Shown: one piece after another, positions 1 through 64,000 of the stretch
Layout of the letters: each line of letters begins with the position of its first letter
Numbering within the stretch: the stretch's first letter is position 1
Assembly (NCBI GenBank): GCA_964572455.1
Contig: CAZNFL010000005.1
Location: forward strand, 219-64,218
Reading direction: 5' to 3'
Source: an uncultured Anaerolineaceae bacterium
Lineage (GTDB): Bacteria; Chloroflexota; Anaerolineae; Anaerolineales; UBA11579
DNA length: 64,000 nt
The notes under the pieces: model-generated
Told to the model about the DNA's origin: nothing
Database searches by the model: none
The model's input: the letters and a program-made list of their open reading frames with translations, nothing else
Translations under genes and position numbers: made by a program

Positions 1-1
1 G

Positions 2-247
2 GGTGTACTGAGCGGCTTGGCCGGGGCCCTCGCCGTGCGCGGCGCCAACCAGCGCGGCGCCTGGCTGGAACGCCTGCCCCTCGCCGCCCTGCTGAGCATA
101 TTTGGCCTGCTGGCCGCCCGCCCCTTGGGCACGCGCCTGCAGCAGCGCGTCACCACCAGTGGCGACCCGGGCCCGTTGCAGATCCTAAGTGTCCGCCGCA
201 GCCAGCGCGGCAACCAGACCTTGCACCGCGTCGAAACGCGCAGCTAA
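2..247 (+). CDS. 3' end of an upstream CDS, hydrophobic C-terminus, product unknown
   Basis: Open frame runs in from the window edge. It ends at TAA 245-247, overlapping the holA ATG (TAATG). A hydrophobic stretch LPLAALLSIFGLLAA is present. No family recognised. Confidence 0.3.
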   Translation, partial: GVLSGLAGALAVRGANQRGAWLERLPLAALLSIFGLLAARPLGTRLQQRVTTSGDPGPLQILSVRRSQRGNQTLHRVETRS

Positions 248-1245
248 TGAGCGAAACACCCACGGTATACATTTTCCATGGGGATGATGAAGCCAGCATG
301 CGCGCCGAAATAGCTGGGATGCAGAGCAAGCTCGGCGATCCTACTACAGCCGAGATGAACACCTCTCGCTTCGAAAGCGCACTCACTCTTGACGTTTTGC
401 GTAACACTGCCCAAGCAGCTCCCTTTTTAAGCCAACGCCGCCTGGTGGTGATCAGCGGGGCTGCGAAAGCTTTCTCAGCAGCCGGTCCCCGCGCAGAATT
501 TCTAAAATTCTTGGAAGAATTGCCGTCCTCTACCGCCTTGGTTCTCATCGAGCGCCCCGCACTCGACCATAAAGATAAAAAGGAAGCCCGGCCTTGGTTG
601 CAGAAATGGGCGCAGGCTGCCGGGCCGCGCGTGTTGCTGCGCAAATTTGAAACGCTCCAAGATGCCCAGATGGCCTCCTGGCTGCAGCAGCGTGCCCGCG
701 AATTGCATGGCGAGTTGCGGCCGCAGGCCGCCGCCGCCCTGGCGCAGCTTGTGGGCGGTGATAAAGACGCTGGCGATCAAGAAATCGAAAAATTGCTGGC
801 CTACGTGGCCTATAAGCGGCCGATCGAAGCCGCCGACGTGGCCACGGTCAGCCTGCCCAGCGGCGAACAGGGCGATTTTTTCGCACTGATCGATGCACTC
901 AGCGCTGGCAACGGCGGGCAGGCCCTGGATCTGCTGCAAGACCTATTAAAGGAACGCGACTTGATCGCGCTGTTCTTTAGTTTGGTTGGGCACTTCCGAC
1001 TGCTGTTGCAAAGCCGCGAATTAGTGGAAGCCGGTAAAAAAGATAAAGATATCGCTGCGCAACTTGGCATCCACCCCTATCGCGCCGAAAAACTGGCTGC
1101 CCAGGCGCGCCGCTTTTCGCTGGGCGCGCTGGAAGGCATTTACAAGCAGTTATTGATCTTGGATGAGCAAATAAAAACGGGGGATCTCGAAGCAGATCTG
1201 GGGTTGGAAACTTTCGTCGCCAGCCTCAGCGCGCAAGCGGCCTAG
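247..1245 (+). CDS. holA: DNA polymerase III subunit delta
   Basis: 332-aa ORF. The N-terminus (TVYIFHGDDE...) and overall length and layout are typical of the HolA family. Confidence 0.8.
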   Translation: MSETPTVYIFHGDDEASMRAEIAGMQSKLGDPTTAEMNTSRFESALTLDVLRNTAQAAPFLSQRRLVVISGAAKAFSAAGPRAEFLKFLEELPSSTALVLIERPALDHKDKKEARPWLQKWAQAAGPRVLLRKFETLQDAQMASWLQQRARELHGELRPQAAAALAQLVGGDKDAGDQEIEKLLAYVAYKRPIEAADVATVSLPSGEQGDFFALIDALSAGNGGQALDLLQDLLKERDLIALFFSLVGHFRLLLQSRELVEAGKKDKDIAAQLGIHPYRAEKLAAQARRFSLGALEGIYKQLLILDEQIKTGDLEADLGLETFVASLSAQAA

Positions 1246-1522
1246 CTGCCCCATCGCTAGCTGTCCCATCGCTAGCTGTCCCATCGCTGGTTGCCCCGTT
1301 CGCCGGGGCGCCCAACCACAGATAGTTCGGCAGCACGCTCTTCTTGGCCACCAGGCGCAGCGCGCCCAGGCGCCGCCGTTCGCCTTCCAGCAGGCTGGGG
1401 TGCAGGAGGCAAAGGGTGGGTTGCTGGCCGTACATGCGCTGGTAGCGCTCGGCCGCCCATAGCACACGCTGTTCCAGGTTCATGCGTGGGTCTTCAATCA
1501 GGAAAAGTTCACCAAATTCCAT
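1226..1522 (-). CDS. hypothetical small protein with repeat-encoded C-terminus
   Basis: 98-aa ORF with GGAGG 8 nt upstream of the ATG. The C-terminus GTASD x3 is encoded by a 15-bp tandem repeat. Overlaps the holA 3' end by 20 nt. No family recognised. Confidence 0.5.
   Translation of the reverse strand: MEFGELFLIEDPRMNLEQRVLWAAERYQRMYGQQPTLCLLHPSLLEGERRRLGALRLVAKKSVLPNYLWLGAPANGATSDGTASDGTASDGAARPLAR
1242..1300. repeat. 15-bp tandem repeat (CTAGCTGYCCCATCG x3 plus a degenerate 4th unit)
   Basis: Read directly: units at 1242-1256, 1257-1271 and 1272-1286, then a partial unit. The array starts at the holA stop codon. Confidence 0.9.
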
Positions 1523-1651
1523 CGTGCTAGCCTCCGTAGAACATTAGTTCTAGTATACCTGTTTGTCCCTGTGCGTCAAGAGGCGTTCACCTTATAAACG
1601 ACAGGGCAGGAAGAAGGGTATCTGGCGCAGATTGGAAAAAGGTTAGAGCTC

Positions 1652-2422
1652 TTAACTTCGGCGCGGCCAGGGAACGAACATGGGCGTGCGCGCTTTGTAG
1701 TCGCGATAGGCTTTACCGTAGAACTTCTCCAGCTTGCGTTCTTCGTAGCGGGCGCCAAGAATGAAATACAGGCTTACCCCCAGAATGAAGGCTAGCCAAT
1801 TCAAGGTCATGGCTGGAATGAGCCACAGGATGAGCATAGTCCCTGTGTAGAGCGGGTGGCGCACCCAGGCATAGGCGCCGCCGGTTGCTAGTTGCGGCTG
1901 CCGGCTCGAATCGCCAAGTTGCCGCAGGCCGGCGAAATCCAGCGCGTCCGTCTGCGCCAGCGAATAAGCCAACACTAGCAGCCCCAACGCCTGCCCCGCC
2001 AGAAATATCGGCTGCAGCAGGGGTGGAACGACGTACAGGGGCTGATCTGGCAACCAAAGAACTAGGGCTAGGACCGGCAGCAGGGTCACCACCCCAGCCG
2101 CGTTAAAAAATAACCGGTAACCTCGCTGCACCAGATTCTCCCCAAACCGCCGCCGCGCCCACTCCTTCACCACGGTGGCAGCCAGCACCGAATGCAGCAC
2201 GCTGTAGGCCGCGAACGCCAGCAGAATGATCAGGGATGAGGTCCAATAGATCACGGTTCGGCCGGTTCCCCAAATGTGCCAAAAATCTTCGATGAATTCA
2301 GCCGCCAAATGCGCATTGTGGATCACCAGGGAATTCTCGTCATTGCGGTTCTTGGCGCTGGCGCGCAGGCCGCCGGGAACGCCAGGAAAAGCAGCAGCCC
2401 GCCTTGCTTGAACATAGCGCAA
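1652..2422 (-). CDS. membrane methyltransferase family protein (ICMT/PEMT-like)
   Basis: Multi-TM ORF with the C-terminal motif WVRHPLYTG...YEERKLEKFYG typical of isoprenylcysteine carboxyl / phospholipid methyltransferase-like proteins. The start is uncertain: ATG 2422 leaves only 13 bp to the divergent gene, and an alternative GTG lies at 2326. Confidence 0.65.
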   Translation of the reverse strand: MRYVQARRAAAFPGVPGGLRASAKNRNDENSLVIHNAHLAAEFIEDFWHIWGTGRTVIYWTSSLIILLAFAAYSVLHSVLAATVVKEWARRRFGENLVQRGYRLFFNAAGVVTLLPVLALVLWLPDQPLYVVPPLLQPIFLAGQALGLLVLAYSLAQTDALDFAGLRQLGDSSRQPQLATGGAYAWVRHPLYTGTMLILWLIPAMTLNWLAFILGVSLYFILGARYEERKLEKFYGKAYRDYKARTPMFVPWPRRS

Positions 2423-2435
2423 TTATAATGAGCAC

Positions 2436-3008
2436 ATGAGCGAGGTGCCCATGCCCAAAACCTATCCTGTGGAAATAGCCGGCCTGAAGCGCGAACTGCC
2501 TTTGGTGGAAGTGGCTCCGGGTATCACCATCGCCCTGCTCAACATCCTGGGTGACACGCCCTTCGTGCGCGCCTGCGCCCATGAGCTGGCTAAGAAGTTG
2601 GAAGGCGTGGGCTATGATGTGCTGGTGACCGCCGAAGCTAAAAGCATCCCGCTCATCCACGCCCTCTCGGAGGAGACCAGCAAGCCTTACGTGGTGCTGC
2701 GCAAGACCTATAAGCCCTACATGGGCGAGGCCATCCAGGCCGAAACCGTCTCGATCACCACTGGCCAGCCGCAAACCCTGTACCTGGACGCCAAAGACCA
2801 TGAGCTGGTGAGCGGCAGCCGGGTGGTGCTATTGGACGACGTGGTCAGCACCGGCTCCACCCAGCAGGGCATGCGCGCCGTGATGGAGAAAGCCGGCGCC
2901 GACATCGTGGCCGAAGCGGCCATCTTCACCGAAGGCGACAAGGCTAAGTGGCAGCACATCATCGCCCTCGGACACTTGCCCGTATTTCTAGATGGAGAGA
3001 AACATTAG
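2436..3008 (+). CDS. phosphoribosyltransferase family protein (purine PRT-like)
   Basis: 190-aa ORF with the PRPP-binding loop VVLLDDVVSTGST. Confidence 0.7.
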   Translation: MSEVPMPKTYPVEIAGLKRELPLVEVAPGITIALLNILGDTPFVRACAHELAKKLEGVGYDVLVTAEAKSIPLIHALSEETSKPYVVLRKTYKPYMGEAIQAETVSITTGQPQTLYLDAKDHELVSGSRVVLLDDVVSTGSTQQGMRAVMEKAGADIVAEAAIFTEGDKAKWQHIIALGHLPVFLDGEKH

Positions 3009-3049
3009 GAAGCCAGTCCCGAAAATCTTTGAAAACCCAAGGAGAAAAA

Positions 3050-3460
3050 ATGAAGACTAGAAACGTAGCGCTTTTTATCGTTCTGGCGGCAATCGCCCTT
3101 TTCGCAGTGGCTTGCGATTTCAGCTTTAGCACAGCCAACATCGCCAACGCCTTCATGGCTGCCGACCACGATGGCACGCAGCCCACCACCATGTTTGCCC
3201 AAGATGCGGTCTTCTATGCCATCGTAGACTTGGTCAACGCGCCCGAGGACACCACCGTGAAGGTGGTCTGGTTTGCGGTGGACGCCGAAAACACCGATCC
3301 TGAACTGCTCATCGATGAAGTAACGATCACAAGCAGTGATGGTCGCTTGTATTTCAATCTGACCAATGCGCCAGGCCAGCTTTGGCCGCTGGGTCAATAT
3401 CGCGTCGATATCTACCTGAACGATGAGTTGAATACCTCGCTGGAATTCGAAGTTCAATAA
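3050..3460 (+). CDS. small secreted lipoprotein, function unknown
   Basis: Internal ATG at 3050 is preceded by GGAGAAAAA. Signal peptide with lipobox LFAVAC. The 5' extension in the ORF track (from 2948) overlaps the upstream gene. Confidence 0.65.
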   Translation: MKTRNVALFIVLAAIALFAVACDFSFSTANIANAFMAADHDGTQPTTMFAQDAVFYAIVDLVNAPEDTTVKVVWFAVDAENTDPELLIDEVTITSSDGRLYFNLTNAPGQLWPLGQYRVDIYLNDELNTSLEFEVQ

Positions 3461-3484
3461 AGCATAAGACGCTCTCTATGAATT

Positions 3485-3518
3485 GAAGGCGCCCTCTGTT
3501 TGGAGGGCGCCTTCTTTC
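3485..3518 (+). terminator. intrinsic terminator-like hairpin
   Basis: Perfect 12-bp stem (GAAGGCGCCCTC / GAGGGCGCCTTC, 3485-3496 / 3503-3514) with a 6-nt loop, followed by TTTC. Confidence 0.6.
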
Positions 3519-3526
3519 AAGGAGAG

Positions 3527-3565
3527 TTGCGTTGCTTTGCAACGCGGGCGTTACGCCTTATGCGG
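3527..3565 (+). repeat. partial copy of repeat family 2 (GCGTTGCTTYGCAACGCG...)
   Basis: TTGCGTTGCTTTGCAACGCGGGCGTTACGCC shares the first hairpin with the copies at 15174, 28798 and 40333. Confidence 0.6.
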
Positions 3566-3585
3566 TCGAACGCCATGCACCGTAA

Positions 3586-4959
3586 CTACGCTGGGATTTT
3601 CACTTGCGGCAGGTCAGCCAAGGCCGCTTTCACCTTCTCGGCGGGATATTTAAAGTCCTGCAGTTTGCCGGCCAGGTAGGCTTCGTAAGCGGCCAGGTCA
3701 AAGTGGCCGTGGCCGGAGAGGTTGAACAGGATCACGCGCTTGTCGCCCTTCTTCTTGGCGTCCAGTGCCTCGTCGATGGCCACGCGGATGGCATGGGCGG
3801 ATTCCGGCGCCGGCAGAATGCCCTCGGTGCGGGCGAACTGCACCGCCGCGTCGAAGGTGGCAACCTGCGGCACGGCCACCGCTTCGATATAGCCGGCGTC
3901 GTACAGTGCGCACAGGCTTGGCGCCATGCCGTGATAGCGTAGGCCGCCGGCGTGGATGGGCTCCGGCACAAAACCGTGGCCCAGGGTATGCATTTTCACC
4001 ACCGGAGCCATCTTGGCCGTATCACCATAGTCGAAGGTGAAAACGCCCTTGGTCAGCGAGGGGGCCGCCTCCGGCTCCACCGCCAGCAGACGCGTATTGG
4101 TGCCTTCCTTCAAGTTTTGCCGCAGGAAAGGGTAGGCGATGCCCGAAAAGTTGGAACCGCCTCCCACGCAGCTGATAACCACATCCGGATATTCGCCTGC
4201 CAGGTCCATTTGCATCAGAGCCTCTTCGCCGATCACTGTCTGGTGCAAAAGCACATGGCCCAAGACCGAGCCCAGGCTGTATTTCTTTGCGCCTCCAGAG
4301 GAAGCCGCGGCTTCCACCGCTTCCGAGATGGCGATGCCCAGCGAGCCGGGATTGTCTTTGTCAGCAGCTAGCACCGATTTTCCATATTGCGTGCGCTCGC
4401 TGGGGCTGGCAAAGACCTGGGCGCCATAGGTTTCCATCATGATGCGCCGATAGGGCTTCTGCTGGTAAGACACCTTGACCATGTAGATTTCCACGGCGAT
4501 GTCGAACAGCTTACCGGCGAAAGCCAACGCCGAGCCCCATTGGCCGGCGCCGGTTTCGGTGGTCAGGGTCTTGGTGCCAGCCACCTTGTTGTAGAAAGCC
4601 TGCGGGATGGCCGTGTTGGGCTTGTGGCTGCCCACCGGCGACACGCTCTCATTCTTGTAGTAGATGTGCGCCGGGGTGCCCAGTGCCTTCTCCAGCCGCA
4701 CGGCGCGCAGCAACGGCGTGGGGCGGTATAGCTTGTAGACTTCGCGCACTTCTTCGGGGATGTCGATGTATTTGTCGGCGCTGACCTCTTGCATGATCAG
4801 TTCTATGGGGAACAGCACCGAGAGGAATTCCGGCGTCACCGGCTCCATGGTGCCGGGGTGCAGCACCGGGTTGGGCGGCACGGGCATATCAGCGTTGATG
4901 TTGTACCAACGCTTAGGCAGGTCTTTTTCACTCAGGATGAAACGTACTTGGTCGCTCAT
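3586..4959 (-). CDS. trpB: TrpB2-type tryptophan synthase beta-like PLP enzyme
   Basis: 457-aa ORF. The long N-terminal extension and the PLP-lysine context VGSHKPNTA are typical of TrpB2. AAGGAG lies upstream of the ATG. Confidence 0.8.
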   Translation of the reverse strand: MSDQVRFILSEKDLPKRWYNINADMPVPPNPVLHPGTMEPVTPEFLSVLFPIELIMQEVSADKYIDIPEEVREVYKLYRPTPLLRAVRLEKALGTPAHIYYKNESVSPVGSHKPNTAIPQAFYNKVAGTKTLTTETGAGQWGSALAFAGKLFDIAVEIYMVKVSYQQKPYRRIMMETYGAQVFASPSERTQYGKSVLAADKDNPGSLGIAISEAVEAAASSGGAKKYSLGSVLGHVLLHQTVIGEEALMQMDLAGEYPDVVISCVGGGSNFSGIAYPFLRQNLKEGTNTRLLAVEPEAAPSLTKGVFTFDYGDTAKMAPVVKMHTLGHGFVPEPIHAGGLRYHGMAPSLCALYDAGYIEAVAVPQVATFDAAVQFARTEGILPAPESAHAIRVAIDEALDAKKKGDKRVILFNLSGHGHFDLAAYEAYLAGKLQDFKYPAEKVKAALADLPQVKIPA

Positions 4960-5018
4960 GGTCTTCTCCTTTTTCAGGCCTCCCCGTCATTACGAGGAGG
5001 GCGGCTTTTGAATTTGTA

Positions 5019-5039
5019 GGGCGGGTCTAAGACCCGCCC
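5019..5039 (-). terminator. GC hairpin between trpS and trpB2 (weak terminator or attenuator)
   Basis: GGGCGGGTC-TAA-GACCCGCCC, a 9-bp stem. This is the same hairpin sequence as the acnA terminator at 55111, but with no clear U-tract on either strand. Confidence 0.35.
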
Positions 5040-5197
5040 GTTCACAGCCGAAGCCAGGAGCGCAGGGTGTTTTTAGCGCATTGGATTCAGCTTCGCAGCA
5101 GAGGAGGAGTTTCCGCAGGAAACTCCCGCGCACCGCACTTGGGTGCGCACCCTTCAAGGCGGTCTATCCTGCTTGGGAGGGATCAGATCAAAGGGGT

Positions 5198-6196
5198 TCA
5201 TTTCAAACCCATCTTCCCAAGCACTTCTTTGAGGGTGGCTTGCACCAGGGGCCGCGCTTTCTCGGTGCCTTCGTCCAGTACGCGCAGCGCATCCTTGGGA
5301 TTCTTTATTAGCTCGGCGCGGCGGGCGCGCAGCGGCTCCAGATACGCGTTGAGCGCCTCCGCCAGGCGGCGTTTCACTTCCACGTCGCCCACCTTGCCCT
5401 GGCGGTAGCGCTTTTTGAAATCTTCGATCTCGTCTTTGTTCGGGTTGAACACATCGTGATAATCGAAGACTGGGTTGCCCTCCACCGTACCCAGGTCTGT
5501 GGCGTGGATGCGCTTGGGATCGGTGTACATGCTCATGATCTTCTTGGCGGTCTCCTCAGGTGTGTCGCCCAGGCGGATGCTGTTGCCATAAGAACTGTGC
5601 ATCATGCGGTTGTCCGTACCCGGCAGCCGCGGCGTCTTGGTCAGCAGCCCTTCCGGTTCCGGGAATGTTTCCCCATACAGCGTGTTGAAACGCCGGGCGA
5701 CCTCACGGGTCAGTTCGATGTGCGGCAATTGGTCCTCGCCCACCGGCACCAAGTTGGCCTTGTATACCAAAATATCGGCGCTCTGCAGGACCGGATAAGT
5801 GAGCAAGCCTAGCGAAGGGTTTAGCCCAAGCTGCTGGATCTGTTCCTTGTAGGTCGGCACGCGCTCCAGCCGCGCCACGGTGGTGAGCATGCCGAACAGC
5901 ACAGCCAGCTGGGCATGCTCCATGAGGGCGGACTGGCGCACGAAGGTGGCCCGCTTGGGATCCAGCCCGGCCGCCAGCCAGTCCACCATCACATCGGTGA
6001 TGTTCTGCTGGATGCGGCCGGGGTGCTCATAATCGGTGGTGAGCACGTGCAGGTCGGCGATCAGGAAGAAGCATTCATAATCATCCTGCATCGCAGCCCA
6101 CTGTTCCAGGGTGCCCACCAAGTGGCCGATGTGGCGCGGCCCAGTAGGGCGGTGCCCGGTGAGTATGCGCCCCTTAGTTTTTGCTGCTGCCATCAT
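5198..6196 (-). CDS. trpS: tryptophan--tRNA ligase
   Basis: 332-aa ORF with the class I HIGH-type motif GPRHIGHLVG and TrpRS-like length. GGAGG lies 9 nt upstream of ATGATG. Confidence 0.85.
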   Translation of the reverse strand: MMAAAKTKGRILTGHRPTGPRHIGHLVGTLEQWAAMQDDYECFFLIADLHVLTTDYEHPGRIQQNITDVMVDWLAAGLDPKRATFVRQSALMEHAQLAVLFGMLTTVARLERVPTYKEQIQQLGLNPSLGLLTYPVLQSADILVYKANLVPVGEDQLPHIELTREVARRFNTLYGETFPEPEGLLTKTPRLPGTDNRMMHSSYGNSIRLGDTPEETAKKIMSMYTDPKRIHATDLGTVEGNPVFDYHDVFNPNKDEIEDFKKRYRQGKVGDVEVKRRLAEALNAYLEPLRARRAELIKNPKDALRVLDEGTEKARPLVQATLKEVLGKMGLK

Positions 6197-6212
6197 TTAT
6201 CCATGCCTCCGA

Positions 6213-6504
6213 GTTAACCAAAAACGTTCGTCCTCAACACAAATCTATTGATTTGCATTGAGGACGAACGTTGAGTCCGTGGTGCCACCTCGATTAGTCC
6301 GCTACCTGCGAACTCGCTCTGCGCCTGTGATAACGGTGGCGTGCCGAAAGATACTAATAAGTGCTGCTTGCAGCACGTTTGGTATCTAAAACTCAGCGGT
6401 CCATTCAGCGTCGGCGTGGGACCCGGTCTCAATCCTCCCGGGCTCTCTGTGCCTTCGTTCCGGCGCTTACTCGTCCGCGTCGCGGTCTTTCAATATGCGA
6501 TTGG
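6213..6504 (-). promoter_or_regulatory. T-box riboswitch leader, probable Trp specifier (UGG)
   Basis: Read on the minus strand: an AGAGAG box (about 6450); a candidate specifier context CUGAA-UGG-A (about 6395); the T-box sequence AAUCGAGGUGGCACCACGG (6273-6296); then a perfect 15-bp terminator stem (6223-6237 / 6258-6272) followed by a U-run, 17 nt before the trpS RBS. Confidence 0.8.
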
Positions 6505-6510
6505 ACGCTG

Positions 6511-6539
6511 ATTATGCAGACTCTTTGTAATCCTGTCAA
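6511..6539 (-). promoter_or_regulatory. sigma70-like promoter for the T-box/trpS transcript
   Basis: Minus strand: TTGACA (6534-6539), 17-bp spacer, CATAAT (6511-6516). Confidence 0.6.
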
Positions 6540-6548
6540 GAGAACAAC

Positions 6549-6580
6549 CAATCGATTAATCGACTAATGATTAATCGATA
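6549..6580 (+). repeat. AT-rich TCGATTAAT palindromic element, copy 1
   Basis: CCAATCGATTAATCGACTAATGATTAATCGATATGG. Near-identical to the element at 14168-14196. Confidence 0.7.
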
Positions 6581-6583
6581 TGG

Positions 6584-8482
6584 TTACTGGCACCATTCCG
6601 CATACCCATAGCTCTCCAACCCCTGCAGCAGCCCGCTGCCCGCCTCGGCGCTGAAGTTGCAGAAGCCGGCGCGGGCCGCCGCGGCTTCGTACGCGGCGAA
6701 CAACGGCAGCGCCGGCAGCTGCTCGGCAAAGATGGCTTGCGCCTGGCGCTCGGCATCACCGTAGCCAGTCTCCCCGGGCAGGCTGCGCAACGCCGCCTGG
6801 CAAGCCGCGTCGTATTCAGGGTTGGAATAGCCGCTAATGTTCCAGCCGCCCCAGCCATACTTGAAAGCGTCCAGGTCTTCGCCGGGCACGGCTTCGCTCA
6901 GATACAGATAGCAAGCAGGCTGCGACCCGTAAGGCCAGGCGAATTGCGCCAGATCGAATGCGCGGCCAAACACCGCGCCCTGCGGCCCGGACGCAAAGAT
7001 CTCGTTTGCCGGCCCGCTGGCGATCTCCACGCCCACGCTGCAATCATCCAGGCTGCTCCGAATGACCTGGGCGATGGCCAGGTCCTGCTCGCTGTCGCCG
7101 GTCGAGAGGGTGAGCTGCAAGGCCACGCCCTGCTGTGCACCGGGATAGCTCTGGTTGACCCGCATGCCATCCTCGCCCAGCACCCAGCCGAGTTCATCCA
7201 GCCGCGCATTGGCTACGGCGGGGTCGAAGGCATAAGCGGCCGCGCCGGGGTTAGCTAACGGGTGGCCGGGAGGTAAATAGGTGCCGGGCAGGTTGCCCTG
7301 CCCCCAGGCAATTTCATCGATCAGTGCCTGGCGGTCTATGCACATCGCCAGTGTCTGGCGCATGCGCGCGTCGGCGAAGAAATCGGCGCGGTCTTGAAAG
7401 ACATTGAAGCTGTTGTCGTAGCTGAGCGGTTTGATGCCGAAATCCAGATGCTCCCAATAGCCCGCCGGTGTGAAAAAGATTTGCGCCCCAACCTCCTGCA
7501 GGCTGGCAGCTTCGTCCCCTAAGCTGGTTGATGGCAGTAACAGATCGCAGGTTCCGTTCTGCAGAGCTTCGGCGCCGCCTTCAAGAAAGATAAAGTTGAG
7601 GTTGCTGAAGTAGGGCAGGCCCTCCGCCGCACGCCAGTAGTTGGGATTACGCGAAAGGGAAATGTGCTCGCCGGCGGCCCACTCGTCGATCACATAGGGC
7701 CCCCACCCCAGCGGCCTGCGTGCCGCACCTTCCTCCCCCGGCAGGTCCGCCGCGGCGATGCCCTCCCAGGCGTGGCGCGGCGCCGGCGTCCAGAAATTGG
7801 TCTGGTACCCGGGATCCAGGTAGCCCGGCAGGCCCATCCACACTGCAGTGCGCTCGTCGCTGGCGGTGTAGCTGGCGGTGCGCTCAACCTTGCTCTTGTC
7901 GCCGGGTGTTGCGGGGTCGGCATTCAGTTCAAAGGAAGAAACCGAATCGGCAGCCGTCAGCGGCGTGCCATCCGACCAGGTGAGCCCGGCCTTAAGTGTG
8001 AAGGTCGCCACCAGTTGATCCATTTGCACTTCGCCGCCGCTGTATTCGAGGATGCAATTGCCGTCCTTGCAACCTGCTGGGTACACGAGCACCCCCGGCT
8101 GCAGGCTGCGCACCTGGCCGCCGGCATCCACGATCAGCTGCCCGGCTGCCACGCTGACCGGCTGCAAGGTGGCGCCGCCGTTATCCAGGCTCGGCACGCT
8201 TTCCAGGATGACGGCTTGCGGCAAGTAGCCTTGCAGATCGAAAGGGCCGTCGTATATGGCTTGGCGAATGGCGCGGGCGCTCTGTGAATTATCTCCGTAC
8301 AAATACAACGAGTTGGGCTCTTGGTCCATGCAAATATTGAGGGTGTCTGGGCCAACGGGGGTCGGCGTGACCGTTGGCAGCGCTGCGGTGGGCGTGCCTG
8401 CCGGCTCTCCAAGGCCGCACGAGGCGAGCAGCAAGGCGGCAAGGAGAAAGGATAAGGGATGAAGGCGAAACGTTTTCGGCAT
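6584..8482 (-). CDS. ABC transporter substrate-binding lipoprotein (family 5, peptide/nickel type)
   Basis: Start chosen at the internal ATG 8482 (MPKTFRLHPLSFLLAALLLASCG, with a lipobox). Size and composition resemble SBP family 5. The longer ORF-track start runs through a repeat element. Confidence 0.7.
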   Translation of the reverse strand: MPKTFRLHPLSFLLAALLLASCGLGEPAGTPTAALPTVTPTPVGPDTLNICMDQEPNSLYLYGDNSQSARAIRQAIYDGPFDLQGYLPQAVILESVPSLDNGGATLQPVSVAAGQLIVDAGGQVRSLQPGVLVYPAGCKDGNCILEYSGGEVQMDQLVATFTLKAGLTWSDGTPLTAADSVSSFELNADPATPGDKSKVERTASYTASDERTAVWMGLPGYLDPGYQTNFWTPAPRHAWEGIAAADLPGEEGAARRPLGWGPYVIDEWAAGEHISLSRNPNYWRAAEGLPYFSNLNFIFLEGGAEALQNGTCDLLLPSTSLGDEAASLQEVGAQIFFTPAGYWEHLDFGIKPLSYDNSFNVFQDRADFFADARMRQTLAMCIDRQALIDEIAWGQGNLPGTYLPPGHPLANPGAAAYAFDPAVANARLDELGWVLGEDGMRVNQSYPGAQQGVALQLTLSTGDSEQDLAIAQVIRSSLDDCSVGVEIASGPANEIFASGPQGAVFGRAFDLAQFAWPYGSQPACYLYLSEAVPGEDLDAFKYGWGGWNISGYSNPEYDAACQAALRSLPGETGYGDAERQAQAIFAEQLPALPLFAAYEAAAARAGFCNFSAEAGSGLLQGLESYGYAEWCQ

Positions 8483-8519
8483 GCGCAGGATTATACAGGG
8501 CCCAGGCATCTTCACTCTT

Positions 8520-8553
8520 GTCATTTCGAAGGAGCGCAGCGACTGAGAAATCC
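8520..8553 (+). repeat. family 1 module (GTCATTTCGAAGG...GAGAAATCC variant)
   Basis: Head/tail hairpin ATTTC...GAAAT, located in the divergent intergenic region. Confidence 0.6.
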
Positions 8554-8606
8554 GTACTGTATTTAGTTGCAAACGAACATTTCTGTTCTGATCGAGACTC
8601 GCTTTA

Positions 8607-8634
8607 TTGAGTGACACGGATTAAGTGCTAGAAT
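8607..8634 (+). promoter_or_regulatory. sigma70-like promoter with extended -10
   Basis: TTGAGT (8607-8612), 16-bp spacer counted to the TAGAAT hexamer (8629-8634), which carries an upstream TGc extended -10 (8626-8628). It sits about 15 nt before ATG 8650 with no SD, so the leader is very short. Confidence 0.5.
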
Positions 8635-8649
8635 CAATCATCAGCCGCA

Positions 8650-9972
8650 ATGCCTACTAACCCTTCCGAAGAACTTTTACGCATCCTCGACTCCGCCCGT
8701 CGCCTGGGCGTTGAGCTCGACGAGGCCGCCGCGCAGCAATGGCTGGCCGCCGTAGCCATCTCTCCCGGCGAGGAAGATGACATCGTGATGGATGTAAAGA
8801 CCGGCGTCTTTGGCCACCGCATCACTATGCTGGACTTCAGCGGCGAGGAACTGGCCCACTTCCGCAAGATCGGCAAGCTGGTGGAATTCAGCGATATCCC
8901 CGGTAAGGTGGAAACCGCCCTGGCGCTCTCCGGCTCGGCCGCCCAATCCAAGATCCAGACCTACCCGGGTGACGCCGATTTCTTTGAGCGCGTCAACATC
9001 ATCGCTCCCACCCGCCAGGATGCCTGCCGCATCCTCGGTGAGCTGATCCGCGAGAAAGCCATGAGCACCCTGGCCGGCCCGGGCTACAAGCTTATTGAAG
9101 TAAAGATGGGCAGCTACCAACAGAACGTAGTGCGTAGTGGCAAGCAGCTGCCCAAGGATTCGCCCATCTCATGGAATACGGACGAAGTCAGCCTTGGGGC
9201 ACTGGAATTGCAAGATGAGAAAGGCAAACCGCTCACCCTCACCTGGGAGCAGGCGGCCCAAGACCCGGGCTGGTGCAAGCTGGACTGGGTGGTGGCCGAC
9301 CTGGTGCGCAAACAACTCGTCAACGCCAGCAACATGCTGGACGCCACCTGGGAAGCCCCCGACGGCGCCATCACTCCGCTGGACGGCTACCTGGACCCTT
9401 ACTTCCAGGAAGTCTATTTGGAAGCCGAGTCCATCCCACTATTCACCAAGCTGGCCAAGCAAGTAGACGGCAACGCGCTGGACCATTACGTGGAACAACT
9501 TGAAAAAGAGGCGCGCAAATACATCACCAAGGATCCTAACTTTGGCAAGGCGGCTAAACGCATGTACAACATCTTCCGCCTCACCGGCCGCTACGAGGAA
9601 GCCGCCTTCCTGCGCGAATTGTTTGACGAGCCTGCCACGGTGCTTTACCAGGTGTGGTCGCTCATCCGCACCATCGATGATTGCTTTTCTCCGGGAGTTA
9701 CATTTGAGCTGGATGCTCTGCTAGGCCAAACGGACCAATTGATCATCAACGTCACCAAGGCTTTGGAGGGTGAACAGGAAGAGGAGATCGTGCGGGAGCT
9801 GTTGCAATTGCGCGATGTCCTCTCGCGCGAGCAGGACTACGATCGTTTATCTACCCGCGCCGAAGCCGCCCGCGCCGAGTTGATCAACCTGGTGAATAAC
9901 TTCTATTACGAACGATTGACAGGGGTACCGACGATCAAAGCATATATGGTTGGTTTAGGGGACAAGAGCTAA
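8650..9972 (+). CDS. nucleotidyltransferase-fold protein of unknown function (Pol-beta/cGAS-like motif set)
   Basis: 440-aa ORF. Motif LSGS(95-96)-x11-D108aD110 (nt 8932-8979), a later beta-strand acidic residue KLD212WVV (nt 9283-9285), and a helical C-terminal half. Confidence 0.5.
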   Translation: MPTNPSEELLRILDSARRLGVELDEAAAQQWLAAVAISPGEEDDIVMDVKTGVFGHRITMLDFSGEELAHFRKIGKLVEFSDIPGKVETALALSGSAAQSKIQTYPGDADFFERVNIIAPTRQDACRILGELIREKAMSTLAGPGYKLIEVKMGSYQQNVVRSGKQLPKDSPISWNTDEVSLGALELQDEKGKPLTLTWEQAAQDPGWCKLDWVVADLVRKQLVNASNMLDATWEAPDGAITPLDGYLDPYFQEVYLEAESIPLFTKLAKQVDGNALDHYVEQLEKEARKYITKDPNFGKAAKRMYNIFRLTGRYEEAAFLRELFDEPATVLYQVWSLIRTIDDCFSPGVTFELDALLGQTDQLIINVTKALEGEQEEEIVRELLQLRDVLSREQDYDRLSTRAEAARAELINLVNNFYYERLTGVPTIKAYMVGLGDKS

Positions 9973-9989
9973 GAGGCACGCCTTTTTCA

Positions 9990-10182
9990 GTCATTCTGAG
10001 CGCTCCCCTTGTCATTCTGAGCGGGTCAATAAGACTCCACCAGAACCGCCGAACTACTCCAGTGAAGAATCCATGGAGCCTAATCTCTCCGACACCACCC
10101 TCTTCTGCGTCTCATTCTTTTCCCGTGTCATACTGAGCGATACCGCCTTTGTCATTCCGGAGTGCTCCTCCGCGAACGGACC
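9990..10182 (+). repeat. cluster of four family 1 module heads
   Basis: GTCATTCTGAGCG at 9990 and 10011 (tail AGTGAAGAATCC ends at 10072), GTCATACTGAGCG at 10127, GTCATTCCGGAGTG at 10151. Confidence 0.8.
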
Positions 10183-10188
10183 TGCCTT

Positions 10189-10608
10189 TTACCAGCTCCG
10201 CATACCCGTCAGATTAATCCGGATCGGTTGCGAGTAGTCAGCCGCAAACTGCTCCGGCGTCATATCCAAATCGGCCATTGCTTTCTTATATTTCTTCACA
10301 TAGGCCGTGTTTTTGTGAGCCACGCCTTTTTCCGCTTCCAGGCTGGCGCTGCCGGTAAGCACTAACACCGTTTCGTTCCCCCACTTGTCGGTATTGAAAT
10401 GCAGCGAAACTCGCGCATGCTGGCGGATATGCTCCAGCTTCCTGCCCTTCGGCTGGCTGTAAATCAGCACATCCTCGCCTTCCAGCGCGAACCATACTGG
10501 GCGCGGCTGCGGCGTCAGGTCGCTGCCCACCGTCGTGAGCCAGATGATCTTTTCGCTGCCGAGCAGCTTTTGAACCTTGCGGCCAAGTTTGGACTGGAAG
10601 TCGATCAT
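10189..10608 (-). CDS. PPOX-class (pyridoxamine 5'-phosphate oxidase fold) probable F420-dependent protein
   Basis: 139-aa ORF. The sequence IIWLTTVGSDLTPQPRPVWF...LIYSQP is typical of the small PPOX/F420 class. Confidence 0.65.
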   Translation of the reverse strand: MIDFQSKLGRKVQKLLGSEKIIWLTTVGSDLTPQPRPVWFALEGEDVLIYSQPKGRKLEHIRQHARVSLHFNTDKWGNETVLVLTGSASLEAEKGVAHKNTAYVKKYKKAMADLDMTPEQFAADYSQPIRINLTGMRSW

Positions 10609-10713
10609 AGGTCTCCTTGGATTCTGCAGCTGCAGTATGTGCTTTGTGGAACGTCAATAGGGTATTGTACAATTGTTCTGAAATGACAGATATCTTCGAC
10701 ATATAATCCGCTT

Positions 10714-10962
10714 ATGAGCGATAAAGCCAACGACACCCATCCGCGCATGGAGGCGATTCAACTTGACCTGCTGAGGCAAGCCCCGGGGTGGCGCAAACTT
10801 GAATTAGTGGACGACCTCAACCGCACGGTTAGAGAATTGAACCTTGCCGGCCTGAGAGCGCGTTACCCACGGGATGATGAAGAAAAATTGCGCCGGAGGC
10901 TGGCAGATCTGCTGCTTGGCGCAGAACTGGCCGAAAAGGTGTATGGCCCGTATCAGCCATGA
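10714..10962 (+). CDS. small hypothetical protein, partner of the downstream NTase
   Basis: 82-aa ORF. TATAAT (10702-10707) ends 6 nt before the ATG, so the transcript may be leaderless. The stop overlaps the next start (ATGA). Confidence 0.5.
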   Translation: MSDKANDTHPRMEAIQLDLLRQAPGWRKLELVDDLNRTVRELNLAGLRARYPRDDEEKLRRRLADLLLGAELAEKVYGPYQP

Positions 10963-11540
10963 ATGATTTGTCGTCGATTTCTATCGCCCTTAAAGTAACG
11001 AGAATACTGGAGGAATTAAACATTGAGTACCTCGTTGTAGGTTCGCTTGCCTCAGCTCTTCATGGAGTCAGCCGTTCCACGCTGGACGGTGACTTGATTG
11101 CCGACCTTCAGGCCCACAACATCCAAGGCCTCGTCGATCGCCTGGGCGCAGAATTCTTTGCCGATCAACAGATGATGCTGAATGCGATAAATCATAAAGG
11201 TTCTTTTAACTTGATCCATAGAGCCAGTATGTTCAAGATAGATATTTTCATTCCCAAAGATTCGTTTAACAGTAGCGAACTGAAACGGCGACAGCGGCAT
11301 CCCTTGACAAAAGATAGTGGAGATTCCGCTTTTGTAGGCACCGCCGAGGATACAATCCTGGCAAAGTTGCGCTGGTATCGACTGGGGAATGAGGTTTCCG
11401 ACCGCCAATGGAAGGATGTTACAGAAATCCTAAAAATTCAGGGCGGCCGGTTGGACCTAAAGTACATGCGTGAATGGGCTGAAAAAATCGGAGTAAGTGA
11501 CCTGCTGACTAAAGCGCTCGCCGAGACAAAAATGCAATGA
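10959..11540 (+). CDS. minimal nucleotidyltransferase (MNT-like) family protein
   Basis: 193-aa ORF with VVG28S-x13-D43gD45L, the Pol-beta NTase signature. 4-nt overlaps with both neighbours. Confidence 0.65.
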   Translation: MNDLSSISIALKVTRILEELNIEYLVVGSLASALHGVSRSTLDGDLIADLQAHNIQGLVDRLGAEFFADQQMMLNAINHKGSFNLIHRASMFKIDIFIPKDSFNSSELKRRQRHPLTKDSGDSAFVGTAEDTILAKLRWYRLGNEVSDRQWKDVTEILKIQGGRLDLKYMREWAEKIGVSDLLTKALAETKMQ

Positions 11541-12961
11541 CCGACCTTTTCGACCACGCCCTCAAACAGCGCCTGGCCACCGAAGCGCCCCTGGCGGCCC
11601 GCATGCGCCCGCGCCGCCTGGAAGAATACATCGGCCAAGACGAGATCGTTGGCGAAGGCCGCCTGTTGCGCCGCGCCATCCAAGCCGACCGGCTGTTCTC
11701 TTCCGTGCTCCTCTGGGGCCCGCCCGGCTCCGGCAAGACCACTCTGGCCATGGTCATCGCCAACCACACCCAATCCCACTTCGAGACCCTTTCGGCCGTC
11801 ATGGCCGGCAAGGCCGATCTGGTAGCCATCATCGAAGCCGCAAAAGAACGCCGCAAGCTGCACAACGTGCGCACCATCCTCTTTGTGGACGAGGTCCACC
11901 GCTGGAACAAAGCCCAGCAAGACGCTCTGCTGCCCCATGTAGAAGTCGGCACCCTCATTCTCATCGGCGCCACCACCGAAAATCCCTACTTCGAAGTCAT
12001 CGGCGCCCTGGTCTCCCGCTCGCGCATCTTCCAGCTGCGCCCGCTGAGCGACGAGAACGTGCGCAAGATCCTGGAGCAGGCGCTGGCCGACCCTGAACGC
12101 GGCTACGGCGCTCGCGCCATCAAAATTGACGAAGATGCCATGCAGCACATCATCCACGTGGCCGGCGGGGACGCCCGCAATGCGCTCAATGCCCTCGAGC
12201 TGGCCGTGGAGAGCACCCCGGCCGGCAAAGACCAGGCCGCCGCCCACATTACTCTTGAGGTCGCCCAGGAATCGATCCAGCGCCGCGCCGTGCTCTACGA
12301 CAAGGACGGCGACGCACACTACGACACTATTTCCGCCTTCATCAAATCCGTACGCGGCTCAGACCCGGACGCCGCGCTCTATTGGCTGGCCAAGATGCTC
12401 TATGCCGGTGAAGACCCGCGTTTCATCCTGCGCCGCCTGCTCATCCTCGCCGGTGAGGATATCGGCCTGGGCGATCCGCAAGGCTTGGTGGTGGCCAGCG
12501 CTGCCGCCCAAGCCTTCGATTATGTCGGCCTGCCCGAAGGCATCTATCCCATCGTGCACGCCACGCTATATCTTTCCACTGCGCCCAAGTCCAACACCGC
12601 CGGCTCTTATTTTGCGGCCTACCAAAAGATCGAAGCCGACGGCCTGGTGGAAGTGCCGGATCCGCTGAAAGATGCCAACCGCGATGCTAAAGCCCTGGGC
12701 CACGGGCAGGGCTATGTCTATCCTCACGCCGAGCCCGAGCACTTTGCCCCGCAGCAATATTTGCCTAAAGATGTATTGGGAACTTATTTCTATACCCCAT
12801 CGGAGCAGGGCTACGAGGCCGAAGTGAAAGAGCGCCTGGCGCGCTGGCGCGAAGCCCAACGCCGCGCCTTGGGCATCACCCGCACCCAGGAGATCCCCGC
12901 CCTGAGCCAGGAGGCAATCGACGAATTGAAGCGCCGCCACAAAACCGGCGGCAACGCTTAG
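11537..12961 (+). CDS. rarA: replication-associated recombination protein A (AAA+ ATPase)
   Basis: Walker A GPPGSGKTTLA, the MgsA/RarA C-terminal domain (YDxxSAFIKSxRGSDPDAALYWLA), 474 aa. Confidence 0.9.
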   Translation: MTDLFDHALKQRLATEAPLAARMRPRRLEEYIGQDEIVGEGRLLRRAIQADRLFSSVLLWGPPGSGKTTLAMVIANHTQSHFETLSAVMAGKADLVAIIEAAKERRKLHNVRTILFVDEVHRWNKAQQDALLPHVEVGTLILIGATTENPYFEVIGALVSRSRIFQLRPLSDENVRKILEQALADPERGYGARAIKIDEDAMQHIIHVAGGDARNALNALELAVESTPAGKDQAAAHITLEVAQESIQRRAVLYDKDGDAHYDTISAFIKSVRGSDPDAALYWLAKMLYAGEDPRFILRRLLILAGEDIGLGDPQGLVVASAAAQAFDYVGLPEGIYPIVHATLYLSTAPKSNTAGSYFAAYQKIEADGLVEVPDPLKDANRDAKALGHGQGYVYPHAEPEHFAPQQYLPKDVLGTYFYTPSEQGYEAEVKERLARWREAQRRALGITRTQEIPALSQEAIDELKRRHKTGGNA

Positions 12962-12974
12962 CGGCTCAACCACT

Positions 12975-13595
12975 ATGCCTATCATCCTGCTCATCCGCCA
13001 CGCTGAAACTGACTTCGTTAAGCAGCAGCGCCTGGCCGGGCGCCTGCCCGGCGCCCGCCTGAACGCCATGGGCCGCGCCCAGGCGGCCGCGCTGGCCGAA
13101 GCCCTGCGCCCCCTCCCGCTGAAAGCTATCTACAGCAGCCCGCTAGAGCGCACCATGCAGACCGCCCAGGCCATTGCCGCCGTGCAAGGGCTGCGCGTGC
13201 ACAAGCGGCCGGGGCTTATCGAGACCGACCTTGGCGCTTGGGAAGGTAAAAGCATCAAACGGCTGCGCCGCACCAAAGAATGGAAGATCTTGCAAGAGAC
13301 TCCTTCTCGCTTCCAGTTCCCCGGCGGCGAATGGGTGGTCGAGAACCAGGCTCGGCTGGTGGCAGAGATGGAAGCTATCTGCGTGCTGCACAAACCCAAA
13401 GATCTGATCGCCTGCATCGGCCACGCCGACCCGATCAAATTCATCATCGCCCATTATCTGGGCCTGCCTTTGGATATGTTCCAGCGCATCATGATCGACA
13501 CGGTCTCTGTCAGCGCCTTAATTTTGGAAACGGGAAAAGCAAAATTGATCAATCTAAACTGGCAGTCCACCGGATTTGGGGATAAACCCGTCTGA
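12975..13595 (+). CDS. histidine phosphatase family protein (MSMEG_4193-type putative phosphomutase)
   Basis: The N-terminal LIRHAET catalytic motif, and its position upstream of the DUF3090 and SCO1664-family genes. Confidence 0.7.
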   Translation: MPIILLIRHAETDFVKQQRLAGRLPGARLNAMGRAQAAALAEALRPLPLKAIYSSPLERTMQTAQAIAAVQGLRVHKRPGLIETDLGAWEGKSIKRLRRTKEWKILQETPSRFQFPGGEWVVENQARLVAEMEAICVLHKPKDLIACIGHADPIKFIIAHYLGLPLDMFQRIMIDTVSVSALILETGKAKLINLNWQSTGFGDKPV

Positions 13596-13634
13596 TATAC
13601 TTGCCGCCATCCGCTTTTCGTTTCCCGCACATAG

Positions 13635-14165
13635 ATGGCCAAATCCAAACTCACCGAACTTAAGCCCGTTGGGCATATCACTACGGACGCTGTCGGCCCT
13701 TCCGGCAAGCGCGTCTTTTACATCCAGGCCTGGAAGGATGATCGCACCGTCACCGTGACCTGCGAGAAGACCCAGATCCAAAGCCTGGCGGTCGGCGTGG
13801 AGCAGTTCCTGGCGGATGTGAACACCAAGTTCGCCGACCTGCCCGACGCCTCCGCCGATTACGATGAAGACCAAATGCACGTCCATCCGCCGGTGGAGCC
13901 GCTGTTCCACGTAGGCCAGCTGGGCTTGGGCTACGATCCGGATACCGACCTGGTTGCCTTGGAATTACGCGCGCTCGCCGAAGGCGAGGAGAAGGCCGAG
14001 GATCTGGCCACCGTGCGCCTGTGGTGTACCCGTTCGCAGATCCGCGCCATGGCCAATTGGGGCCTGGAGATCGCCTCCCGCGGCCGCCCGCTCTGCCCGC
14101 AATGCGGCCAACCCATGGACCCCGAAGGCCACTTCTGCGCCCGCAAGAACGGCCATAAGCAATGA
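13635..14165 (+). CDS. DUF3090 family protein
   Basis: 176 aa with the C-terminal CPQCGQPMDPEGHFCARKNGH zinc-ribbon-like motif. Conserved neighbour of SCO1664-family genes. Confidence 0.7.
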   Translation: MAKSKLTELKPVGHITTDAVGPSGKRVFYIQAWKDDRTVTVTCEKTQIQSLAVGVEQFLADVNTKFADLPDASADYDEDQMHVHPPVEPLFHVGQLGLGYDPDTDLVALELRALAEGEEKAEDLATVRLWCTRSQIRAMANWGLEIASRGRPLCPQCGQPMDPEGHFCARKNGHKQ

Positions 14166-14167
14166 CC

Positions 14168-14196
14168 AGTCGATTAATTGATTAATCGATTAATGG
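14168..14196 (+). repeat. AT-rich TCGATTAAT palindromic element, copy 2
   Basis: AGTCGATTAATTGATTAATCGATTAATGG, starting 3 nt after the DUF3090 stop. Same orientation as copy 1. Confidence 0.7.
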
Positions 14197-14279
14197 CTTC
14201 GCCCTCTTTACTTCCTAAACAACAAGTCCTTGAACTCCTACTCGCCGGTGATATTGACATAACCGGCCAATTCACCCTC
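14193..14279 (+). pseudogene. relic duplicate of the 5' end of the SCO1664-family gene
   Basis: Nt 14217-14276 versus 14410-14469: 46/60 identical by my hand alignment. Peptide PKQQVLELLLAGDIDITGQFT versus NKEKTLQLLLTGDLDITGQFT. The relic frame then runs into a family 1 module. Confidence 0.7.
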
Positions 14280-14285
14280 CCTTTT

Positions 14286-14347
14286 GTCATTCCGAGCGGC
14301 ATAATGAAATCACTACCAGATAGGGACCCAACACAGCGAGGAATCCC
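14286..14347 (+). repeat. family 1 module
   Basis: GTCATTCCGAGCGG ... CAGCGAGGAATCC. Confidence 0.8.
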
Positions 14348-14403
14348 TATAACCTCATATTCCAAATAACCACATTCTGCCTATCGAGCCGCGTTTTTAC
14401 ACA

Positions 14404-15123
14404 ATGAACAAAGAAAAAACACTCCAACTCCTACTCACCGGCGATCTCGACATAACCGGTCAGTTTACCTGGGGCAGCAACTTCACCTTCTTAACCAAAG
14501 TACGCAGCGCCACAACTGTGCTGGACGCCGTCTACAAGCCCCAGCGCGGTGAGCGCCCCCTGTGGGATTTCCCCGCCGAGACCCTGGCCGGCCGCGAAGT
14601 GGCCGCCTTCCTGGTGAGCGAAGCACTGGGCTGGGACTTGGTGCCGCCCACCGTCTTCCGGCCAGATGGGCCGCTAGGCCCCGGCTCCCTGCAAGTTCAT
14701 GTAGCCCACGACCCCGAGCAACACTATTTCACCTTCGCTGCCGAAACCCGTGAGCGCCTGCGCCAAGTGGCCCTGTTCGATCTGCTGGTGAACAACGCCG
14801 ACCGCAAGGGCAGCCACATCCTGCTGGGCGCTGAAGGCAAACTTTGGCTGATCGACCATGGCATCAGCTTCCACGCCGAACCCAAACTACGCACCGTGGT
14901 CTGGGATTTTGTCGGCGAAGAATTTCCTGCTGACTTGCTGACGGATCTCGAACGCTTGGAAGATCAATTGCAGCCTAAGGCGGGGCTGCGCAAAGAACTA
15001 AGAACATATCTAAGCGCGGGAGAACTGGCCGCGCTCGCCACGCGCTTGGCGCAGCTGCTGGCTGACCCGCGCTTCCCCGCGCCGCCCGAGGGGGTTCGCG
15101 CCACCCCTTGGCCGTTGGTCTGA
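14404..15123 (+). CDS. SCO1664 family protein (PI3/PI4-kinase-like fold)
   Basis: 239 aa. A catalytic-loop-like NNADRKGSHILL and WLIDHGISF. Follows DUF3090, as is typical for this family. Confidence 0.7.
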   Translation: MNKEKTLQLLLTGDLDITGQFTWGSNFTFLTKVRSATTVLDAVYKPQRGERPLWDFPAETLAGREVAAFLVSEALGWDLVPPTVFRPDGPLGPGSLQVHVAHDPEQHYFTFAAETRERLRQVALFDLLVNNADRKGSHILLGAEGKLWLIDHGISFHAEPKLRTVVWDFVGEEFPADLLTDLERLEDQLQPKAGLRKELRTYLSAGELAALATRLAQLLADPRFPAPPEGVRATPWPLV

Positions 15124-15173
15124 GCGCTGCCCGCGCTGCCCAGAGTACAATCCCTCGCATGAAACGATGGCTT

Positions 15174-15231
15174 GCGTTGCTTCGCAACGCGTTGGAGAAA
15201 CTACTCGTCTGCCGCCGAGTAACGCTTCTCC
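15174..15231 (+). repeat. repeat family 2 copy
   Basis: GCGTTGCTTCGCAACGCGTTGGAGAAACTACTCGTCTGCCGCCGAGTAACGCTTCTCC. Confidence 0.85.
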
Positions 15232-15253
15232 ACATTCCCAAAGGTAGGTCGCC

Positions 15254-16276
15254 TTGAAACGCTGGCAGTTGTGGCTGGGCATCGCCATCAGCGTGTTTTT
15301 CCTGTGGCTGGTGCTGCGTGACCTGGACTTCGCCGCCTTTTGGGCGCAGGTGCAGACCGCCAACTACTGGTGGCTGCTGCCCGGCGTGGCTGTCTACATG
15401 CTCGCTGTGTGGGTGCGCGCCTGGCGCTGGCATTACCTGCTGCGCCCGCTCAAGGCCATTCCCACCACCACCATGTTCCCCATTGTCGCCATCGGCTATA
15501 TGGGCAATAACATCTACCCCGCTCGCGCCGGCGAGGTGCTGCGTGCCTATGTGCTCAAGAAAAAAGAAGGCGTGGCCATCTCGGCTTCTCTGGCCACTAT
15601 CATCGTGGAGCGCATTTTCGACGGCGTGGTCATGCTGGCCTTCATCTTCGTCAACCTGGGCGAGCTGGCCCGCCTGACCAAAACGGACACGGTCAACGCC
15701 AGTATTAGCATCCAACTGATCGCCTTTTGGGGCAGCCTGGTCTTCTTCTCCGCGCTGCTGGTTTTCCTGCTGGCTGCCATGTTCCCGTCGGCCAGCGAAC
15801 GCGCCCTGGCTTGGCTGGCAGCCCGCCTGGTGCCGCTGCGCTTCCGCGCCGGCGTGCTGGAGACCGGCTCGCGTTTCCTCGGCGGCCTCGAGGCGTTGCG
15901 CTCCCCGCTCGAGATCCTGATGGTCTTCCTCACCTCGGCGGTCATCTGGCTGCTGGAAACCGGCAAATATTGGTTCGTGATGCACGCCTTCAATTTCGAG
16001 GCCTCTTTCTTCGCCCTCATGCTGATGAACGGCGTGGTCAACCTGGCCACCACCATCCCCTCGGCGCCGGGCTACGTGGGCACTTTCGACGCTCCCGGCA
16101 TCGCCGTGCTGGAAGCCTATGGCATCCCGCAGGCGCTGGCCAGCAGTTACACCTTTGTGCTCCACTTTGCCCTGTGGCTACCCATCACCGCCTTGGGCGC
16201 CTACTACCTGGCGCGTGAGGGTATTAAATGGGGCGAAGTCCCCGCCGAGGTACCTCCTCAAGGGAAGGTCACATGA
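15254..16276 (+). CDS. flippase-like / lysylphosphatidylglycerol synthase TM-region family membrane protein (UPF0104)
   Basis: 340-aa multi-TM ORF with a TTG start after AAGGTAGG. The N-terminus WLVLRDLDFAAFW...WRWHYLL is typical of the family. Confidence 0.65.
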   Translation: MKRWQLWLGIAISVFFLWLVLRDLDFAAFWAQVQTANYWWLLPGVAVYMLAVWVRAWRWHYLLRPLKAIPTTTMFPIVAIGYMGNNIYPARAGEVLRAYVLKKKEGVAISASLATIIVERIFDGVVMLAFIFVNLGELARLTKTDTVNASISIQLIAFWGSLVFFSALLVFLLAAMFPSASERALAWLAARLVPLRFRAGVLETGSRFLGGLEALRSPLEILMVFLTSAVIWLLETGKYWFVMHAFNFEASFFALMLMNGVVNLATTIPSAPGYVGTFDAPGIAVLEAYGIPQALASSYTFVLHFALWLPITALGAYYLAREGIKWGEVPAEVPPQGKVT

Positions 16277-17565
16277 GGATCGCCATCATCGGCGCAGGTT
16301 TCGGCGGCATGGCCGCCGCCTACGATCTGAGCAAGGCCGGCCACCAGGTCACTATCTACGAAGCCGCCGCCCAGGTGGGCGGGCTGGCCGCTGGCTTCAA
16401 GCAGCCCAATTGGGACTGGTGGGTGGAGAAGTTCTATCACCACTGGTTCGCCTCCGATAAGCACATGCTTGGCCTTATCGCCGAGCTGGGCTGGAGCGAC
16501 CAGGTGCTCTTCCCGCGGCCCTATACCGTAATGTTCCACGAGGGCCGTTTCTACCCCTTCGACTCGATTCCCGCCGCTATTATGTTCCCCGGCCTGGGCT
16601 GGGGGCTGGACAAGATCCGCTTCGGCCTGGTGGGGCTCTACCTGCGCCTCACCAATAATTGGCGCCCGCTGGAGAAAACCACAGTGGACGCCTGGATGCG
16701 GCGCTGGGCCGGCGACCGGGTCTACGAGCGCATGTGGCTCCCACTGGTGGAGGGCAAGTTCGGTCCTTACGCGCGCGAGGTGAATATGGCCTGGCTGTGG
16801 GCCCGCCTGCACGCCCGCACCACGCGGCTGGGCACCTTTGCCGGCGGCTTCCAGGCTTTCGCCGATAAATTTGCCGCGCGGCTCAAAGAAATGGGCGTCG
16901 AATTTCTCATGCAAGCCCAAGTGCAGAGCATCATCCCCGAAGCGGGGAAGCTGAAGCTCACCGCCGGACCGGAGGGCGTGATCTTCGATCAGGCGCTGGT
17001 GACTACGTCACCCAGCCTGCTGGCCAAGCTGGCGCCCCGCCTCCCCGAAGACTATTTGCGCGGCCTGCTGGCGCTGAAAAGCATGGGCGCCGTGGTGATG
17101 ACCCTGGTGCTCGACCGCCAGCTTTCGGAGCAGGGCTACTATTGGTTCAATATCCCCAAGAGCGCCGGCTTCCCCTTCCTGGCGCTGGTGGAGCACACTA
17201 ACTTCCTCTCGCCCGAGCATTTTGGCGGCGACTACATCATTTATTGCGGCGATTACTTGGAAGCCGGCCACGAATATTTCTCGCTCTCCGACGAGGAGCT
17301 GCTCAAGCGCTTCGTCCCCGGCATCCAGCGCGTCAACCCGCACTTCCAGCCCGGCTGGGTGAAGCAGGTCTGGGTGCACAAGACCAACTACGCGCAGCCG
17401 GTGCCGCTGGTGAACCATTCGCAGAATATCCCCGACATCCGCACGCCCATCCCCGGCCTGTTCTTCGCCAGCATGTCCCAGGTCTACCCCTGGGACCGCG
17501 GCACGAACTTCGCCGTCGAGATCGGCCGCAAAGCGGCGGGCATGATGCTGGGAGATGGAAAATAG
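16273..17565 (+). CDS. NAD(P)/FAD-dependent oxidoreductase (amine oxidase / phytoene desaturase-like)
   Basis: The internal ATG 16273 overlaps the upstream stop (ATGA). Dinucleotide-binding motif IIGAGFGGMAAA. Confidence 0.75.
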   Translation: MRIAIIGAGFGGMAAAYDLSKAGHQVTIYEAAAQVGGLAAGFKQPNWDWWVEKFYHHWFASDKHMLGLIAELGWSDQVLFPRPYTVMFHEGRFYPFDSIPAAIMFPGLGWGLDKIRFGLVGLYLRLTNNWRPLEKTTVDAWMRRWAGDRVYERMWLPLVEGKFGPYAREVNMAWLWARLHARTTRLGTFAGGFQAFADKFAARLKEMGVEFLMQAQVQSIIPEAGKLKLTAGPEGVIFDQALVTTSPSLLAKLAPRLPEDYLRGLLALKSMGAVVMTLVLDRQLSEQGYYWFNIPKSAGFPFLALVEHTNFLSPEHFGGDYIIYCGDYLEAGHEYFSLSDEELLKRFVPGIQRVNPHFQPGWVKQVWVHKTNYAQPVPLVNHSQNIPDIRTPIPGLFFASMSQVYPWDRGTNFAVEIGRKAAGMMLGDGK

Positions 17566-17581
17566 CCGCCTCTGCTCGCGT

Positions 17582-17605
17582 GTCATCCTGAGCGAAGCGA
17601 AGGAG
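17582..17605 (+). repeat. family 1 module (GTCATCCTGAGCGAAGCGAAGGAG)
   Basis: Read directly. Ends 50 nt upstream of the GIY-YIG gene start. Confidence 0.75.
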
Positions 17606-17654
17606 TATCAGTACCCAAGACGAAATGATTTGCTCTTTTGTTTAATCCCACCCA

Positions 17655-17948
17655 ATGAAATCCAAAACTTATTACGTCTATATTTTGAGCGGCCCTGGTG
17701 CGATTCTCTACACGGGTGTCACCAGCGATCTCGAACGCCGCATTCTTGAACACAAACGAAAACTGATCAAGGGCTTTTCCAGTAAGTTCAACATGAATCG
17801 CTTGGTTTATTACGAAGCCTTCAACCATCCTGCAGATGCCATTGCCGCCGAAAAGAGAATAAAGGGGTGGCTTAGGAAGAAAAAACTGGATTTGATCCGA
17901 ACTATCAATCCGGAGTTCAAAAACCTTAGCGAGGATTGGGAATCGTAA
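17655..17948 (+). CDS. GIY-YIG nuclease family protein (small UPF0213 type)
   Basis: 97 aa: YYVYIL...LYTGVTSDLERRILEHK...RLVYYE...AIAAEKRIKGW. Confidence 0.85.
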   Translation: MKSKTYYVYILSGPGAILYTGVTSDLERRILEHKRKLIKGFSSKFNMNRLVYYEAFNHPADAIAAEKRIKGWLRKKKLDLIRTINPEFKNLSEDWES

Positions 17949-17974
17949 CCAATAGAGATTCGGATAGCTCTTCG

Positions 17975-18997
17975 CTAACCCCCCAAGAGTGACCCGAGGA
18001 AGCGCTGCACCAAATAGACGATCACTGGGAATAACAGAGGGATCAACAAGTTGCGCACAGTTTCTGGTTCCCAGGGCCAGGTGGAGATCTTGCGCACAAT
18101 ATCCAAACTTTCTTTGTGTGCGGAAATCGTGTTGCGGATCTCGGCCATCTCCGCATAAGACCCGCGGCGCGTGGTTCGTACCAGGCGAGCTGTTTCTTTA
18201 TTCAGGCCCTCACCCAGCTCAGAAAGCAGGCGACCTTTTTCGTTGCCCATGCGGCGGTGAATCCCGCCGATGGACACAAAGAAAAAGGCCAGCGTCGTGC
18301 TAACCAGCAAGATCGAAGTAATGTAACCGTTGGTGGTCATCAAGAATTGCGGCAGGGAAACCAAAATTAATATGTAGGCCAACAATACAAAAACCACGCT
18401 GCTCTGGGAGGAATAGCGGCTGAGGGCATAGAGCGCGGCCGGGTTAAATATATTCACCTCGACCTCGCGATAAAAGCGGCGCAATAGGAGCGCCTGGCGT
18501 AGTGCGCGGGTGAAATACAGGCCAACCCAGCCGCCAACTAGCAGGAAGCTAAGCAGTTCGTAGACTGGAGACACCCGGCCAACCAGGGGCGACAAGCTCA
18601 GCGCAAGTTGGTAATTAAAGTAGCCGAACAGGAACCCCACCAGCACGGCGGGAGCGGCCAGCCATTCAGGCAGGGAGATAAAGTCGGCCAGGGCACTTTC
18701 AAGCTTTGCTAAGCCTTTATTGCTGTGCTTGAACAAGCCGGTCAAAATAAGGCGGACTTGGTCGTCCAGAACGAACCAGACAGCAAATAGCAAAATGGGA
18801 TAGGCGCCTCCCGTGATCAAATAGGGCTCTATGACTCCGAAAGGTAAAACGCCAAGCCGCCAGGCTTCCAGGTGCAAGCCGAGGGCGAAGATCACCGAGA
18901 TCAAAAAGCCCAGCAGCCAGGCCGGGACTGGCAGGCGGTGGATAAAGGCGTGTAAGGCGTAAAGCCAACGCGGGGAAGGTTTCGGGGTTGTCGGCAT
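17975..18997 (-). CDS. polytopic membrane protein, unknown family (paralog 1)
   Basis: Start taken at MPTTPKPSPRWLY, by analogy with the paralog. Multi-TM, with the conserved C-terminus TWPWEPETVRNLLIPLLFPVIVYL. Confidence 0.6.
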   Translation of the reverse strand: MPTTPKPSPRWLYALHAFIHRLPVPAWLLGFLISVIFALGLHLEAWRLGVLPFGVIEPYLITGGAYPILLFAVWFVLDDQVRLILTGLFKHSNKGLAKLESALADFISLPEWLAAPAVLVGFLFGYFNYQLALSLSPLVGRVSPVYELLSFLLVGGWVGLYFTRALRQALLLRRFYREVEVNIFNPAALYALSRYSSQSSVVFVLLAYILILVSLPQFLMTTNGYITSILLVSTTLAFFFVSIGGIHRRMGNEKGRLLSELGEGLNKETARLVRTTRRGSYAEMAEIRNTISAHKESLDIVRKISTWPWEPETVRNLLIPLLFPVIVYLVQRFLGSLLGG

Positions 18998-19022
18998 GGA
19001 GGGCAATGAATAACGCGGAGCG

Positions 19023-20045
19023 CTAACCCCCGAATAGCGCTCCAAGATATCGCTGAATTAAATAGACGATCACCGGAAATAGCAAGGGGATCAACAAATT
19101 ACGCAAGGTTTCAGGTTCCCAGGGCCAGGTGGGGACCTTCTTCACAATCTCCCAACCATCCTTAAGCGTGGAGATCGTATTGCGCATTTTGTCCAAGCGC
19201 GAATAGTCCTCACGGCGCACAGCTTTGTGGACGCGTGCGTACACATCCTCCAAATCCTGGCCGAGCTCGGACAGTAGGCGCGCTTTCTCGTCGCGCATAC
19301 GACCGTTAATGCCGCCCAGGGATACAAAGAACAGGGTGAACATCGAGCCAATAAGCATGATCGAAGTAATGTAACCGTTGGTGGTCATCAAGAACATCGG
19401 CAGGGAAACCAGAATTACTGTGTAGGTCAACAATACAAAAGCCACGCCGGTCTGGGAGGAATAGCGGCTGAGGGCATAGAGCGGGGCCGGGTTAAATATA
19501 TTCACCTCGACCTCTGCATAATAGCGGCGCAATAGGAGCGCCTGGCGCAATGCGCGTAAGAACATCAGGCCAACCCAGCCGCCAACCAGTATGAAGCCGA
19601 GCATCTCGTAGGCTGGAAACACCTGGCCGGCCAGCGGGGACAAGCTCAACGCAATTTGGAAATTAAAGTAGCCGAAAGGAATCCCCACCAGCAAGGCCGA
19701 CGCGGCCAACCAGTTAGGCAGGGAGATAAAGTCAGTCAGCACACCTTCGAGCTTTGCTAGGCCTTTATTGCTTTCCTTGAAGAAGGCGGTCAAAGCGAGG
19801 CGGGCGCGGTTGTCCAAGAAGATCCAGGCAGCAAGAAGGAATATGGGGTAATTGCCTACAGTGATTAAATAGCCGTCTATAAATCCGGAGGGTAAAACGC
19901 CGCGCCGCCATGCCTCCAGGTGCATGCCGATGGAGCTGATTAGAATGACCAGGAAGCCCACCAGCCAGGCCGGGAAAGGCAGTCGGTCGATAAAGGCGAA
20001 GAAACCGTAAAGCCAACGCGGGGAGGGTTTCGGGGTTGTGGGCAT
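19023..20045 (-). CDS. polytopic membrane protein, unknown family (paralog 2)
   Basis: Collinear with paralog 1 along the full length, with the same N- and C-terminal motifs. 25-bp spacer between the two. Confidence 0.6.
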   Translation of the reverse strand: MPTTPKPSPRWLYGFFAFIDRLPFPAWLVGFLVILISSIGMHLEAWRRGVLPSGFIDGYLITVGNYPIFLLAAWIFLDNRARLALTAFFKESNKGLAKLEGVLTDFISLPNWLAASALLVGIPFGYFNFQIALSLSPLAGQVFPAYEMLGFILVGGWVGLMFLRALRQALLLRRYYAEVEVNIFNPAPLYALSRYSSQTGVAFVLLTYTVILVSLPMFLMTTNGYITSIMLIGSMFTLFFVSLGGINGRMRDEKARLLSELGQDLEDVYARVHKAVRREDYSRLDKMRNTISTLKDGWEIVKKVPTWPWEPETLRNLLIPLLFPVIVYLIQRYLGALFGG

Positions 20046-20125
20046 GAGGACCGTGGCGGACGCGCTCATTATAAAGGCAGCCCTCCCAACGAGCTTATAC
20101 TTAGCCGCGAATAAGGAGGAATCCG

Positions 20126-20905
20126 ATGCCTCGCGTACTGATCACCGGCGGCAGCGGCGAGCTTGGCCGCCAGCTGGTCCCGCGCTTACTCGCCACAGGC
20201 CACACCGTGCGCACCCTCAGCCGCCGCGCCCGCCCAGCGGGCGCTGATCCCGCCGTCGAATGGGCCCAGGCCTCGCTGGCCAGCGGCGAAGGCTTGGCCG
20301 CCGCGCTCAAAGATGTAGACAGCATCGTGCACGCCGCCAGCACGCCAGCCGGCGCCAAGAAAATAGACACCGGCGGGGCGGCGCGCTTGCTGGCGCTGAT
20401 CCAGGGCACGCAAACCCATTTCTTTTACATCTCGATAGTTGGCGTGGACCGCCACCCTTTCTTCTATTACAAGGCCAAGTACGCCACCGAAAAGCTGGTC
20501 GAACAGAGCACCGCCCCCTGGACCATACTGCGCGCCACCCAATTCCACGCTTTCCTCGGCCGCCTGATCTTGCCGAGCTTCTACCGCCTGCCGCTGTTCC
20601 TGGTGCCGACCGACCTCGTTTTCCAACCGATCGATGAGGGCGAAGTAGCCGAGCACATGGTGCAGCTTCTGCAGCAGGGCCCCCGCGGGCGGGCGGCGGA
20701 TATCGGCGGCCCGCACATCCTGACCCTGGGCGAGCTGGCCCGCACCTGGTTGCTGGCCCAAAAGAGAACCCGGCGCATAGTTCACATTGCCATCCCCGGG
20801 GCGCAAGCCGCAGCCTTCCGCCAGGGCTTGCACACCGCGCCCGACCACAAATTCGGCCACCTCACCTGGCAGCAATGGCTGGATAAGGAATATTCTTCAA
20901 AGTAA
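20126..20905 (+). CDS. NAD(P)H-binding SDR/NmrA-like oxidoreductase
   Basis: N-terminal VLITGGSGELG Rossmann motif. AAGGAGG RBS. Confidence 0.75.
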   Translation: MPRVLITGGSGELGRQLVPRLLATGHTVRTLSRRARPAGADPAVEWAQASLASGEGLAAALKDVDSIVHAASTPAGAKKIDTGGAARLLALIQGTQTHFFYISIVGVDRHPFFYYKAKYATEKLVEQSTAPWTILRATQFHAFLGRLILPSFYRLPLFLVPTDLVFQPIDEGEVAEHMVQLLQQGPRGRAADIGGPHILTLGELARTWLLAQKRTRRIVHIAIPGAQAAAFRQGLHTAPDHKFGHLTWQQWLDKEYSSK

Positions 20906-20913
20906 AGGAGCCT

Positions 20914-21366
20914 ATGGCCACCAAACGAACCCCCAGCGGCGGCAAACGCCGCCGGCACCTCACTGCTGCTCAAGCCAAGTTCGTCACCTTTGTGTTCAGC
21001 CTTACCGGCTTGTCTTACATCGCCGCCGGGGCGGCGCTGATCCTCATCCCGGCCTGGTTCCTGGAGAACGTGGGCCGCTTCGAGCCATTCAACCGCCATT
21101 ACATGGGCGACGCCGGCGCCTTTGTGCTGGCCGTCGGCCTGGGCGTCTGGCTGATGCGCAAGGACCCCTGGGCGCACAAGAGCATGCTGCTGGCCGGCCT
21201 GGCTGCCACGCAGTTGCATGCCCTCAACCATCTCTATGACGCCGTGTTCATGCACGCCGGGGTAGAGCTCTGGCTGCGGGATGCGCTGCCCAATACCTTG
21301 ATCGCAATTCTTTATCTGATCGCATTTTTGCTTGTATGGCGGGGTGGTGCAAAAATTGCTAGCTGA
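20914..21366 (+). CDS. small membrane protein, unknown function
   Basis: 150 aa with about 4 hydrophobic segments. No family recognised. Confidence 0.5.
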   Translation: MATKRTPSGGKRRRHLTAAQAKFVTFVFSLTGLSYIAAGAALILIPAWFLENVGRFEPFNRHYMGDAGAFVLAVGLGVWLMRKDPWAHKSMLLAGLAATQLHALNHLYDAVFMHAGVELWLRDALPNTLIAILYLIAFLLVWRGGAKIAS

Positions 21367-21401
21367 TAGAATGACACAAAGGGCTGAATCAAAGAAATGA
21401 T

Positions 21402-22091
21402 ATGGATGCTCAACAAGAACGAAACCGAGACATCACAAAGTTAGCTGAATTTATCGTCAGAGAAATTCCGTTGGTTCACTCTATGACTTCAAATGAATTC
21501 GGCTATGAAAACCCTGTGTTGATTTGCATGGATGCCGTTTTGTCGATAAATCGCAAATATGCTGCATTCGTCACACCTAGAATAGACAATTTCAAAAGAG
21601 AATACCCGGACATTGATACCCTTGAGGCTTTGACCAAGCTAATCAAGCAAAAGGGCTACGAGGGTTTTTGCGCGGTCTGGAATTACCGGCATATAGAACG
21701 GGTTGGCCTGCTGCATCGCCTGTCCACGAAATTTCTCGAGTATAAATATCAAAGCAATCGCACTAATGATTTGGCTGCCATGAAAGATTGGGCGTCAAGT
21801 GTTGATGTAATGGATTATTTAAATTTCAATGTCAAAGGAATCGGTCTGAAGACCTTTCAGTATCTCAGAATGCTGTTAGGCGTGCCAACAGTTAAACCAG
21901 ACCGACACATTTCCCGAGCCGTGGCCTTAGCGTTGGGGAGAAGCTCCAGTGAGATTGAATCCATCAGTTTGCTGGTTAGTGCTTCAAAGCAACTTGGCCT
22001 CGATGTAACTAATGTCGATCATAATATTTGGAAATTCTTTTCCGAAAAAAAGACCTTAAAAAACAATCACCAACTTGACACACCCGAATAA
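21402..22091 (+). CDS. HhH-GPD superfamily DNA glycosylase-like protein
   Basis: 229 aa. The helix-hairpin-helix plus Gly/Pro...Asp loop VKGIGLK150TFQYLRMLLGVPTVKPD167RHISR (nt 21849-21902) parallels the EndoIII LPGVGRKTA...VDTHxxR motif. AT-richer codon usage than the flanks. Confidence 0.55.
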   Translation: MDAQQERNRDITKLAEFIVREIPLVHSMTSNEFGYENPVLICMDAVLSINRKYAAFVTPRIDNFKREYPDIDTLEALTKLIKQKGYEGFCAVWNYRHIERVGLLHRLSTKFLEYKYQSNRTNDLAAMKDWASSVDVMDYLNFNVKGIGLKTFQYLRMLLGVPTVKPDRHISRAVALALGRSSSEIESISLLVSASKQLGLDVTNVDHNIWKFFSEKKTLKNNHQLDTPE

Positions 22092-22126
22092 GGATGGAGC
22101 TTTCTTTTCTATGACATCCGAGGGAA

Positions 22127-22354
22127 CTAACGGCGAAGCAAGACAGTTAGGATATAGAAATCCGCGAACTGGACAATGCTATGTGATACCGCTTCCCAGT
22201 CATCCCCGCACATCGACTTTATCTGTGAGGCGCGCGGCTCTACGATTTCTGTTAATGCTCTGATCTTGGCTAACTCGTCCGAGTTCTTGAATTGCTGTGG
22301 GTTGGGAAAAGCAATGAAATCCGTGTAAAACTTGTACTCGTACTTTGCGCTCAT
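22127..22354 (-). CDS. hypothetical small protein
   Basis: 75-aa ORF with GGAGG 6 nt upstream of the ATG. No family recognised. Confidence 0.45.
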   Translation of the reverse strand: MSAKYEYKFYTDFIAFPNPQQFKNSDELAKIRALTEIVEPRASQIKSMCGDDWEAVSHSIVQFADFYILTVLLRR

Positions 22355-22389
22355 CTCGTGCCTCCGCTGGGCGCGAGATTCTACTACTA

Positions 22390-22418
22390 AAAAGACCAGC
22401 TAATTAGCTGGTCTTTTT
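22390..22418. terminator. bidirectional intrinsic terminator
   Basis: AAAAGACCAGCTAATTAGCTGGTCTTTTT: an 11-bp (or longer) stem flanked by A-run and T-run on both strands. Confidence 0.75.
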
Positions 22419-22562
22419 GTTTGCCTGATACTCTTTTTCGGCTCTCTCTAGGTCTTTGGGGGTGGTTTTTAGCAAGCCGCGCAACGCCTCTTTAAACGAG
22501 AGGGGTATCTTTACGGGCTTTTCATGGGGCGGCTTCTTCTGGTCTTTTTTAGTCTTAGGCAT
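22404..22562 (-). CDS. possible 52-aa lysine-rich ORF
   Basis: ATG 22562 to TAA 22404-22406 (MPKTKKDQKKPPHEKPVKIPLSFKEALRGLLK...). The stop lies inside the terminator hairpin. No SD, and only 30 bp from the divergent DUF3800 start. Confidence 0.25.
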   Translation of the reverse strand: MPKTKKDQKKPPHEKPVKIPLSFKEALRGLLKTTPKDLERAEKEYQANKKTS

Positions 22563-22592
22563 TAGAGTCCTATGTAACAGAGGGCTATAAAA

Positions 22593-23456
22593 TTGAATCC
22601 TATTGCTGACGTTACCAACTACTTCATAGACGAGTCTGGACAGGCAGAGCTATTTGCACACAGGGGACATCCATTAGTCATAGGCGAGAGCAACCAATCA
22701 AGGTTTTTCTATATCGGCTGTCTTTTTGATGAAAACCCTCAAGAATTAAACAGGGACTTGGTAAGGTTGAGAAGAAAACTAATTATCGACAGTTATTTCA
22801 GATATTACGCAATGATGAAGCCAAGCAACAAGAAGACGTTTTGCGCCTTACATGCGAATGACGACTCGCACGAAGTCCGATGGTCTGTCTATTCGTATCT
22901 GAGAAAAAGAAAAAACATGAGATTCTTCGCTGTCGTAAGAGATAAGAAAATTGTTTTGGCCGAGCAGTTAGCTGCTAGAGCCGCCGATCCGCACCACGTC
23001 TATAGCCCAGATAAACTCTATGCCAATATGCTAACTAGGCTTATGAAACCCCTCGCAACCTCTAGCCCGCTATACACTCTTCATGTGGCAAGGAGGACAG
23101 ACAAAAAGCGTGATGCCCTACTTATCGAATCCCTTTTAGCGGCAGTTAAAAAGGCACAATTTAATTTTCAAGTTTCTTATGGGAGGAATGTGGTATCGGA
23201 TGTTAACATCCTGCCCAAATACCCGTCCCAACATGCTGGCTTACAGGCTGCCGATTATTTTCTTTGGGCACTACAGAGAGCTTATGAAAAACAGGAAACA
23301 GGCTCTCTGGAATACATATACCACCATTTTAGGCTTGTGATGGACGTAGATGACACAAGAAGAGGCGGACAGGGCTTTTACTATAACGGAAACAAAGGTC
23401 GCTCCATTTCTGGAGCGACGATTGTCGAGCGTTTAAGTTTTCCCGCTAGTGGCTAG
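22593..23456 (+). CDS. DUF3800 domain protein
   Basis: N-terminal YFIDESGQ and C-terminal GLQAADYFLWAL motifs characteristic of DUF3800. TTG start. Confidence 0.7.
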   Translation: MNPIADVTNYFIDESGQAELFAHRGHPLVIGESNQSRFFYIGCLFDENPQELNRDLVRLRRKLIIDSYFRYYAMMKPSNKKTFCALHANDDSHEVRWSVYSYLRKRKNMRFFAVVRDKKIVLAEQLAARAADPHHVYSPDKLYANMLTRLMKPLATSSPLYTLHVARRTDKKRDALLIESLLAAVKKAQFNFQVSYGRNVVSDVNILPKYPSQHAGLQAADYFLWALQRAYEKQETGSLEYIYHHFRLVMDVDDTRRGGQGFYYNGNKGRSISGATIVERLSFPASG

Positions 23457-23624
23457 GGCAAGTTGCCTTGCCTCACAGCACGTGGCTGGCACTCACCACT
23501 AGCAACCAAAGTATACGCCAATTAGCTTATTTGTCAAGGTTTTTAATAGAATCCTCATACATATTAAGCCCGCTTGACAATCTCTCTGTATATCAGCCGC
23601 TTGCCCGCGACCTTGCTAATCGCC

Positions 23625-23900
23625 TTAGCCATCCGCTCTGGGATTTGGATTTACAATCTCAATTCTCTTTTCATAATGCAACGGCAATTCTAATGTTTCC
23701 AAAACACGTTTTGTTGCGCCAGATGAGGCATAGACGCACCGAACCGCAGCTCCTTCGGCGAATTCTAAACCCCCAGCCCTTCCTTGTTGACTCAATTGGT
23801 CAATGAGGGCTACTAAATCTGCCGTACTAGGTCGATTGCTAATATTCACAAGATATAGTGTGGGCGGGCCATATAAGGGGTACCTATTTTCCACCTGCAC
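23625..23900 (-). CDS. hypothetical protein (GTG start), possibly a gene fragment
   Basis: 91-aa ORF with no internal Met and a weak RBS. Lies 20 nt downstream of, and out of frame with, the 56-aa ORF at 23920-24090. Confidence 0.3.
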   Translation of the reverse strand: MQVENRYPLYGPPTLYLVNISNRPSTADLVALIDQLSQQGRAGGLEFAEGAAVRCVYASSGATKRVLETLELPLHYEKRIEIVNPNPRADG

Positions 23901-23919
23901 AAGGGCTTCATTACCTTCT

Positions 23920-24090
23920 TCAGCCTACAAGAGGGCATTTTACTAACTCGATTTTTGTGAAAGTTTCGAGTCGCCCATTAATTTCGGTTCCTTGGTTGAG
24001 GTGAAAACGCTCCCTGATCTGCGCCTCAGGAACTTTGCTGACTAAAATATTTATGAGATCGTGCTTGGGAATGTGAGTACTTCTTGGCAT
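23920..24090 (-). CDS. hypothetical 56-aa ORF
   Basis: ATG 24090 to TGA 23920-23922 (MPRSTHIPKHDLINILVSKVPEAQIRERFHLNQG...), translated by hand. No family recognised. Confidence 0.25.
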   Translation of the reverse strand: MPRSTHIPKHDLINILVSKVPEAQIRERFHLNQGTEINGRLETFTKIELVKCPLVG

Positions 24091-24222
24091 TATTTCCCCT
24101 GACTTTGGAAGTATACATTAAAGTTACTTGACACCAATCCCTATTTCCCCTTAACCCCCGCCTTTGATGCTATGTAGGGGCAGTTTCTAACTGTCCGGTT
24201 TTCTATACAAGGGGGTTTTCAC

Positions 24223-25398
24223 ATGTCCGACGAAGTCGTTTACCAGTCCAATCCATACGCCGCTCGCGTCCTCAGCCAGGCCATCCAATATGGCTACGCG
24301 CCCGACCCGCTGCCCGATCTGCCGCCCGAATGGTTCCATGCCCTTGTCGCCGTGCTGGACGTGATCGGCTCCAGCCAGCGCGTCCGCTGGCAAACCTTCG
24401 TCGCCGCTGCTAAAGGCTTTGACTACGAAATGATCGAAGAGGTTGCCGAAGCCCTGGAAGATACCCTCGACCGCACCGAACAGGACCGCGTTCTCTACAC
24501 CGCCAAAGACGCCCTTCACGATCCGCCAACTCTGAAATGGGCTGTTGAGGGCATCTTCGCCCAGCCCAGCCTCAACCTGCTGGTCGGCGACCCCGGCACC
24601 AAAAAGACCTACCTCGCCATCGATCTGGCCGTCAGCGTCGCCATGGGCCAACCTTGGTTGGGCCATGCCGTCACCCGCTCTCCCGTCCTCTTCGTCGACG
24701 AAGAAATGGGTCTCTACCAACTCTGGGCGCGCCTTAATAGCTCCCTGCACGCCCACGGCGCCGACATTTCCACCCCGTTCGACTTCATCTCCTTGGGGGG
24801 TTACGACTTTCGCGATAGCGCCGACGCAGACCAGCTTATCCACCGCGCCCTGAGCCGGGGCTCAGGCCTCATCATCATCGATGCCCTGGCCAACCTCATG
24901 CGCGCTGGGGAGAACAACCTCGCTTCCGTCCAGCCCGTCCTCTTCAACCTGCGCCGCATGGCCGAAACCTGCAAAGCCGCCGTCGTCGTCATCCACCACA
25001 ACAACCGCCACGGAGTCTTCCGCGGCTCCTCCTCCATCTCCGCCGCCGTCGACCTTATGCTCTCGATCAGTTCTTCCCCGGCCGATTCCCTCATCGAACT
25101 GTCCTCCCTAAAAGCCCGCTTCCACCTCGAACCGGCCGAGGAGAAACCGGCATCTCCTATCTCTCCTCCCGAACCTGCCACTCCACGCAAGGGCCTCAAT
25201 TTATCCATCTTGGAATTTCTCGCCCGCACTTCCGAAGCCACTCGCGAGCAGATTATCTCCGCTTGCCTCGAGTACACCGCGGGCAGCGTTTCTACTGTTG
25301 TGGATGAATTATTGGCCTCCGGGATGATTAAGCGGGCAAATGAAGGAGGAAGGGGAACTAAAGCTGCTTATGCACTTACCAATGGGTCTGTCAAGTAA
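24223..25398 (+). CDS. RecA-fold AAA_25/RepA-like ATPase with C-terminal winged-helix domain
   Basis: Walker A GDPGTKKT, Walker B LFVDEE, IIIDAL...VVVIHHNNRHG. The C-terminal 70 aa resemble a MarR-type wHTH (LSILEFLARTSEATREQI...). Confidence 0.65.
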   Translation: MSDEVVYQSNPYAARVLSQAIQYGYAPDPLPDLPPEWFHALVAVLDVIGSSQRVRWQTFVAAAKGFDYEMIEEVAEALEDTLDRTEQDRVLYTAKDALHDPPTLKWAVEGIFAQPSLNLLVGDPGTKKTYLAIDLAVSVAMGQPWLGHAVTRSPVLFVDEEMGLYQLWARLNSSLHAHGADISTPFDFISLGGYDFRDSADADQLIHRALSRGSGLIIIDALANLMRAGENNLASVQPVLFNLRRMAETCKAAVVVIHHNNRHGVFRGSSSISAAVDLMLSISSSPADSLIELSSLKARFHLEPAEEKPASPISPPEPATPRKGLNLSILEFLARTSEATREQIISACLEYTAGSVSTVVDELLASGMIKRANEGGRGTKAAYALTNGSVK

Positions 25399-25466
25399 CC
25401 AAGAGGCTGTGTGTAGAGTTGGTAACTTGGAATTGGAAACTTGACAATTGACAGCTAACTTATCTT

Positions 25467-25614
25467 GTCATTCCGAGCGAGGGCGCTTAGCAGCGCTTTT
25501 AACGCCGCTGCCCGACGAGGAATTCCTATGTGGGCAATTATTCCATCAAGCCTACTGGTAAACCTTACGCGGCAGGAATTCCTCGTCGCCGCTTCGCGGC
25601 TCGCTCGGAATGAC
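25467..25614. mobile_element. MITE-like inverted pair of family 1 modules
   Basis: Terminal inverted repeats GTCATTCCGAGCGAG (25467-25481) / CTCGCTCGGAATGAC (25600-25614). Inner inverted CGACGAGGAATTCC / GGAATTCCTCGTCG. No coding capacity. Confidence 0.6.
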
Positions 25615-25722
25615 AACCGGGAGACGGGTAGGGGCGGGGAGACCCCGCCCTGACTAGTTCTTATGAATTTTGATAACCGTGGTCTAATAAGGTTGATGTC
25701 CAATCTGGATATAGGGGGGACA

Positions 25723-26913
25723 ATGAAAATGTCCTTACAACCACTACTTAGTTTTGCATTGCTCATGTTGTTGTTGGCTGGGTGCAGCGGGGCGGCCCCT
25801 ACTCAAATACCTGTCGGGCTGTCAGCCACGCCTAATCCGCCAATAGATTTTCCAGCAACAGTTGCCCCGTCTGCTTCCCCGACGGAGACTTTTACTCCCT
25901 TCCCCACTGAACCTCCTGTTCTGCCGGTAGCCGCCGGCTCCCCGGTTCCGCAACCCAGCGAAGTCATCTCGCCCGAAAACGTGGACAGGATCCTCGAGAT
26001 CGCCAATTGGAGCGGACATGGCTGCTCTGTGTTCAGCCTGACCTTCTCGCCAGACAGTCAGATGTTGGCTTCAACGTCTTGTGATCAGACGCTGCGATTA
26101 TGGGACCTGGCAACCGGACAGTCGCGCACCATTGGGCAACCAGGCGTGGAGTTTGGTACTGAATTCTCTCAGGATGGGAACTTACTGGCTGCCTGGTCCA
26201 ACGACAAAACCATAATAGTCTACGATGTGATTAGCGGTGACATTCTTCACAGCCTGGAAGATACAGCTAGCATGTACGACGCGGCCTTTTCTCCGGATGG
26301 CGGCACGTTGGCTGCCGCCAGCGCGGATGGCACGGTGAGAATGTGGGACCTGGCTAGTGGCGGTGAACTGCCCAGTTTGAGCGCTGATCTTGGAGAGCAA
26401 TACGGCAGCCTCTTGCGCGTGTATAACGTGGACTTCTCGCCGGATGGCACGACCCTGGCATCGGTGGATGAAGATAACAGGGTAAGGCTGTGGGACCTGG
26501 CCAGCGGCAGCGTTTTGCGCAGAATAGAAGTTCAGGATGCCCGTTCTGCGTATTTCTCAATGGATGGCAGGATGTTGCTAGTATGGACTGCAAGGAGCTA
26601 CAACAACGCAAGCGATTATGAAACTATCGCGAAGCTTTTCGATGTAGCCAGCGGCAGCAGACTGCGCAATTTCAGCGGGGATCCAGATAAAGGAGGGGAC
26701 ACGGCCTTATCACCAGATGGCAGTGTGCTGATAGTAGGTCTTGAAGACGGCACGATAGTGTTGTACGAAGTAGCTAGCGGCAGCGAACTGCGCCGGTTGA
26801 CTGGTCATACGGATAGGGTGGATAGCGTGGCCTTCTCACCGGATGGCAGGTTCATTGCGTCAGGTTCGGCAGACGGCGATCGCACGATCAAGTTGTGGGG
26901 AATCTATCCATGA
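25723..26913 (+). CDS. WD40-repeat lipoprotein
   Basis: Start at MKMSLQPLLSFALLMLLLAGCSG (lipobox). Repeated FSPDG...LRLWDL WD40 units. Confidence 0.8.
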   Translation: MKMSLQPLLSFALLMLLLAGCSGAAPTQIPVGLSATPNPPIDFPATVAPSASPTETFTPFPTEPPVLPVAAGSPVPQPSEVISPENVDRILEIANWSGHGCSVFSLTFSPDSQMLASTSCDQTLRLWDLATGQSRTIGQPGVEFGTEFSQDGNLLAAWSNDKTIIVYDVISGDILHSLEDTASMYDAAFSPDGGTLAAASADGTVRMWDLASGGELPSLSADLGEQYGSLLRVYNVDFSPDGTTLASVDEDNRVRLWDLASGSVLRRIEVQDARSAYFSMDGRMLLVWTARSYNNASDYETIAKLFDVASGSRLRNFSGDPDKGGDTALSPDGSVLIVGLEDGTIVLYEVASGSELRRLTGHTDRVDSVAFSPDGRFIASGSADGDRTIKLWGIYP

Positions 26914-26968
26914 GCCAACCGCGAGGGCAATGACGCCGCGGTAACTCGAAATGATGGGGGAGATGAAA

Positions 26969-28792
26969 TTACAAAGCGGAACCTTCAGCCAGCTTGCGAC
27001 TCTCTTCAATATACGCCAGACTCTGATGCCTGAAATAGGTGTTGTACAGCGTGGCGTAGTGGCCGCCCTGCGCCAGCAGGCCGTCGTGGTTGCCCTCTTC
27101 GATGATCTGGCCCTGGCGCAGCACGATGATGCGGTCGGCGGCCTTCACCGTCGAGAGGCGGTGGGCGATCAGGATGCTGGTGCTCTCCTTCAGGATCAGG
27201 TTGAGCGCTTGCTGGATCTGCCACTCGGTGAACGGGTCGATGCTGGCAGTGGCCTCGTCCAGCACGAAGATGGCCGGCTTCTGCACCAGGACGCGCAGCA
27301 GCGAGACCAGTTGGCGCTGGCCCATGGAGAGCCGCACGCCGCGCTCGCCCACCTGGGTGCGCAAGCCGTCCGGCAGGGTCTCCAGCCATTGGCCGTCGCC
27401 GATGCGCTTGGCCAGCTTCAGGATCTGGGCGTCCTTCACCTGCGGTGCGGCATAGCGGATGTTGGCCGCCACTGTGCCATCGAACAGGAAGGGCAGCTGG
27501 GAGACGACGCCCAGCTGGCGGCGATACCCGTTCAGGTTGAAGCTGCGAATATCCTGCCCGTCAATGAGGATGCGGCCTTCCTGGAATTCGTAGAAGCGCG
27601 CCACCAGTTTGGCGATGGAGGATTTGCCCGCGCCGGTGTGGCCCACCAGGGCCACATTCTCGCCGGGGCGCACGTGCAGCGTGAAATCACGCAGCACCGT
27701 CTCGCGCTCGGTGTAGCGGAAGTTGACCTTGTCGAAGACGATGTCGCCGCGCAGGCGCGGCACAGCGTTATCGGCGGTCTGCACCACCTTGGGCTCGGCG
27801 TCGATCAGCGCAAAGGAGCGTTCGGCAGCCGACAGGCCGGATTGCAACTGCGTCCAAAAGACCGAGAGGTTGAGCACCGGGAAAAAGAAACGGTCCAGGC
27901 TCTGCAGAAAGAGATACCAGGCGCCGGCCGAGATGATCCCCTCGGCCACGTTAATGGCGCCGATATACACCAGCAGGGAGATGCCGATAGCCGCCAGGGC
28001 GTTCAACACCGGGAAGACGGCGGCCAGCACAAAACCGCGGCGCATATTGACCCTGAAGGAGGACTGGTTGGCTTCGTTGAACTCATTGAAGACCGTATCT
28101 TCCTGGCGGAAGTTCTTGGCCACGGCGATGCCGCTGACCGTCTCTTTGATAGCTGCGTTCACGTTGCCCATGGCGCGCATGCCGGTGGTGGTGGTGCGCC
28201 GGGCCGCCTCGCGGAAGGCAACCGCCGCCAGATAAAAAACGGGCAGCTGGGCGATCAGGATCAAGGAAAGCCAGCCCTGGATAAAGATGAGTACGATACC
28301 CAGCAGCAGGGCCTGGACGAATTCGGAGAGCAGCTCGGTGATCAGCACGATCATGTCGCCGAACTCGCGCGTGTCGGAGCTGATCCGCGAGATCACCTTG
28401 GCGGAGGGGTTCTCGTCGTAAAAGGAGAGATCGTGGGCGGTGGCGGCGCTGAAGCCAGCCAGGCGGATAGCCAGCACCACATCGCCGATCACGCGCACCG
28501 TGCGGCGGTGGCGCCACCAGTTAGCTGCCCAGCCCAGTGCCCCGGAAGCCAGCACCACGCCGGCCACCAACAGGATCTGGCCCTGGGTGATCACCGGCCC
28601 AAGCAGGTCCAGGGCGCGCGAGAGGAACAAGGGCACCGCTGCTCCCGAGAGTGCGGTGAGCAGCGAGAGCACGCCGATGGCCAGCATGCCGCGCGCATGC
28701 GGCCGGAAATATTGTCCCATTCGCTGCAGCAGCTGGCGATCGCTGTATTGGCGATCGTAGGCTTCTGCGTTGAGTCCCGAAAAGAATCCCAT
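26969..28792 (-). CDS. ABC exporter, fused permease/ATPase subunit
   Basis: 6-TM N-terminal half, Walker A GHTGAGKSS, signature LSMGQRQ, Walker B IFVLDEA. Confidence 0.85.
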   Translation of the reverse strand: MGFFSGLNAEAYDRQYSDRQLLQRMGQYFRPHARGMLAIGVLSLLTALSGAAVPLFLSRALDLLGPVITQGQILLVAGVVLASGALGWAANWWRHRRTVRVIGDVVLAIRLAGFSAATAHDLSFYDENPSAKVISRISSDTREFGDMIVLITELLSEFVQALLLGIVLIFIQGWLSLILIAQLPVFYLAAVAFREAARRTTTTGMRAMGNVNAAIKETVSGIAVAKNFRQEDTVFNEFNEANQSSFRVNMRRGFVLAAVFPVLNALAAIGISLLVYIGAINVAEGIISAGAWYLFLQSLDRFFFPVLNLSVFWTQLQSGLSAAERSFALIDAEPKVVQTADNAVPRLRGDIVFDKVNFRYTERETVLRDFTLHVRPGENVALVGHTGAGKSSIAKLVARFYEFQEGRILIDGQDIRSFNLNGYRRQLGVVSQLPFLFDGTVAANIRYAAPQVKDAQILKLAKRIGDGQWLETLPDGLRTQVGERGVRLSMGQRQLVSLLRVLVQKPAIFVLDEATASIDPFTEWQIQQALNLILKESTSILIAHRLSTVKAADRIIVLRQGQIIEEGNHDGLLAQGGHYATLYNTYFRHQSLAYIEESRKLAEGSAL

Positions 28793-28797
28793 GGCTT

Positions 28798-28854
28798 ACG
28801 TTGCTTCGCAACGCGTTGGAGAAGCTACTCGGCTGCGCCGAGTAACGCTTCTCC
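28798..28854 (+). repeat. repeat family 2 copy
   Basis: ACGTTGCTTCGCAACGCGTTGGAGAAGCTACTCGGCTGCGCCGAGTAACGCTTCTCC, between the two ABC exporter genes. Confidence 0.85.
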
Positions 28855-28881
28855 AGGATGGTTTCATTGATGAAAAGTAAT

Positions 28882-30657
28882 TCATTCGCTAAAGATGCGC
28901 CGGTAGGCTTCGGAGGTCTTCATCAGCTCATCATGGCTGCCGGCGGCCTCCAGGCGGCCCTTGCGCAGCACCAGGATCAGATCAGCCCAGCGGATCTGCG
29001 AGAGCCGGTGGGTGATCATCAGCGTGGTGCGCCCCTTGGCGGCGGCATAGATGGCCTGCTGGATCAGGTCTTCGGTGGCGCTGTCGATCGCCGAAGTGGA
29101 ATCGTCGAGGATCAGAATGGCCGGATTGGTGAGGAAGGCGCGTGCCAAAGCTAAACGCTGCCTTTGGCCGCCGGAAAGGGTCACGCCGCGCTCGCCGACC
29201 ACGGTGTCGTAGCCATCCTTGAATTCCATAATGAACTCATGCGCCTGCGCCTGTTTGGCGGCTTGTTCGACCTCGGCCCGCGAAGCGGAGCGCTGGCCGA
29301 AGGCGATGTTCTCGGCGATGCTGCGCGAGAAGAGGAAAATATCCTGCTCGATGATCGAGATCTGGCGGCGCAGCGCTTCCAGGTCCCAGTCACGCACATC
29401 CACCCCGTCCACCAACACCTTGCCGCGCGAGAGGTCGTAGGTGCGGTTGACCAGCTTGGCCAGCGAAGTCTTGCCCACCCCGGTTTGGCCGACGATGGCC
29501 ACGGTTTGGCCGGGCTGGATGGTGAACGATACTTTGTTCAGCGCCGGGTCGCCCTTGTCGTAGGCGAAGGTGACATTGCGGAATTCGATGGCGCCCTTCA
29601 TCTCGCCGCGGTAGCCGCCGGCGTTCTGGTCGAGGTCCGTTTCGCGATTGATCAGCTCAAGAATGCGGCGGGCGCTGGCCACGCCGAGCGAAACCTGCGA
29701 ATAGGCGAACAACGAGGTGAAGACCGGAAAGCCGAACAAAGCCAGCAGGCCAAAATAGGCGATCACGCCGCCCAGGACGATCTGGCCTTGTTGGTAAAGG
29801 ATGAGCGCATGGTACAGGCCGGCGGCCTGGGCCACGCCCATCAACAGCAGGGGCAGGAAGCGGGCCTCGATGTAGCCCTGGTGCACGAAAGCGTTGCGAA
29901 AGCGGTTGGCGCGGCGGCGGAACAGCGAGACTTCGGCTTTCTCCTGGGCGGCGCCCTTGACGGTCTCGATGCCGTCCAGCGCCTCGGAGAGGCGCGAATT
30001 GAGGCGGCCGAAGGAATGGCGCACCTCGCGGGTGACCGGATCCAGTTCCGTCAGGTACTGCCAGATGGACAGGAGATAGGCCACGGTGAAAAGGATCGGG
30101 ATGATGCTGAGCTGGGGATGGATGGGATAGGCCGCCACGATGGGGCTAAGCAGGAAGAAGCTGGCGCCGATCACCAGGTTGAGCCCGGGGTTGAACATCA
30201 GGTTGACTTCGCGCACATCGTTGGTGGCGCGCGCCATGGTGTCCCCCACCGATTGCAGGCTGTGGAAGGTCATGCTCTTGCCCAGCAGGCTGACATACAG
30301 CTCTTCGCGGATGTCGCGCTCGAAGAGCTGGCCCAGCCACTCAGCGCCGAAATTGCGGGCGAATTGCAGCACGCTGCGAAGCATCTGGCTGATCAGGATC
30401 AGCCACACAAACCCCCACAGCAGGTCGACCCGCGGCGGTGTTTGCAAGATGGCTTCGAAGGCATTGCCGATAGTGACGGGCACCACAGTGGCCAGGGCGC
30501 CGTTGGTGATGGCGCCGAATACCAGCAAGAGCACGATGGGCCAATAATGGAACAGCCGCGAGAGCAGCCAGGGGATCGGCCCGCGTCGGTTGGTGCGATA
30601 GCGCTCGGGCAATGTGAATTCGGCCGCATGCGTGGCGGGGAGAGTGGAAGTGGTCAT
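28882..30657 (-). CDS. ABC exporter, fused permease/ATPase subunit (partner)
   Basis: Start at the internal ATG 30657 (MTTSTLP). Walker [10 protein letters not shown], signature LSGGQRQ, ILILDDS. Confidence 0.85.
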
Positions 30658-30722
30658 TTTGTTTAAGCGAAGCAGCGCTGCCGGGATTAAGACGCGGTGG
30701 TTAGGATACCACAAGCGTGTGT

Positions 30723-30923
30723 GTCATTCTGAAGGAGTGAGGAAGCCGAAGGCCACCGAACGACTGAAGAATCACTGAAGGCATATTTTTTACATTAGGT
30801 TTAGCTGGAGAAAAATGGCAGCTGTCCGGGTGGAAACTTGTTCGCCTTAATTTGCGGAACTTGGCTATTCCGAAAGCCGCGCTATAAGGATTCTTCGGCT
30901 CGCCGAGCTCGCCTCAGAATGAC
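30723..30923. mobile_element. MITE-like inverted pair of family 1 modules
   Basis: GTCATTCTGAAGG...GAAGAATC (30723-30773) and a long-form copy ending CCTCAGAATGAC (30851-30923) face each other across about 77 bp. Confidence 0.55.
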
Positions 30924-30930
30924 AACACGG

Positions 30931-31419
30931 TCACTTTTCCAGAAAAAAGATCGTAAATGGAAAATCGTTTTTCGGTCCGGCGGCGAATTCGGTTTGTTCT
31001 GTGATCCGCCACTCATCCATGTCGAAGGGAGGGAAGAAAACATCCGCGTTGGCATCGGCATGTACGCGGGTCAGGTGCAGTCGCTGCGCCAGCGGCAAGG
31101 CTTGCGCAAATACTTGCGCTCCCCCGATGACGAAGAGTTCTTGCTCACCGGCTTTCTTGGCAAGGTCGATGCCGGCCTCCAGCGAGCCGGCTACCTGGGC
31201 ATCCTCGGGCTGAAAAGCCAGGTCACGCGAAAGCACGATGAGCTTGCGGCCCGGCATCTTACCGGCCGCGCTCTGGTAAGTCTTGCGGCCCATGAGCACA
31301 TGGTGGCCCATGGTGAGACGGCGGAAATGCTTGAGGTCGTCGGAGAGATGCCAGGGCAGGCGATTGTCGCGGCCGATGCCGCCGCGTTGGTCCACGGCGG
31401 CCACGAGGGAGATCAGCAT
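30931..31419 (-). CDS. folA: dihydrofolate reductase
   Basis: 162 aa: ISLVAAVDQRGGIGRDNRLPW...GRKTYQS. Confidence 0.9.
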   Translation of the reverse strand: MLISLVAAVDQRGGIGRDNRLPWHLSDDLKHFRRLTMGHHVLMGRKTYQSAAGKMPGRKLIVLSRDLAFQPEDAQVAGSLEAGIDLAKKAGEQELFVIGGAQVFAQALPLAQRLHLTRVHADANADVFFPPFDMDEWRITEQTEFAAGPKNDFPFTIFFLEK

Positions 31420-31510
31420 GGAGGGCTCAGGAGGGGCAAATAAAGGGTAGATGCGTCAGGCGTCATTATGCTTTCCAAGGTAATACTTCGAGACTTGCCA
31501 CGTCGGGCGG

Positions 31511-31660
31511 ATGGCTTCGCCTCGCCCTCCTCGCAATGACAAGAAGGGGTGAATGGCCGCGCCTGGCGCTCCTGGCAATGATGGGAAGAGGAGAATGGCT
31601 TCGCCTCGCGCTCCTCGCAATGATGGGAAAGACTCGGAATGACAAGAATTTGGGAATGCG
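31511..31660 (-). repeat. 42-bp tandem repeat x3 of a family 1 variant (GTCATTGCGAGGAGCGCGAGGCGAAGCCAT on the minus strand), plus two short heads
   Basis: Units at 31511-31552, 31553-31594 and 31595-31637, then AATGACAAG / GGGAATGCG remnants. Confidence 0.85.
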
Positions 31661-31664
31661 ATAG

Positions 31665-32459
31665 TCAAACCGCCACCGGAGCTTTGATGTGGGGATGGGC
31701 CCGATAATCGAGCAGGGTGAAATCGGCATAATCAAAATCGAAGATGGATTTCACATTGGGGTTCAACTGCAGGCGGGGCAACGGGAATGTCTCGCGGGAC
31801 AACTGCAGCCTGGCCTGCTCGAAATGGTTGCTGTACAAATGGCAGTCGCCGAGGCTGATGACGAAGTCGCCAGGCTGCAGTCCGCAGACTTGAGCCACCA
31901 TCAGGGTGAGCAGCGAATAGGAAGCGATATTGAAGGGCAGGCCAAGAAAGATGTCGGCCGAGCGCTGGTAGAGCTGGCAGGAGAGGCGGCCGTCGGCCAC
32001 GTAGAACTGGAACAAAAGATGGCAAGGCGGCAGCGCCATCTGCGGCAACTGGCCGACGTTCCAAGCGCTCACCAACAGCCGGCGCGAATCTGGGTTGCGC
32101 TGGATCTCGGCGAGCACTCGGGAGATCTGGTCGATGGCATCCCCCTGCTGCGTGGGCCAGGAGCGCCACTGCACCCCGTATACCGGGCCGAGCTCGCCCT
32201 GCTCGTCGGCCCACTCGTCCCAAATACTCACCCCGTGCTCTTTGAGGAAAGCTGTATTGGAATCGCCGCGCAGGAACCACAACAATTCATAGATGATGGA
32301 TTTGGTATGCATTTTCTTGGTGGTGAGCAGAGGAAAACCGGCGCTCAGGTCGAAGCGCATTTGATGGCCGAACACGGAGCGCGTGCCGGTGCCGGTGCGG
32401 TCTTGTTTCACCGCCCCGTTATCAAGGACGTGTTGCATGAGGTCGAGGTAGGGTTTCAT
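31665..32459 (-). CDS. thyA: thymidylate synthase (ThyA type)
   Basis: Start at the internal ATG 32459 ([12 protein letters not shown]...), giving 264 aa. Conserved [16 protein letters not shown]. The ORF-track extension runs through repeats. Confidence 0.9.
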
Positions 32460-32460
32460 G

Positions 32461-32666
32461 GCGTTGCTTCGCAGGAGCGAAGGGATGTATGAAATTATAA
32501 GGCAACACAAGAAGGCAGAATGATATTTGGCGGAACGAGGTAATTCAGGGAGATAAGGTTTATGGATTCTTCGCTGGCGCGGGTTCTCGGTCTGGTATTG
32601 GCTTAATACCCGCTCAGAATGACACGCGAAAAGGCGCGCGCTCGGAATGACAAAATGGGGGAATGA
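32461..32666 (-). repeat. repeat block: family 2-like hairpin (32461-32487), long-form family 1 copy (32538-32623), two short heads (32636-32651, 32656-32666)
   Basis: Read directly. The copy at 32538-32623 is about 85 percent identical, by eye, to 50270-50356. Confidence 0.8.
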
Positions 32667-32674
32667 CAGAATAG

Positions 32675-33634
32675 TTACGGTAAGGTTTCGTTCCACCAGC
32701 CTTCGGCGCGTTCGGCCAGCACCAGGCGCCCGGCTTCAATATCGCGATGGATCTGGGCCAGCAACTCTTCGACGCCGGAAAACTTCTGTTCAGCCCGCAG
32801 GCGGGCAACAAAATCCAGGCGAAGCTGCTGGCCGTAAAACTCGCCCCCAGCGTAGTCCAAGAGGTGAGTTTCTACAATCGGCGCGGCGAGCCGGTCTTCG
32901 AAGGTTGGGCGCAAACCGATGTTGGTCACCGAGCCCCAGCGGCGAGAGCCGATGGTGGCCCAGGTGACGTAAACGCCGGAGGCCGGCAGAGCGCGCTTGG
33001 CGGAAAGGGCCAAATTTGCCGTGGGGATACCGATGGTGCGGCCGCGCCCAGCCCCAGTGGTAACCTCACCGGTCAGCGCATAAGGGCGGCCAAGGAAACG
33101 GGCGGCCTCCTCCACCTTGCCTTCGCCCAACAGCTTGCGGATGCAAGAAGAAGAAACAACTTCGCCGTCCAAGCGGACGGCTTCGACAGTATGGACCTCA
33201 AAGCCCAGCTCCTTACCGAGCTTGATCAAAGCAGGGATATCGCCTTCGCGGTTATGTCCCAACGCAAAATCGTGGCCCACCCACAATTGCTTCAAGCCCA
33301 AATGGCCGGCTAAGAGGCGGACAAAGTCGCGAGCGGAGGTATTGGCGAGTTCCTGGGTAAACGGTTGGATGACGAGCAGGTCAATGCCCAAGGCCGAGAT
33401 GTGCTCGGCCTTTTCTTCGGGGCCGCTGAGGTAGAAATATTGCACGGGACCGCGCAAGACTTCGGTTGGATGGGGGAAGAAGCTAAGCACAACGGCCGAA
33501 GCCCCCAGCGCATGGGCCCCAGCCGTTAGAGCTTTCAGGATCTTTTGATGACCAAGATGCACCCCATCAAACACTCCGATGGTAAGCCAGGCAGCGCCGA
33601 GCCGTGCATCCTGCAGCGAATGCAGATGCTGCAT
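32675..33634 (-). CDS. ribF: bifunctional riboflavin kinase / FMN adenylyltransferase
   Basis: [11 protein letters not shown] motif, 319 aa. Confidence 0.9.
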
Positions 33635-33645
33635 GGCGGCTCCGT

Positions 33646-34584
33646 TTAGGACATAAACACTTTACGCGGCTGCCACTCGTTGCCGTTCACTTCGATGACG
33701 GCCACCAGGTCGCCCTGTTCGCTCACGGCACGCGCCATGCCCTGGGCGCCTTCCTGGGCGGGAATGCGATGCCCATTGCGCACCTTCTCGAGCATCTCGG
33801 CGTCCAATTCAATGGCCGGCCAATCAGCCAGGGCTTCGGCAGCCGGGATGAGGAACTGCGCCCAGGTGCCGGTTTCGAAGGCCTCGCGTAAGCGGCGCAG
33901 GGAAACGGCGTCCCGCAGTGTAAAGCGGCCGCTGCGCGAACGACGCAGGCCCACCAGGTGCGCGCCGGTGCCCAACTTCTCGCCAATGTCGTTAGCCAGC
34001 GAACGAATGTAGGTGCCGGAGGAACAATGCACGTCCACCACCGCTTCGGGCGAAGCCCATTCAAGCAGTTCGAGGCTGTGCACATGAATGATGCGCGGAG
34101 CCAGTTTCACTTCTTCTCCACGGCGGGCCAGGTCGTAAGCGTGTTGACCCTGCACTTTGACCGCGGAATATGGCGGAGGAACCTGCTCGATATCGCCGAC
34201 GAATTGCTGCAACAATTCGGTAAATTGCTCCTTGGTCACGTCGACAGCAACCTCCGGCTCTTTGGAAACTCCTTCGGCGTCATAGGTGTCCGTGGAGGAG
34301 CCCAGACGAATGGTGGCCTGGTAGCGCTTGTCCTCGGCGGAAACGAACTCACTGAGGCGCACCGCGGGGCCGATGAGCACCACCAGCACGCCGGAGGCCC
34401 GCGGATCGAGAGTGCCGGTGTGGCCGGCGCGGCGGATGCCGGTGCCGCGGCGGATGATCTGGACCACATCGTGGGATGTGAGGCCCACGGGTTTATCCAC
34501 CACGATCACACCGGAGACCAGGTTTATTGCGTTTTGGTCCATATAGCCTCGGCTGTCGCCGGGGGAGTTATATTGATTCTGCAT
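33646..34584 (-). CDS. truB: tRNA pseudouridine(55) synthase
   Basis: VVDKPVGLTSHDVV...GHTGTLDP catalytic Asp motif. The start may be the internal Met at 34542. Confidence 0.9.
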   Translation of the reverse strand: MQNQYNSPGDSRGYMDQNAINLVSGVIVVDKPVGLTSHDVVQIIRRGTGIRRAGHTGTLDPRASGVLVVLIGPAVRLSEFVSAEDKRYQATIRLGSSTDTYDAEGVSKEPEVAVDVTKEQFTELLQQFVGDIEQVPPPYSAVKVQGQHAYDLARRGEEVKLAPRIIHVHSLELLEWASPEAVVDVHCSSGTYIRSLANDIGEKLGTGAHLVGLRRSRSGRFTLRDAVSLRRLREAFETGTWAQFLIPAAEALADWPAIELDAEMLEKVRNGHRIPAQEGAQGMARAVSEQGDLVAVIEVNGNEWQPRKVFMS

Positions 34585-34654
34585 CTACACTCCGTCCTTT
34601 TATTTGAATTCCTTTTAGGGTTGAATTTCTTTTTACCACAGTACGAATGCGCAA

Positions 34655-35617
34655 TTAAGCCGGCACTCCTTGCAAGGCCGCTCGAGTGGCCTGCAAGACG
34701 CGGGCTTGCACTTCTGCCAGGCTGCCATGCAGCACGGCGCCGGCGGCAGGCACGTGCCCCCCGCCGCCAAAGAGGCCGGCGATCTGGGAGACATCCACGT
34801 CCCCCTGGCTGCGCCAGCTGATCTTAACCTGGTTATCCACTTGTTCGATAAACAATACCACGACCGCAGCTCCCTCTACAAAAGAAATGTTATTGACCAG
34901 TTCAGCGTCATCGTTGGAGGTATAACCGGCCGCGAGGCGCTCGGCAAGGGAAAGGGAAGTCCACACCAGCTCGCCCTCGCGCTGAAGCTTGGACAGGCCG
35001 GCGCCCCAATAGCGCAGCGCCTCAAACGAACGGCGCAGGAGGGCGCGCTCGTAAAGAATGGGCAGATCGGCGCCTTTTTCAACCAGGTCGGCGGCAATGC
35101 GCAAGGCTTTGGGATTCATATTCGAGGTATGCAATCCTATCGTGTCGGTGAGGATGCCGGTAAGCAGCGCGTCCACAGTTGCGGATGAAAATGATAAGCC
35201 CAGCTCAGGAAAAGCCTCAGCCAACATGGCGCAAGCGGCCACCGAAGCGGGGTCGATAATATTTAAGACGCCGAAACGGGTATTGGTGACATGGTGGTCG
35301 ATATTGATATCCGCTTGCTGGAAACCGCTCAAAGCCCCACCCATCCGATCGGGGGTGGCCGCATCCACACTGACCACCAAGTCCACCGGAGGCGCGGCCT
35401 GGCGGACGATGTGCTCCGCGCCAGCCAGGTGCTCGTAGCCAGACGGAACCCCATCAGCCAGCACCATCTGCACGTGCTTGCCCTTCTCTTGGAGGGCCAG
35501 GCCCAGGGCCAGCACAGAGCATACGGCATCGCCATCCGGGCGGACATGCGAGACGATCAGGATGCGGTGTGCGCCATCCATGCGTTGGCGGGCTTGCTTC
35601 AATAATTCATTATCCAC
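34655..35617 (-). CDS. nrnA: DHH family phosphoesterase (NrnA-like oligoribonuclease/pAp phosphatase)
   Basis: DHH motifs HVRPDGDA and NIDHH. C-terminal DHHA1 GGGH. Confidence 0.8.
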   Translation of the reverse strand: MDNELLKQARQRMDGAHRILIVSHVRPDGDAVCSVLALGLALQEKGKHVQMVLADGVPSGYEHLAGAEHIVRQAAPPVDLVVSVDAATPDRMGGALSGFQQADINIDHHVTNTRFGVLNIIDPASVAACAMLAEAFPELGLSFSSATVDALLTGILTDTIGLHTSNMNPKALRIAADLVEKGADLPILYERALLRRSFEALRYWGAGLSKLQREGELVWTSLSLAERLAAGYTSNDDAELVNNISFVEGAAVVVLFIEQVDNQVKISWRSQGDVDVSQIAGLFGGGGHVPAAGAVLHGSLAEVQARVLQATRAALQGVPA

Positions 35618-35990
35618 TTTTGGATCCTTCGGTCTTGGTTTGGGTATCTTTATTAATGGAGGCGATCAGGCCTTCAATGCGTTCAGCGGACTCGGGGGTC
35701 GGGTCCCATTCGAAGCGCAGGCGCGGAAAGACGCGCAACTCGGTACGCCGGGCCAATTGAGTACGCAGGAAACCGGAGGCATGCTTCAGCCCTTCCAATA
35801 CTTCTCGGCTGCGTTCAGCGCCTTCCAAGGCAGACACGAAGATGGCGGCCTGGGCCAGCTCGCGGTCGACGCGCACATCGGTAACGAAGACGCCGCGCAA
35901 GCGCGGATCGGTCACCTCAAAGAGCAAAAGCTCGGAGAGCATTTCCTGGATGCCTTTAGCGATGCGGCTGGCGCGAGACTGAGAGACCAT
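35610..35990 (-). CDS. rbfA: ribosome-binding factor A
   Basis: 126 aa with an RbfA-like N-terminus RIAKGIQEMLSELL...DPRL, located downstream of infB. Confidence 0.85.
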   Translation of the reverse strand: MVSQSRASRIAKGIQEMLSELLLFEVTDPRLRGVFVTDVRVDRELAQAAIFVSALEGAERSREVLEGLKHASGFLRTQLARRTELRVFPRLRFEWDPTPESAERIEGLIASINKDTQTKTEGSKSG

Positions 35991-36035
35991 GTCAGGACCC
36001 CGATACGTTTAGTAAACGAAGCGGCTCCTACCCCC

Positions 36036-37856
36036 TTATTGAACGGCGACGAGCTCGCGGACGTAGCACTGGACAATGTCGCCGGGCTTGAAATCATCGA
36101 ATTCTTTGAGATTGATGCCGCATTCAAAGCCGGCGCGCGCTTCTTTCACATCATCCTTCCCCTGCTTGAGGGAGGTCAGCTCGCCATCAAAGATCAGCTT
36201 GCCATCGCGCAACACGCGCAGCATGGCGTTGCGGCGCAGTTCACCTTCGACCACGCGGCAGCCGGCGATCTTTCCATAGCGAGTGATCTTGAAGACCTGC
36301 AGCACCTCGGCTTTGCCCAAGACGCGTTCTTTCAGCTCGGGTTCCAACATGCCTTTGAGGGCTTTTTCGATGTCCTCGGTCATGCGGTAGATGATGTCGT
36401 AAAGGCGAATGGAGACGCCTTCGGTCTCTGCCTTGCGCAAGGCGGCACTATCGGCCTGGACATTGAAGCCCATGACGATGGCTTTGGAAGCCGCGGCCAA
36501 GGCGATGTCGCTCTCGCTGATATTGCCGGTGCCGGTGTGCAGGATGTGCACACCGATCTCGCCGACCTTGTCGCCAGCGCTGAGCTGCTCGAGCGAGGAA
36601 ACGATCGGCTCGAGGGAACCCTGCACATCGGCCTTAATGATCAGGCGCAGTTCGCGCACGTGGCCGGCCTGGAAGGCTTCGAACATAGTCTCCAAGGTCA
36701 ATGGCACAGCGCCGGTCTTTGCCAACTTTTCCTTTTCAGAGCGTTCGGCTACCAGGGAGCGCGCCTCGCGTTCGGATTCCACTACGCGGAACGGTTCACC
36801 GGCGGCAGGCACGTCATTGAGGCCGAGCACGGACACAGGCGTTGAGGGCCCGGCTTCGTCCAGCTTTTGGCCGGCGAAATCAAACATGGCGCGCAGGCGC
36901 CCATAGGCGCTGCCCACCACGACGATATCGCCCAGGTGCAGGGAGCCATTCTGTACCAGCAGAGTGGCGATCACCCCGCGAGACGGGTCGCGTTCTGATT
37001 CGATCACGGTGCCGATGACCTGGCCCTTTGGATTGGCCAAGATCTCGGTATTGTCGGCCACCAACAAAATAGCTTCCAATAGATCTTCCAGCCCGGTCTT
37101 TTGCTTGGCGGATACTGGCACGACGATGGTGTCTCCGTCCCAATCATCCGGCACGAGGCCGTTGTCGGCTAGCTGTTTCTTGACGCGCTCCGGATTGGCG
37201 TTGGGCTTATCGATCTTGGTGAGCGCCACGACGATGGACACGCGGGCGGCGCGGGCATGCGAAAGGGCTTCCTTGGTCTGGGGCATAACGCCATCATCGG
37301 CGGCCACCACCAGAATAACCAGGTCGGCGCCCTGGGCGCCGCGCGAGCGCATGGCGGTAAAGGCGGCATGGCCGGGGGTATCCAGGAAGGTGATGAGGCG
37401 ATCTTTATGGCGCGCCTGATAGGCGCCGATATGTTGGGTGATGCCGCCGGCCTCTTCGCTGACCACGGAAGTCTGGCGAATGGCATCCAGCAGGGTGGTC
37501 TTGCCATGGTCGACGTGGCCGAGGATGGTGACCACCGGCGGGCGTGTGACAAGGTTCTTCTTATCCTCGCTGGCGATCAGCTGGCGCCACAGGGGCACCT
37601 CACCGACGTCCTTGCTTTCAAGTTGGGCCATTTGCTGCAGGTTAGCTTCAAAGCCCATCTCGGAAGCCACAATGGCGGCGGTATCGAAATCGATCTGCTG
37701 GTTGATGTTGGCCATCACCCCGTTAGCCATCAGCGTTTTAATAATTTGGATGGGACTGGCTTCCAATAGAGCCGCTAACTCACGAACCGTGAGGTTGGCG
37801 GGAAGTTCAATTGTCTTGGTTTGTTTCTCGGTCACATTCTCGCTCATGGCCATCAT
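36036..37856 (-). CDS. infB: translation initiation factor IF-2
   Basis: G domain [21 protein letters not shown]-like TKID. Start taken at ATG 37856 after GGAGGGG, though 37853 and 37847 are also possible. Confidence 0.9.
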
Positions 37857-37962
37857 TCCTTTCTTCCCCTCCCCCGGTCTTGAAAGGCAGGTCCGAACGA
37901 CCGTGCTTTTCAAGCAAATCCCCTCATGAATTAACTATTTTACCAAGCTTCTCTGAGCAGAT

Positions 37963-38256
37963 TCAAGCCCTTTGTGCGCCAGGATCAAAAAACTCCCTCA
38001 GGCGCTTCAGGTCATCCTCGGTAAGGGTGGTGCGCAAGGCTGAGCCCAGCGGGCCGGCCAAGCCGGGTTGCCAGCATTCAGGTTGGTTGTGTAGATAAGC
38101 GCCGCGGCCGGGACGCTTGCCTTGCGGGTCCGGGAACACGCCTTGCGGCGTGCGCACCAGGCGCACCAGCGTGCCCTTAGCCTGCACCTGGCGACAGGCA
38201 ACGCAGGTGCGCTGGGGAACGTGCTTAACTCTGCGAAGAGCGGTTTTCTTGGCCAT
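37963..38256 (-). CDS. ylxR: YlxR/DUF448 family RNA-binding protein
   Basis: RTCVACR motif. Conserved position between nusA and infB. Confidence 0.8.
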   Translation of the reverse strand: MAKKTALRRVKHVPQRTCVACRQVQAKGTLVRLVRTPQGVFPDPQGKRPGRGAYLHNQPECWQPGLAGPLGSALRTTLTEDDLKRLREFFDPGAQRA

Positions 38257-38294
38257 GGCGCGCCACAATTTCCTGGGACGGTTGGGGTATCACC

Positions 38295-40193
38295 CTATTC
38301 CTGTTCCCACTCATCTTTGCGGCGACGCACGAAGGTTACGTCCTGTTCGGGATCGTATTCCAGTTCGCGGAATTTTTTCTTCTTGGCTTTCTTCTTTTTC
38401 TTTTCCTCGTCCGTCAGAGCGGGCTCGGCGTTAGCCGCTTTGGCAGCCTGGACGGCTTTAGCGCCCAGCAACTTCTCGGCGCTGCGGGCGAAGATCTCTT
38501 CGACGGAGGGCTGTTGGATCGGAGCCTCGGGCGCCGGGCCGCCTTCCAGTTGGGCGAGCAGATGGGCGTCTTCTTCCGAGAGCTCCACGGGCTTCTCTTC
38601 GGCGGCGGTCTCAAGCTCGGCAACTTCCTCTGCTTCGGCTTCGGCTTCAACATCGGGAGCAGATTGCACAACGGCCGGTTCGGGCTTGGCCACTTCCGGG
38701 AACTTGAAGTTGTCCAAAGCCTGTTGGATGGTATCGATGGCTTTAGGCCCGACTCCGCTGATCGCCAGGATGCGCTCAGGATCTGATTTCAATTGCAGCA
38801 TCAGGTCGCCAATGGTGGAGTAACCCTCGCCGCTGATCTTCATGCTGAGACTGGGCGAGAGACCCAGCTCTTCCAATGGGATGGTGAAGGCGCCCTTGGG
38901 CAAAGTGGCTTCGAGAGCGGAGCGCTGTTCAAGCTGGGCATCCAACTCGGCCTCGCGGCGGAATTGGGCGCCGCGCTCGACGCGGTCGACGAAACGGCCG
39001 AGCACGGTGTACTCTTCCGGGGTGATCGGGCGGCCTTCGGCCTTCTTAGCCAACACGGCCTCGACCTGCGGCAGGAATTCCACCAGATCGGCATTTTGTT
39101 CCAAGAACTGCGCGTCGGTCTGCGCTTTGTGCAGCGCGTCGCCGGCAGCCTCGCTGAGGCTCTTGATATCGATGCGCCAGGAGGTGAGCTTGGCGGCCAG
39201 GCGGGCGTTCTGCCCATCGCGGCCGATGGCCAGGCTAAGCTGGTCTTCGGGGACGACCACGGTGGCGGTCTTGCTGCCGCCAGAATCTTCTTCCAGATAG
39301 ACGCCGGTCACGCGGGCTGGGCTGAGGGCCTTGGCAATGAACTGGGCCGGGTCGGGGTTCCATTCGATCACGTCGATCTTTTCATCATGCAACTCGCGCA
39401 CAATGGCTTGAATGCGCACGCCGCGGATGCCCACGCAAGCGCCGACGGGGTCAATGCCGGCCTGCAAAGCGGCCACAGCCACTTTGGAGCGGTATCCGGG
39501 CTCGCGGGCGATAGAGCGGATCTCCACCAAGCCCTGATAAATTTCGGGAACTTCATCTTCGAGCAGGCGGCGCAGGAAATCGCGATTGCCGCGCGAAAGG
39601 ATGATCTCGGGCCCGCGAGTGGTGTCTTTGACTTCCAGCAACAGGGCGCGCACGCGGTCGTGGACGCGGAAGCGCTCGCCGGGAATCTGCTGGCTGCGCG
39701 GCATCTTGCCCTCGGCCTTGCGATCCAAGGCCAGGGTGATCATGTGCGGATTGGAAGCCTGGACAATGCCGTTGACGATCTCGCCAACCAGCTGGGAGAA
39801 AAATGCTTTCTGGGCTTCGCGTTCCGCCTCGCGAATGCGCTGCTGGATCATCTGGCGGGCGGTTTGGGCGGCTACGCGACCAAAATTATCAGGCGTGCTC
39901 TCGACGATGACGATATCGCCAAGGTTGGCTTTGGGATCCACTTTGCGGGCCGCCTCCAAGGTCACTTCGGTGCGATCGTCCTGCACTTCTTCCGCGACCT
40001 CTTTTTCGGCAAAGATATGCACCTCACCGGTCTGCTCGTCGATCTGCGCGTCAATGAACTGCGCCTGGGAGGCGTTGAGAGTCTTGCGATAAGCCTGGAC
40101 CAGGGCATCCTTGACGGCTTGCAAGATCACCTCGCGGGGTAACTGCTTGTCGTCGAGGACTTCGTTGAATGCCAGGGAAAATTCTTTTTTCAT
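38295..40193 (-). CDS. nusA: transcription termination/antitermination factor NusA (long form with acidic/lysine-rich tail)
   Basis: N-terminal, S1 and KH domains recognisable. A C-terminal HhH region, plus an extra tail ending [21 protein letters not shown]. Confidence 0.9.
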
Positions 40194-40230
40194 TGCTGCG
40201 ATACTCCTTGCGTGCCAGGCTATGGTCTAA

Positions 40231-40260
40231 CTAACAAGAAAAGTGGGGGTTGCCCACTTT
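40231..40260 (-). terminator. intrinsic terminator / possible nusA leader attenuator
   Basis: Minus strand: AAAGUGGG-CAACC-CCCACUUU, followed by UCUUGUU. Lies 40-70 nt upstream of the nusA ATG. Confidence 0.5.
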
Positions 40261-40332
40261 CCGGTAAAGCTAACTATGGGTACTACTGAACGGCCAAATT
40301 GTAGCACCTGACGGGCGGAATGGCAAGTGGTT

Positions 40333-40388
40333 GCGTTGCTGCGCAACGCGTTGGAGAGCTACCCGGCTGCGCCGAATAACGCTTCTCC
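40333..40388 (+). repeat. repeat family 2 copy (more diverged)
   Basis: GCGTTGCTGCGCAACGCGTTGGAGAGCTACCCGGCTGCGCCGAATAACGCTTCTCC. Confidence 0.8.
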
Positions 40389-40421
40389 AGCCTTATTTTT
40401 ATGCTCCAAGTGGCGAATACC

Positions 40422-40976
40422 CTAACCGCGTTCATCCGCGGTGAGCAGTTTGCCCATGCGCCAGCCGGGTTCGACCACACGACGGACGAGGCCTTCATGG
40501 TCTTCGTAGGCCCACTCACCCATAACCCGGGCAATGCGATGATAACCCCAACGTTCATAAAAGCGGATGGCGGGCTGGTTCTCCCGGGCCACATGCAACG
40601 AAACCCAATGGAAACCGCGCTGACCCAGATCGGTTTCAGCCCATTGGATCAGGCAGCTGCCCAGGCCGCCGCGGCGAAATTCGGGGCGCACACGGAAGGA
40701 ATGGATGAAGGCGCGTTGGCGGCCATCGGCCATGTCCAAGTCCATATCGCTGTTGAGCAGCACGAAGAGCTGGCCGAGCAGCTGGCCCGGGGCGCCCTCG
40801 GCGACCCACAGTAGAGCCTGGCCGCGACTGGCGAGCTCGAAAGCCCTGGCGTACACGCGGCGGAAATGGGTGAATTCGCCCTCCCACTCCAGGGCGGGCA
40901 GATCATTCTCCGAGACCTGGCGGATCCTGGCCTCCGCCAGCCAGGCGGCCGGGGCAGAAAGATCAGCGACGCTCAT
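40422..40976 (-). CDS. GNAT family N-acetyltransferase
   Basis: Acetyl-CoA binding motif RVRPEFRRGGLGSCLIQWAE. Confidence 0.8.
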   Translation of the reverse strand: MSVADLSAPAAWLAEARIRQVSENDLPALEWEGEFTHFRRVYARAFELASRGQALLWVAEGAPGQLLGQLFVLLNSDMDLDMADGRQRAFIHSFRVRPEFRRGGLGSCLIQWAETDLGQRGFHWVSLHVARENQPAIRFYERWGYHRIARVMGEWAYEDHEGLVRRVVEPGWRMGKLLTADERG

Positions 40977-42288
40977 TGATCAATTTTTCCAATAAGGCGG
41001 ACTCTTGTTTGGCTGTGCGCACTTTGCCATCCAGGCGCGCAGCGCGCAATTGGCTCAGGATCTGCTTGTAGGCCGGGCCGGGACGCAGCCCTTTTTTGCG
41101 CAGGGTATTGCCATCAGCATGCGGTTGGATATGGCGCCAGAGCTTGGCATAGTTTTGCAAGACCTTGGCTAGCGGTTTCCCTTTGTACTCTAAGAATAGA
41201 GCGTAGATGGCAAGAATTGGTTCTTTTTCCAAGCGGGCCACTAGGCGGCTGGGCGGCAAGGGGCGTAAGTTCTTAGATTCCGCCAAGAGGCGCGGGGCGG
41301 CCACAACTGCGGAATGCAAATCGGCGGTAAAGCGCAGGCGTGTGGTGATGCGATCTACAACCTTGGGCGGCAAATGTAAGAACCACGACACAAAACTAAG
41401 ATTTGCCGCCGAACTCTCTGTCAAGCTCCATATCTTGGGAGGTGGCTTATTATCTGCTTTAGCTAATAAGGCCGCGGCCTTTGGAGGAAAACGGAACTGC
41501 TTGTCGATCTGTGAAAGCACGCCAAAGAATTGCAAGGCCTGCAGGATCTCAACCCGTTGTTGTTCGGCCAAAACTAGTTCCAGTTCGTTGCGAAGGCGGT
41601 CACCGGAGAGCAGTTTTAGTTTTGGTAGCGCACTCTGCAGCTGGCGCAGGGTTCTGGTTTCGATGCGAAAGTCCAAGCGGCGCGCATAGCGCAGGGCGCG
41701 GAAAATACGGGTAGGGTCATCGACGAACGAAAGCGGATGCAAAGTGCGAATCAAGCGCGAGTTCAGATCACGCAGACCACCCCAAGGATCCAAAACCCGG
41801 CCGGACTGCAGGCCATTAAGAGCCAAGGCCAGGGTATTAATGGTGAAATCACGGCGGAATTGATCTGCGGTTATCTCGGCGCGCATCACTTGCGGCAGCG
41901 CGGCGGGCTGCGCATAGATCTCGCGGCGGGCGGAGATCAGGTCGATGAAAGCCAAATGGCGGCCCAGCGGTTTCCGCAGCGTGGGCAGCCACCAACCTGC
42001 GGTGCCGAAAGCTTTGTGCGGCACCAGCCGGCCGCCAAAAAGCTGTGCAAGCCTGCGGCCGAAGCGGATGGCGTCCCCTTCCACCACCAGGTCCAGATCC
42101 AGGCTGGGCTGCCCAAGCAACAGATCGCGCACAAAGCCGCCCACCAGGTAAATGGGAAGGCTCTGTTTTTCAGCTTCTTTGATGATCTTGTGCAGAAGAA
42201 GACGGCTTTTGGGGGAAAGCGCTTTCTCAAGAACAGAATCGAGGCTGGGCAGCACCCTGCCCTCGATATCGAGATTTATGCGCGCCAT
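40963..42288 (-). CDS. cca: CCA-adding enzyme / poly(A) polymerase family tRNA nucleotidyltransferase
   Basis: Head domain LVGGFVRDLLLG...DLDLVVEG, then RDFTINTLA. Confidence 0.8.
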   Translation of the reverse strand: MARINLDIEGRVLPSLDSVLEKALSPKSRLLLHKIIKEAEKQSLPIYLVGGFVRDLLLGQPSLDLDLVVEGDAIRFGRRLAQLFGGRLVPHKAFGTAGWWLPTLRKPLGRHLAFIDLISARREIYAQPAALPQVMRAEITADQFRRDFTINTLALALNGLQSGRVLDPWGGLRDLNSRLIRTLHPLSFVDDPTRIFRALRYARRLDFRIETRTLRQLQSALPKLKLLSGDRLRNELELVLAEQQRVEILQALQFFGVLSQIDKQFRFPPKAAALLAKADNKPPPKIWSLTESSAANLSFVSWFLHLPPKVVDRITTRLRFTADLHSAVVAAPRLLAESKNLRPLPPSRLVARLEKEPILAIYALFLEYKGKPLAKVLQNYAKLWRHIQPHADGNTLRKKGLRPGPAYKQILSQLRAARLDGKVRTAKQESALLEKLINERR

Positions 42289-42380
42289 ATCTAATGATAG
42301 CGTAAGAGCGAAAACTCAAAAAGTGATATAGGGAAGGGGTTTAGTGGGCTCGCTTCCTGAGGCTTGATCGTGTTCCTTTG

Positions 42381-44279
42381 CTAACCTTCATCATCTCGAT
42401 CAATATTCAATAAGAAGCGAAAGGCCACCCGCCCGATGTGCAGCAGGTCGCCGTCGCGCAGCTGGCTGCCCTCGGCCGAGACGGGGGCGTAGTTGACCCA
42501 GGTGCCCGCCTCGGAGCCCAAGTCGGCCACCCGGTAGCTGCCATCCTCCAGGCGGTGGAGCCGAGCGTGTTCGGCGGCTACGGATTCTTCTTGCAGGCGG
42601 ACCTCACAACCACGCTGCGAGCCGATCACAAATTCATCGCCGAACAATGGAATAAGCTCCGCCGCCTGCAAGGTATCCTGCATGCTCAAGCGCTGCAAGA
42701 CGGCAGGCGACAGTTTGGCGGCTGCGGAGCCCGGCGCTGAAGCCATGCTTTCCAGGGGCGGCAACCCTTGCTCTAGCGATAAGGGTGAATCGACCAAAGG
42801 ATCATTTGGAACGGCGACCTGCCGATCAGACCTACGCCTGCGCCGCTCCCCGCGGCTGGCCGGCTTAAGGCGGCCAGACAAGAGCATGACTAGGAACAGA
42901 GCCGCGGCGGCGAAGAGAACGCCGAAAATCGCCAACAGGGGGCCGCTGCGGGCGAGCAAGGTTTCGTACCAGTTCAAGGGATTTTCCACGAGGATCTGCA
43001 CTGGGAAGTCAATGCTTGAACCTTCCAGGCCCAGCTCGTCCTCCGCCTCCACGCGCAAGTTGACTTGCTGGCTGACGGTGTACTCAGCCAAGCTCCAAGT
43101 GAAGCGCGTAAAGGGAGCTGCGCGGTTCTCGGCGACCTGCACATCGTTCACAAACAACGCGGTGCGCACCAGGTTGCGGTCAAAATTGTCGGGGAATTCC
43201 ACCAGGATCTCGATGGGTTGGCTGAATGGCGCCAACTGCTGCGGGTCTTCCTCGGAAGGACCGCGTCTGATCTGTGATGGAGGCGAAACCAGCATGGGGT
43301 TGGGCGGCTGGATGTCCAGATCAAAACTGAGGGCTTGCGAAGTAACCGCGGCGCCCTCGCTCACCATTTGTAGCTGGACCTGATGGGTCCCGGCGGTATG
43401 CAGCTGCGAGCTGTATTGGAAAAAATAGGCGTTGCGAAATGGAGAGAAATAATCTTCAGGGCTGGGGAAAGGCTGGCCGCCCGAGAAACCAAACCACTGG
43501 CCGCCGCTTGCCTTGGCCAACGTGCGCAATGAAACTGCTGCCGGAGATTCAAAGGTGGAGGGAGAGTCCACCTGCCAGACGAACAGTGGGATGTCGCGTT
43601 CAGCCAAGACAGCCTGCCAATCGGCAGCGGCCGCCACAGTGTCAGCGCCGGGGGTGGCAGTTACCCACCAGATAGCTGTGCCCTGGCCAGGCTCCTCGCT
43701 GGGCTGAGCAGCCAGCTCGAGGGCCTGCTGGAAGGACTGGGCAGTCACCTGCAAGCTGCCGAAATCAGGCTGAACGGAATCGAACGTACTTATCCACTCA
43801 ATCGGGGAAGCTCTCTGCACTAATGCGCCTTGCGGCGTTATCAGGCTAAGCGGAGTTACATTGTCGGCGCGCAAGGCACGCGCCCAGGCAAGGATGGGCT
43901 CTTTGACATAGTCGAAGCGCGTCGTGGCCTCAGAATCGCGGATGGAGAAAGGTTCGGCCGGATTAAGCACCAAGATAATGTGCAAGCCAGGTTCCACCGG
44001 GCGCAGTTGGGAGACCGGTTGGGCTATGCCGTCTTCCAGGGCTTGCAGGTCTTCGGCCTGCAGGTCAACGATGGGCGCGCCAGTGGCGTCACGGGCGGCC
44101 AGGTAGCCGGCAATAATAGGGAAAGCCTCGGTTTCCAAATGGCGCAGGGTGAGGGCAGCCCCCGTTTGCGCGGCCGCCAGTTGTGGGAGAACCAAGGCGG
44201 CAATGGCCAGGGCCGTCGCAAGGATAATTCGCTTCAACGGCGCGATTTTAGCATACAGGAATTCTTCCACGCGACGCAC
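42381..44279 (-). CDS. FHA domain-containing membrane protein
   Basis: N-terminal signal/TM, large extracytoplasmic region, a central TM (LLAIFGVLFAAAALFLVMLL), and a C-terminal FHA domain (FVIGSQRGCEVRL...GTWVNY...GDLLHIG). Confidence 0.7.
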   Translation of the reverse strand: MRRVEEFLYAKIAPLKRIILATALAIAALVLPQLAAAQTGAALTLRHLETEAFPIIAGYLAARDATGAPIVDLQAEDLQALEDGIAQPVSQLRPVEPGLHIILVLNPAEPFSIRDSEATTRFDYVKEPILAWARALRADNVTPLSLITPQGALVQRASPIEWISTFDSVQPDFGSLQVTAQSFQQALELAAQPSEEPGQGTAIWWVTATPGADTVAAAADWQAVLAERDIPLFVWQVDSPSTFESPAAVSLRTLAKASGGQWFGFSGGQPFPSPEDYFSPFRNAYFFQYSSQLHTAGTHQVQLQMVSEGAAVTSQALSFDLDIQPPNPMLVSPPSQIRRGPSEEDPQQLAPFSQPIEILVEFPDNFDRNLVRTALFVNDVQVAENRAAPFTRFTWSLAEYTVSQQVNLRVEAEDELGLEGSSIDFPVQILVENPLNWYETLLARSGPLLAIFGVLFAAAALFLVMLLSGRLKPASRGERRRRRSDRQVAVPNDPLVDSPLSLEQGLPPLESMASAPGSAAAKLSPAVLQRLSMQDTLQAAELIPLFGDEFVIGSQRGCEVRLQEESVAAEHARLHRLEDGSYRVADLGSEAGTWVNYAPVSAEGSQLRDGDLLHIGRVAFRFLLNIDRDDEG

Positions 44280-44315
44280 AGCATCGCAAGGTAAGATGGC
44301 CTAGAATTATCCGAC

Positions 44316-46250
44316 ATGTCCTTGTTTAAAAGAATATTGACCCTCACCAAGGCCACCCAGCAACTCGGCCTCAAACCCACGCTGCTGTACGCAGGCTATC
44401 AATTTAAGCTGCGCAGCGGTTGGCTGCGCTGGAAGACGCCGGCCGGCGGGCGCAACCTGCCGGGCGAAGAAGTCGAACCTAAAATTGTCCTGGAACCGGC
44501 GAGCAAAAAAGAATTAAAGAGATTGTTAGGCAACCGGAGCCAAGCTATTTTTGCCGAAGCCGAGGAGATCTTGCAGGGCCAAGTTCGTTTGTTTGGCGCC
44601 GAGCCGCGCAAATTGCTCCTAGCGCTCCCCGGAAAACTGCAACATTGGACCCGTTATCAAAATCGCCTGCCCAACGGAGCTGACGTCAAACCGGTGTGGG
44701 AGGTTGGGCGCTTTGGCTGGGCTACTGTCCTAGCGCGGGCCTATTGGCTGAGCGGAGATGACCGTTATGCGAAAGGCTTTTGGGCAACTTTCGGGGAATT
44801 TGTGGCCGCCAACCCAGCGAACCTAGGCCCGCATTGGAGTTCAGCTCAGGAAGTGGCCCTGCGGCTGATCGCCTGGGCTTTCTGCTACAGCTTGCTAGCC
44901 GCGGCTGCCAGCAGTACCCACGCCCGCAAAATTTTATTATCCCGCAGCATCGCCCAGCATGCCGAGCGCATCCCCCCTACGCTGGATTACGCGCGGGCGC
45001 AGAATAACAACCATTACCTCAGCGAGGCGCTGGGTTTGTGCACGGCGGCTGCCCTACTGCCACAGCATGCCGATGCTCAACAATGGAAAAGCGTGGGCTG
45101 GGCAGCGTTTATCGAAGGCGTGGAAACGCAGGTGCACGCGGATGGTGCCTATGCCCAGCACAGCAGCAACTACCACCGTCTCCTGCTGCAATTGGGGCTG
45201 TGGACTGGGGTGCTGGCCCGCAATTTCGGGGAGAGCCTGCCGCGCAAAACCTTGACGAAGTTAGGCAAGGCTACCGACTGGCTGCTGGCTTTATTGGATG
45301 AAGACAGCGGCAGTGTTCCCAACCTAGGGCCCAACGATGGGGCTTACATCCTGCCGTTCAGCGTGCTGCCTTTTTTTGATTACCGGCCAGCCTTGCAGGC
45401 GGCCCGACTGAGCTTCAAGGGAGAGATAGCCCTGCGCCCCGGGACCTGGGATGAAATGGCCTTATGGCTGGGCCTGGAGCCCATCAAGCGCAAGGCGCCA
45501 GCCAAGTACAGCGCCGCGCCGTTGCGCTTACAAGGTAGGCGTTCCTGGGCATATTTGCGGGCAGCCGAGTTCCAAGAACGGCCGGGGCATGCCGACCAGC
45601 TGCATGTCGACCTGTGGTGGCGCGGCCTGAATCTGGCGCTGGACGCCGGCAGTTATCTTTATACGGCGCCAGCTCCGTGGGACAACGCGCTGACCGGCGG
45701 CAAAGTGCACAACACGATCACGGTGAACGGGCGCGACCAAATGACCCGCGCCGGGCGCTTCCTGTGGCTGGACTGGGCGCAGGCAGAACTCCTGGCGACG
45801 CGGGCGGACAACAAGGGGCGCCTGGTATTTGCCGCGGCGCAGCACAACGGCTACGAAAAGCTTAGTGTGATCCACCGCCGCGAAGTCAGCGCCGAGACGC
45901 GCGGCTGGGTTATCGAAGATCACCTGGAGCCAACCGAGGAGCCGCACTTGGTGAAGGTGCGCTTGCAATGGCTGCTGCCAGATTGGAAATGGAGCTTCAA
46001 AGCACAAGAACTGCGCCTCGCCTCTCCTCACGGCGCGGTGACGTTGGCACCTACCACCAGCGCAGCCGACGCGCCAAAATTTTCAATTGTGCGCGCGGGG
46101 AAAGTGATCTACGGCCGCGGGCCGGCTGATCCGGTACTTGGCTGGATGTCCCCCGCTTATGGTGTCAAGTTGCCTGCACTCACATTCAATATTGACGTAA
46201 GCGGCCTGGCGCCATTCACCATCACCAGCACCTGGACGTTGCCCAAGTGA
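44316..46250 (+). CDS. heparinase II/III family protein
   Basis: 644 aa. C-terminal HADQLHVDLWWRGLNLALDAGSYLY, typical of the heparinase II/III-like domain. Confidence 0.7.
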   Translation: MSLFKRILTLTKATQQLGLKPTLLYAGYQFKLRSGWLRWKTPAGGRNLPGEEVEPKIVLEPASKKELKRLLGNRSQAIFAEAEEILQGQVRLFGAEPRKLLLALPGKLQHWTRYQNRLPNGADVKPVWEVGRFGWATVLARAYWLSGDDRYAKGFWATFGEFVAANPANLGPHWSSAQEVALRLIAWAFCYSLLAAAASSTHARKILLSRSIAQHAERIPPTLDYARAQNNNHYLSEALGLCTAAALLPQHADAQQWKSVGWAAFIEGVETQVHADGAYAQHSSNYHRLLLQLGLWTGVLARNFGESLPRKTLTKLGKATDWLLALLDEDSGSVPNLGPNDGAYILPFSVLPFFDYRPALQAARLSFKGEIALRPGTWDEMALWLGLEPIKRKAPAKYSAAPLRLQGRRSWAYLRAAEFQERPGHADQLHVDLWWRGLNLALDAGSYLYTAPAPWDNALTGGKVHNTITVNGRDQMTRAGRFLWLDWAQAELLATRADNKGRLVFAAAQHNGYEKLSVIHRREVSAETRGWVIEDHLEPTEEPHLVKVRLQWLLPDWKWSFKAQELRLASPHGAVTLAPTTSAADAPKFSIVRAGKVIYGRGPADPVLGWMSPAYGVKLPALTFNIDVSGLAPFTITSTWTLPK

Positions 46251-47503
46251 CCTCTTCACAAGTGAAGTTATCAAAAAAGAGTCTGCATATTCTGTTGATC
46301 CACCAGGCCTTCGTGGACCTGAGCGAAGCCGGCGGCACGCGCCATACTGAATTTGCGCGCTACCTGGCCTCGCGCGGCCAGCGCGTCACGATAATCGCCT
46401 CTTCGGTCAACTATTTGACCGGCAAGGAGCGCGGGGCAGATCAGGAACTGACCACGCAAGTGCCAGGCGTGGAATTGTTACGAGCGGCCACCTACCACGG
46501 GCTGCATCGTTCCTTCATTCATCGCTTGATAAGTTTTTTTACGTTCACGCTGAGTTCTTTTTTTATCGGGCTGCGCGTGAAAGACGTCGACTTGGTTTGG
46601 GGCACCACGCCGCCCATCTTTCAGACTCTGACCGCCTGGCTGTTGGCGCACCTTAAAGGCGTGCCCTTTCTGCTAGAAGTGCGCGACCTGTGGCCCGCGT
46701 TCGCGGTGCAGGTCGGCGTTTTGCGCAATCCAGTACTGATCCGCGCGTCTGAATGGCTGGAGCGCTTCCTTTATCGCAACGCAGACCAACTGGTGGTGAA
46801 CTCGCCGGGCTTTGTCGAGCACGTGAAAGCGCGCGGCGGAAAGCGAATCTCCGTGGTACCCAACGGGGCGGACGCGACCATGTTCGACCCGAGCGCCAGC
46901 GGCGCGCAGTTCCGCACGCGGCACAGCTTGTCGCCGGAGGCGTTCGTGGTGCTGTACGCCGGCGCGCATGGCCTATCCAACGATCTGGGCATCGTGCTGC
47001 AGGCCGCCGAGTTGGTAAAAGCCGAGGAAAAAATTCTCATCGTACTTATGGGCGATGGGAAGGACAAACCGGCGCTGCAAGCCCAGGCAGCCGATCTGAA
47101 GCTGGAGAATGTGCGCTTTCTACCGCCGTTGCCCAAGACCCAGATGCCTGAAGCCCTGGCTGCCGCGGATGCCTGCCTGGCTATCCTGAAACCTATAAAA
47201 CTTTATGCGACGGTTTATCCCAACAAGGTCTTCGATTACATGGCTGCCGGCCGCCCAGTGCTGCTGGCCATCGACGGCGCGATGCGCAAGGTCGTGGAGG
47301 AGGCCGGGGCCGGCCTCTTCGTGCCGCCCGGGGATGCGCAGTCCCTGGCGCAGGCCATGACCCGGTTGGCCGGCGACCCGGCCAAAGCCCGCGCCTTGGG
47401 CTGCGCCGGGCGGGTTTACCTGGAAGCGCATTTCGAACGCACCAAGTTAGCCGAACTTATGCTAGATGTAATTCAAGAAACAGCCACCCGCAGCCGGACC
47501 TAA
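46247..47503 (+). CDS. glycosyltransferase family 4
   Basis: GT-B fold with an EX7E-like C-terminal region. 4-nt overlap with the upstream gene. Confidence 0.8.
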   Translation: MTSSQVKLSKKSLHILLIHQAFVDLSEAGGTRHTEFARYLASRGQRVTIIASSVNYLTGKERGADQELTTQVPGVELLRAATYHGLHRSFIHRLISFFTFTLSSFFIGLRVKDVDLVWGTTPPIFQTLTAWLLAHLKGVPFLLEVRDLWPAFAVQVGVLRNPVLIRASEWLERFLYRNADQLVVNSPGFVEHVKARGGKRISVVPNGADATMFDPSASGAQFRTRHSLSPEAFVVLYAGAHGLSNDLGIVLQAAELVKAEEKILIVLMGDGKDKPALQAQAADLKLENVRFLPPLPKTQMPEALAAADACLAILKPIKLYATVYPNKVFDYMAAGRPVLLAIDGAMRKVVEEAGAGLFVPPGDAQSLAQAMTRLAGDPAKARALGCAGRVYLEAHFERTKLAELMLDVIQETATRSRT

Positions 47504-47525
47504 GCCCGAAGCTATAATCATAACG

Positions 47526-48440
47526 ATGCCAAAAAAGAGCAAACTGCCGGAGTTGAGCGAGAGCGAACTGCGCCGCTTACTGCTGGACCGGCGCCAGGCG
47601 GACCGCGCCCGCCGGCTGCAGGCCTTCAAGCACAGCGGGGAGCTTCTGGCGGCCAGCGCCGCCCCTGCCGAGCCTATCGACGGAGACCCCCTAAGCGGAC
47701 CCAGGGTGCACGCCGCGCCGAGTTTGAAGCTGGAATCCGGGTTGCGGGCCGCCAGCTGGGTAGACCGCATCTTACTGGCCGTAGAGGTTTTGGCGGCCGT
47801 GGGCTTGGTCTACATCTTATTTAACGGGCTTAGCGTATTGGATACCTTGAATCGTGAGTTGGCGTCGGCGCTCTCGTTGGCCCCTGAACTCAGCGGCCCG
47901 GCCCCGCTTATCGGGCCGGTTGTGCTGCCTTCCGGCCACACCCCACCCAGGGAGGGGGAGCCGGCCCGCCCCAACGAAGCCGAGATCCCTGCCCACCTGC
48001 GGCCGCTCATGCAGGCCTACGTCGCCGCGGTGGAAGTGCCCACCCCCGGCCCCGAACAAGCCCTGGGGATCGAGATCGAGACCATCGGCGTCTCGGCACC
48101 GATCGTGTTGGGGGACGATTGGGAAGCGCTGAAGCGCGGGGTGGGCCAGCATATCGGCAGCGCCGACCCCGGCCAGAACGGCAACCTGGTGCTGACCGGC
48201 CATAATGATATTTACGGGGAGGTTTTCCGCTTTCTTGTGGACTTGAAGCCCGGCGACGAGATCGTAATTTTCACAGCCAGCAGAAGCTACACCTACGTGG
48301 TGACTGAAACGTTGATCGTGGAGCCCGATTTTGTAGAGGTGCTGGAGCCGACGCCCAACGCCACCCTGACGCTGATCAGCTGCACCCCTTATCGAGTCGA
48401 TACGCAGCGCATTGTCGTGCTGGCGGAACTGCAGGGCTAA
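47526..48440 (+). CDS. sortase family transpeptidase
   Basis: LTGHND catalytic His and the TLISCTPY Cys motif. N-terminal cytoplasmic extension plus a TM segment. Confidence 0.8.
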   Translation: MPKKSKLPELSESELRRLLLDRRQADRARRLQAFKHSGELLAASAAPAEPIDGDPLSGPRVHAAPSLKLESGLRAASWVDRILLAVEVLAAVGLVYILFNGLSVLDTLNRELASALSLAPELSGPAPLIGPVVLPSGHTPPREGEPARPNEAEIPAHLRPLMQAYVAAVEVPTPGPEQALGIEIETIGVSAPIVLGDDWEALKRGVGQHIGSADPGQNGNLVLTGHNDIYGEVFRFLVDLKPGDEIVIFTASRSYTYVVTETLIVEPDFVEVLEPTPNATLTLISCTPYRVDTQRIVVLAELQG

Positions 48441-50197
48441 GGAACGAAGCGCCACAGGAGAAGAATGCGGTCTTCTCCAAACAGATAGGTTGCATAAGGG
48501 GAGAGATGTCCCTCGAGCATGGGCGCGTAAGGATTTGTCTGGGTGAGGATGTATTCATTGCCAAAGACATAGTCCGTACCTTGTTCTGCCATGTAATCGA
48601 CCCCCTCACCTGTCTGCATAGCCTCCAAATAAGCTACCGAATTCATTAGCCCGTCCATATTGATGATGGTGCGATCGCGGATGAAGTAGGCCAAATTGCC
48701 TGCGCCAGTAATGGCCACGCGGGCGCCTGCTTCGGTATTTGCTTCCAGCCAACGGGCGCGGTGAATGTAAAAGTGATTGCTGCCATCCCCCGGGGGGCGC
48801 GCGGCGGTTTGGACGAAGAGCAGGTAAGCCAGGCTGATCAATGCAAATGCGATCCCGCCTACTACTGGGGCGGCCCGCTTTATTTCCTTAGATGGGATGC
48901 GGGCTGCAATGCGCAGCAAGGCATCCAGCAAGAAGCCCAGGGTTAGTAAGAGTAGGAGCATCTCTGCGATCCAATACCAGGGCTGTTGGGCCAACGAGCC
49001 TGCTAGCTTGTAATAAGCAATTTGCATAAAGCAGGCGAGGAAAAAGGGAAGCAGTCCCAGGCCGCGGGCGGCCGCTCTGAACAACTTGCGCTCCGCCCAC
49101 ACCAGCGCGCCCACTACTGCAGCCAGCAAGGCTCCCAGGCTCAGCAGCGCCACCCGCCTGGCGTCCACGGAGATGGCTTGACCCGTGACCGCCAACAGCC
49201 ATTCGGCGGCGGCGTATAAGGGCGCGGTGAGCAGCGACCAGGGGCCGAGTTCGGGATCATCGGTGAGGAATTGGCCGGCGAAGTCCACCCAATCGCGCAC
49301 CGGGAAACCGTACACCGTGTTGCGCAAGGTACCCCACCATACCTTGACCTGGCCGCTTACCGGCGTTGTGGTGCCAAAAGCAAACAAGTTCCAACTCAAG
49401 TAAAGCAGCACCACCAACGCCAGCGGAGCAAAGAGAGCCGCGGCCACTTGGATGCGCCAATTCCAGGCCGGCTGCTTAGGCGTCGTTTTCGGAGGCCGCC
49501 ACGACTGCAGCAGGAGCCATACACCGCCCACGCCGACCAGGAATAAATTATCCAGCCTTGCGAGGACGGCCAGGGCGCCCAGGAGGCTGACTCCGACCAG
49601 GCGGCGCAAGATCTGCTTACTTTCCGCGTGCGGGGAAAAGCCGGACAGGAAATACCAAAACAGCAGGATACAAAAGGCATTCAACCCGGCTTCCACGCCA
49701 GTGTGTATGGTGAGGTCATGGATGCGGGGCAGGACGATCCATACCAGGCCAATGAAGCCGGCGACCCAGGCCGAGGTGTAGCGCCGCATGAGGCGGAACA
49801 GCAGGATGGCGGTGCCTGCGCTCAGCAAGGCCGAGACGATGAGCAGTAAGCGTAGCGACAGCAGCAGATCGAACTGGGCAAAGAAAAAGAGCGGGGTGAT
49901 GACAAAGAGCCAGAGTGGATGAAAACCGTTGGTTGGGTTCAACCCGTCAAAAGTAAAGCCCAAGCCGCCGGCCAGGTTTCTTGCGACCTGGAAGTAATAA
50001 AACCCGTCATCTGAGCTGTACCAATCCAGGATGGTGTTGGCATTACTAATGGAAATGTATAGAGCAGGCAGCACGTTGATTAAAAGAAAGAAGATCTCGA
50101 TCTTATATTCTCTTAAACGCTGGCTCAATGGCTGTTTTGCAGCAGGCATGCTAAAAGTATAAACGAAGGGGAAATGCCGTTTTACAGAAGAATACAA
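48437..50197 (-). CDS. large polytopic membrane protein (GT-C/ArnT-like glycosyltransferase candidate)
   Basis: 586 aa with about 12 or more TM segments. N-terminal DDGFYYFQVARNL motif resembles GT-C enzymes. The assignment is tentative. Confidence 0.5.
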   Translation of the reverse strand: MYSSVKRHFPFVYTFSMPAAKQPLSQRLREYKIEIFFLLINVLPALYISISNANTILDWYSSDDGFYYFQVARNLAGGLGFTFDGLNPTNGFHPLWLFVITPLFFFAQFDLLLSLRLLLIVSALLSAGTAILLFRLMRRYTSAWVAGFIGLVWIVLPRIHDLTIHTGVEAGLNAFCILLFWYFLSGFSPHAESKQILRRLVGVSLLGALAVLARLDNLFLVGVGGVWLLLQSWRPPKTTPKQPAWNWRIQVAAALFAPLALVVLLYLSWNLFAFGTTTPVSGQVKVWWGTLRNTVYGFPVRDWVDFAGQFLTDDPELGPWSLLTAPLYAAAEWLLAVTGQAISVDARRVALLSLGALLAAVVGALVWAERKLFRAAARGLGLLPFFLACFMQIAYYKLAGSLAQQPWYWIAEMLLLLLTLGFLLDALLRIAARIPSKEIKRAAPVVGGIAFALISLAYLLFVQTAARPPGDGSNHFYIHRARWLEANTEAGARVAITGAGNLAYFIRDRTIINMDGLMNSVAYLEAMQTGEGVDYMAEQGTDYVFGNEYILTQTNPYAPMLEGHLSPYATYLFGEDRILLLWRFVP

Positions 50198-50269
50198 AAG
50201 CTAAGTGAAAAAAACTAAGGATAGGAACCTTTTAAATAAGAAGGCTCGGCTTGCGGGGGGTAGCAGAAC

Positions 50270-50356
50270 AAGGTAATTCGGAGAAACAAGGTTATATGGA
50301 TTCTTCGCTGGTGTCGGTTCTCAATCTAGTACTGGCTTAATACCCGCTCAGAATGA
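50270..50356 (-). repeat. long-form family 1 copy (subfamily B)
   Basis: AAGGTAATTCGGAGAAACAAGGTTATATGGATTCTTCGCTGG...CCCGCTCAGAATGAC. Homologous to 32538-32623. Confidence 0.85.
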
Positions 50357-50412
50357 CAAATAGAGCGGATGGCGCTCGAAATGATAAAAATGAGTATGTC
50401 GTTCGGAATGAA

Positions 50413-50598
50413 GTGTGACGAGGGAGGACGGCGCAAGCCATCTTTTTAAATAAAGGGATCCCTCGTCGTTTCTCTCCTCGGGATGACAGGTATGACGAAA
50501 GGGGACAGCGTAAGCCATCCTCTTAAATGGATTCCTCGTCGCTTCGCTCCTCAGAATGACAAGTATTACGAAAGAGGACGGCTGCGCCGTCCTCTTTT
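50413..50598 (-). repeat. 73-77-bp tandem repeat, about 2.5 units, each ending in a family 1 head
   Basis: Units at 50413-50489, 50490-50562 and 50563-50598. The last unit contains the hairpin GAGGACGG-CTGCG-CCGTCCTC. Confidence 0.8.
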
Positions 50599-50633
50599 AC
50601 TGTCAGCCGTCAGATATCTGCTATTTGCTGTTA

Positions 50634-52268
50634 TTAGGGCAAGTACCAGCGCGCCCGCCAATCTCCAGAACCGTCCACCGGCTCGTAGAAATCGGCATTG
50701 GTATGCACCATGTGCATGAAGAGTTGGCCGGGTTTCAAGGGGAAGGGAGTGCCATCCGCATAGACAAAGCGAATGGGGCGCAGGCGGCCGGTTTCCTGCT
50801 CGTAGTCGCCGTTGATGGTGTTCCAGTAGAGGTCGCACACCAACCCATCGCGCAGCAGCTTAGCGCGCCCGGATGTCGATTCCATATTCACGTCGAAGAT
50901 CGTGCCGTCGCCATTGAGTTGCTCGTGCTCGGCAAAGAACACGATCACATTCTCGAAAAGCAACGGGTCGCCAGTGAGCGCCTCGGTGCTTACCTCTTGA
51001 AGTTCCGGATCAAGATAAGTGTTCTGATGCCGAACGTAGGCCGCGTTCTCGGGATCGTAGGTCCAGTAGGTCTGGTTGTTGATGTTGTAGAACATGGTCA
51101 GCGATTCGGCCGGCATACAGCCTGCCGGCGGATTGGGGTCGAACAAGTTGCCGGTCAGATTGGGCGGCCCATAGATGCCGATGTTGTCAGCGGCGATCTC
51201 TTTCAATTGGGTAACGTCCAGGCCGGCCGCGCCGATGTTGCCCGGATCATTGGTCTGGGCCTGGGCGCATACTTGCATCTGGGCCAGTACGGTGGGATCC
51301 GCGCCGGCGATGATGGTGCAGCCTTCGAAGAACCTGCGCACCACTTCATATACGATACGCCCGGAGCGCACGCCTTCGATGCGGATCGAGTAGGCTACGC
51401 CGGCGTCGATATACGCCAGAGAATTTACATCATCAGGGAGCTTGAAGCCATCGGTGAGACCGCTGGCCGGGTCGGCGTCGCTATCCACTTCTTCACCGCC
51501 CTGGTTCTGGTTCACGAAATAGAAGGACTGCTGTAAGTTGCCAGGCAAGATGAAGCGCACCTGGTAGCTGTAACCGAATTCGGGCTCAACTACGAAAGCA
51601 TACCTACCTGCGCCATCGGTGGTGGTGGTTGCCAGCAAAGCGCTATTCAGGATCAACTCGACTTGTACCCCAGGGACACCAGGCTCGCCCGCGTCCTGCA
51701 GGGAGTTGCCGTTGCTGTCGTACCAGACGAAATCGCTGATCAAGTACTGGCCATCTTCATGGGCAGCTTGGTCGTCGCCTTCCTGGTCACCCAGCACATC
51801 GTCCACATCCACTTCGGGGTAGCAGCCGTAATACAGCACGTAGAGACGCGTGTCACCATCGCCGATCCACCACTCAGTAACCCAGGCGGCCCAACTCAGG
51901 CCTGTGGCGGGCCGGGTAGCCTGCGGCGGGAACTGCGAGATGGAAATGCCCACCACGCCCCAGTCGGCAGCTTGGGGTTCGCAAAGCGCTTGCCCGGTTA
52001 GCGGGTTGTAGTCGGCCGGGAATTCATCCGGGCCAAGGACTTCAGGCAGATCAGGATCCGGTGTTGGCGTTGGGCCTTCCTCTTGCTCTACAGGGATTTG
52101 TGCTTCACCTACATAGAGCGAGCTTAGCCCTCCCATATTTTCGACCGCCCCTGATGTCAAACCCCCTGCGATGGTGCCCGCCGCCGCACAGCCAGCCAAA
52201 AGCACCGAACTGCAGAGCAGGGCAAACAAGAGGGATGATTTTGAACTCAAATCTTTCATTATTTGCAT
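50634..52268 (-). CDS. DUF3048 family lipoprotein with inserted SdrD/Cna-B-like domain
   Basis: Lipobox LLAGC. NPLTGQ motif. WYDSNGNSLQDAGEPGVPGVQVEL...DGAGRYAF is typical of a B-type fold. Confidence 0.65.
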   Translation of the reverse strand: MQIMKDLSSKSSLLFALLCSSVLLAGCAAAGTIAGGLTSGAVENMGGLSSLYVGEAQIPVEQEEGPTPTPDPDLPEVLGPDEFPADYNPLTGQALCEPQAADWGVVGISISQFPPQATRPATGLSWAAWVTEWWIGDGDTRLYVLYYGCYPEVDVDDVLGDQEGDDQAAHEDGQYLISDFVWYDSNGNSLQDAGEPGVPGVQVELILNSALLATTTTDGAGRYAFVVEPEFGYSYQVRFILPGNLQQSFYFVNQNQGGEEVDSDADPASGLTDGFKLPDDVNSLAYIDAGVAYSIRIEGVRSGRIVYEVVRRFFEGCTIIAGADPTVLAQMQVCAQAQTNDPGNIGAAGLDVTQLKEIAADNIGIYGPPNLTGNLFDPNPPAGCMPAESLTMFYNINNQTYWTYDPENAAYVRHQNTYLDPELQEVSTEALTGDPLLFENVIVFFAEHEQLNGDGTIFDVNMESTSGRAKLLRDGLVCDLYWNTINGDYEQETGRLRPIRFVYADGTPFPLKPGQLFMHMVHTNADFYEPVDGSGDWRARWYLP

Positions 52269-52392
52269 TTCTGACCTCGACTAATTCTATCCTCATAGGA
52301 TTGAAGCCGCCGTAGTACATGAGTCCTAAGTCAAAAAAGGCCGCGGAAAAGCCCCTAAAAAGCAAGCGGTATAATCGCCAATTGGAGCCTTA

Positions 52393-55092
52393 ATGGCAAC
52401 AGACCCTTTCAAAACCCGTAAAACCCTCAAGGTCGGCAATAGCCAATACATTTATTACAGTTTGCGCCAGCTGGAAGCGGACGGCCTCACCCGATTAGAT
52501 CGCTTGCCCCTTTCCATCCGCATCCTTTTGGAAATGGTCCTGCGTAACGTCAATCAGACAGATGTATTCGAGCAGGACGTGCGCAACCTGGCCGCCTGGC
52601 AGCCGGTAGCCGCCGAGCGCCCCCCCATCCCGTTCAAGCCCGGGCGTGTCCTTTTGCAGGATTTCACTGGCGTGCCCGCCATCGTGGACCTGGCCGCCAT
52701 GCGTGACGCCATGGCCAAGCTGGGCGGCGATCCCAAGAAGATCAACCCCTTGGTGCCCGTCGACCTGGTCATCGACCATTCGGTGCAAGTGGATTTCTTT
52801 GCCAGCCTGGATGCGCTGCAGCGTAACGCGGAAATTGAGTTCATGCGCAACCGGGAACGCTACGAGTTCCTGCACTGGGGGCAGCAAGCCTTCGACAATT
52901 TCCGAGTGGTGCCCCCCAACACCGGCATCGTCCATCAGGTCAATCTCGAGTACCTTGGCCAGGTGGTGATGACCCGCCAGGAGGGAAGCGAGCGGGTAGC
53001 CTTCCCCGACACGCTGGTGGGCACCGATTCGCACACCACGATGATCAACGGCCTCGGCGTGGTGGGCTGGGGGGTGGGCGGCATCGAAGCTGAGGCTGCC
53101 ATGCTGGGGCGCGCCATCGATATGCTGGCGCCCGAGGTGATCGGCTTCAAGCTGCGAGGCCGGCTTAGGGAAGGCATCACCCCCACAGACCTGACCCTGA
53201 CGATCACGCAGATGCTGCGCGCCAAAGGCGTGGTGGACAAGTTCGTCGAATTCTATGGCCCCGGGCTGAATGTGATGAGCCTGGCCGACCGGGCTATGGT
53301 CGGCAATATGTCGCCGGAGAATGGCGCTACCATCACCTACTTCCCGGTAGACGCCGAAACGTTGCGGTACCTGCGGCTCACCGCCCGCAGCGAAGAACAT
53401 ATTGCCTTGGTGGAAGCCTATTGCAAAGAACAAAAATTATTCCGCGACGAGAATACACCCGACCCAGAATTCAGCGACACGGTCGAGCTCGATCTGAATG
53501 AAGTGGAGCCCAGCCTGTCGGGGCCTAAACGCCCACAAGACCGGGTGACCCTGGAAAACATGCGAGCCGAGTTTCACAAGGCGCTCATTGCGCCGAAGAG
53601 CGAACGCGGCTTTGCGCTGGCGGCCGATGCAGTTGACAAGAAAGTCGCCTTTGGCACCAACGGCTCGCGGGCCGAGATGGGCCACGGAGCCCTGGTCATC
53701 GCCGCCATCACCTCCTGCACCAACACCTCCAACCCCTCGGTGATGCTGGGCGCAGGGTTGCTGGCAAAAAAGGCCGTGGAGCGCGGGCTGAAGGTGAAGC
53801 CGTATGTAAAAACCAGCCTGGCACCGGGCTCGCGCGTGGTGACCGAATATTTGGAGAAAGCCGAGCTGATGGAGCCGCTCTCCGCGCTAGGTTTCAATCT
53901 AGTCGGCTATGGCTGCACTACCTGCATCGGCAATTCAGGCCCGCTGGCCGGCGAGGTGGTAAAAGCGATCACCAGTTCGGATCTGGTGGCCGCGGCGGTG
54001 CTTTCCGGCAATCGCAATTTCGAAGGCCGCATCCACCCATACGCCCTGGCCAATTACCTGGCTTCGCCGCCGCTGGTGGTGGCTTACGCGCTGGCCGGCA
54101 CGGTGGATATCGACCTGACCCGCGAGCCGCTCGGTATCGGTAAAAAAGGCGAGCCGGTGTACCTCAAGGACATTTGGCCGACTAACGAAGAGATCCGCGC
54201 TGCCATTGAGAACAACGTCAAACCTGCCATGTTTGCTGAGCGTTATTCCAACGTGTTCACCGGCAACGAGACTTGGAACAATATTTCGGCGCATGGCACT
54301 GAGTTATATAGCTGGGATGAAGCGTCAACGTATATTCAAAATCCGCCATTTTTTGAGGATCTGACCCGCGAACCGCACGCTGTCCAAGATATCCGCGGCG
54401 CCCGCGTGCTGGCCATGCTGGGCGACTCGGTGACCACCGACCATATCTCACCGGCTGGCGCCATCCCGGTGGATAGCCCGGCGGGGAAATATCTGCTGGA
54501 AAATGGGGTTACGGTGCCCAACTTTAATTCTTACGGGTCACGCCGCGGCAACGACCGGGTGATGACCCGCGGCACCTTCGCCAATATCAGGCTGAAGAAC
54601 AACCTGGTGCCGGGCGTCGAAGGCGGCTTCACATTGCGCCTGCCCGAGGGCAAGCAGATGAGCATCTTCGAGGCCTCGCTCAAGTACAAGGAAGAGGCCA
54701 CGCCGCTTATCATATTGGCCGGCAAAGAATACGGGGCCGGCTCCAGCCGCGACTGGGCCGCCAAGGGGCCGCGCCTTTTGGGTGTGCGCGCCGTCATCGC
54801 CGAATCTTTTGAACGCATCCACCGCAGCAATCTGATCGGCATGGGCATCCTGCCGTTGCGATATAGGCAGGGTGAAAGCGCGGCAACCATTGGCCTCACT
54901 GGCCGCGAGCTCTATTCGCTCGAAGGCATTCTAGAAGGCATGCAGCCCAAGGCGGAGATCCAAGTGCGAGCGTTGGGTGAAGGCGGGGCGGAAACGACCT
55001 TCTGGGCCGTCACCTGCTTGAATACCAGGCAAGACGTCGACGTGTATGAACAGGGCGGCATCTTGCACGCGGTTGTGCGCGAAATGGCCTAG
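52393..55092 (+). CDS. acnA: aconitate hydratase A
   Basis: 899 aa with conserved aconitase motifs throughout ([32 protein letters not shown]). Confidence 0.95.
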
Positions 55093-55110
55093 ATGCCTGA
55101 TGAAAAATGT

Positions 55111-55142
55111 AAGGGCGGGTCTTAGACCCGCCCTTTTGGTTT
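55111..55142 (+). terminator. intrinsic terminator of acnA
   Basis: AAGGGCGGGTC-TTA-GACCCGCCCTT followed by TTGGTTT. Confidence 0.8.
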
Positions 55143-55150
55143 AAACATGA

Positions 55151-55223
55151 TTTGCAGAACATGGTTATTCGGAAGACAAGGTTATAAAGATTCTTCGGCT
55201 CGCCGAGCTCGCCTCAGAATGAC
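55151..55223 (-). repeat. long-form family 1 copy (subfamily A)
   Basis: The 3' 35 nt ATTCTTCGGCTCGCCGAGCTCGCCTCAGAATGACA are identical to the copies at 30851-30923 and 62301-62372. Confidence 0.9.
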
Positions 55224-55255
55224 ACTTGGGATCCCTATTCACTAATTAGTAATCT

Positions 55256-56734
55256 CTACTTCCCTTCGCGCAATTCCATACGGCCATTCACGGCCGCATA
55301 ACTCATCATGCCCTGGGGTACGTGCGGGTCGATCTGCAGGTCGCCTGAATCCATAGCTTCCCAGATCACCTGGAATGGCACTTTGTCTTTGTGCCACTTC
55401 TCCGCCATCACCACCCCATGCCCCGGCAACACTGTGAAGGCGATCAGCCGCGGGTCATCTGGATTGCGCAGCGATTCGGCGCGGGCGAAGGCGGCTTTGA
55501 TGCCGCGCGCCTGGGCTTCAGTCGCGCAGGACACCAGGTAATGATAGTAAGGGGGATCGAGTGGGACATATTCAACCAGCGCAGGATTAAATTTTTTCAC
55601 GCCGCGGTGGCCGTGAAGTTTGGAGCGCACCACGGGCACCTCGCTCTTCACACCGGCCACAGAGGCATGCGGAATCCGCGGCAGCAGCTTGTCCATATCC
55701 ATCATCTCAACCGCTTCGGAGGAAGGCGGATCGTTGCGCTTGCCTTCCACGTGGCGCACCTGTGCGCCGGCCCCATCGGCGCGCACTCCCACGATCACCG
55801 CCAGGTCGTCATCGGTGAGGCGCCCCTTGTGCACTGGGCGGGCGCTGCCGGTGATGGTGGCGATCATGGCCTGCACGCGCGGGTCCCAGGTGGCGAAGCA
55901 GCCTTCGCTGTATTGGCGGGCTACGCCTTCGTTGACCGCCGGCACCTGCACAATGTCTTCAATGCGCACCATATCGGTGAAGAACCCACGCGAGCCGATC
56001 TCGTTCCCGCCGCGGCGCATGGCTTCGGGAGTGCTCATGCTCTCCCACATTTCGCGAGTGATCAACGGTTCGATCAGCTCGTGGTTGGTAACCTCAAACG
56101 TGCTTTCGGTGGTCACAGTGCGCAACACAATGTCGGTATAAAAAGCCTCGGGGCTGGTATTCTCGCTGACCGGATAGGCTCCGACCAGGTCAAAGTGAAA
56201 AGCGCGTTCAGGATGCTTGTCTCCAACCACCAGCAGGATGCGAATGCTTTTGGCCTGGGCTTGCAGCATCCGCGATAGCGAAAGCACCGGCCCGCCGCGT
56301 ACGCCCTGATCGATCAACACGCGCGGCGCCGAGGGAGAGAGCCCCTCAAACAGGAATTCCTTCTCAGGCGGCGGCTGCTTAGCCAACGCAGTTTTAAAGC
56401 GGCCGATCCACTCGTCGAATTCTTGCGGAGTGATCTGGATGATCGTGTAAAGCACGGGGGAGTGTTTCAAGCCGAACATGCGGCGGGCGGAAAAGAAGAG
56501 CGCTTCGCGCCAGGGGATGGACTTGCCCAGGGGCGCGGTGGTGAAAAGCACCTTGGTATTTTCGGTGGGCTTTTCCACCACGCTATGACCCAGGTCCCCG
56601 AAGCGGCCGAGGAGGCCTTGGATGAATTCCTCGAGCATTGGGGACATGGGGCCGGGCACGAAAGATACTTCGATCGTGCGCAGCCAATTGTGGGTGGGAT
56701 TAGAAACTAATTCAGTAGTCTTCGTCGCTTGCAT
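55256..56734 (-). CDS. conserved-looking hypothetical protein, 492 aa, no family recognised
   Basis: Start taken at ATG 56734 (GAGG 7 nt upstream). Soluble, with no TM segment or signal peptide. Confidence 0.55.
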   Translation of the reverse strand: MQATKTTELVSNPTHNWLRTIEVSFVPGPMSPMLEEFIQGLLGRFGDLGHSVVEKPTENTKVLFTTAPLGKSIPWREALFFSARRMFGLKHSPVLYTIIQITPQEFDEWIGRFKTALAKQPPPEKEFLFEGLSPSAPRVLIDQGVRGGPVLSLSRMLQAQAKSIRILLVVGDKHPERAFHFDLVGAYPVSENTSPEAFYTDIVLRTVTTESTFEVTNHELIEPLITREMWESMSTPEAMRRGGNEIGSRGFFTDMVRIEDIVQVPAVNEGVARQYSEGCFATWDPRVQAMIATITGSARPVHKGRLTDDDLAVIVGVRADGAGAQVRHVEGKRNDPPSSEAVEMMDMDKLLPRIPHASVAGVKSEVPVVRSKLHGHRGVKKFNPALVEYVPLDPPYYHYLVSCATEAQARGIKAAFARAESLRNPDDPRLIAFTVLPGHGVVMAEKWHKDKVPFQVIWEAMDSGDLQIDPHVPQGMMSYAAVNGRMELREGK

Positions 56735-56758
56735 CACAAAACCTCGCTTTGGGGCCTT

Positions 56759-56787
56759 AAGTATAATATTAACCTGTCCTATCCTCA
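56759..56787 (-). promoter_or_regulatory. sigma70-like promoter
   Basis: Minus strand: TTGAGG (56782-56787), 17-bp spacer, TATACT (56759-56764). Confidence 0.45.
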
Positions 56788-57047
56788 AAATCATTAAAAA
56801 GCGCCCAAGAGATTGTGATCTAGGCAACAAACAGGTCAGCCCAGGTCATGCTCAGCTTGACAGATCGGTGATCAGCCTTGTCTCTTCCGCCATTTCGTGC
56901 ATAAATACGGCTGTGAGCCTGAATTGGTTGAGCGTCCAGTGCCGCCTTGCCTCGAGTACTGCCGGGGCGATCTACGCCCTGGCAACTTTGGAGCCTGTCA
57001 AGTTATGATGACCCCCCACCCCCTCTCCCCAACAATACAACTTGCCA

Positions 57048-58211
57048 CTACGGGGGAGGAAAAACGAACTCAAAGCGCCAAGTATTGTCTCCGGGGATGG
57101 AGCGGCTATCCTCATTCCTTACCTGGAACCAGGTCGTACCCGGCTTGAAGTGAAAGCGCTTCCCCTCGGCATCTACCAGATAAAGCAACTTGCCTTCTTC
57201 GCGCACCCACTCCAGCTGAAAAACCTGCCCGTCGCGGAAGGCGTAGGCCAGGTCGTGGCCGGAGAAATCCATATCCACCACCTCTACCACCGGGAGGATG
57301 GCGGTGCCGGCCTGATAGAAATTGTGGAAATGGGGGATATACAGCACGACCACATTGTCGGCGCTGATCTGCTGCCCGGTGAGCCGGTCGCGTAACGGGG
57401 CATAGCCCTCGCCGCCGGCGTAGGTTTCCTGGGTGTCCTGGAAACGCAGATAACGGCCGCTATCCGCGTCGTATTTCCAATATGCATATGCTGAATAGGA
57501 ATAATAGGTGTAGATGCGCGCGACCGCCGCGCCGCCGGCAGGTATGGCCGCGTCAAAAGGCATGCCTTCGAGGTTAGGGCGAGCATTGACTCCTCCGCGC
57601 CTCGAAGAATAAATCCCGACGGTGGCTGTATCCGCCAGCAAATAATTATAGGTATCGGGTAGATAGCGGCATGCAGGCCGTGGCGGGCAGGGATTGCCCG
57701 CCAGCAAGCCGATCATTTGCCAAGCCGGCTTCTCTTCCTTAAAACGCTCGAGCACGCGGAAATCTGCGCTGGCAAACACCAGGATGTTTTCGTAGATTTC
57801 GGTGAGATAGCTGTCGAACAAGCGGCCGGAACGGATCGGGCCAGCCAGCGGCGCATCCTGCCCATAAAAAATGGCGTAGAAGCGGGTGAGGTCGTTGTTG
57901 TGGTAGTACTCGTACACAATGTCCGCCAGGGAGAGGCCCCATTGGGGGCGAATGGAACGCGGGTAATTGCTGATCTTGACCGCCACCGGCCGGCGCTCCA
58001 GCATGGCGGGGTCGGCGACGCGCAGGCCGGTGAGCGGATTGATGTCTGGGGGCAGGATGTCCGCAGCAATCGGCGAGCCGCCCAAATCAGCAATGGCTGG
58101 GATAGGGCCGGGCTGCCCGGCCGGAGCGGAGGTCGTGGTGCTCTGCGGCTGGAAGGGAGTTGGCGTGTGGCGCGGGCCGCTAGCCCTCCGGCGTGGCGGT
58201 GGTGAACCCAC
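57048..58211 (-). CDS. DUF3048 family protein (mature part; signal peptide is out of frame upstream)
   Basis: INPLTGL...RPVAVKISNYP...ADIVYEY is typical of DUF3048/YerB. The ORF starts at a GTG with no signal peptide. Confidence 0.75.
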   Translation of the reverse strand: MGSPPPRRRASGPRHTPTPFQPQSTTTSAPAGQPGPIPAIADLGGSPIAADILPPDINPLTGLRVADPAMLERRPVAVKISNYPRSIRPQWGLSLADIVYEYYHNNDLTRFYAIFYGQDAPLAGPIRSGRLFDSYLTEIYENILVFASADFRVLERFKEEKPAWQMIGLLAGNPCPPRPACRYLPDTYNYLLADTATVGIYSSRRGGVNARPNLEGMPFDAAIPAGGAAVARIYTYYSYSAYAYWKYDADSGRYLRFQDTQETYAGGEGYAPLRDRLTGQQISADNVVVLYIPHFHNFYQAGTAILPVVEVVDMDFSGHDLAYAFRDGQVFQLEWVREEGKLLYLVDAEGKRFHFKPGTTWFQVRNEDSRSIPGDNTWRFEFVFPPP

Positions 58212-58272
58212 AGGCCGTGAGCAGTAGGCAAGCGAGAAGCAGGGTCACCGTGGGAGAAAAATATTTCAGCAT
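58180..58272 (-). pseudogene. detached lipoprotein signal peptide ORF (30 codons) of the DUF3048 gene
   Basis: ATG 58272: MLKYFSPTVTLLLACLLLTACGFTTATPEG, then TAG at 58180-58182. It is offset by one nucleotide from the main ORF. Confidence 0.6.
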
Positions 58273-58384
58273 GAGTTAACTATGCGAACAAGATCTTCTT
58301 GGATAGGAATTGAATGATAGAATCCGAGCGATATTCTACTCAGGAAGAACCTAAACCGAGGGCGCCGTGTCAGCAGGGAATAAG

Positions 58385-58543
58385 ATGGATCCAAAACCGA
58401 ACAGCAACCGTGTATTGCGCATTATTCTATTGTCTATCGGCGGGGTGATGCTGTTGGCGCTGTTATGCTGCATTTGCACGTTAGCGGTCGGCTGGTACAC
58501 GGGCGACTACTTTATCGAGTTGCTCATGCAGATGGGTCGATAG
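58385..58543 (+). CDS. possible 52-aa single-TM protein
   Basis: MDPKPNSNRVLRIILLSIGGVMLLALLCCICTLAVGWYTGDYFIELLMQMGR, translated by hand. Its convergent 20-nt overlap with the DUF402 gene end lowers confidence. Confidence 0.3.
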   Translation: MDPKPNSNRVLRIILLSIGGVMLLALLCCICTLAVGWYTGDYFIELLMQMGR

Positions 58544-59054
58544 CTTCAACTCGAGAATTATCACTCCCTTTAAATTTCTCCTCGAAGCGCTGCTGCAATT
58601 CGGCCAGCCCGGCGCGGGCCTGGGCCTGAACGCCGGGAGCCAGGCCGAGTGCCTGGAATTCGTCCTCGTCCAGCACCACCTGGCGCCCATCCGGATAGAC
58701 CACCAGATCCAAGGCCAGATCGCTGTATGCGATCAGGTCTCCGCTGATCTCCGCCGGATATGACACGTTGCAATACCAGCCCTTTAAGATGTCGTCGCCG
58801 TGGTCGCGTATCTCGTAAATGTTGTACCAACGCTTACTGAAATAAGTTTCCAAAAAGCGGTCGCCGCGCTTGATAGGGATATTAATCAGCATGGCGTGGT
58901 CTAGCGAAAAAGGCGCTTCGATCATTATTTCGTCCGCGGAGCGTTGGAGAACTTTGCCCGCGTAGCGAATTACTTCCAACCCCAAATGATTGCGTTTAAT
59001 GATGGTGATGTCAGGCTTCACGCGGGAACACCTGGACGGCCTTTTTGGGGTCAA
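58524..59054 (-). CDS. DUF402 domain protein
   Basis: RWYNIYEI...KGWYCNV...DLALDLVVYPDG is typical of DUF402. The start is uncertain (ATG 59054 or GTG 59020). Confidence 0.7.
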   Translation of the reverse strand: MTPKRPSRCSRVKPDITIIKRNHLGLEVIRYAGKVLQRSADEIMIEAPFSLDHAMLINIPIKRGDRFLETYFSKRWYNIYEIRDHGDDILKGWYCNVSYPAEISGDLIAYSDLALDLVVYPDGRQVVLDEDEFQALGLAPGVQAQARAGLAELQQRFEEKFKGSDNSRVEAIDPSA

Positions 59055-60054
59055 AGCTGAGCTGCAATGTGGCTCCCGTCTTTGGCAAGGCCGCGTCCGA
59101 AGGCAACTCTAACACCAGTTGAGTCCCGCCCACTTTGACCTTTGCTTGCAGGTTCCTGCCGCGGAAACGCTTCGAGATCAGACGCGCGTTCAGTTTGGCC
59201 GGCAAGCTGCGCCCGAGCTTGATCGCGTCCGGGCGCAGCAGGATGGTCACCGCGCCGCGCAGCCGCGTCTTCGGCGCGGGCAGCTTGCCAACGGGGGTCT
59301 CAAGCCAGGTGCGCCTCCCTTTTGTCGCAATGCGGGCGGGCAGCAGATTGTGCATGCCAAGAAAGCTGGCTACAAAAGCAGTCGCAGGATGGCGATAGAG
59401 TTCCTCCGGGGCGGCCACCTGTTCCACGCGCCCGGCTCTGAGCAGCACAATGCGATCGGCGATGGCATAGGCTTCTTCCTGGTCGTGGGTCACATACAGG
59501 CTGGTTTGCCCGGCCTTGCGCAAGATGGCGGCTAATTCTTCCAGCAGACGAGTGCGCAGAGCGCGGTCCAGCGAGCCCAGCGGCTCATCCAGCATGAGCA
59601 GGCGCGGCTGAGGCGCCAGGGCGCGGGCCAGCGCCACACGCTGCTGCTCGCCACCCGAGAGAGAGCTAACTTCACGGCGTTCAAAGCCTGCCAAGCCCAC
59701 CAACTGCAAAACTTCGCTCACCCGGCGCTGAATTTGCGCAGCGGGCTTGGCGACCAACTGCAGACCAAAGGCCACATTGCCAAATACATCGCGGTGCGGG
59801 AAAAGGGCATAGTCCTGGAACATCAGTCCAAAGCCGCGGCGATGCGCCGGCAGGTTGACAATATTCTTTCCGTTCCAGCGCACCACGCCGCGATCGGCGC
59901 GATCCAACCCAGCCACAATAGAGAGCAGCGTGGACTTGCCGCTGCCGCTGGGGCCGAGCAGCGCCACGATCTCACCGGTCTTGACCTTGAGCGAAACGCT
60001 GTTCAGCGCCGGTTTGCCATCGAAAGCTTTATGCAGATCGCGGATCTCTAGCAT
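59011..60054 (-). CDS. ABC transporter ATP-binding protein (thiamine/iron-type importer)
   Basis: Start at MLEIRDLHKAF (TGATG overlap with the permease stop). Walker A GPSGSGKST, LSGGEQQR, MLDEP. The 531-aa ORF-track version is an artefactual 5' extension. Confidence 0.85.
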   Translation of the reverse strand: MLEIRDLHKAFDGKPALNSVSLKVKTGEIVALLGPSGSGKSTLLSIVAGLDRADRGVVRWNGKNIVNLPAHRRGFGLMFQDYALFPHRDVFGNVAFGLQLVAKPAAQIQRRVSEVLQLVGLAGFERREVSSLSGGEQQRVALARALAPQPRLLMLDEPLGSLDRALRTRLLEELAAILRKAGQTSLYVTHDQEEAYAIADRIVLLRAGRVEQVAAPEELYRHPATAFVASFLGMHNLLPARIATKGRRTWLETPVGKLPAPKTRLRGAVTILLRPDAIKLGRSLPAKLNARLISKRFRGRNLQAKVKVGGTQLVLELPSDAALPKTGATLQLSFDPKKAVQVFPREA

Positions 60055-61757
60055 CAAAACTCCCCGACTTCTGCAACGCGCAATTTCTCGATGGCCAGCA
60101 TGCCGCCGCCGGCGACCAGCATCAGGATGGTACTCAGCGCCATGGCCTGCCCATAGGTGAGGGTGCCGGGTTGCGCCAGCAGGCGATAGATCAAGACCGG
60201 GATGGTGGGATTCTCCGGACGGGCGATGAGGGCCGTGGCGCCAAATTCGCCGAGCGAAATGGCGAAGGCGAACATAGCTGCCACGAGCAGGGCGCGGCCC
60301 ACCAGCGGAAGGTCTATGTAACGCAGCACTTGCGCAGGCGCAGCGCCCAGGACGGCGGCGGCCTGCCTGAGCCGCGGCCGAATACTGCGCAACGCGGGCG
60401 TGAGGCTGCGCACTACAAAGGGCAGGGCTACCAGGCTGTGTGCCAGCGGGATGAGCAAGGGGGAGGTGGCCAGATCCAGCGGCGGGCCATTCAAGGCGAC
60501 GATGAAGCCCAGTCCAAGCGTGACCGCCGAGGTGCCGAGAGGCAGCATTAATAGCGGGTCGAGTAGCCGGCTGAGCGGCGCGTCCCCGCGCCGCGCCAGG
60601 GCCCAAGCGGCCGGCAAGCCGATGGCCAGCGCCAGGGCGACGGTGGAGCCGGCGTAGACCAGCGAGGTGCGAATGGCTTCACCGGGGGTGGCGAAGAACA
60701 CAGAGCCGCGCGGGTCCTCGCTTAAAGCCAGGTAATAATCCAAGGTCAGGCCGGGTGGGGCCGCGGCTTGGCCGCGCTCGGCGCCCAACCGCGAGAAGGA
60801 GCGCAGCGCCAATCCGCCCAGCGGCGCGGCGAAAAATATAGCCAAGAGGATGAGGAACGCGCCGGCCGCCCACTTAGCGCGCCGCGAAGCAAAAGGCTGG
60901 GCCACGGCCTGCGGAGCGCGCAACTCCAGCGGGCGCGAAAGTTTCGCCGAAAGGCGCGTGTAGATGACTGTCAGCGCCAGTGTGCACAATAATTGGATCA
61001 ATGCCAGTGCGGCCGCGGTGGGAAGATCAAATAGCGCCACAGTCTGGTAATAGATCTCGGTTTCCAAAGTGGCAAAGCGCGGGCCGCCCAAGATCAGGAT
61101 GACGCCGAACGAAGTGAAATCGAAAATGAAGACGAGCAAGGCCGACGCAGCCAGAGCCGGGGCGATCGTGGGTAGGGTGACCTGGCGGAAGACCTGCCAG
61201 GGATTGGCTCCCAGGCTGCTAGCAGCCTGTTCGATGCGCGGGCTGAGCCGCGCCCAGAAATCGCCGACCAAACGCAACACGATGGTCAGGTTGTAGAAGA
61301 CGTGGGCGACCAAGATGGCGCCGAAGGTGTTCACGAATTGGAGCGGCGGGCTATCCAGGCCGAGCAAGCCCATAGCGGCCTGGTTGACCCAGCCGCGCGG
61401 CCCAAGCAGGGCATCAAAGGCCGCCGCCACCACCAGAGTGGGCAGCACGAAGGGCACGCCGCTGAGGGCGCGCAGCAAGCTCTTGCCGCGGAAGCGATGG
61501 CGGGCAACCAAGTAGGCGGCGGGCAAGCCCAGCGCCAGGGTGAGCAGCGTGGAGAGCGCCGCTTGCCAAAAAGTGAAGCCGATCACACCGCGCAGCCCGG
61601 CGTTGGAGAGCACCGCGACGAAAGGCTGCAGCCAACCTTGGCCAAGGGCGAAACTGAGATCGAGGATGCTGGCGAGCGGATAAAAGTAAAAGACGGCCAG
61701 GAAGGCCAGTGGCAGCAGCCACAAAAGCAAAGGGGCTAAGAGCCGCGCATATCTCAC
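60054..61757 (-). CDS. ABC importer permease, duplicated two-domain type (ThiP/FbpB-like)
   Basis: 567 aa with two tandem permease halves. GTG start overlapping the upstream stop (GTGA). Confidence 0.8.
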   Translation of the reverse strand: MRYARLLAPLLLWLLPLAFLAVFYFYPLASILDLSFALGQGWLQPFVAVLSNAGLRGVIGFTFWQAALSTLLTLALGLPAAYLVARHRFRGKSLLRALSGVPFVLPTLVVAAAFDALLGPRGWVNQAAMGLLGLDSPPLQFVNTFGAILVAHVFYNLTIVLRLVGDFWARLSPRIEQAASSLGANPWQVFRQVTLPTIAPALAASALLVFIFDFTSFGVILILGGPRFATLETEIYYQTVALFDLPTAAALALIQLLCTLALTVIYTRLSAKLSRPLELRAPQAVAQPFASRRAKWAAGAFLILLAIFFAAPLGGLALRSFSRLGAERGQAAAPPGLTLDYYLALSEDPRGSVFFATPGEAIRTSLVYAGSTVALALAIGLPAAWALARRGDAPLSRLLDPLLMLPLGTSAVTLGLGFIVALNGPPLDLATSPLLIPLAHSLVALPFVVRSLTPALRSIRPRLRQAAAVLGAAPAQVLRYIDLPLVGRALLVAAMFAFAISLGEFGATALIARPENPTIPVLIYRLLAQPGTLTYGQAMALSTILMLVAGGGMLAIEKLRVAEVGEF

Positions 61758-62227
61758 TTAAAATTCCAGCGCGTAGCGCTTTGCGGAAAATCTTTTTCGC
61801 GCCAGGCAAAAATTTTTGAGGCGAGCAGCTTGAAGATCAAACCGGGCCCTTGCATGGGCATCCCATATTTCTTTTTGTAGTCCTTGTCGAGAGAGCGCAA
61901 AACCGAGCTGTCCTTCACCTCGGCGACAATGCCTTCGAGGATGACTACTTCGTCCCCGCTTTCCAAATGTACGCTGACCTGCGGCGCGGCGGCCAGGTTG
62001 CGGCCCTTGCGCGAATCGGCCCCGGTGCTGAAGTAGAAAGCGCCGGCGTGCCACAAGCCCCACACCGGGGCAGCGTGGGGGCCCTGGGCACCGGCGGTGC
62101 TCACCCAATAATTGCGGGCGGCGGCCATGCGTTCCGCGACGAAATCCCACGGCAGCAGACCGGCACCTTCGCATGCGGCGACGATGCCGTAACCGGGCAT
62201 GAAAGGCCGGCTGTGTTTGGTTTTCAT
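61754..62227 (-). CDS. pyridoxamine 5'-phosphate oxidase fold family protein
   Basis: Start at ATG 62227 after AAGGAG. NYWVSTAG...PHAAPVWGLW is typical of the PPOX family. Confidence 0.65.
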   Translation of the reverse strand: MKTKHSRPFMPGYGIVAACEGAGLLPWDFVAERMAAARNYWVSTAGAQGPHAAPVWGLWHAGAFYFSTGADSRKGRNLAAAPQVSVHLESGDEVVILEGIVAEVKDSSVLRSLDKDYKKKYGMPMQGPGLIFKLLASKIFAWREKDFPQSATRWNFK

Positions 62228-62300
62228 ATGCTGAATCTCCTTCGACGCATTTCGAATCCCGCAAGCAAGATATTGTGGCCCATAAATCCGGATCATTGAG

Positions 62301-62372
62301 TTGCAGAATCCGGTTATTCCGAAGACCGCATCATAATAATTCTTCGGCTCGCCGAGCTCGCCTCAGAATGAC
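62301..62372 (-). repeat. long-form family 1 copy (subfamily A)
   Basis: See the 55151-55223 copy. Lies inside the thiamine operon, between the SBP and PPOX genes. Confidence 0.9.
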
Positions 62373-62388
62373 ACCGCGAAATGGATTG

Positions 62389-63435
62389 TTACCTAAGCAC
62401 CGTTTCTGTCCAAGCCTGGATCCATTCTTCGCGGTGGGCGGCGATATCCTGCGGGCTGATGAAGGCGGTCTCTTGCGGCTCGACTAGGAAATTTACAAAT
62501 TCAGCGGGGAGCTGTGCGTTGGGATTGACCGGGAACACGAACATTTGCAGCGGGAGATCTTCCTGAAAGGTCGGGGACAACATGAAATCCACCCAAGCTT
62601 CGGCAAGCTCGCGCTGCGGTGTGCCCTTAAGGATGCCGACGAATTCGATCTGGCGGAAGCAGGATCCGTTGGAGACGACCGCGGCGGTGACCGGCGCATC
62701 CATCGGTTCCTCGGCGAAGATCAGGTCCACGGGCGGGCTGGAGGCGTAGGAAACCACGATGGGGCGCTGCCCGCCCCAGTGGCTGTACTCGGTGTAAAAG
62801 GCGGTCTCCCAGTCGTTGACCACCTTGACCTGGTTGGCCACCAAACCTTCCCAATACGCCAGGTAGCCATCCTCACCAAAATGGCCGATGGTGGCCAGCA
62901 GGAAAGCCAGGCCGGGGGACGAAGTGGCAGGATTCTGCACCACCAGCAAGCTCTTGTATTGAGGCTTCAGCAAATCTTCCAGGGAAGCTGGAGGAGCCAG
63001 ATCGTATTCCTCGAAATAGCCCAGGTCGTAATTCAAGCACACGTCCCCATAGTCCACGGGCAGGGCGCGGTGCTCGGGATCGAGGTCGAACTCAGTAGGG
63101 ATAGCGGCCAGCAGCGGCGACTCGTAGGCCTCGAAGATGTCCCCATCCAAGGCACGGCTGAGAAAGGTGTTGTCCACGCCGTAAAAGACATCCGCCAGCG
63201 GGGCGTTTGCCGATAAGACCGCCCGATTGGTGGCCTCGCCGGCGTCGCCAAGCTTGAGGAAGACGACCTCGGCATTGTGCGCGGCCTCGAACTCAGCGAC
63301 TACATCTTCCGAGACCGCGAACGAGTCGTGCGTCATCACCGTGAGCGTTTGCCGAACGGCCGGGGAGGCCGGGGCAGTGCAAGCGGGCAAGCCAAGCAGC
63401 AGCAAGAAAAATAATGCTCTCGATAAAATTTTCAT
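62389..63435 (-). CDS. thiamine-type ABC transporter substrate-binding lipoprotein
   Basis: Lipobox LGLPAC. LTVMTHDSFAVSEDVV...VFYGVDNTF resembles TbpA/ThiB-type SBPs. Adjacent to the thiamine diphosphokinase gene. Confidence 0.7.
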   Translation of the reverse strand: MKILSRALFFLLLLGLPACTAPASPAVRQTLTVMTHDSFAVSEDVVAEFEAAHNAEVVFLKLGDAGEATNRAVLSANAPLADVFYGVDNTFLSRALDGDIFEAYESPLLAAIPTEFDLDPEHRALPVDYGDVCLNYDLGYFEEYDLAPPASLEDLLKPQYKSLLVVQNPATSSPGLAFLLATIGHFGEDGYLAYWEGLVANQVKVVNDWETAFYTEYSHWGGQRPIVVSYASSPPVDLIFAEEPMDAPVTAAVVSNGSCFRQIEFVGILKGTPQRELAEAWVDFMLSPTFQEDLPLQMFVFPVNPNAQLPAEFVNFLVEPQETAFISPQDIAAHREEWIQAWTETVLR

Positions 63436-63447
63436 GACAACCTCCAG

Positions 63448-64000
63448 CTAAACAAGCTCCGCCGGCGAAATCACACACAGCAGGCAGCCGGCGACAATAT
63501 CGACCTCGGCCCCTTCGGTAAGCATAATGTTGCTTACCCCGCGGCTGCTACCGAAGGTCAAGGTTTCCAGATTTAGTGGATATTGCAAGCCTCGGGTGCT
63601 GACCCCCTGCGCATCGCCGCCTAGTGGCAGCAGCGAGACGTGCTCACCTATCTTGGCCTCTAAGCGAGCGCGGTCGCGAATGACAAAGAGACGCTGCTCT
63701 CCATCAAGGAAAAGGATGCGTTGGCTGGAAAATTGAGTGTGGGCAGCCAGCAGCAAGTTGGCGAAGGTATGGTCCCAGCGCCGGCCCAGGCCGGCCAGCA
63801 CCAGGATCTCTTGTGCCCCGGCTTCCTTTGCGTGCAGCAAAGCCAATTCCAGATCAGTCTGGTCTTTGTCTGCAAGGTAGCTGATGACGCGCACTCCCTT
63901 CGCCTGTAGCTCGGCCCGCTCTTTAGCATCCAGCGAATCCAGGTCACCGATGACAATATCGGGCCTCAAGCCCAAGGCGCGGCAATGCTGTGCGCCGCCA
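63448..64000 (-). CDS. thiamine diphosphokinase (5' end beyond the window)
   Basis: PDIVIGDLDS...DKDQTDLELAL...GRRWDH motifs. The frame stays open to the window edge. Confidence 0.75.
   Translation of the reverse strand, partial: GGAQHCRALGLRPDIVIGDLDSLDAKERAELQAKGVRVISYLADKDQTDLELALLHAKEAGAQEILVLAGLGRRWDHTFANLLLAAHTQFSSQRILFLDGEQRLFVIRDRARLEAKIGEHVSLLPLGGDAQGVSTRGLQYPLNLETLTFGSSRGVSNIMLTEGAEVDIVAGCLLCVISPAELV

Follow-up and report, generated by a model that had tools for sequence, protein, structure and literature searches.

Dispersed hairpins of an Anaerolineales contig as a probable GA-mismatch subfamily of GTC-tagged palindromic repeats partnered by a GIY-YIG nuclease

Introduction

Short hairpin-forming repeats recur between the genes of the window, the whole 64,000-nucleotide stretch of Anaerolineales (Chloroflexota) DNA analysed here, and it may be asked to which class of element they belong and which protein, if any, acts upon them. 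A preliminary description had regarded them as REP-like, non-autonomous and possibly mobile, which was right in kind given their TGTC tag, AT-first stem and C-rich tail, and had left open whether the family was formally characterized; the hairpin class has in fact been described (Di Nocera, De Gregorio and Rocco 2013, PMC3733652; Chenal et al. 2025, PMC11893778). What the window contains is no unknown element but a further case of a known system. The probability is put at roughly 0.78 that its hairpins form a subfamily, marked by a GA mismatch, within the GTC-tagged palindromic repeats (also called CGTC-type REPs, Neisseria dRS3/NTS or Ssn-related motifs, SRMs), and that their partner is the small GIY-YIG nuclease Ssn, encoded at 17655-17948.

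Results

Dispersed copies in the window

The head GTCATTCYGAGCG, with at most two mismatches, occurs 20 times in the 64-kb window against 3.27 expected, a count reached in 0 of 100 shuffles. Complete hairpins, sought as GTCA, a 4-nt arm and GA followed by GA and a pairing arm, number 16 against 0.71 expected, with a maximum of 4 in 100 dinucleotide shuffles. The scattered hairpins are thus real, and enriched over shuffled sequence. The copies are as follows, those beside the nuclease gene being given further below.

4985..5008, + strand, head-only variant CGTCATTACGAGGAGGGCGGC, antisense to the genes on both sides
8519..8553, + strand, short ATTTC-type hairpin between divergent genes
9990..10010, + strand, head-only unit, GTCATTCTGAGCG plus pyrimidine tract
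10011..10108, + strand, long form B: hairpin 10011-10071 with ~41-nt loop, and 3' extension ending TTCTGC
10127..10182, + strand, two head-only units, GTCATACTGAGCG... and GTCATTCCGGAG...
14217..14276, + strand, what is left of the ancestral CDS 5' end, immediately before the 14277 element; a duplicate at 14410-14469 is 77% identical
14277..14381, + strand, long form B inserted into the downstream gene at its 5' end, made up of a pyrimidine tract, hairpin 14286-14345 and a 3' extension
25467..25524, + strand, hairpin with 38-nt inner stem-loop, left half of an inverted pair
25577..25614, - strand, short hairpin, right half of that pair, heads outward
30723..30773, + strand, hairpin GTCATTCTGAAGG...ACTGAAGAATC, paired in antisense with the 30847..30923 element
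30847..30923, - strand, subfamily A composite, 8 nt past the folA stop, with the invariant double-GA hairpin of 34 nt and a 3' extension
31493..31643, - strand, ATTGC-type array made up of one complete hairpin (31493-31540), two partial units of 42 nt (31541-31624) and an ATTCC unit that is head-only (31633-31643)
32529..32623, - strand, long form B: hairpin 32565-32623 and 3' extension
32639..32669, - strand, two units stacked 5' of the preceding long form B, a head-only one at 32639-32651 and a partial head at 32660-32669
50263..50357, - strand, long form B: hairpin 50299-50357 and 3' extension
50373..50412, - strand, two degenerate head-only units, 50373-50385 and 50400-50412
50457..50487, - strand, short hairpin, ATCCC type
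50530..50560, - strand, short hairpin GTCATTCTGAGGAGCGAAGCGACGAGGAATC
55147..55223, - strand, subfamily A composite, 33 nt past the stop of gene 55256-56830
62296..62372, - strand, subfamily A composite, 17 nt past the stop codon of the gene for the solute-binding protein

Most copies of the preliminary description were recovered at their stated places (8520, four heads in 9990-10182, 14286, 17582, the pairs 25467/25614 and 30723/30923, 32538-32666, 50270-50598, 55151-55223 and 62301-62372). The tandem variants placed at 31511-31660 do form a tandem of three 42-nt units, but with a different head, GTCATTGCGAG, and one ATTCC head-only unit. Neither weak copy held: that at 21365-21377 is merely an AGAATGAC remnant, and that at 58319-58337 is not convincing. 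Copies were said to occupy most intergenic spacers; among the ~25 spacers that exceed 60 nt, about half contain one. Subfamily A comprises, as proposed, three 83-nt copies of 80-81% identity sharing an identical 34-35-nt hairpin. The two copies assigned to subfamily B are indeed related (89% over 64 nt), but 10011 and 14286 are also long forms of B type; both lie on the + strand, so the long forms do not share one orientation, which instead follows the flanking gene. Nor are coding sequences wholly spared, as the 14286 copy splits an ancestral CDS 5' end that was restored by duplication; an orthologue of the 14277-14381 element is carried by a related locus, L233. The head-only variant at 4985-5008, a truncated hairpin at 17958-17976 and the GIY-YIG gene at 17655-17948 are additions to the earlier inventory.

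The hairpin unit

The unit reads (T)GTC-ATTCY-GA, a variable stem-loop, and GA-RGAAT-C(C), with a tandem G·A mismatch conserved in the stem. The outer stem pair covaries: a scan admitting all four Y/R combinations gave 116 unique hairpins, of which 83 have T-A, 30 C-G, 3 T·G and 0 C·A. The first inner pair is G-C in 105/113 hairpins, and further in, Watson-Crick pairs outnumber those of dealt controls (53 vs 30, 43 vs 23 and 49 vs 32). The loop spans 3 to about 41 nt, and the long composites bear a lineage-specific 45-nt 3' extension and contain ATTCYGA-like half-sites in both orientations. Head-only stubs are polar, in that a complete hairpin always follows on their 3' side. The stretch from -7 to -3 is rich in pyrimidine, T occupies position -1 in 90% of copies, and T-C-C directly follows the arm. 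The last two features agree with the 5' tag and 3' C that are critical to cleavage and binding by SsnA (PMC11893778).

A GIY-YIG gene between hairpins

17581..17606, + strand, hairpin 5' of ssn, TGTCATCCTGAGCGAAGCGAAGGAGT, ATCCT type, also upstream of homologues in L210, L219, L232 and L233
17655..17948, + strand, ssn homologue, predicted 97-aa single-domain GIY-YIG nuclease (Pfam GIY-YIG, E 3.8e-13)
17958..17976, - strand, truncated inverted hairpin 3' of ssn, gattcggatagctcttcgct, head part deleted; its counterparts in L210 and L233 are complete

The ORF at 17655-17948 is 43% identical to the N. gonorrhoeae SsnA orthologue (BLASTP, E 7e-22), and tblastn returned a 94-aa N. gonorrhoeae ORF (43% identity, E 4e-13) amid 16 NTS copies. 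Its Y9, Y19 and E66 align to Y6, Y17 and E64 of SsnA, such that all three catalytic residues mutated in SsnA are conserved; Y9, Y19, R29, H33, E66 and N85 are invariant in 26 homologues. Relative to its relatives the gene has a dN of 0.11 with saturated dS, and its GC3 is 0.55 where its neighbours have 0.7-0.84. Among about 55 window ORFs no other nuclease or transposase was found, including DDE and Y1 (Y1_Tnp domain) types, and thus no competing enzyme within these 64 kb; the rest of the genome may carry further ssn paralogues or other enzymes. Judged by sequence, the product of 17655-17948 is the probable cognate protein of the hairpins.

The arrangement recurs. Inverted GA-type hairpins surround ssn in seven relatives from Chloroflexota, Cyanobacteria and Bacteroidota (L210/L219, L220/L221, L231, L232, L233, a Planktothrix plasmid and a Spirosoma plasmid), L233 being syntenic with the window; with the window, in which a hairpin precedes ssn and the truncated one follows it, the layout is found at eight loci in three phyla. 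The hairpin-flanked gene is the GIY-YIG gene in every locus examined, and four homologue ORFs run into the downstream hairpin, ending SSLRSE*. Homologues of 39-48% identity have perfect-stem SRMs in place of GA-type hairpins, and the hairpin class therefore tracks the Ssn clade. Most dispersed copies in the window are of ATTCY type; because the hairpin adjacent to ssn is of ATCCT type, the link of ssn to the major type is indirect, resting on the L233 downstream hairpin, the Planktothrix homologue and the SSLRSE tails.

Copy-number dynamics

The thyA/folA and folA/ABC spacers are empty or carry other forms in orthologues at 60-85% identity. At the 31493-31643 spacer a single copy is present in L129, L135-L137 and L140, and none in L138, L139, L141 and L142. 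Elsewhere, an upstream array numbers 2 copies in the one assembly and 7 in a second. Copy number is therefore dynamic and the positions are not fixed, as the mobile character first proposed would have it.

Discussion

Relation to described systems

The small single-strand-DNA nucleases Ssn, described in 2025, which recognize GTC-tagged repeats, provide the closest parallel (Chenal et al. 2025, PMC11893778). SsnA binds Ssn-related motifs as single-stranded DNA, cuts just upstream, and tolerates loop extension and any loop identity (PMC11893778). The NTS/SRM and SsnA system of Neisseria meningitidis shares with the window a small GIY-YIG protein (94-97 aa) that consists of one domain and has identical catalytic residues, inverted hairpin repeats around its gene, a 5' (C/T)GTC tag, a stem opening AT-TC-C/T and closing ...GAAT-C, many dispersed intergenic copies, and a loop that tolerates extension. 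In the window, however, the stem has its conserved tandem G·A mismatch, because of which the published SRM search pattern matched 0 window copies while finding NTS in the positive control. The widely ranging loops, the lineage-specific composites and the pyrimidine tract upstream of the tag also differ, as does the host, an Anaerolineales bacterium with no known competence biology, in which cutting is predicted.

The CGTC-tagged REPs, among them Neisseria dRS3 and Rickettsia RPE, likewise have a CGTC, often TGTC, tag, a stem starting A-T, a short C-rich unpaired tail, a position mostly downstream of ORFs in unidirectional or convergent gene gaps, and inverted dimers without a transposase (Di Nocera et al., PMC3733652). 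Their published stems are perfect over 8-9 bp with loops of 4-5 nt, in five phyla without Chloroflexi, whereas the window stem has nine positions including two G·A mismatches, and widely variable loops. The IS200/IS605 "peel and paste" elements offer a further comparison: subterminal hairpins are also recognized on one ssDNA strand, cleavage falls a few nucleotides off the hairpin, and orientation bias is expected from lagging-strand-template exposure, but the window shows no Y1 transposase, no left or right end that is defined and bears guide sequences, and no sign of excision circles.

Alternative explanations

The E. coli REP/BIME elements have been proposed to act on upstream mRNA, processing or transcription, and an effect on mRNA structure or stability had been suggested here too. 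Such a role, as a 3' UTR or operon element in stabilization, processing or attenuation, would suit the position of the hairpins, whose heads usually begin 8-33 nt past a stop codon, the occurrence of several copies within the ribF-thyA-folA-ABC gene string, and an outer pair in which T·G is seen and C·A never. All solitary copies in the window lie in the sense of the adjacent gene (11/11 by manual tally; 11:1 by automated count, binomial p 0.006), which a role at the RNA level would predict as well, but the bias weakens to 21:6 at Anaerolineales loci and 82:49 at IMG/VR loci, both on crude ORF calls. Furthermore, 11 window copies fold no better than shuffles (mean z -0.2 with RNA parameters, about 0 with DNA), the window copies have no downstream T-run, and Rfam matches no family even at E up to 1. 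The stem is near-identical over phyla although GC spans 0.33 to 0.65, which argues that a protein reads the sequence and not structure alone, and RNA is not bound by SsnA (PMC11893778). A principal function as RNA is accordingly unlikely. Binding sites in double-stranded DNA for a nucleoid protein, gyrase or regulator, to which Ssn would be secondarily associated, are a still weaker prospect: E. coli BIMEs bind IHF and gyrase (reviewed in PMC3733652) and the composites contain half-sites in both orientations, but the motif is directional, with its 5' tag and 3' C, and only one of the strands shows the conserved G·A mismatch, in a region that would be fully paired in a duplex; with the Y/R covariation, this points to intrastrand folding.

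Mobilization by other enzymes is more improbable again. A RAYT, or IS200/IS605-type Y1 transposase, whose gene lay in another part of the genome would account for short tagged palindromes, the inverted doublets 25467/25614 and 30723/30923, arrays and a place in gene 3' flanks. As in the REP/BIME and REPIN/RAYT systems of E. coli and Pseudomonas, a single-copy, vertically inherited nuclease gene sits between its own hairpins, hundreds of non-coding hairpins are its satellites, and the tagged hairpin is recognized in single-stranded DNA. The fold and tag there are HUH/Y1 and GTAG, though, against GIY-YIG and (T/C)GTC here; Y1_Tnp was found in 0 window ORFs, it is the GIY-YIG gene that the hairpins flank, and the CGTC class has no associated transposase (Di Nocera et al., PMC3733652). 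RAYT-dependent mobility has population-level support, whereas Ssn-dependent mobility is just a hypothesis. Equally hard to credit is a derivation from DDE-type insertion sequences as MITEs with GTCAT...ATGAC terminal inverted repeats. Inverted pairs with outward heads and composites of 80-105 nt with conserved ends would fit, but target-site duplications were not seen at the 10 purely intergenic sites, most copies are solitary single hairpins, the window lacks a DDE transposase, and stubs that always lie 5' of a complete hairpin are not predicted by cut-and-paste. The term MITE-like is thus unsupported in its strict sense.

A model for the Ssn-associated hairpins

Under the preferred reading, GTC-tagged repeats partnered by Ssn, the tagged strand could be single-stranded at a replication fork, after import as ssDNA, or as the non-template strand of a transcription bubble, and would then fold ATTCY against RGAAT, with two sheared G·A pairs and a variable stem-loop inside. 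By analogy with SsnA, the 17655-17948 protein may cut the window's hairpins, and it may also drive their spread. The hairpins would then be non-coding satellites of the hairpin-ssn-hairpin unit, multiplying, decaying and disappearing in gene 3' flanks, and transcription across them would be a by-product.

GTC-tagged hairpins with a tandem G·A mismatch

The window carries a subfamily of the GTC-tagged repetitive hairpins known as REPs and Ssn-related motifs (SRMs), distinguished by G·A mismatches and hereafter called GA-type hairpins, together with a resident gene for an Ssn nuclease. The minimal repeat unit reads (T)GTC-ATTCY-GA-G...C-GA-RGAAT-C(C). Its head, or 5' arm motif (GTCATTCYGAGCG, with two mismatches at most), occurs 20 times against 3.27 expected, a count attained in 0 of 100 shuffles. 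Complete hairpins, defined as GTCA, a 4-nt arm, GA, 5-75 nt, GA and the pairing arm, number 16 in 64 kb against 0.71 expected from dinucleotide shuffles of the window, and all 16 lie outside confident CDS. By this enrichment the dispersed family proposed in the preliminary description, which was made from sequence alone, is real, and its main copy coordinates all hold on re-scan. One of its two weak copies survives as an 8-nt remnant (21365) and the other is unconvincing (58319), while the copies that it placed in most intergenic spacers are found in about half of those longer than 60 nt.

The stem begins with A-T followed by T-A and has nine positions in its minimal form, two of which are G·A. 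Arm types in the window are ATTCY (the majority), ATCCY, ATTTC and ATTGC. A scan of IMG/VR contigs for the hairpins, in which all four Y/R combinations were permitted, gave at least 120 stretches on contigs with a GC content of 0.33-0.65. Among the matches listed, the outer-stem Y/R pair of 116 unique hairpins is T-A in 83, C-G in 30, T·G in 3 and C·A in 0, 105 of 113 have G-C as their first inner pair, and the deeper inner pairs are more commonly Watson-Crick than in dealt controls. The opposition of 5'-GA-3' to 5'-GA-3' is conserved, and only the tagged strand has this tandem G·A mismatch. Around this core, where GTC itself is fixed by the search, ~90% of copies have T at position -1 (a TGTC tag), positions -7 to -3 before the tag are pyrimidine-rich, and the successive positions after the 3' arm are T (58%), C (57%) and C (64%; n = 69).

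Loop lengths range from 3 to ~41 nt, the long forms being loop-expanded, with ~41 nt in the loop. The two subfamilies of long composite forms originally recognized are both borne out: subfamily A comprises three copies of 83 nt whose 34-35-nt hairpin is identical, and subfamily B is a pair with 89% identity. A 45-nt 3' extension, CC.TATAACC..GTCTTCSGAATAACC....TTCTGCAA, is common to A and B; a consensus fold was sought for this extension and none was found. Other units lack the tail, or 3' arm, and consist of a pyrimidine tract and the head motif with a period of 21-28 nt. These head-only units are stacked exclusively 5' of complete hairpins, and tail-only units are absent from the window.

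Head-only units in the window
9990-10010, head-only units
10127-10182, head-only units
31633-31643, head-only units
32639-32669, head-only units
50373-50412, head-only units

Polar head-only stubs likewise occur in comparison loci from other genomes, including other phyla (L227, L019, L033, L046, L076, L099).

The resident Ssn nuclease and its flanking hairpins

The preliminary description did not include a GIY-YIG ORF that lies between two of the hairpins.

17581-17606, complete hairpin upstream of ssn
17655-17948 (+), ssn, encoding a 97-aa GIY-YIG protein (window Ssn)
17958-17976, inverted hairpin downstream of ssn, truncated

In Neisseria, the repeat NTS (CGTCATTCCCGCGMAVGCGGGAATCYRG) is bound by SsnA, a GIY-YIG protein of 94 aa that has a single domain and lacks an additional DNA-binding one, whose catalytic residues are Y6, Y17 and E64 and whose nuclease family is assigned to cd10448 in CDD (Chenal et al. 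2025; PMC11893778). The window Ssn is also a single-domain protein, with a Pfam GIY-YIG match at residues 6-77, no second domain and no match in NCBIfam. When searched by tblastn against an N. gonorrhoeae record, it retrieves a 94-aa ORF (43% identity, E 4e-13), which is identified as the SsnA orthologue because it possesses Y6 and Y17 and 16 NTS copies lie around it within 3.3 kb. The E-value lies below the published threshold for Ssn homology (tblastn E < 1e-10; Chenal et al. 2025; PMC11893778), and pairwise BLASTP of the two proteins gives E 7e-22 at 43% identity; the best PDB relatives, of the UPF0213 group, reach E 1e-5 at most. Y9, Y19 and E66 of the window Ssn align with Y6, Y17 and E64 of SsnA and are invariant in 26 homologues. 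The gene is under purifying selection (dN 0.11, dS saturated), and its GC3 is 0.55 versus 0.7-0.84 in adjacent genes.

The ssnA genes typically have the motif on their flanks, in a hairpin-ssn-hairpin arrangement (Chenal et al. 2025; PMC11893778). The window ssn begins 49 nt downstream of its upstream hairpin, and both flanking hairpins are complete in L210, L219-L221 and L231-L233 as well as in plasmids of Planktothrix and Spirosoma. All Ssn homologues with 55-84% identity, a set of five Anaerolineales loci (among them L233, which is syntenic with the window), one Planktothrix plasmid and one Spirosoma plasmid, have GA-type hairpins on either side in inverted orientation. The ATTCT type, which dominates in the window, is seen in the downstream hairpin of L233 and in the Planktothrix hairpins. 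At 39-48% identity, inspected examples have perfect-stem SRMs instead. Although a search of viral contigs with the single protein found no Ssn relatives, an alignment-based scan did yield homologues, and the flanks of 24 were scored with a generic detector (GTC plus a 5-bp arm); its statistics were discarded in favor of inspected examples because the detector's background in shuffled flanks reached 89%. Compared with the hairpins, ssn is rare, and tblastn of the window Ssn against 209 loci (1.6 Mb) finds its own gene only.

Several further features adjoin ssn genes. Directly downstream of the window ssn lie tandem paralogues (17975-19045 and 19023-20069, (-)) with 84% identity over 300 nt and no Pfam match, and the same paralogous pair follows ssn in L233. 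The ssn flanks of L231 (Anaerolineales GCA_026129335.1), whose Ssn is 61% identical, bear the tag TTC/ATC (cTTCATCCTGAGCG...) in place of GTC, and tag and enzyme may co-vary there. In the Planktothrix agardhii plasmid NZ_LR882964.1 (L234, 13309-19446), ssn and a gene for a "four helix bundle protein" sit amid DISARM genes (drmD, MmeI-type enzyme, drmA), with pairs of GA-type hairpins inside the annotated MmeI CDS at 15405-15596 and 17094-17273.

Relation to known repeat classes

The SRM is a directional hairpin whose palindrome is immediately preceded by a conserved GTC and followed by a C (Chenal et al. 2025; PMC11893778). The GA-type hairpins agree with it in direction, in the 5' GTC and 3' C, and in their many enriched, mostly intergenic copies. 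Nevertheless, the published search pattern, HGTCWYN(0-2)YYVSBRHN(0-5)WNVSBRGN(0-2)RNCYNB (PMC11893778), matches none of the window's hairpins, since the tandem G·A puts A or G at its S and B positions; its one match in the window is unrelated (0.36 in shuffles). Applied to the N. gonorrhoeae locus as a positive control, the pattern recovers 9 NTS, and loci of proteobacterial type match it too.

The CGTC-tagged REP superfamily, which takes in Neisseria dRS3 and Rickettsia RPE, was described from five phyla, Chloroflexi not among them. Its members carry an unpaired tag (CGTC, TGTC or CCTC) at one end, an 8-9 bp stem with A-T at the first two positions, a 4-5 nt loop and a short C-rich tail, and lie mostly downstream of ORFs with no associated transposase (Di Nocera et al. 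2013; PMC3733652). The GA-type hairpins share the tag (TGTC in ~90%) and the A-T, T-A start of the stem, but differ in having G·A at two of nine stem positions and loops of 3 to ~41 nt. The class is already known, and the GA-mismatch subfamily with the window ssn is a further case of it. SsnA binds NTS as top-strand ssDNA only and is inactive on dsDNA, RNA and the reverse strand; its cleavage site lies a few nucleotides upstream of NTS, GTC being critical for cleavage, the 3' C for binding and the loop dispensable (Chenal et al. 2025; PMC11893778). The window's hairpins and Ssn most likely act at the ssDNA level as in Neisseria.

Orientation, gain and loss

The 11 solitary complete copies in the window all read in the sense of the adjoining gene by manual tally, the two antisense copies being partners in inverted pairs, and an automated count gives 11:1 sense (p 0.006). 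Close to 28.9 kb, the strand of the hairpins, that of the genes and the strand component of third-position GC skew switch together, and for this reason replication- and transcription-linked causes of orientation are inseparable in 64 kb. Between ~25.6 and 30.7 kb the genes converge (28870/28882), the hairpin top strand passes from + to -, and the GC-skew component changes from -0.115 to +0.048; this switch may be a replication landmark.

The subfamily A 34-mer occurs in only 4 genomes of a 185,579-species collection, all Anaerolineales MAGs, and the relatives of FolA and Ssn likewise bear Anaerolineales names. Copies turn over among relatives rather than keeping fixed positions, as the mobile reading of the preliminary description would have it, with orthologous thyA/folA and folA/ABC spacers either filled or empty. 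Comparison of FolA orthologues with 60-85% identity shows four loci where thyA runs straight into folA with an overlap (GTGA or TTGA), which represent empty sites, whereas differing hairpin forms part the two genes in the window and in nine further loci; copies were also gained and lost in the folA/ABC spacer. An array that precedes ssn consists of 2 units in one assembly but 7 in a second, while the element at 14286 persists in both the window and L233. Six insertions into coding 5' ends each bear a duplication of the CDS start (21 to ~60 nt).

CDS-start duplications
14217-14276 and 14410-14469 in the window, ~60 nt (44-60 nt), 77% identity
190-560 in L233, 43 nt
upstream of folA in L129, L130, L131, L133 and L134, 21-26 nt

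Within L130, and likewise within L133, the folA duplications are identical, and they start exactly at ATG. At all of these insertions the upstream copy is the dead one and directly adjoins the pyrimidine tract of 8-11 nt that precedes GTC.

Alternative readings

The elements were initially likened to MITEs. At 10 of 11 sites, all ten being purely intergenic, flank repeats do not rise above those in shuffles; the significant exception, at 14286, is the 44-60 nt CDS duplication rather than a fixed short target-site duplication. A 16-nt match near 9990, located 330 nt off within the next gene, was dismissed as fortuitous. Mobilization by a RAYT, as for REPINs, would involve the tag GTAG, whereas that of the window is GTC, and neither Y1_Tnp nor DDE transposase domains occur among its ~55 ORFs.

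An effect on mRNA structure or stability, also suggested at the outset, is a weak proposal: 11 window copies fold no better than shuffles under DNA or RNA parameters (z about 0), and the argument from thermodynamic stability is rejected on the same grounds. Nor do the hairpins resemble intrinsic terminators, which have a stable GC-rich stem and a T-run, as their fold z-scores are about 0 and the sequences 3' of their tails (CCATAAAC, CCTTATAG and similar) contain no T-run. A hammerhead or K-turn reading of CUGAG...CGAAG was dropped by eye, the hammerhead core nucleotides and K-turn bulge being absent. Rfam identifies no hairpin family in the whole window at the gathering threshold, where a T-box is its only match, and at E up to 1 two hairpin-rich spacers return just chance sub-threshold mir-549 and sroD; literature searches with head-motif strings retrieved primers and vector sequences only.

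Other features of the window

The window covers chromosomal DNA of housekeeping character, with holA, a T-box leader and trpS, a nusA-infB-rbfA-truB-ribF string, thyA, folA and acnA. Further elements are as follows.

6257-6492 (-), T-box leader (Rfam RF00230, 108 bits), upstream of a Trp/Tyr-type tRNA synthetase gene at 5198-6196 (-)
15167-15235, 28791-28860, 40326-40395 and partial 3526-3546, second dispersed element of ~70 nt
5019-5039, 55113-55133 and 25631-25650, GC-rich hairpins adjoining GTC-tagged copies
21402-25398, low-GC3 islet (0.46 versus ~0.72) with a DUF3800 protein (22593-23456), then an AAA_25 and MarR-like protein (24223-25398)

The second element has two palindromes, GCGTTGCTTCGCAACGC and TGGAGAAGC...GCTTCTCCA, and is unrelated to the GTC-tagged hairpins. 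The GC-rich hairpins, GGGCGGGTCTAAGACCCGCCC (two copies in inverted orientation) and GGGGCGGGGAGACCCCGCCC, are terminator-like in appearance, and comparable ones lie beside repeats in L122 and L130. The islet may be acquired DNA.

Significance and possible mode of spread

This hairpin type is found in contigs of very different organisms (GC 0.33-0.65), and the link to Ssn supplies both a name and a testable partner. Ssn/SRM surveys may under-count Chloroflexota, Cyanobacteria and Bacteroidota because the published pattern misses the whole GA-mismatch subfamily. The repeats also bear on annotation: homologue ORFs running into a hairpin end in peptides like SSLRSE* and VILSEAKNP (four run into the hairpin downstream of ssn and end in SSLRSE*), and genome annotations commonly contain short spurious ORFs that carry peptides of this kind. 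As a tool, every pairing of an Ssn with its hairpin is a candidate for sequence-specific cutting of ssDNA, and the loop-expanded natural forms suggest that cargo is tolerated in the loop.

Three features, namely the polar head-only stubs, the duplications of CDS 5' ends and the shared 3' extension, bear on how the repeats spread. A speculative and rather improbable account is that the GA-type hairpins are actively mobile ssDNA elements. Cleavage by Ssn within the pyrimidine tract upstream of the tag would fix the 5' end of the element, and illegitimate joining would then insert the cut ends at new sites, for instance when ssDNA is taken up or at stalled forks. Where such a junction fell in a coding 5' end, a duplication of 20-90 nt would rescue the gene, which would fit window 14217-14469, L233 and folA of five relatives; stubs stacked 5' of complete hairpins would fit Ssn-cut mobility as well. 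If true, this would be the first GIY-YIG-driven pathway of REP-like propagation, and it would account for the spread of the "transposase-less" CGTC REPs. The filled and empty orthologous sites, polar stubs and CDS 5' duplications are natural footprints that could reveal how these repeats spread.

Follow-up and report, generated by a model that had tools for sequence, protein, structure and literature searches.

CD-NTases of CBASS operons, such as CdnC of E. coli upec-117, ClCdnE and DwCdnB, combine a Pol-β core carrying GS and DxD motifs with a helical second lobe, features they have in common with the protein described here. About 4% of CBASS operons are found with a Cap18-type exonuclease (10.1101/2025.03.04.641389). 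According to the same preprint, the exonuclease clade that includes Cap18 (WP_001258365.1) is selective for 2'-5' linkages, while DNA and RNA substrates are neither cleaved nor bound; the 2'-5' specificity was reported in this single preprint for three enzymes, which are 36–52% identical to the Anaerolineae proteins discussed below. By fold, the nearest solved protein is Mg662 of Megavirus chilensis, whose structures (4AMQ, 4AMS and 4XUL) are titled “a new nucleotidyl transferase”, and which is GTP-binding according to the title of 4XUL. No published function or activity of Mg662 was found in the literature, and a literature search on virophage V21 nucleotidyltransferases and on a nucleotidyltransferase/exonuclease system in Anaerolineae gave nothing relevant.

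We analyzed a gene for a nucleotidyltransferase (NTase) located in a 64-kb stretch of DNA, which is referred to as the window (Table 1). The ORF was found as the first-pass annotation had called it, with an ATG start codon and a product of 440 aa. Its neighbors are indeed a divergent gene for a peptide SBP (SBP_bac_5) and a convergent gene for a PPOX protein (PNPOx_N), and the gene stands without an adjacent partner in the window. The intergenic region 3' of the gene was also considered as a site of RNA structure, a possibility that was rejected (z = -0.22).

Table 1. Positions of the NTase gene, its promoter and its conserved motifs in the window.
Feature	Position	Strand	Basis
Promoter: TTGAGT -35-like element (8607–8612), 16-nt spacer, extended -10 TGcTAGAAT (8626–8634)	8607..8634	+	Consensus scan, comparison
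Short leader; in relatives, site of a ~185-aa Cap18-like exonuclease gene and the NTase Shine-Dalgarno	8635..8649	+	Comparison
CDS, 440-aa Pol-β-fold nucleotidyltransferase with Mg662/virophage-V21-like fold	8650..9972	+	ORF call, homologs, model, Foldseek
G95-S96, G[GS] motif after β1	8932..8937	+	G95 in 28/29 and S96 in 29/29 of A2; both invariant in A4
D108-A-D110, predicted metal-binding DxD opening β2	8971..8979	+	Invariant
E150 (I-E-V, β3, canonical h[DE]h position)	9097..9099	+	E/D in 25/29 diverse members
D212 (KLDWVV)	9283..9285	+	21 D and 1 E among 29 diverse members
D231 to D245 (NMLD-x-TW...PLDG)	9340..9384	+	Two invariant Asp and invariant W234
K300-R310 (K-x2-KR-x-YN-x2-R helix) of the C-terminal helical lobe, candidate phosphate-binding motif	9547..9579	+	Conservation, model

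Profile and structure searches had been proposed as checks on the predicted fold. The profile search assigned no meaningful family: whether queried with the protein alone or with profiles A1 and A2, Pfam, NCBIfam, PADLOC and the sequences of the PDB yielded noise only (MiaE at E 0.06 and helical-bundle matches), and neither NTP_transf_2 nor Polbeta was matched in Pfam. The structure search did recover an NTase fold. AlphaFold model 2 (pLDDT 87.6, pTM 0.87) contains a Pol-β NTase core in the order β1-GS-α2-β2(DxD)-α3-β3, in which a strand at 87–93 is followed by G95-S96 at the start of helix 95–98, and D108-A-D110-F begins strand 108–118. The flanking domains had both been described as helical, which is true of the C-terminal part (259–438, all-helical); the N-terminal part is mostly helical, but has a small hairpin at 45–56. 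The only significant Foldseek matches in the PDB were the Mg662 entries 4ams, 4xul and 4amq (E 7.6e-7 to 2e-5, TM 0.48–0.61). The likeness to Mg662 runs over the whole chain, from the NTase core through to the C-terminal helices, with a structural alignment of about 410 columns and a Foldseek probability of 1.00 with both models. In BFVD, matches included a Zamilon protein, a Pithovirus “Nucleotidyl transferase” and a “V21 virophage-like protein” (E 2e-13 to 6e-6, TM 0.57–0.63). The Zamilon protein V6BPH6 has 442 aa, close to the length of the NTase.

The G95-S96 motif, followed after 11 residues by D108-x-D110, is present as the first-pass annotation had described it, the latter as D108-A-D110. 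The bare G[GS]-x9-13-Dx[DE] pattern, however, occurs in 15% of shuffles of the protein and at 0.135 per 440 aa of window ORF, and therefore has little meaning by itself. The strict hG[GS] form is matched only loosely, because the residue before G95 is a Ser (Ser or Ala family-wide) instead of a bulky hydrophobic residue. It is the comparison with relatives that establishes the motif, like the promoter described below, as real. Conservation was assessed in two alignments, A2 with 29 diverse members and A4 with 88 sequences. Among the well-aligned members, homologs lacking the GS/DxD residues, which would have spoken against an NTase, did not appear: both motifs are invariant across the 88 sequences, at identities down to about 30%, and they sit on β1/α2/β2 of a predicted model that matches a solved NTase. 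About 15 further positions are invariant at identities down to 29%, and in the K300-R310 helix R304, Y306 and N307 are invariant, with K300 and R310 almost so. Fold and conservation thus agree on a Pol-β-fold NTase with an intact GS/DxD center, and the presence of the G[GS] and [DE]h[DE]h motifs and of the predicted α/β/α fold supports membership of the Pol-β-like nucleotidyltransferase superfamily.

The identity of the third catalytic carboxylate is less clear. KLD212WVV is present in the sequence, but D212 is a doubtful choice for the third catalytic residue: among the diverse members it is acidic in 22/29, against 25/29 for E150, while D231 and D245 are both invariant. The NTase-fold classification of Kuchta et al. 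2009 reportedly contains a topology rule for the h[DE]h position on β3, where E150 lies. E150 and D212 are never both missing in any well-aligned sequence. Of the four candidates E150, D212, D231 and D245, D212 is probably not the third carboxylate, and E150 is preferred.

At least 6,149 homologs of the NTase were found, forming 555 clusters at 50% identity, yet the family is without a Pfam or NCBIfam model. At least 584 genomes of reference species carry a homolog, and the 80 with the best matches are all Anaerolineae, at 60–89% identity to the NTase (tblastn best segment). Between the window and one relative (L006) dN/dS is 0.07, and the gene is under strong purifying selection. The homologs are surrounded by housekeeping genes, including those for TrpRS, GlyRS, DnaG and RpoD. 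No copies were found in phages or plasmids (tblastn) or on viral contigs (IMG/VR), and an origin from a mobile element was therefore rejected. In the best 80 reference genomes the NTase is a syntenic core gene, and the family is inherited vertically across the class Anaerolineae.

In 69 of these best 80 reference loci, a gene for a Cap18-like DEDDh exonuclease lies immediately upstream of the NTase gene on the same strand. Among 80 metagenomic loci, 40 also have an exonuclease gene adjoining the NTase gene, with four gene arrangements represented, and other orientations are found in diverged clades. When ORFs from about 160 loci were clustered, the exonuclease was the only widely conserved neighbor, and no effector or receptor gene was linked; an apparent 538-aa “family” was discarded, as its members were reading frames antisense to the NTase gene where the DNA has a high GC content. 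An ungapped alignment of the partner with Cap18 spans 173 residues at 42% identity (E 8e-53), and the PADLOC model PDLC00753, “Effector/Exonuclease”, is matched by the partner over its full length (E 1e-54 to 1e-63). The DEDDh residues of the partner, N100, P18, the Phe of NPFG and V/I58 are conserved across 76 sequences. The survey of homolog neighborhoods suggested by the first-pass annotation thus yielded a conserved partner in the family, but none in the window. The label “orphan” is misleading for a family of more than 6,000 members with a conserved DEDDh exonuclease partner.

An adjacent exonuclease gene is absent from the window, from about 14% of the close relatives, and from an entire clade with about 50% identity to the window protein. 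A tblastn search of the whole 64-kb window with the partner exonuclease gave nothing below E 0.5, and it was therefore rejected that the gene survives there as a pseudogene or has moved to another place in the window. In the window and in its closest relative, the exonuclease gene is missing and the promoter abuts the NTase gene. The -10 hexamer TAGAAT (8629–8634) is preceded by TG and ends 15 nt ahead of the ATG, and there is no Shine-Dalgarno between promoter and ATG. Promoter-like sites were found at 1 in 2 kb, against 0.8 expected by chance; comparison of promoter regions by direct motif anchoring, however, showed that the TGCTAGAAT element is conserved in three relatives (L006, L008 and L009), and a TGCTACAAT variant in two others (L010 and L012). 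This conservation bears out the extended -10 and the nearly leaderless mRNA proposed by the first-pass annotation. In L008 and L009, the TGCTAGAAT -10 element stands ahead of the exonuclease gene, in a predicted leaderless exonuclease-NTase operon, and the window promoter is homologous to this operon promoter. The retention of the -10 element at the window NTase indicates that the exonuclease was lost secondarily in this lineage, by deletion of its gene.

We propose, at a probability of roughly 0.4, that the NTase is a chromosomal, vertically inherited enzyme that makes a 2'-5'-linked nucleotide product. In the ancestral state, the NTase gene would have been second in a leaderless two-gene operon, after the gene for a Cap18-type DEDDh exonuclease. 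The NTase is predicted to be an active Pol-β-superfamily enzyme, in which D108, D110 and a third carboxylate, most likely E150, may bind two metal ions, and the NTP may be held in the C-terminal lobe by the basic helix with K300, R304 and R310. Its product would be a di- or oligonucleotide with 2'-5' linkages, either linear or cyclic, and would be removed or thresholded by the partner, an exonuclease with CBASS relatives that are reported to hydrolyze such linkages selectively. With the exonuclease gene deleted from the window genome and its closest relative, the operon promoter now lies 15 nt from the NTase start. Of this reading, the analysis shows the fold, the conserved motifs, the linkage to the partner, the deletion and the selection, while the product with its 2'-5' linkage and any role in signaling are inferred. 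The Cap18-type partner of the relatives gives indirect support to the earlier idea of a signaling NTase, as an NTase that is usually encoded behind a 2'-5'-cutting exonuclease suggests an unfamiliar nucleotide-signaling pathway. As no effector or receptor is linked to the NTase, the proposed signal would be one without a known reader. More speculatively, Anaerolineae and some other Chloroflexota might run a housekeeping 2'-5' nucleotide pathway, with the NTase as synthase and the Cap18-type enzyme as hydrolase, related chemistry in giant viruses and virophages, where Mg662 and Sputnik-V21-like proteins have the synthase fold, and exchange of the exonuclease with CBASS in either direction; in this full breadth, the idea is tentative and somewhat unlikely.

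The partnership with a DEDDh exonuclease in one operon could also be explained if the NTase added untemplated nucleotides to the 3' end of stable RNA or tRNA and the partner trimmed them, comparable to the CCA-adding enzyme and RNase T or to tailing by TENT5/FAM46. The housekeeping surroundings and very high conservation would fit such a role, and Pfam matches of the partner include the RNase_T and Rv2179c-like families. The partner's match to Cap18 (PDB 7T2S, E 3e-36) is, however, much closer than its match to RNase T (E 1e-5), and the absence of DNA or RNA cleavage and binding reported for the Cap18 clade (10.1101/2025.03.04.641389) argues against an RNA substrate. The non-canonical FAM46A/C poly(A) polymerases come second to Mg662 by fold (E 7e-3 to 0.05), but these matches are non-significant, with TM 0.14–0.19. 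The same is true of FAM46/TENT5 and MiD51 taken together (E 7e-3 to 0.2, TM 0.14–0.24): they show a weak likeness in having an NTase lobe and a helical lobe, but are eukaryotic and without sequence similarity to the NTase. No RNA-binding domain was recognizable in the NTase by protein and profile domain searches. We regard modification of RNA ends as unlikely.

Some distant homologs point in a different direction. One (P0262) has a signal peptide together with AbfB, FBA and lectin modules, and another (P0183) is encoded in a cluster with genes for NRPS-like, PLD, carbamoyltransferase, GT25 and P450 proteins; both have the same invariant residues. Two more (P0210 and P0251) have N-termini resembling signal peptides. 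Intracellular signaling appears to suit these contexts less well than chemistry on small molecules or glycans, and many genomes keep the NTase without an adjacent exonuclease. The NTase might then transfer a nucleotidylyl or phospho group to a small molecule, glycan or protein, by adenylylation or in a LicD/fukutin-like manner, and its linkage to the exonuclease would be secondary. Against this, the sole widely conserved neighbor is a hydrolase of nucleotide linkages, found across four gene arrangements. Moreover, no signal peptide was found on the window protein, and LicD, aminoglycoside NTase and Fic-type models were not matched. We therefore consider transfer to such acceptors quite improbable for the window protein.

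The Cap18-type partner and its match to the PADLOC exonuclease model might suggest an anti-phage system like CBASS in degenerate or minimal form, consisting of a cyclase analog and Cap18 with an effector encoded elsewhere. The NTase itself had been called cGAS-like, a description that the comparisons do not bear out. PADLOC returned 0 families at E<=10, Pfam no SMODS, Mab-21 or CD-NTase model, and hhalign against CdnC a probability of 0.9%. In Foldseek, ClCdnE (E 0.12) and DwCdnB (E 0.2) gave non-significant matches at TM ~0.2, and no cGAS, DncV or OAS entries were among the top 50. Similarity to CD-NTases or OAS was thus not detectable by PADLOC, Foldseek or hhalign, and membership of the CD-NTases was rejected by sequence, profile and fold. 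A core syntenic gene with the conservation and dN/dS given above, with housekeeping neighbors instead of a defense island, no linked effector and no phage or plasmid copies, makes a defense system very unlikely. Finally, the ambiguity of the third carboxylate might point to a catalytically inert pseudoenzyme or scaffold with an NTase fold, but this is barely plausible given the strongly purifying selection and the GS/DxD and many polar residues that are invariant in all well-aligned members.

If the proposed synthesis of a 2'-5'-linked product is correct, the family would join the cGAS/CD-NTases and OAS as a third lineage of nucleotidyltransferases that form 2'-5' linkages, and the first whose genes look, from their genomic setting, like vertically inherited core genes and not like immune genes. 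A function would then be suggested for a large bacterial family of more than 6,000 proteins without a Pfam model and, by fold, a role for Mg662 and its counterparts in virophages and giant viruses. The occurrence of predicted Cap18-type 2'-5' phosphodiesterases outside CBASS bears on the evolution of this accessory gene. The idea is directly testable, since the cultured Bellilinea caldifistulae GOMI-1 has the two-gene operon intact. Even if the proposed activity should prove wrong, a well-delimited new NTase family and a natural knockout of its partner are documented here.

Compared with known systems, the NTase resembles several in part. With MNT/HEPN toxin-antitoxin systems it has the GS...DxD signature in common, but MNT proteins are ~100–150 aa and encoded beside a HEPN gene, whereas the window NTase has 440 aa and two extra domains, and no HEPN neighbor was found in the window or at the homolog loci. 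As the first-pass annotation had noted, the gene fits no known CBASS or toxin-antitoxin layout; neither an effector nor a HEPN gene was found next to it or at homolog loci. The resemblance to Mg662 and its virophage and giant-virus relatives is one of fold, as identity in the structural alignments is just 10–15% and no sequence-level link was found in profile searches of the PDB or an IMG/VR scan for relatives; these proteins, moreover, come from viruses of eukaryotes, while the NTase family comes from free-living Chloroflexota. The likeness of the NTase relatives to CBASS lies in the linkage to a gene for a Cap18-type exonuclease, where Cap18 (7T2S, WP_001258365.1) is the nearest relative known for the partner and not for the NTase. 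CBASS operons encode a Cap effector and show a patchy, mobile distribution, whereas this NTase family is without an effector and is core and syntenic. Unlike the Cap18 of CBASS, the Anaerolineae exonuclease pairs with an NTase that is not a CD-NTase, in a two-gene housekeeping operon.

The open reading frame of the nucleotidyltransferase (NTase) carries the features read from it in the first-pass annotation: G95-S96 is followed by 11 residues and D108-A-D110, and D212 lies within KLDWVV. The motif and the promoter-like site upstream are each weak evidence by themselves; the bare G[GS]-x9-13-Dx[DE] pattern was found in 15% of shuffles of the protein, and 2 kb contained 1 promoter-like site versus 0.8 expected by chance. 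We regard both as real because of comparative evidence rather than these single-sequence features.

The NTase matched none of the curated models of Pfam, NCBIfam, and PADLOC and no PDB sequence. The structure-based check did yield an NTase fold. Two AlphaFold models were obtained, from an alignment of 43 close homologs (pLDDT 74.8) and from 88 sequences down to ~30% identity (pLDDT 87.6, pTM 0.87). The predicted core consists of a helix (65-78), a strand (87-93), G95-S96, a helix (95-98), a strand bearing D108 and D110 (108-118), a helix (122-139), and a strand (146-155), which in the model is the order of Pol-beta NTases; a beta-rich insert (160-243) and an all-helical lobe (259-438) follow. 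With both models, Foldseek returned the same 3 significant PDB matches, all Megavirus chilensis Mg662 (4AMS, 4XUL, and 4AMQ; E 7.6e-7 to 2e-5, TM 0.48-0.61), deposited as "a new nucleotidyl transferase", in 4XUL with GTP. The next ranks (FAM46A/C, ClCdnE, MiD51, and DwCdnB) are bilobal NTases, all non-significant. Among predicted viral structures, giant-virus and virophage proteins matched at E 2e-13 to 6e-6, from Zamilon, the Yellowstone Lake and Qinghai Lake virophages, Mavirus, Klosneuvirus, and Tupanvirus, together with a Pithovirus "Nucleotidyl transferase" and a "V21 virophage-like protein". Identity to Mg662 and the viral proteins is 10-15%, PDB profile searches with the family did not reach Mg662, and IMG/VR held no sequence relatives; the predicted tie is at the fold level only. 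No paper describing what Mg662 does was found in the literature.

In a 29-sequence alignment reaching down to 29% identity, S96, D108, D110, G154, W175, D231, W234, D245, Y280, R304, Y306, N307, and R310 are invariant. D212, previously taken as the third catalytic carboxylate, is indeed acidic here, but this role is doubtful because its conservation is patchy (22 of 29 sequences, 21 with Asp and one with Glu, against Gly, Ser, Ala, or Asn elsewhere), while E150, in an I-E-V triplet on β3, is acidic in 25. The canonical h[DE]h position of the NTase fold is on β3. Judged from the alignment, E150 would be the candidate best fitting the canonical topology, and D231 and D245 the best conserved candidates; no well-aligned sequence in it lacks both E150 and D212.

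The protein can no longer be called an orphan: there are at least 6149 homologs, every one annotated as "hypothetical", and 555 clusters at 50% identity, and at least 584 species-level reference genomes contain a relative. The best 80 of these genomes belong without exception to Anaerolineae; one is that of a cultured organism, Bellilinea caldifistulae GOMI-1. The gene belongs to the chromosomal, vertically inherited core, with no copies found on phages or plasmids. One NTase from a record titled Armatimonadota (GCA_050942735.1) is 75% identical to that of a Chloroflexota metagenome-assembled genome, far above cross-phylum expectation, so either mis-binning of its contig or a recent transfer of the gene may be the cause.

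In the first three homolog loci inspected, a gene of ~185-198 aa matching the RNase_T and Rv2179c-like Pfam families lay immediately upstream on the same strand. This exonuclease gene (Exo) is found directly upstream of the NTase gene in 69 of 80 reference-genome loci (gaps -37 to +281 nt), and next to it in 40 of 80 metagenomic loci whose clades have diverged further (36-66% identity with the NTase of the window). Four arrangements occur: Exo lies upstream, either co-directional or divergent, or downstream, either convergent or co-directional. Persistence of the linkage through such rearrangement points to a functional connection. Apart from Exo, no neighbor was widely conserved, recurrent ones being housekeeping genes such as GlyRS, DnaG, TrpRS, and MgsA. 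The earlier statement that the NTase has no partner therefore holds for the window, where none adjoins, and not for many of its relatives. In some relatives (L001, L013, L014, and L015), Exo, as called or as matched by tblastn, extends 7-37 nt beyond the NTase start codon, with gaps elsewhere of up to 281 nt; if the ORFs truly overlap, this would suggest translational coupling.

Sequence comparison places the partner specifically in the Cap18 type. Its phmmer match to Cap18 (PDB 7T2S) has E 3e-36 versus ~1e-5 for RNase T, and it matches PADLOC model PDLC00753 "Effector/Exonuclease" over its whole length (E 1e-54 to 1e-63) and generic NCBIfam DEDD models only below threshold. Identity to Escherichia coli Cap18 (WP_001258365.1) is 42% over 173 gapless residues (E 8e-53). 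Across 76 Exo sequences, conservation covers the DEDDh residues as well as N100, P18, V/I58, and the Phe of NPFG. The name Cap18 comes from a type III CBASS, in which it denoted an uncharacterised accessory gene; a catalytic mutant left phage protection unaffected.

The Exo gene is absent from all 64 kb of the window. Gene order is otherwise preserved relative to homolog locus L005 (TrpRS, SBP, Exo in L005 only, NTase, PNPOx, ..., MgsA, His_Phos_1, DUF3090), and L006, the closest relative (89% identity by tblastn), also lacks it. Four loci (L008, L009, L010, and L012) have TGCTAGAAT or TGCTACAAT as an extended -10 at 8-11 nt before the Exo ATG, so near that the operon mRNA should be leaderless, and there the NTase has an AAGGAG Shine-Dalgarno of its own. 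The identical TGCTAGAAT ends 15 nt (window) and lies 18 nt (L006) before the NTase ATG, where a Shine-Dalgarno is absent. The simplest reading is that the Exo ORF was deleted, which brought the NTase gene directly under the promoter of the operon; ancestrally, the NTase was co-transcribed with a Cap18-type exonuclease, and this lineage lost the partner at this locus. Such a deletion accounts for the "own strong promoter" and "nearly leaderless" mRNA of the first-pass annotation, whose extended -10 is borne out by these relatives. Strong purifying selection continues to act on the NTase (dN/dS 0.07, window versus L006). Loci without Exo occur in no fewer than three or four distinct groups, which makes its loss or relocation recurrent.

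The flanking genes are those recognized earlier. The SBP ORF as listed is probably over-extended, since homologs have 612-634 aa and M46 (MPKTFRL..., with a lipoprotein-like signal) is the likely true start; a perfect TATAAT lies 7 nt upstream of it and the motif GGATTATAC is common to L006, L008, and L009, so the divergent gene also looks leaderless. The T-box leader stands ahead of a tRNA synthetase gene (class I, Trp/Tyr type), an ordinary arrangement that confirms the housekeeping context. The 13-mer GTCATTCTGAGCG is a dispersed short repeat (10 copies in the window with ≤1 mismatch versus 0.1 expected), and RNA folding 3' of the NTase gene is not unusual (z = -0.22). Two genes from the NTase, an 82-aa and a 193-aa ORF, without matches in Pfam, NCBIfam, PADLOC, or PDB sequences, may form an uncharacterised pair of small genes, NTase/antitoxin-like in kind; at a similar position, L005 carries a gene of 193 aa without a Pfam match.

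Features of the NTase gene and its surroundings in the window
Feature	Position	Strand	Details
TrpRS gene	5198-6196	-	
T-box leader	6257-6492	-	Rfam RF00230, 108 bits, E 6e-23; upstream of TrpRS
SBP_bac_5 lipoprotein gene, as listed	6584-8617	-	677 aa, GTG at 8617; flanks NTase, divergent
Likely SBP start	8482	-	ATG
TATAAT, perfect	8495..8490	-	7 nt upstream of ATG at 8482
NTase promoter, TTGAGT	8607-8612		16-nt spacer
NTase promoter, TAGAAT	8629-8634		after TG
NTase ORF	8650-9972	+	ATG start, 440 aa
PNPOx-like gene			flanks NTase, convergent
GTCATTCTGAGCG copies	9990-10002, 10011-10023, 10127-10139	+	intergenic, just 3' of NTase
GTCATTCTGAGCG, remaining copies	14286, 17582, 25467, 25602, 32611, 32639, 50345		
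82-aa ORF	10714-10962	+	4-nt overlap (ATGA) with 193-aa ORF
193-aa ORF	10959-11540	+	own G-S-x13-D-G-D NTase-like motif (VVGSLASALHGVSRSTLDGDL)

The most economical model, to which we assign a probability of roughly 0.4, is that the NTase makes a 2'-5'-linked nucleotide product, which Exo would hydrolyze or hold to a threshold, since the characterised relatives of Exo are 2'-5'-specific phosphodiesterases acting on NTase products. A preprint (10.1101/2025.03.04.641389) reports the Exo clade including WP_001258365.1 to be inactive on DNA and RNA and to hydrolyze selectively 2'-5' oligoadenylate and the 2'-5'-linked dinucleotides that bacterial cGAS forms as intermediates. Against the model, many members, including that of the window, lack Exo, and some of the distant homologs, few in number, have the look of secreted proteins or occur in unrelated contexts; no effector or receptor was linked to the NTase among the conserved neighbors of the homolog loci. 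We are doubtful of the wider proposal of a class-wide, non-immune 2'-5' nucleotide pathway, whose synthase would share its fold with proteins of giant viruses and virophages.

Given the same reported clade activities, it is unlikely that the linked NTase and Exo form a pair tailing and trimming RNA 3' ends. Somewhat less likely is that the NTase nucleotidylylates a small molecule, glycan, or protein, although small-molecule or glycan chemistry better fits the distant homologs (~30% identity, catalytic residues intact) that occur as secreted or multidomain proteins, a form at odds with signalling inside the cell. P0262 (locus L090, 693-4568), encoded near a TonB-dependent receptor gene, has a signal peptide and AbfB, FBA, lectin, and PLAT modules before its NTase module; P0183 (L091, 4001-7204) joins a PQQ-like propeller to one, in a cluster with NRPS-like, PLD, carbamoyltransferase, GT25, and P450 genes; and the N-termini of P0210 and P0251 resemble signal peptides. 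A degenerate CBASS-like defence system is improbable. Least credible is a pseudoenzyme, as the Pol-beta-fold protein retains an intact GS/DxD centre.

Among known systems, CD-NTases were compared with the NTase by sequence and profile, by fold, and by operon layout and distribution, and every one of these came out against this identity. The "cGAS-like" label was dropped, with an hhalign probability of 0.9% between the family profile and the CBASS cyclase CdnC, an empty PADLOC result, and non-significant fold matches to ClCdnE and DwCdnB. Nor is the NTase part of an MNT/HEPN toxin-antitoxin pair, in keeping with the earlier view that it fits neither CBASS nor TA layouts. The literature appears to contain no description of a housekeeping module in which two genes encode a Cap18-type exonuclease and an enzyme other than a CD-NTase. 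On motif and modelled fold, the protein fits the Pol-beta NTase superfamily, with predicted catalysis, and its nearest structural kin are Mg662 and virophage V21-like proteins.
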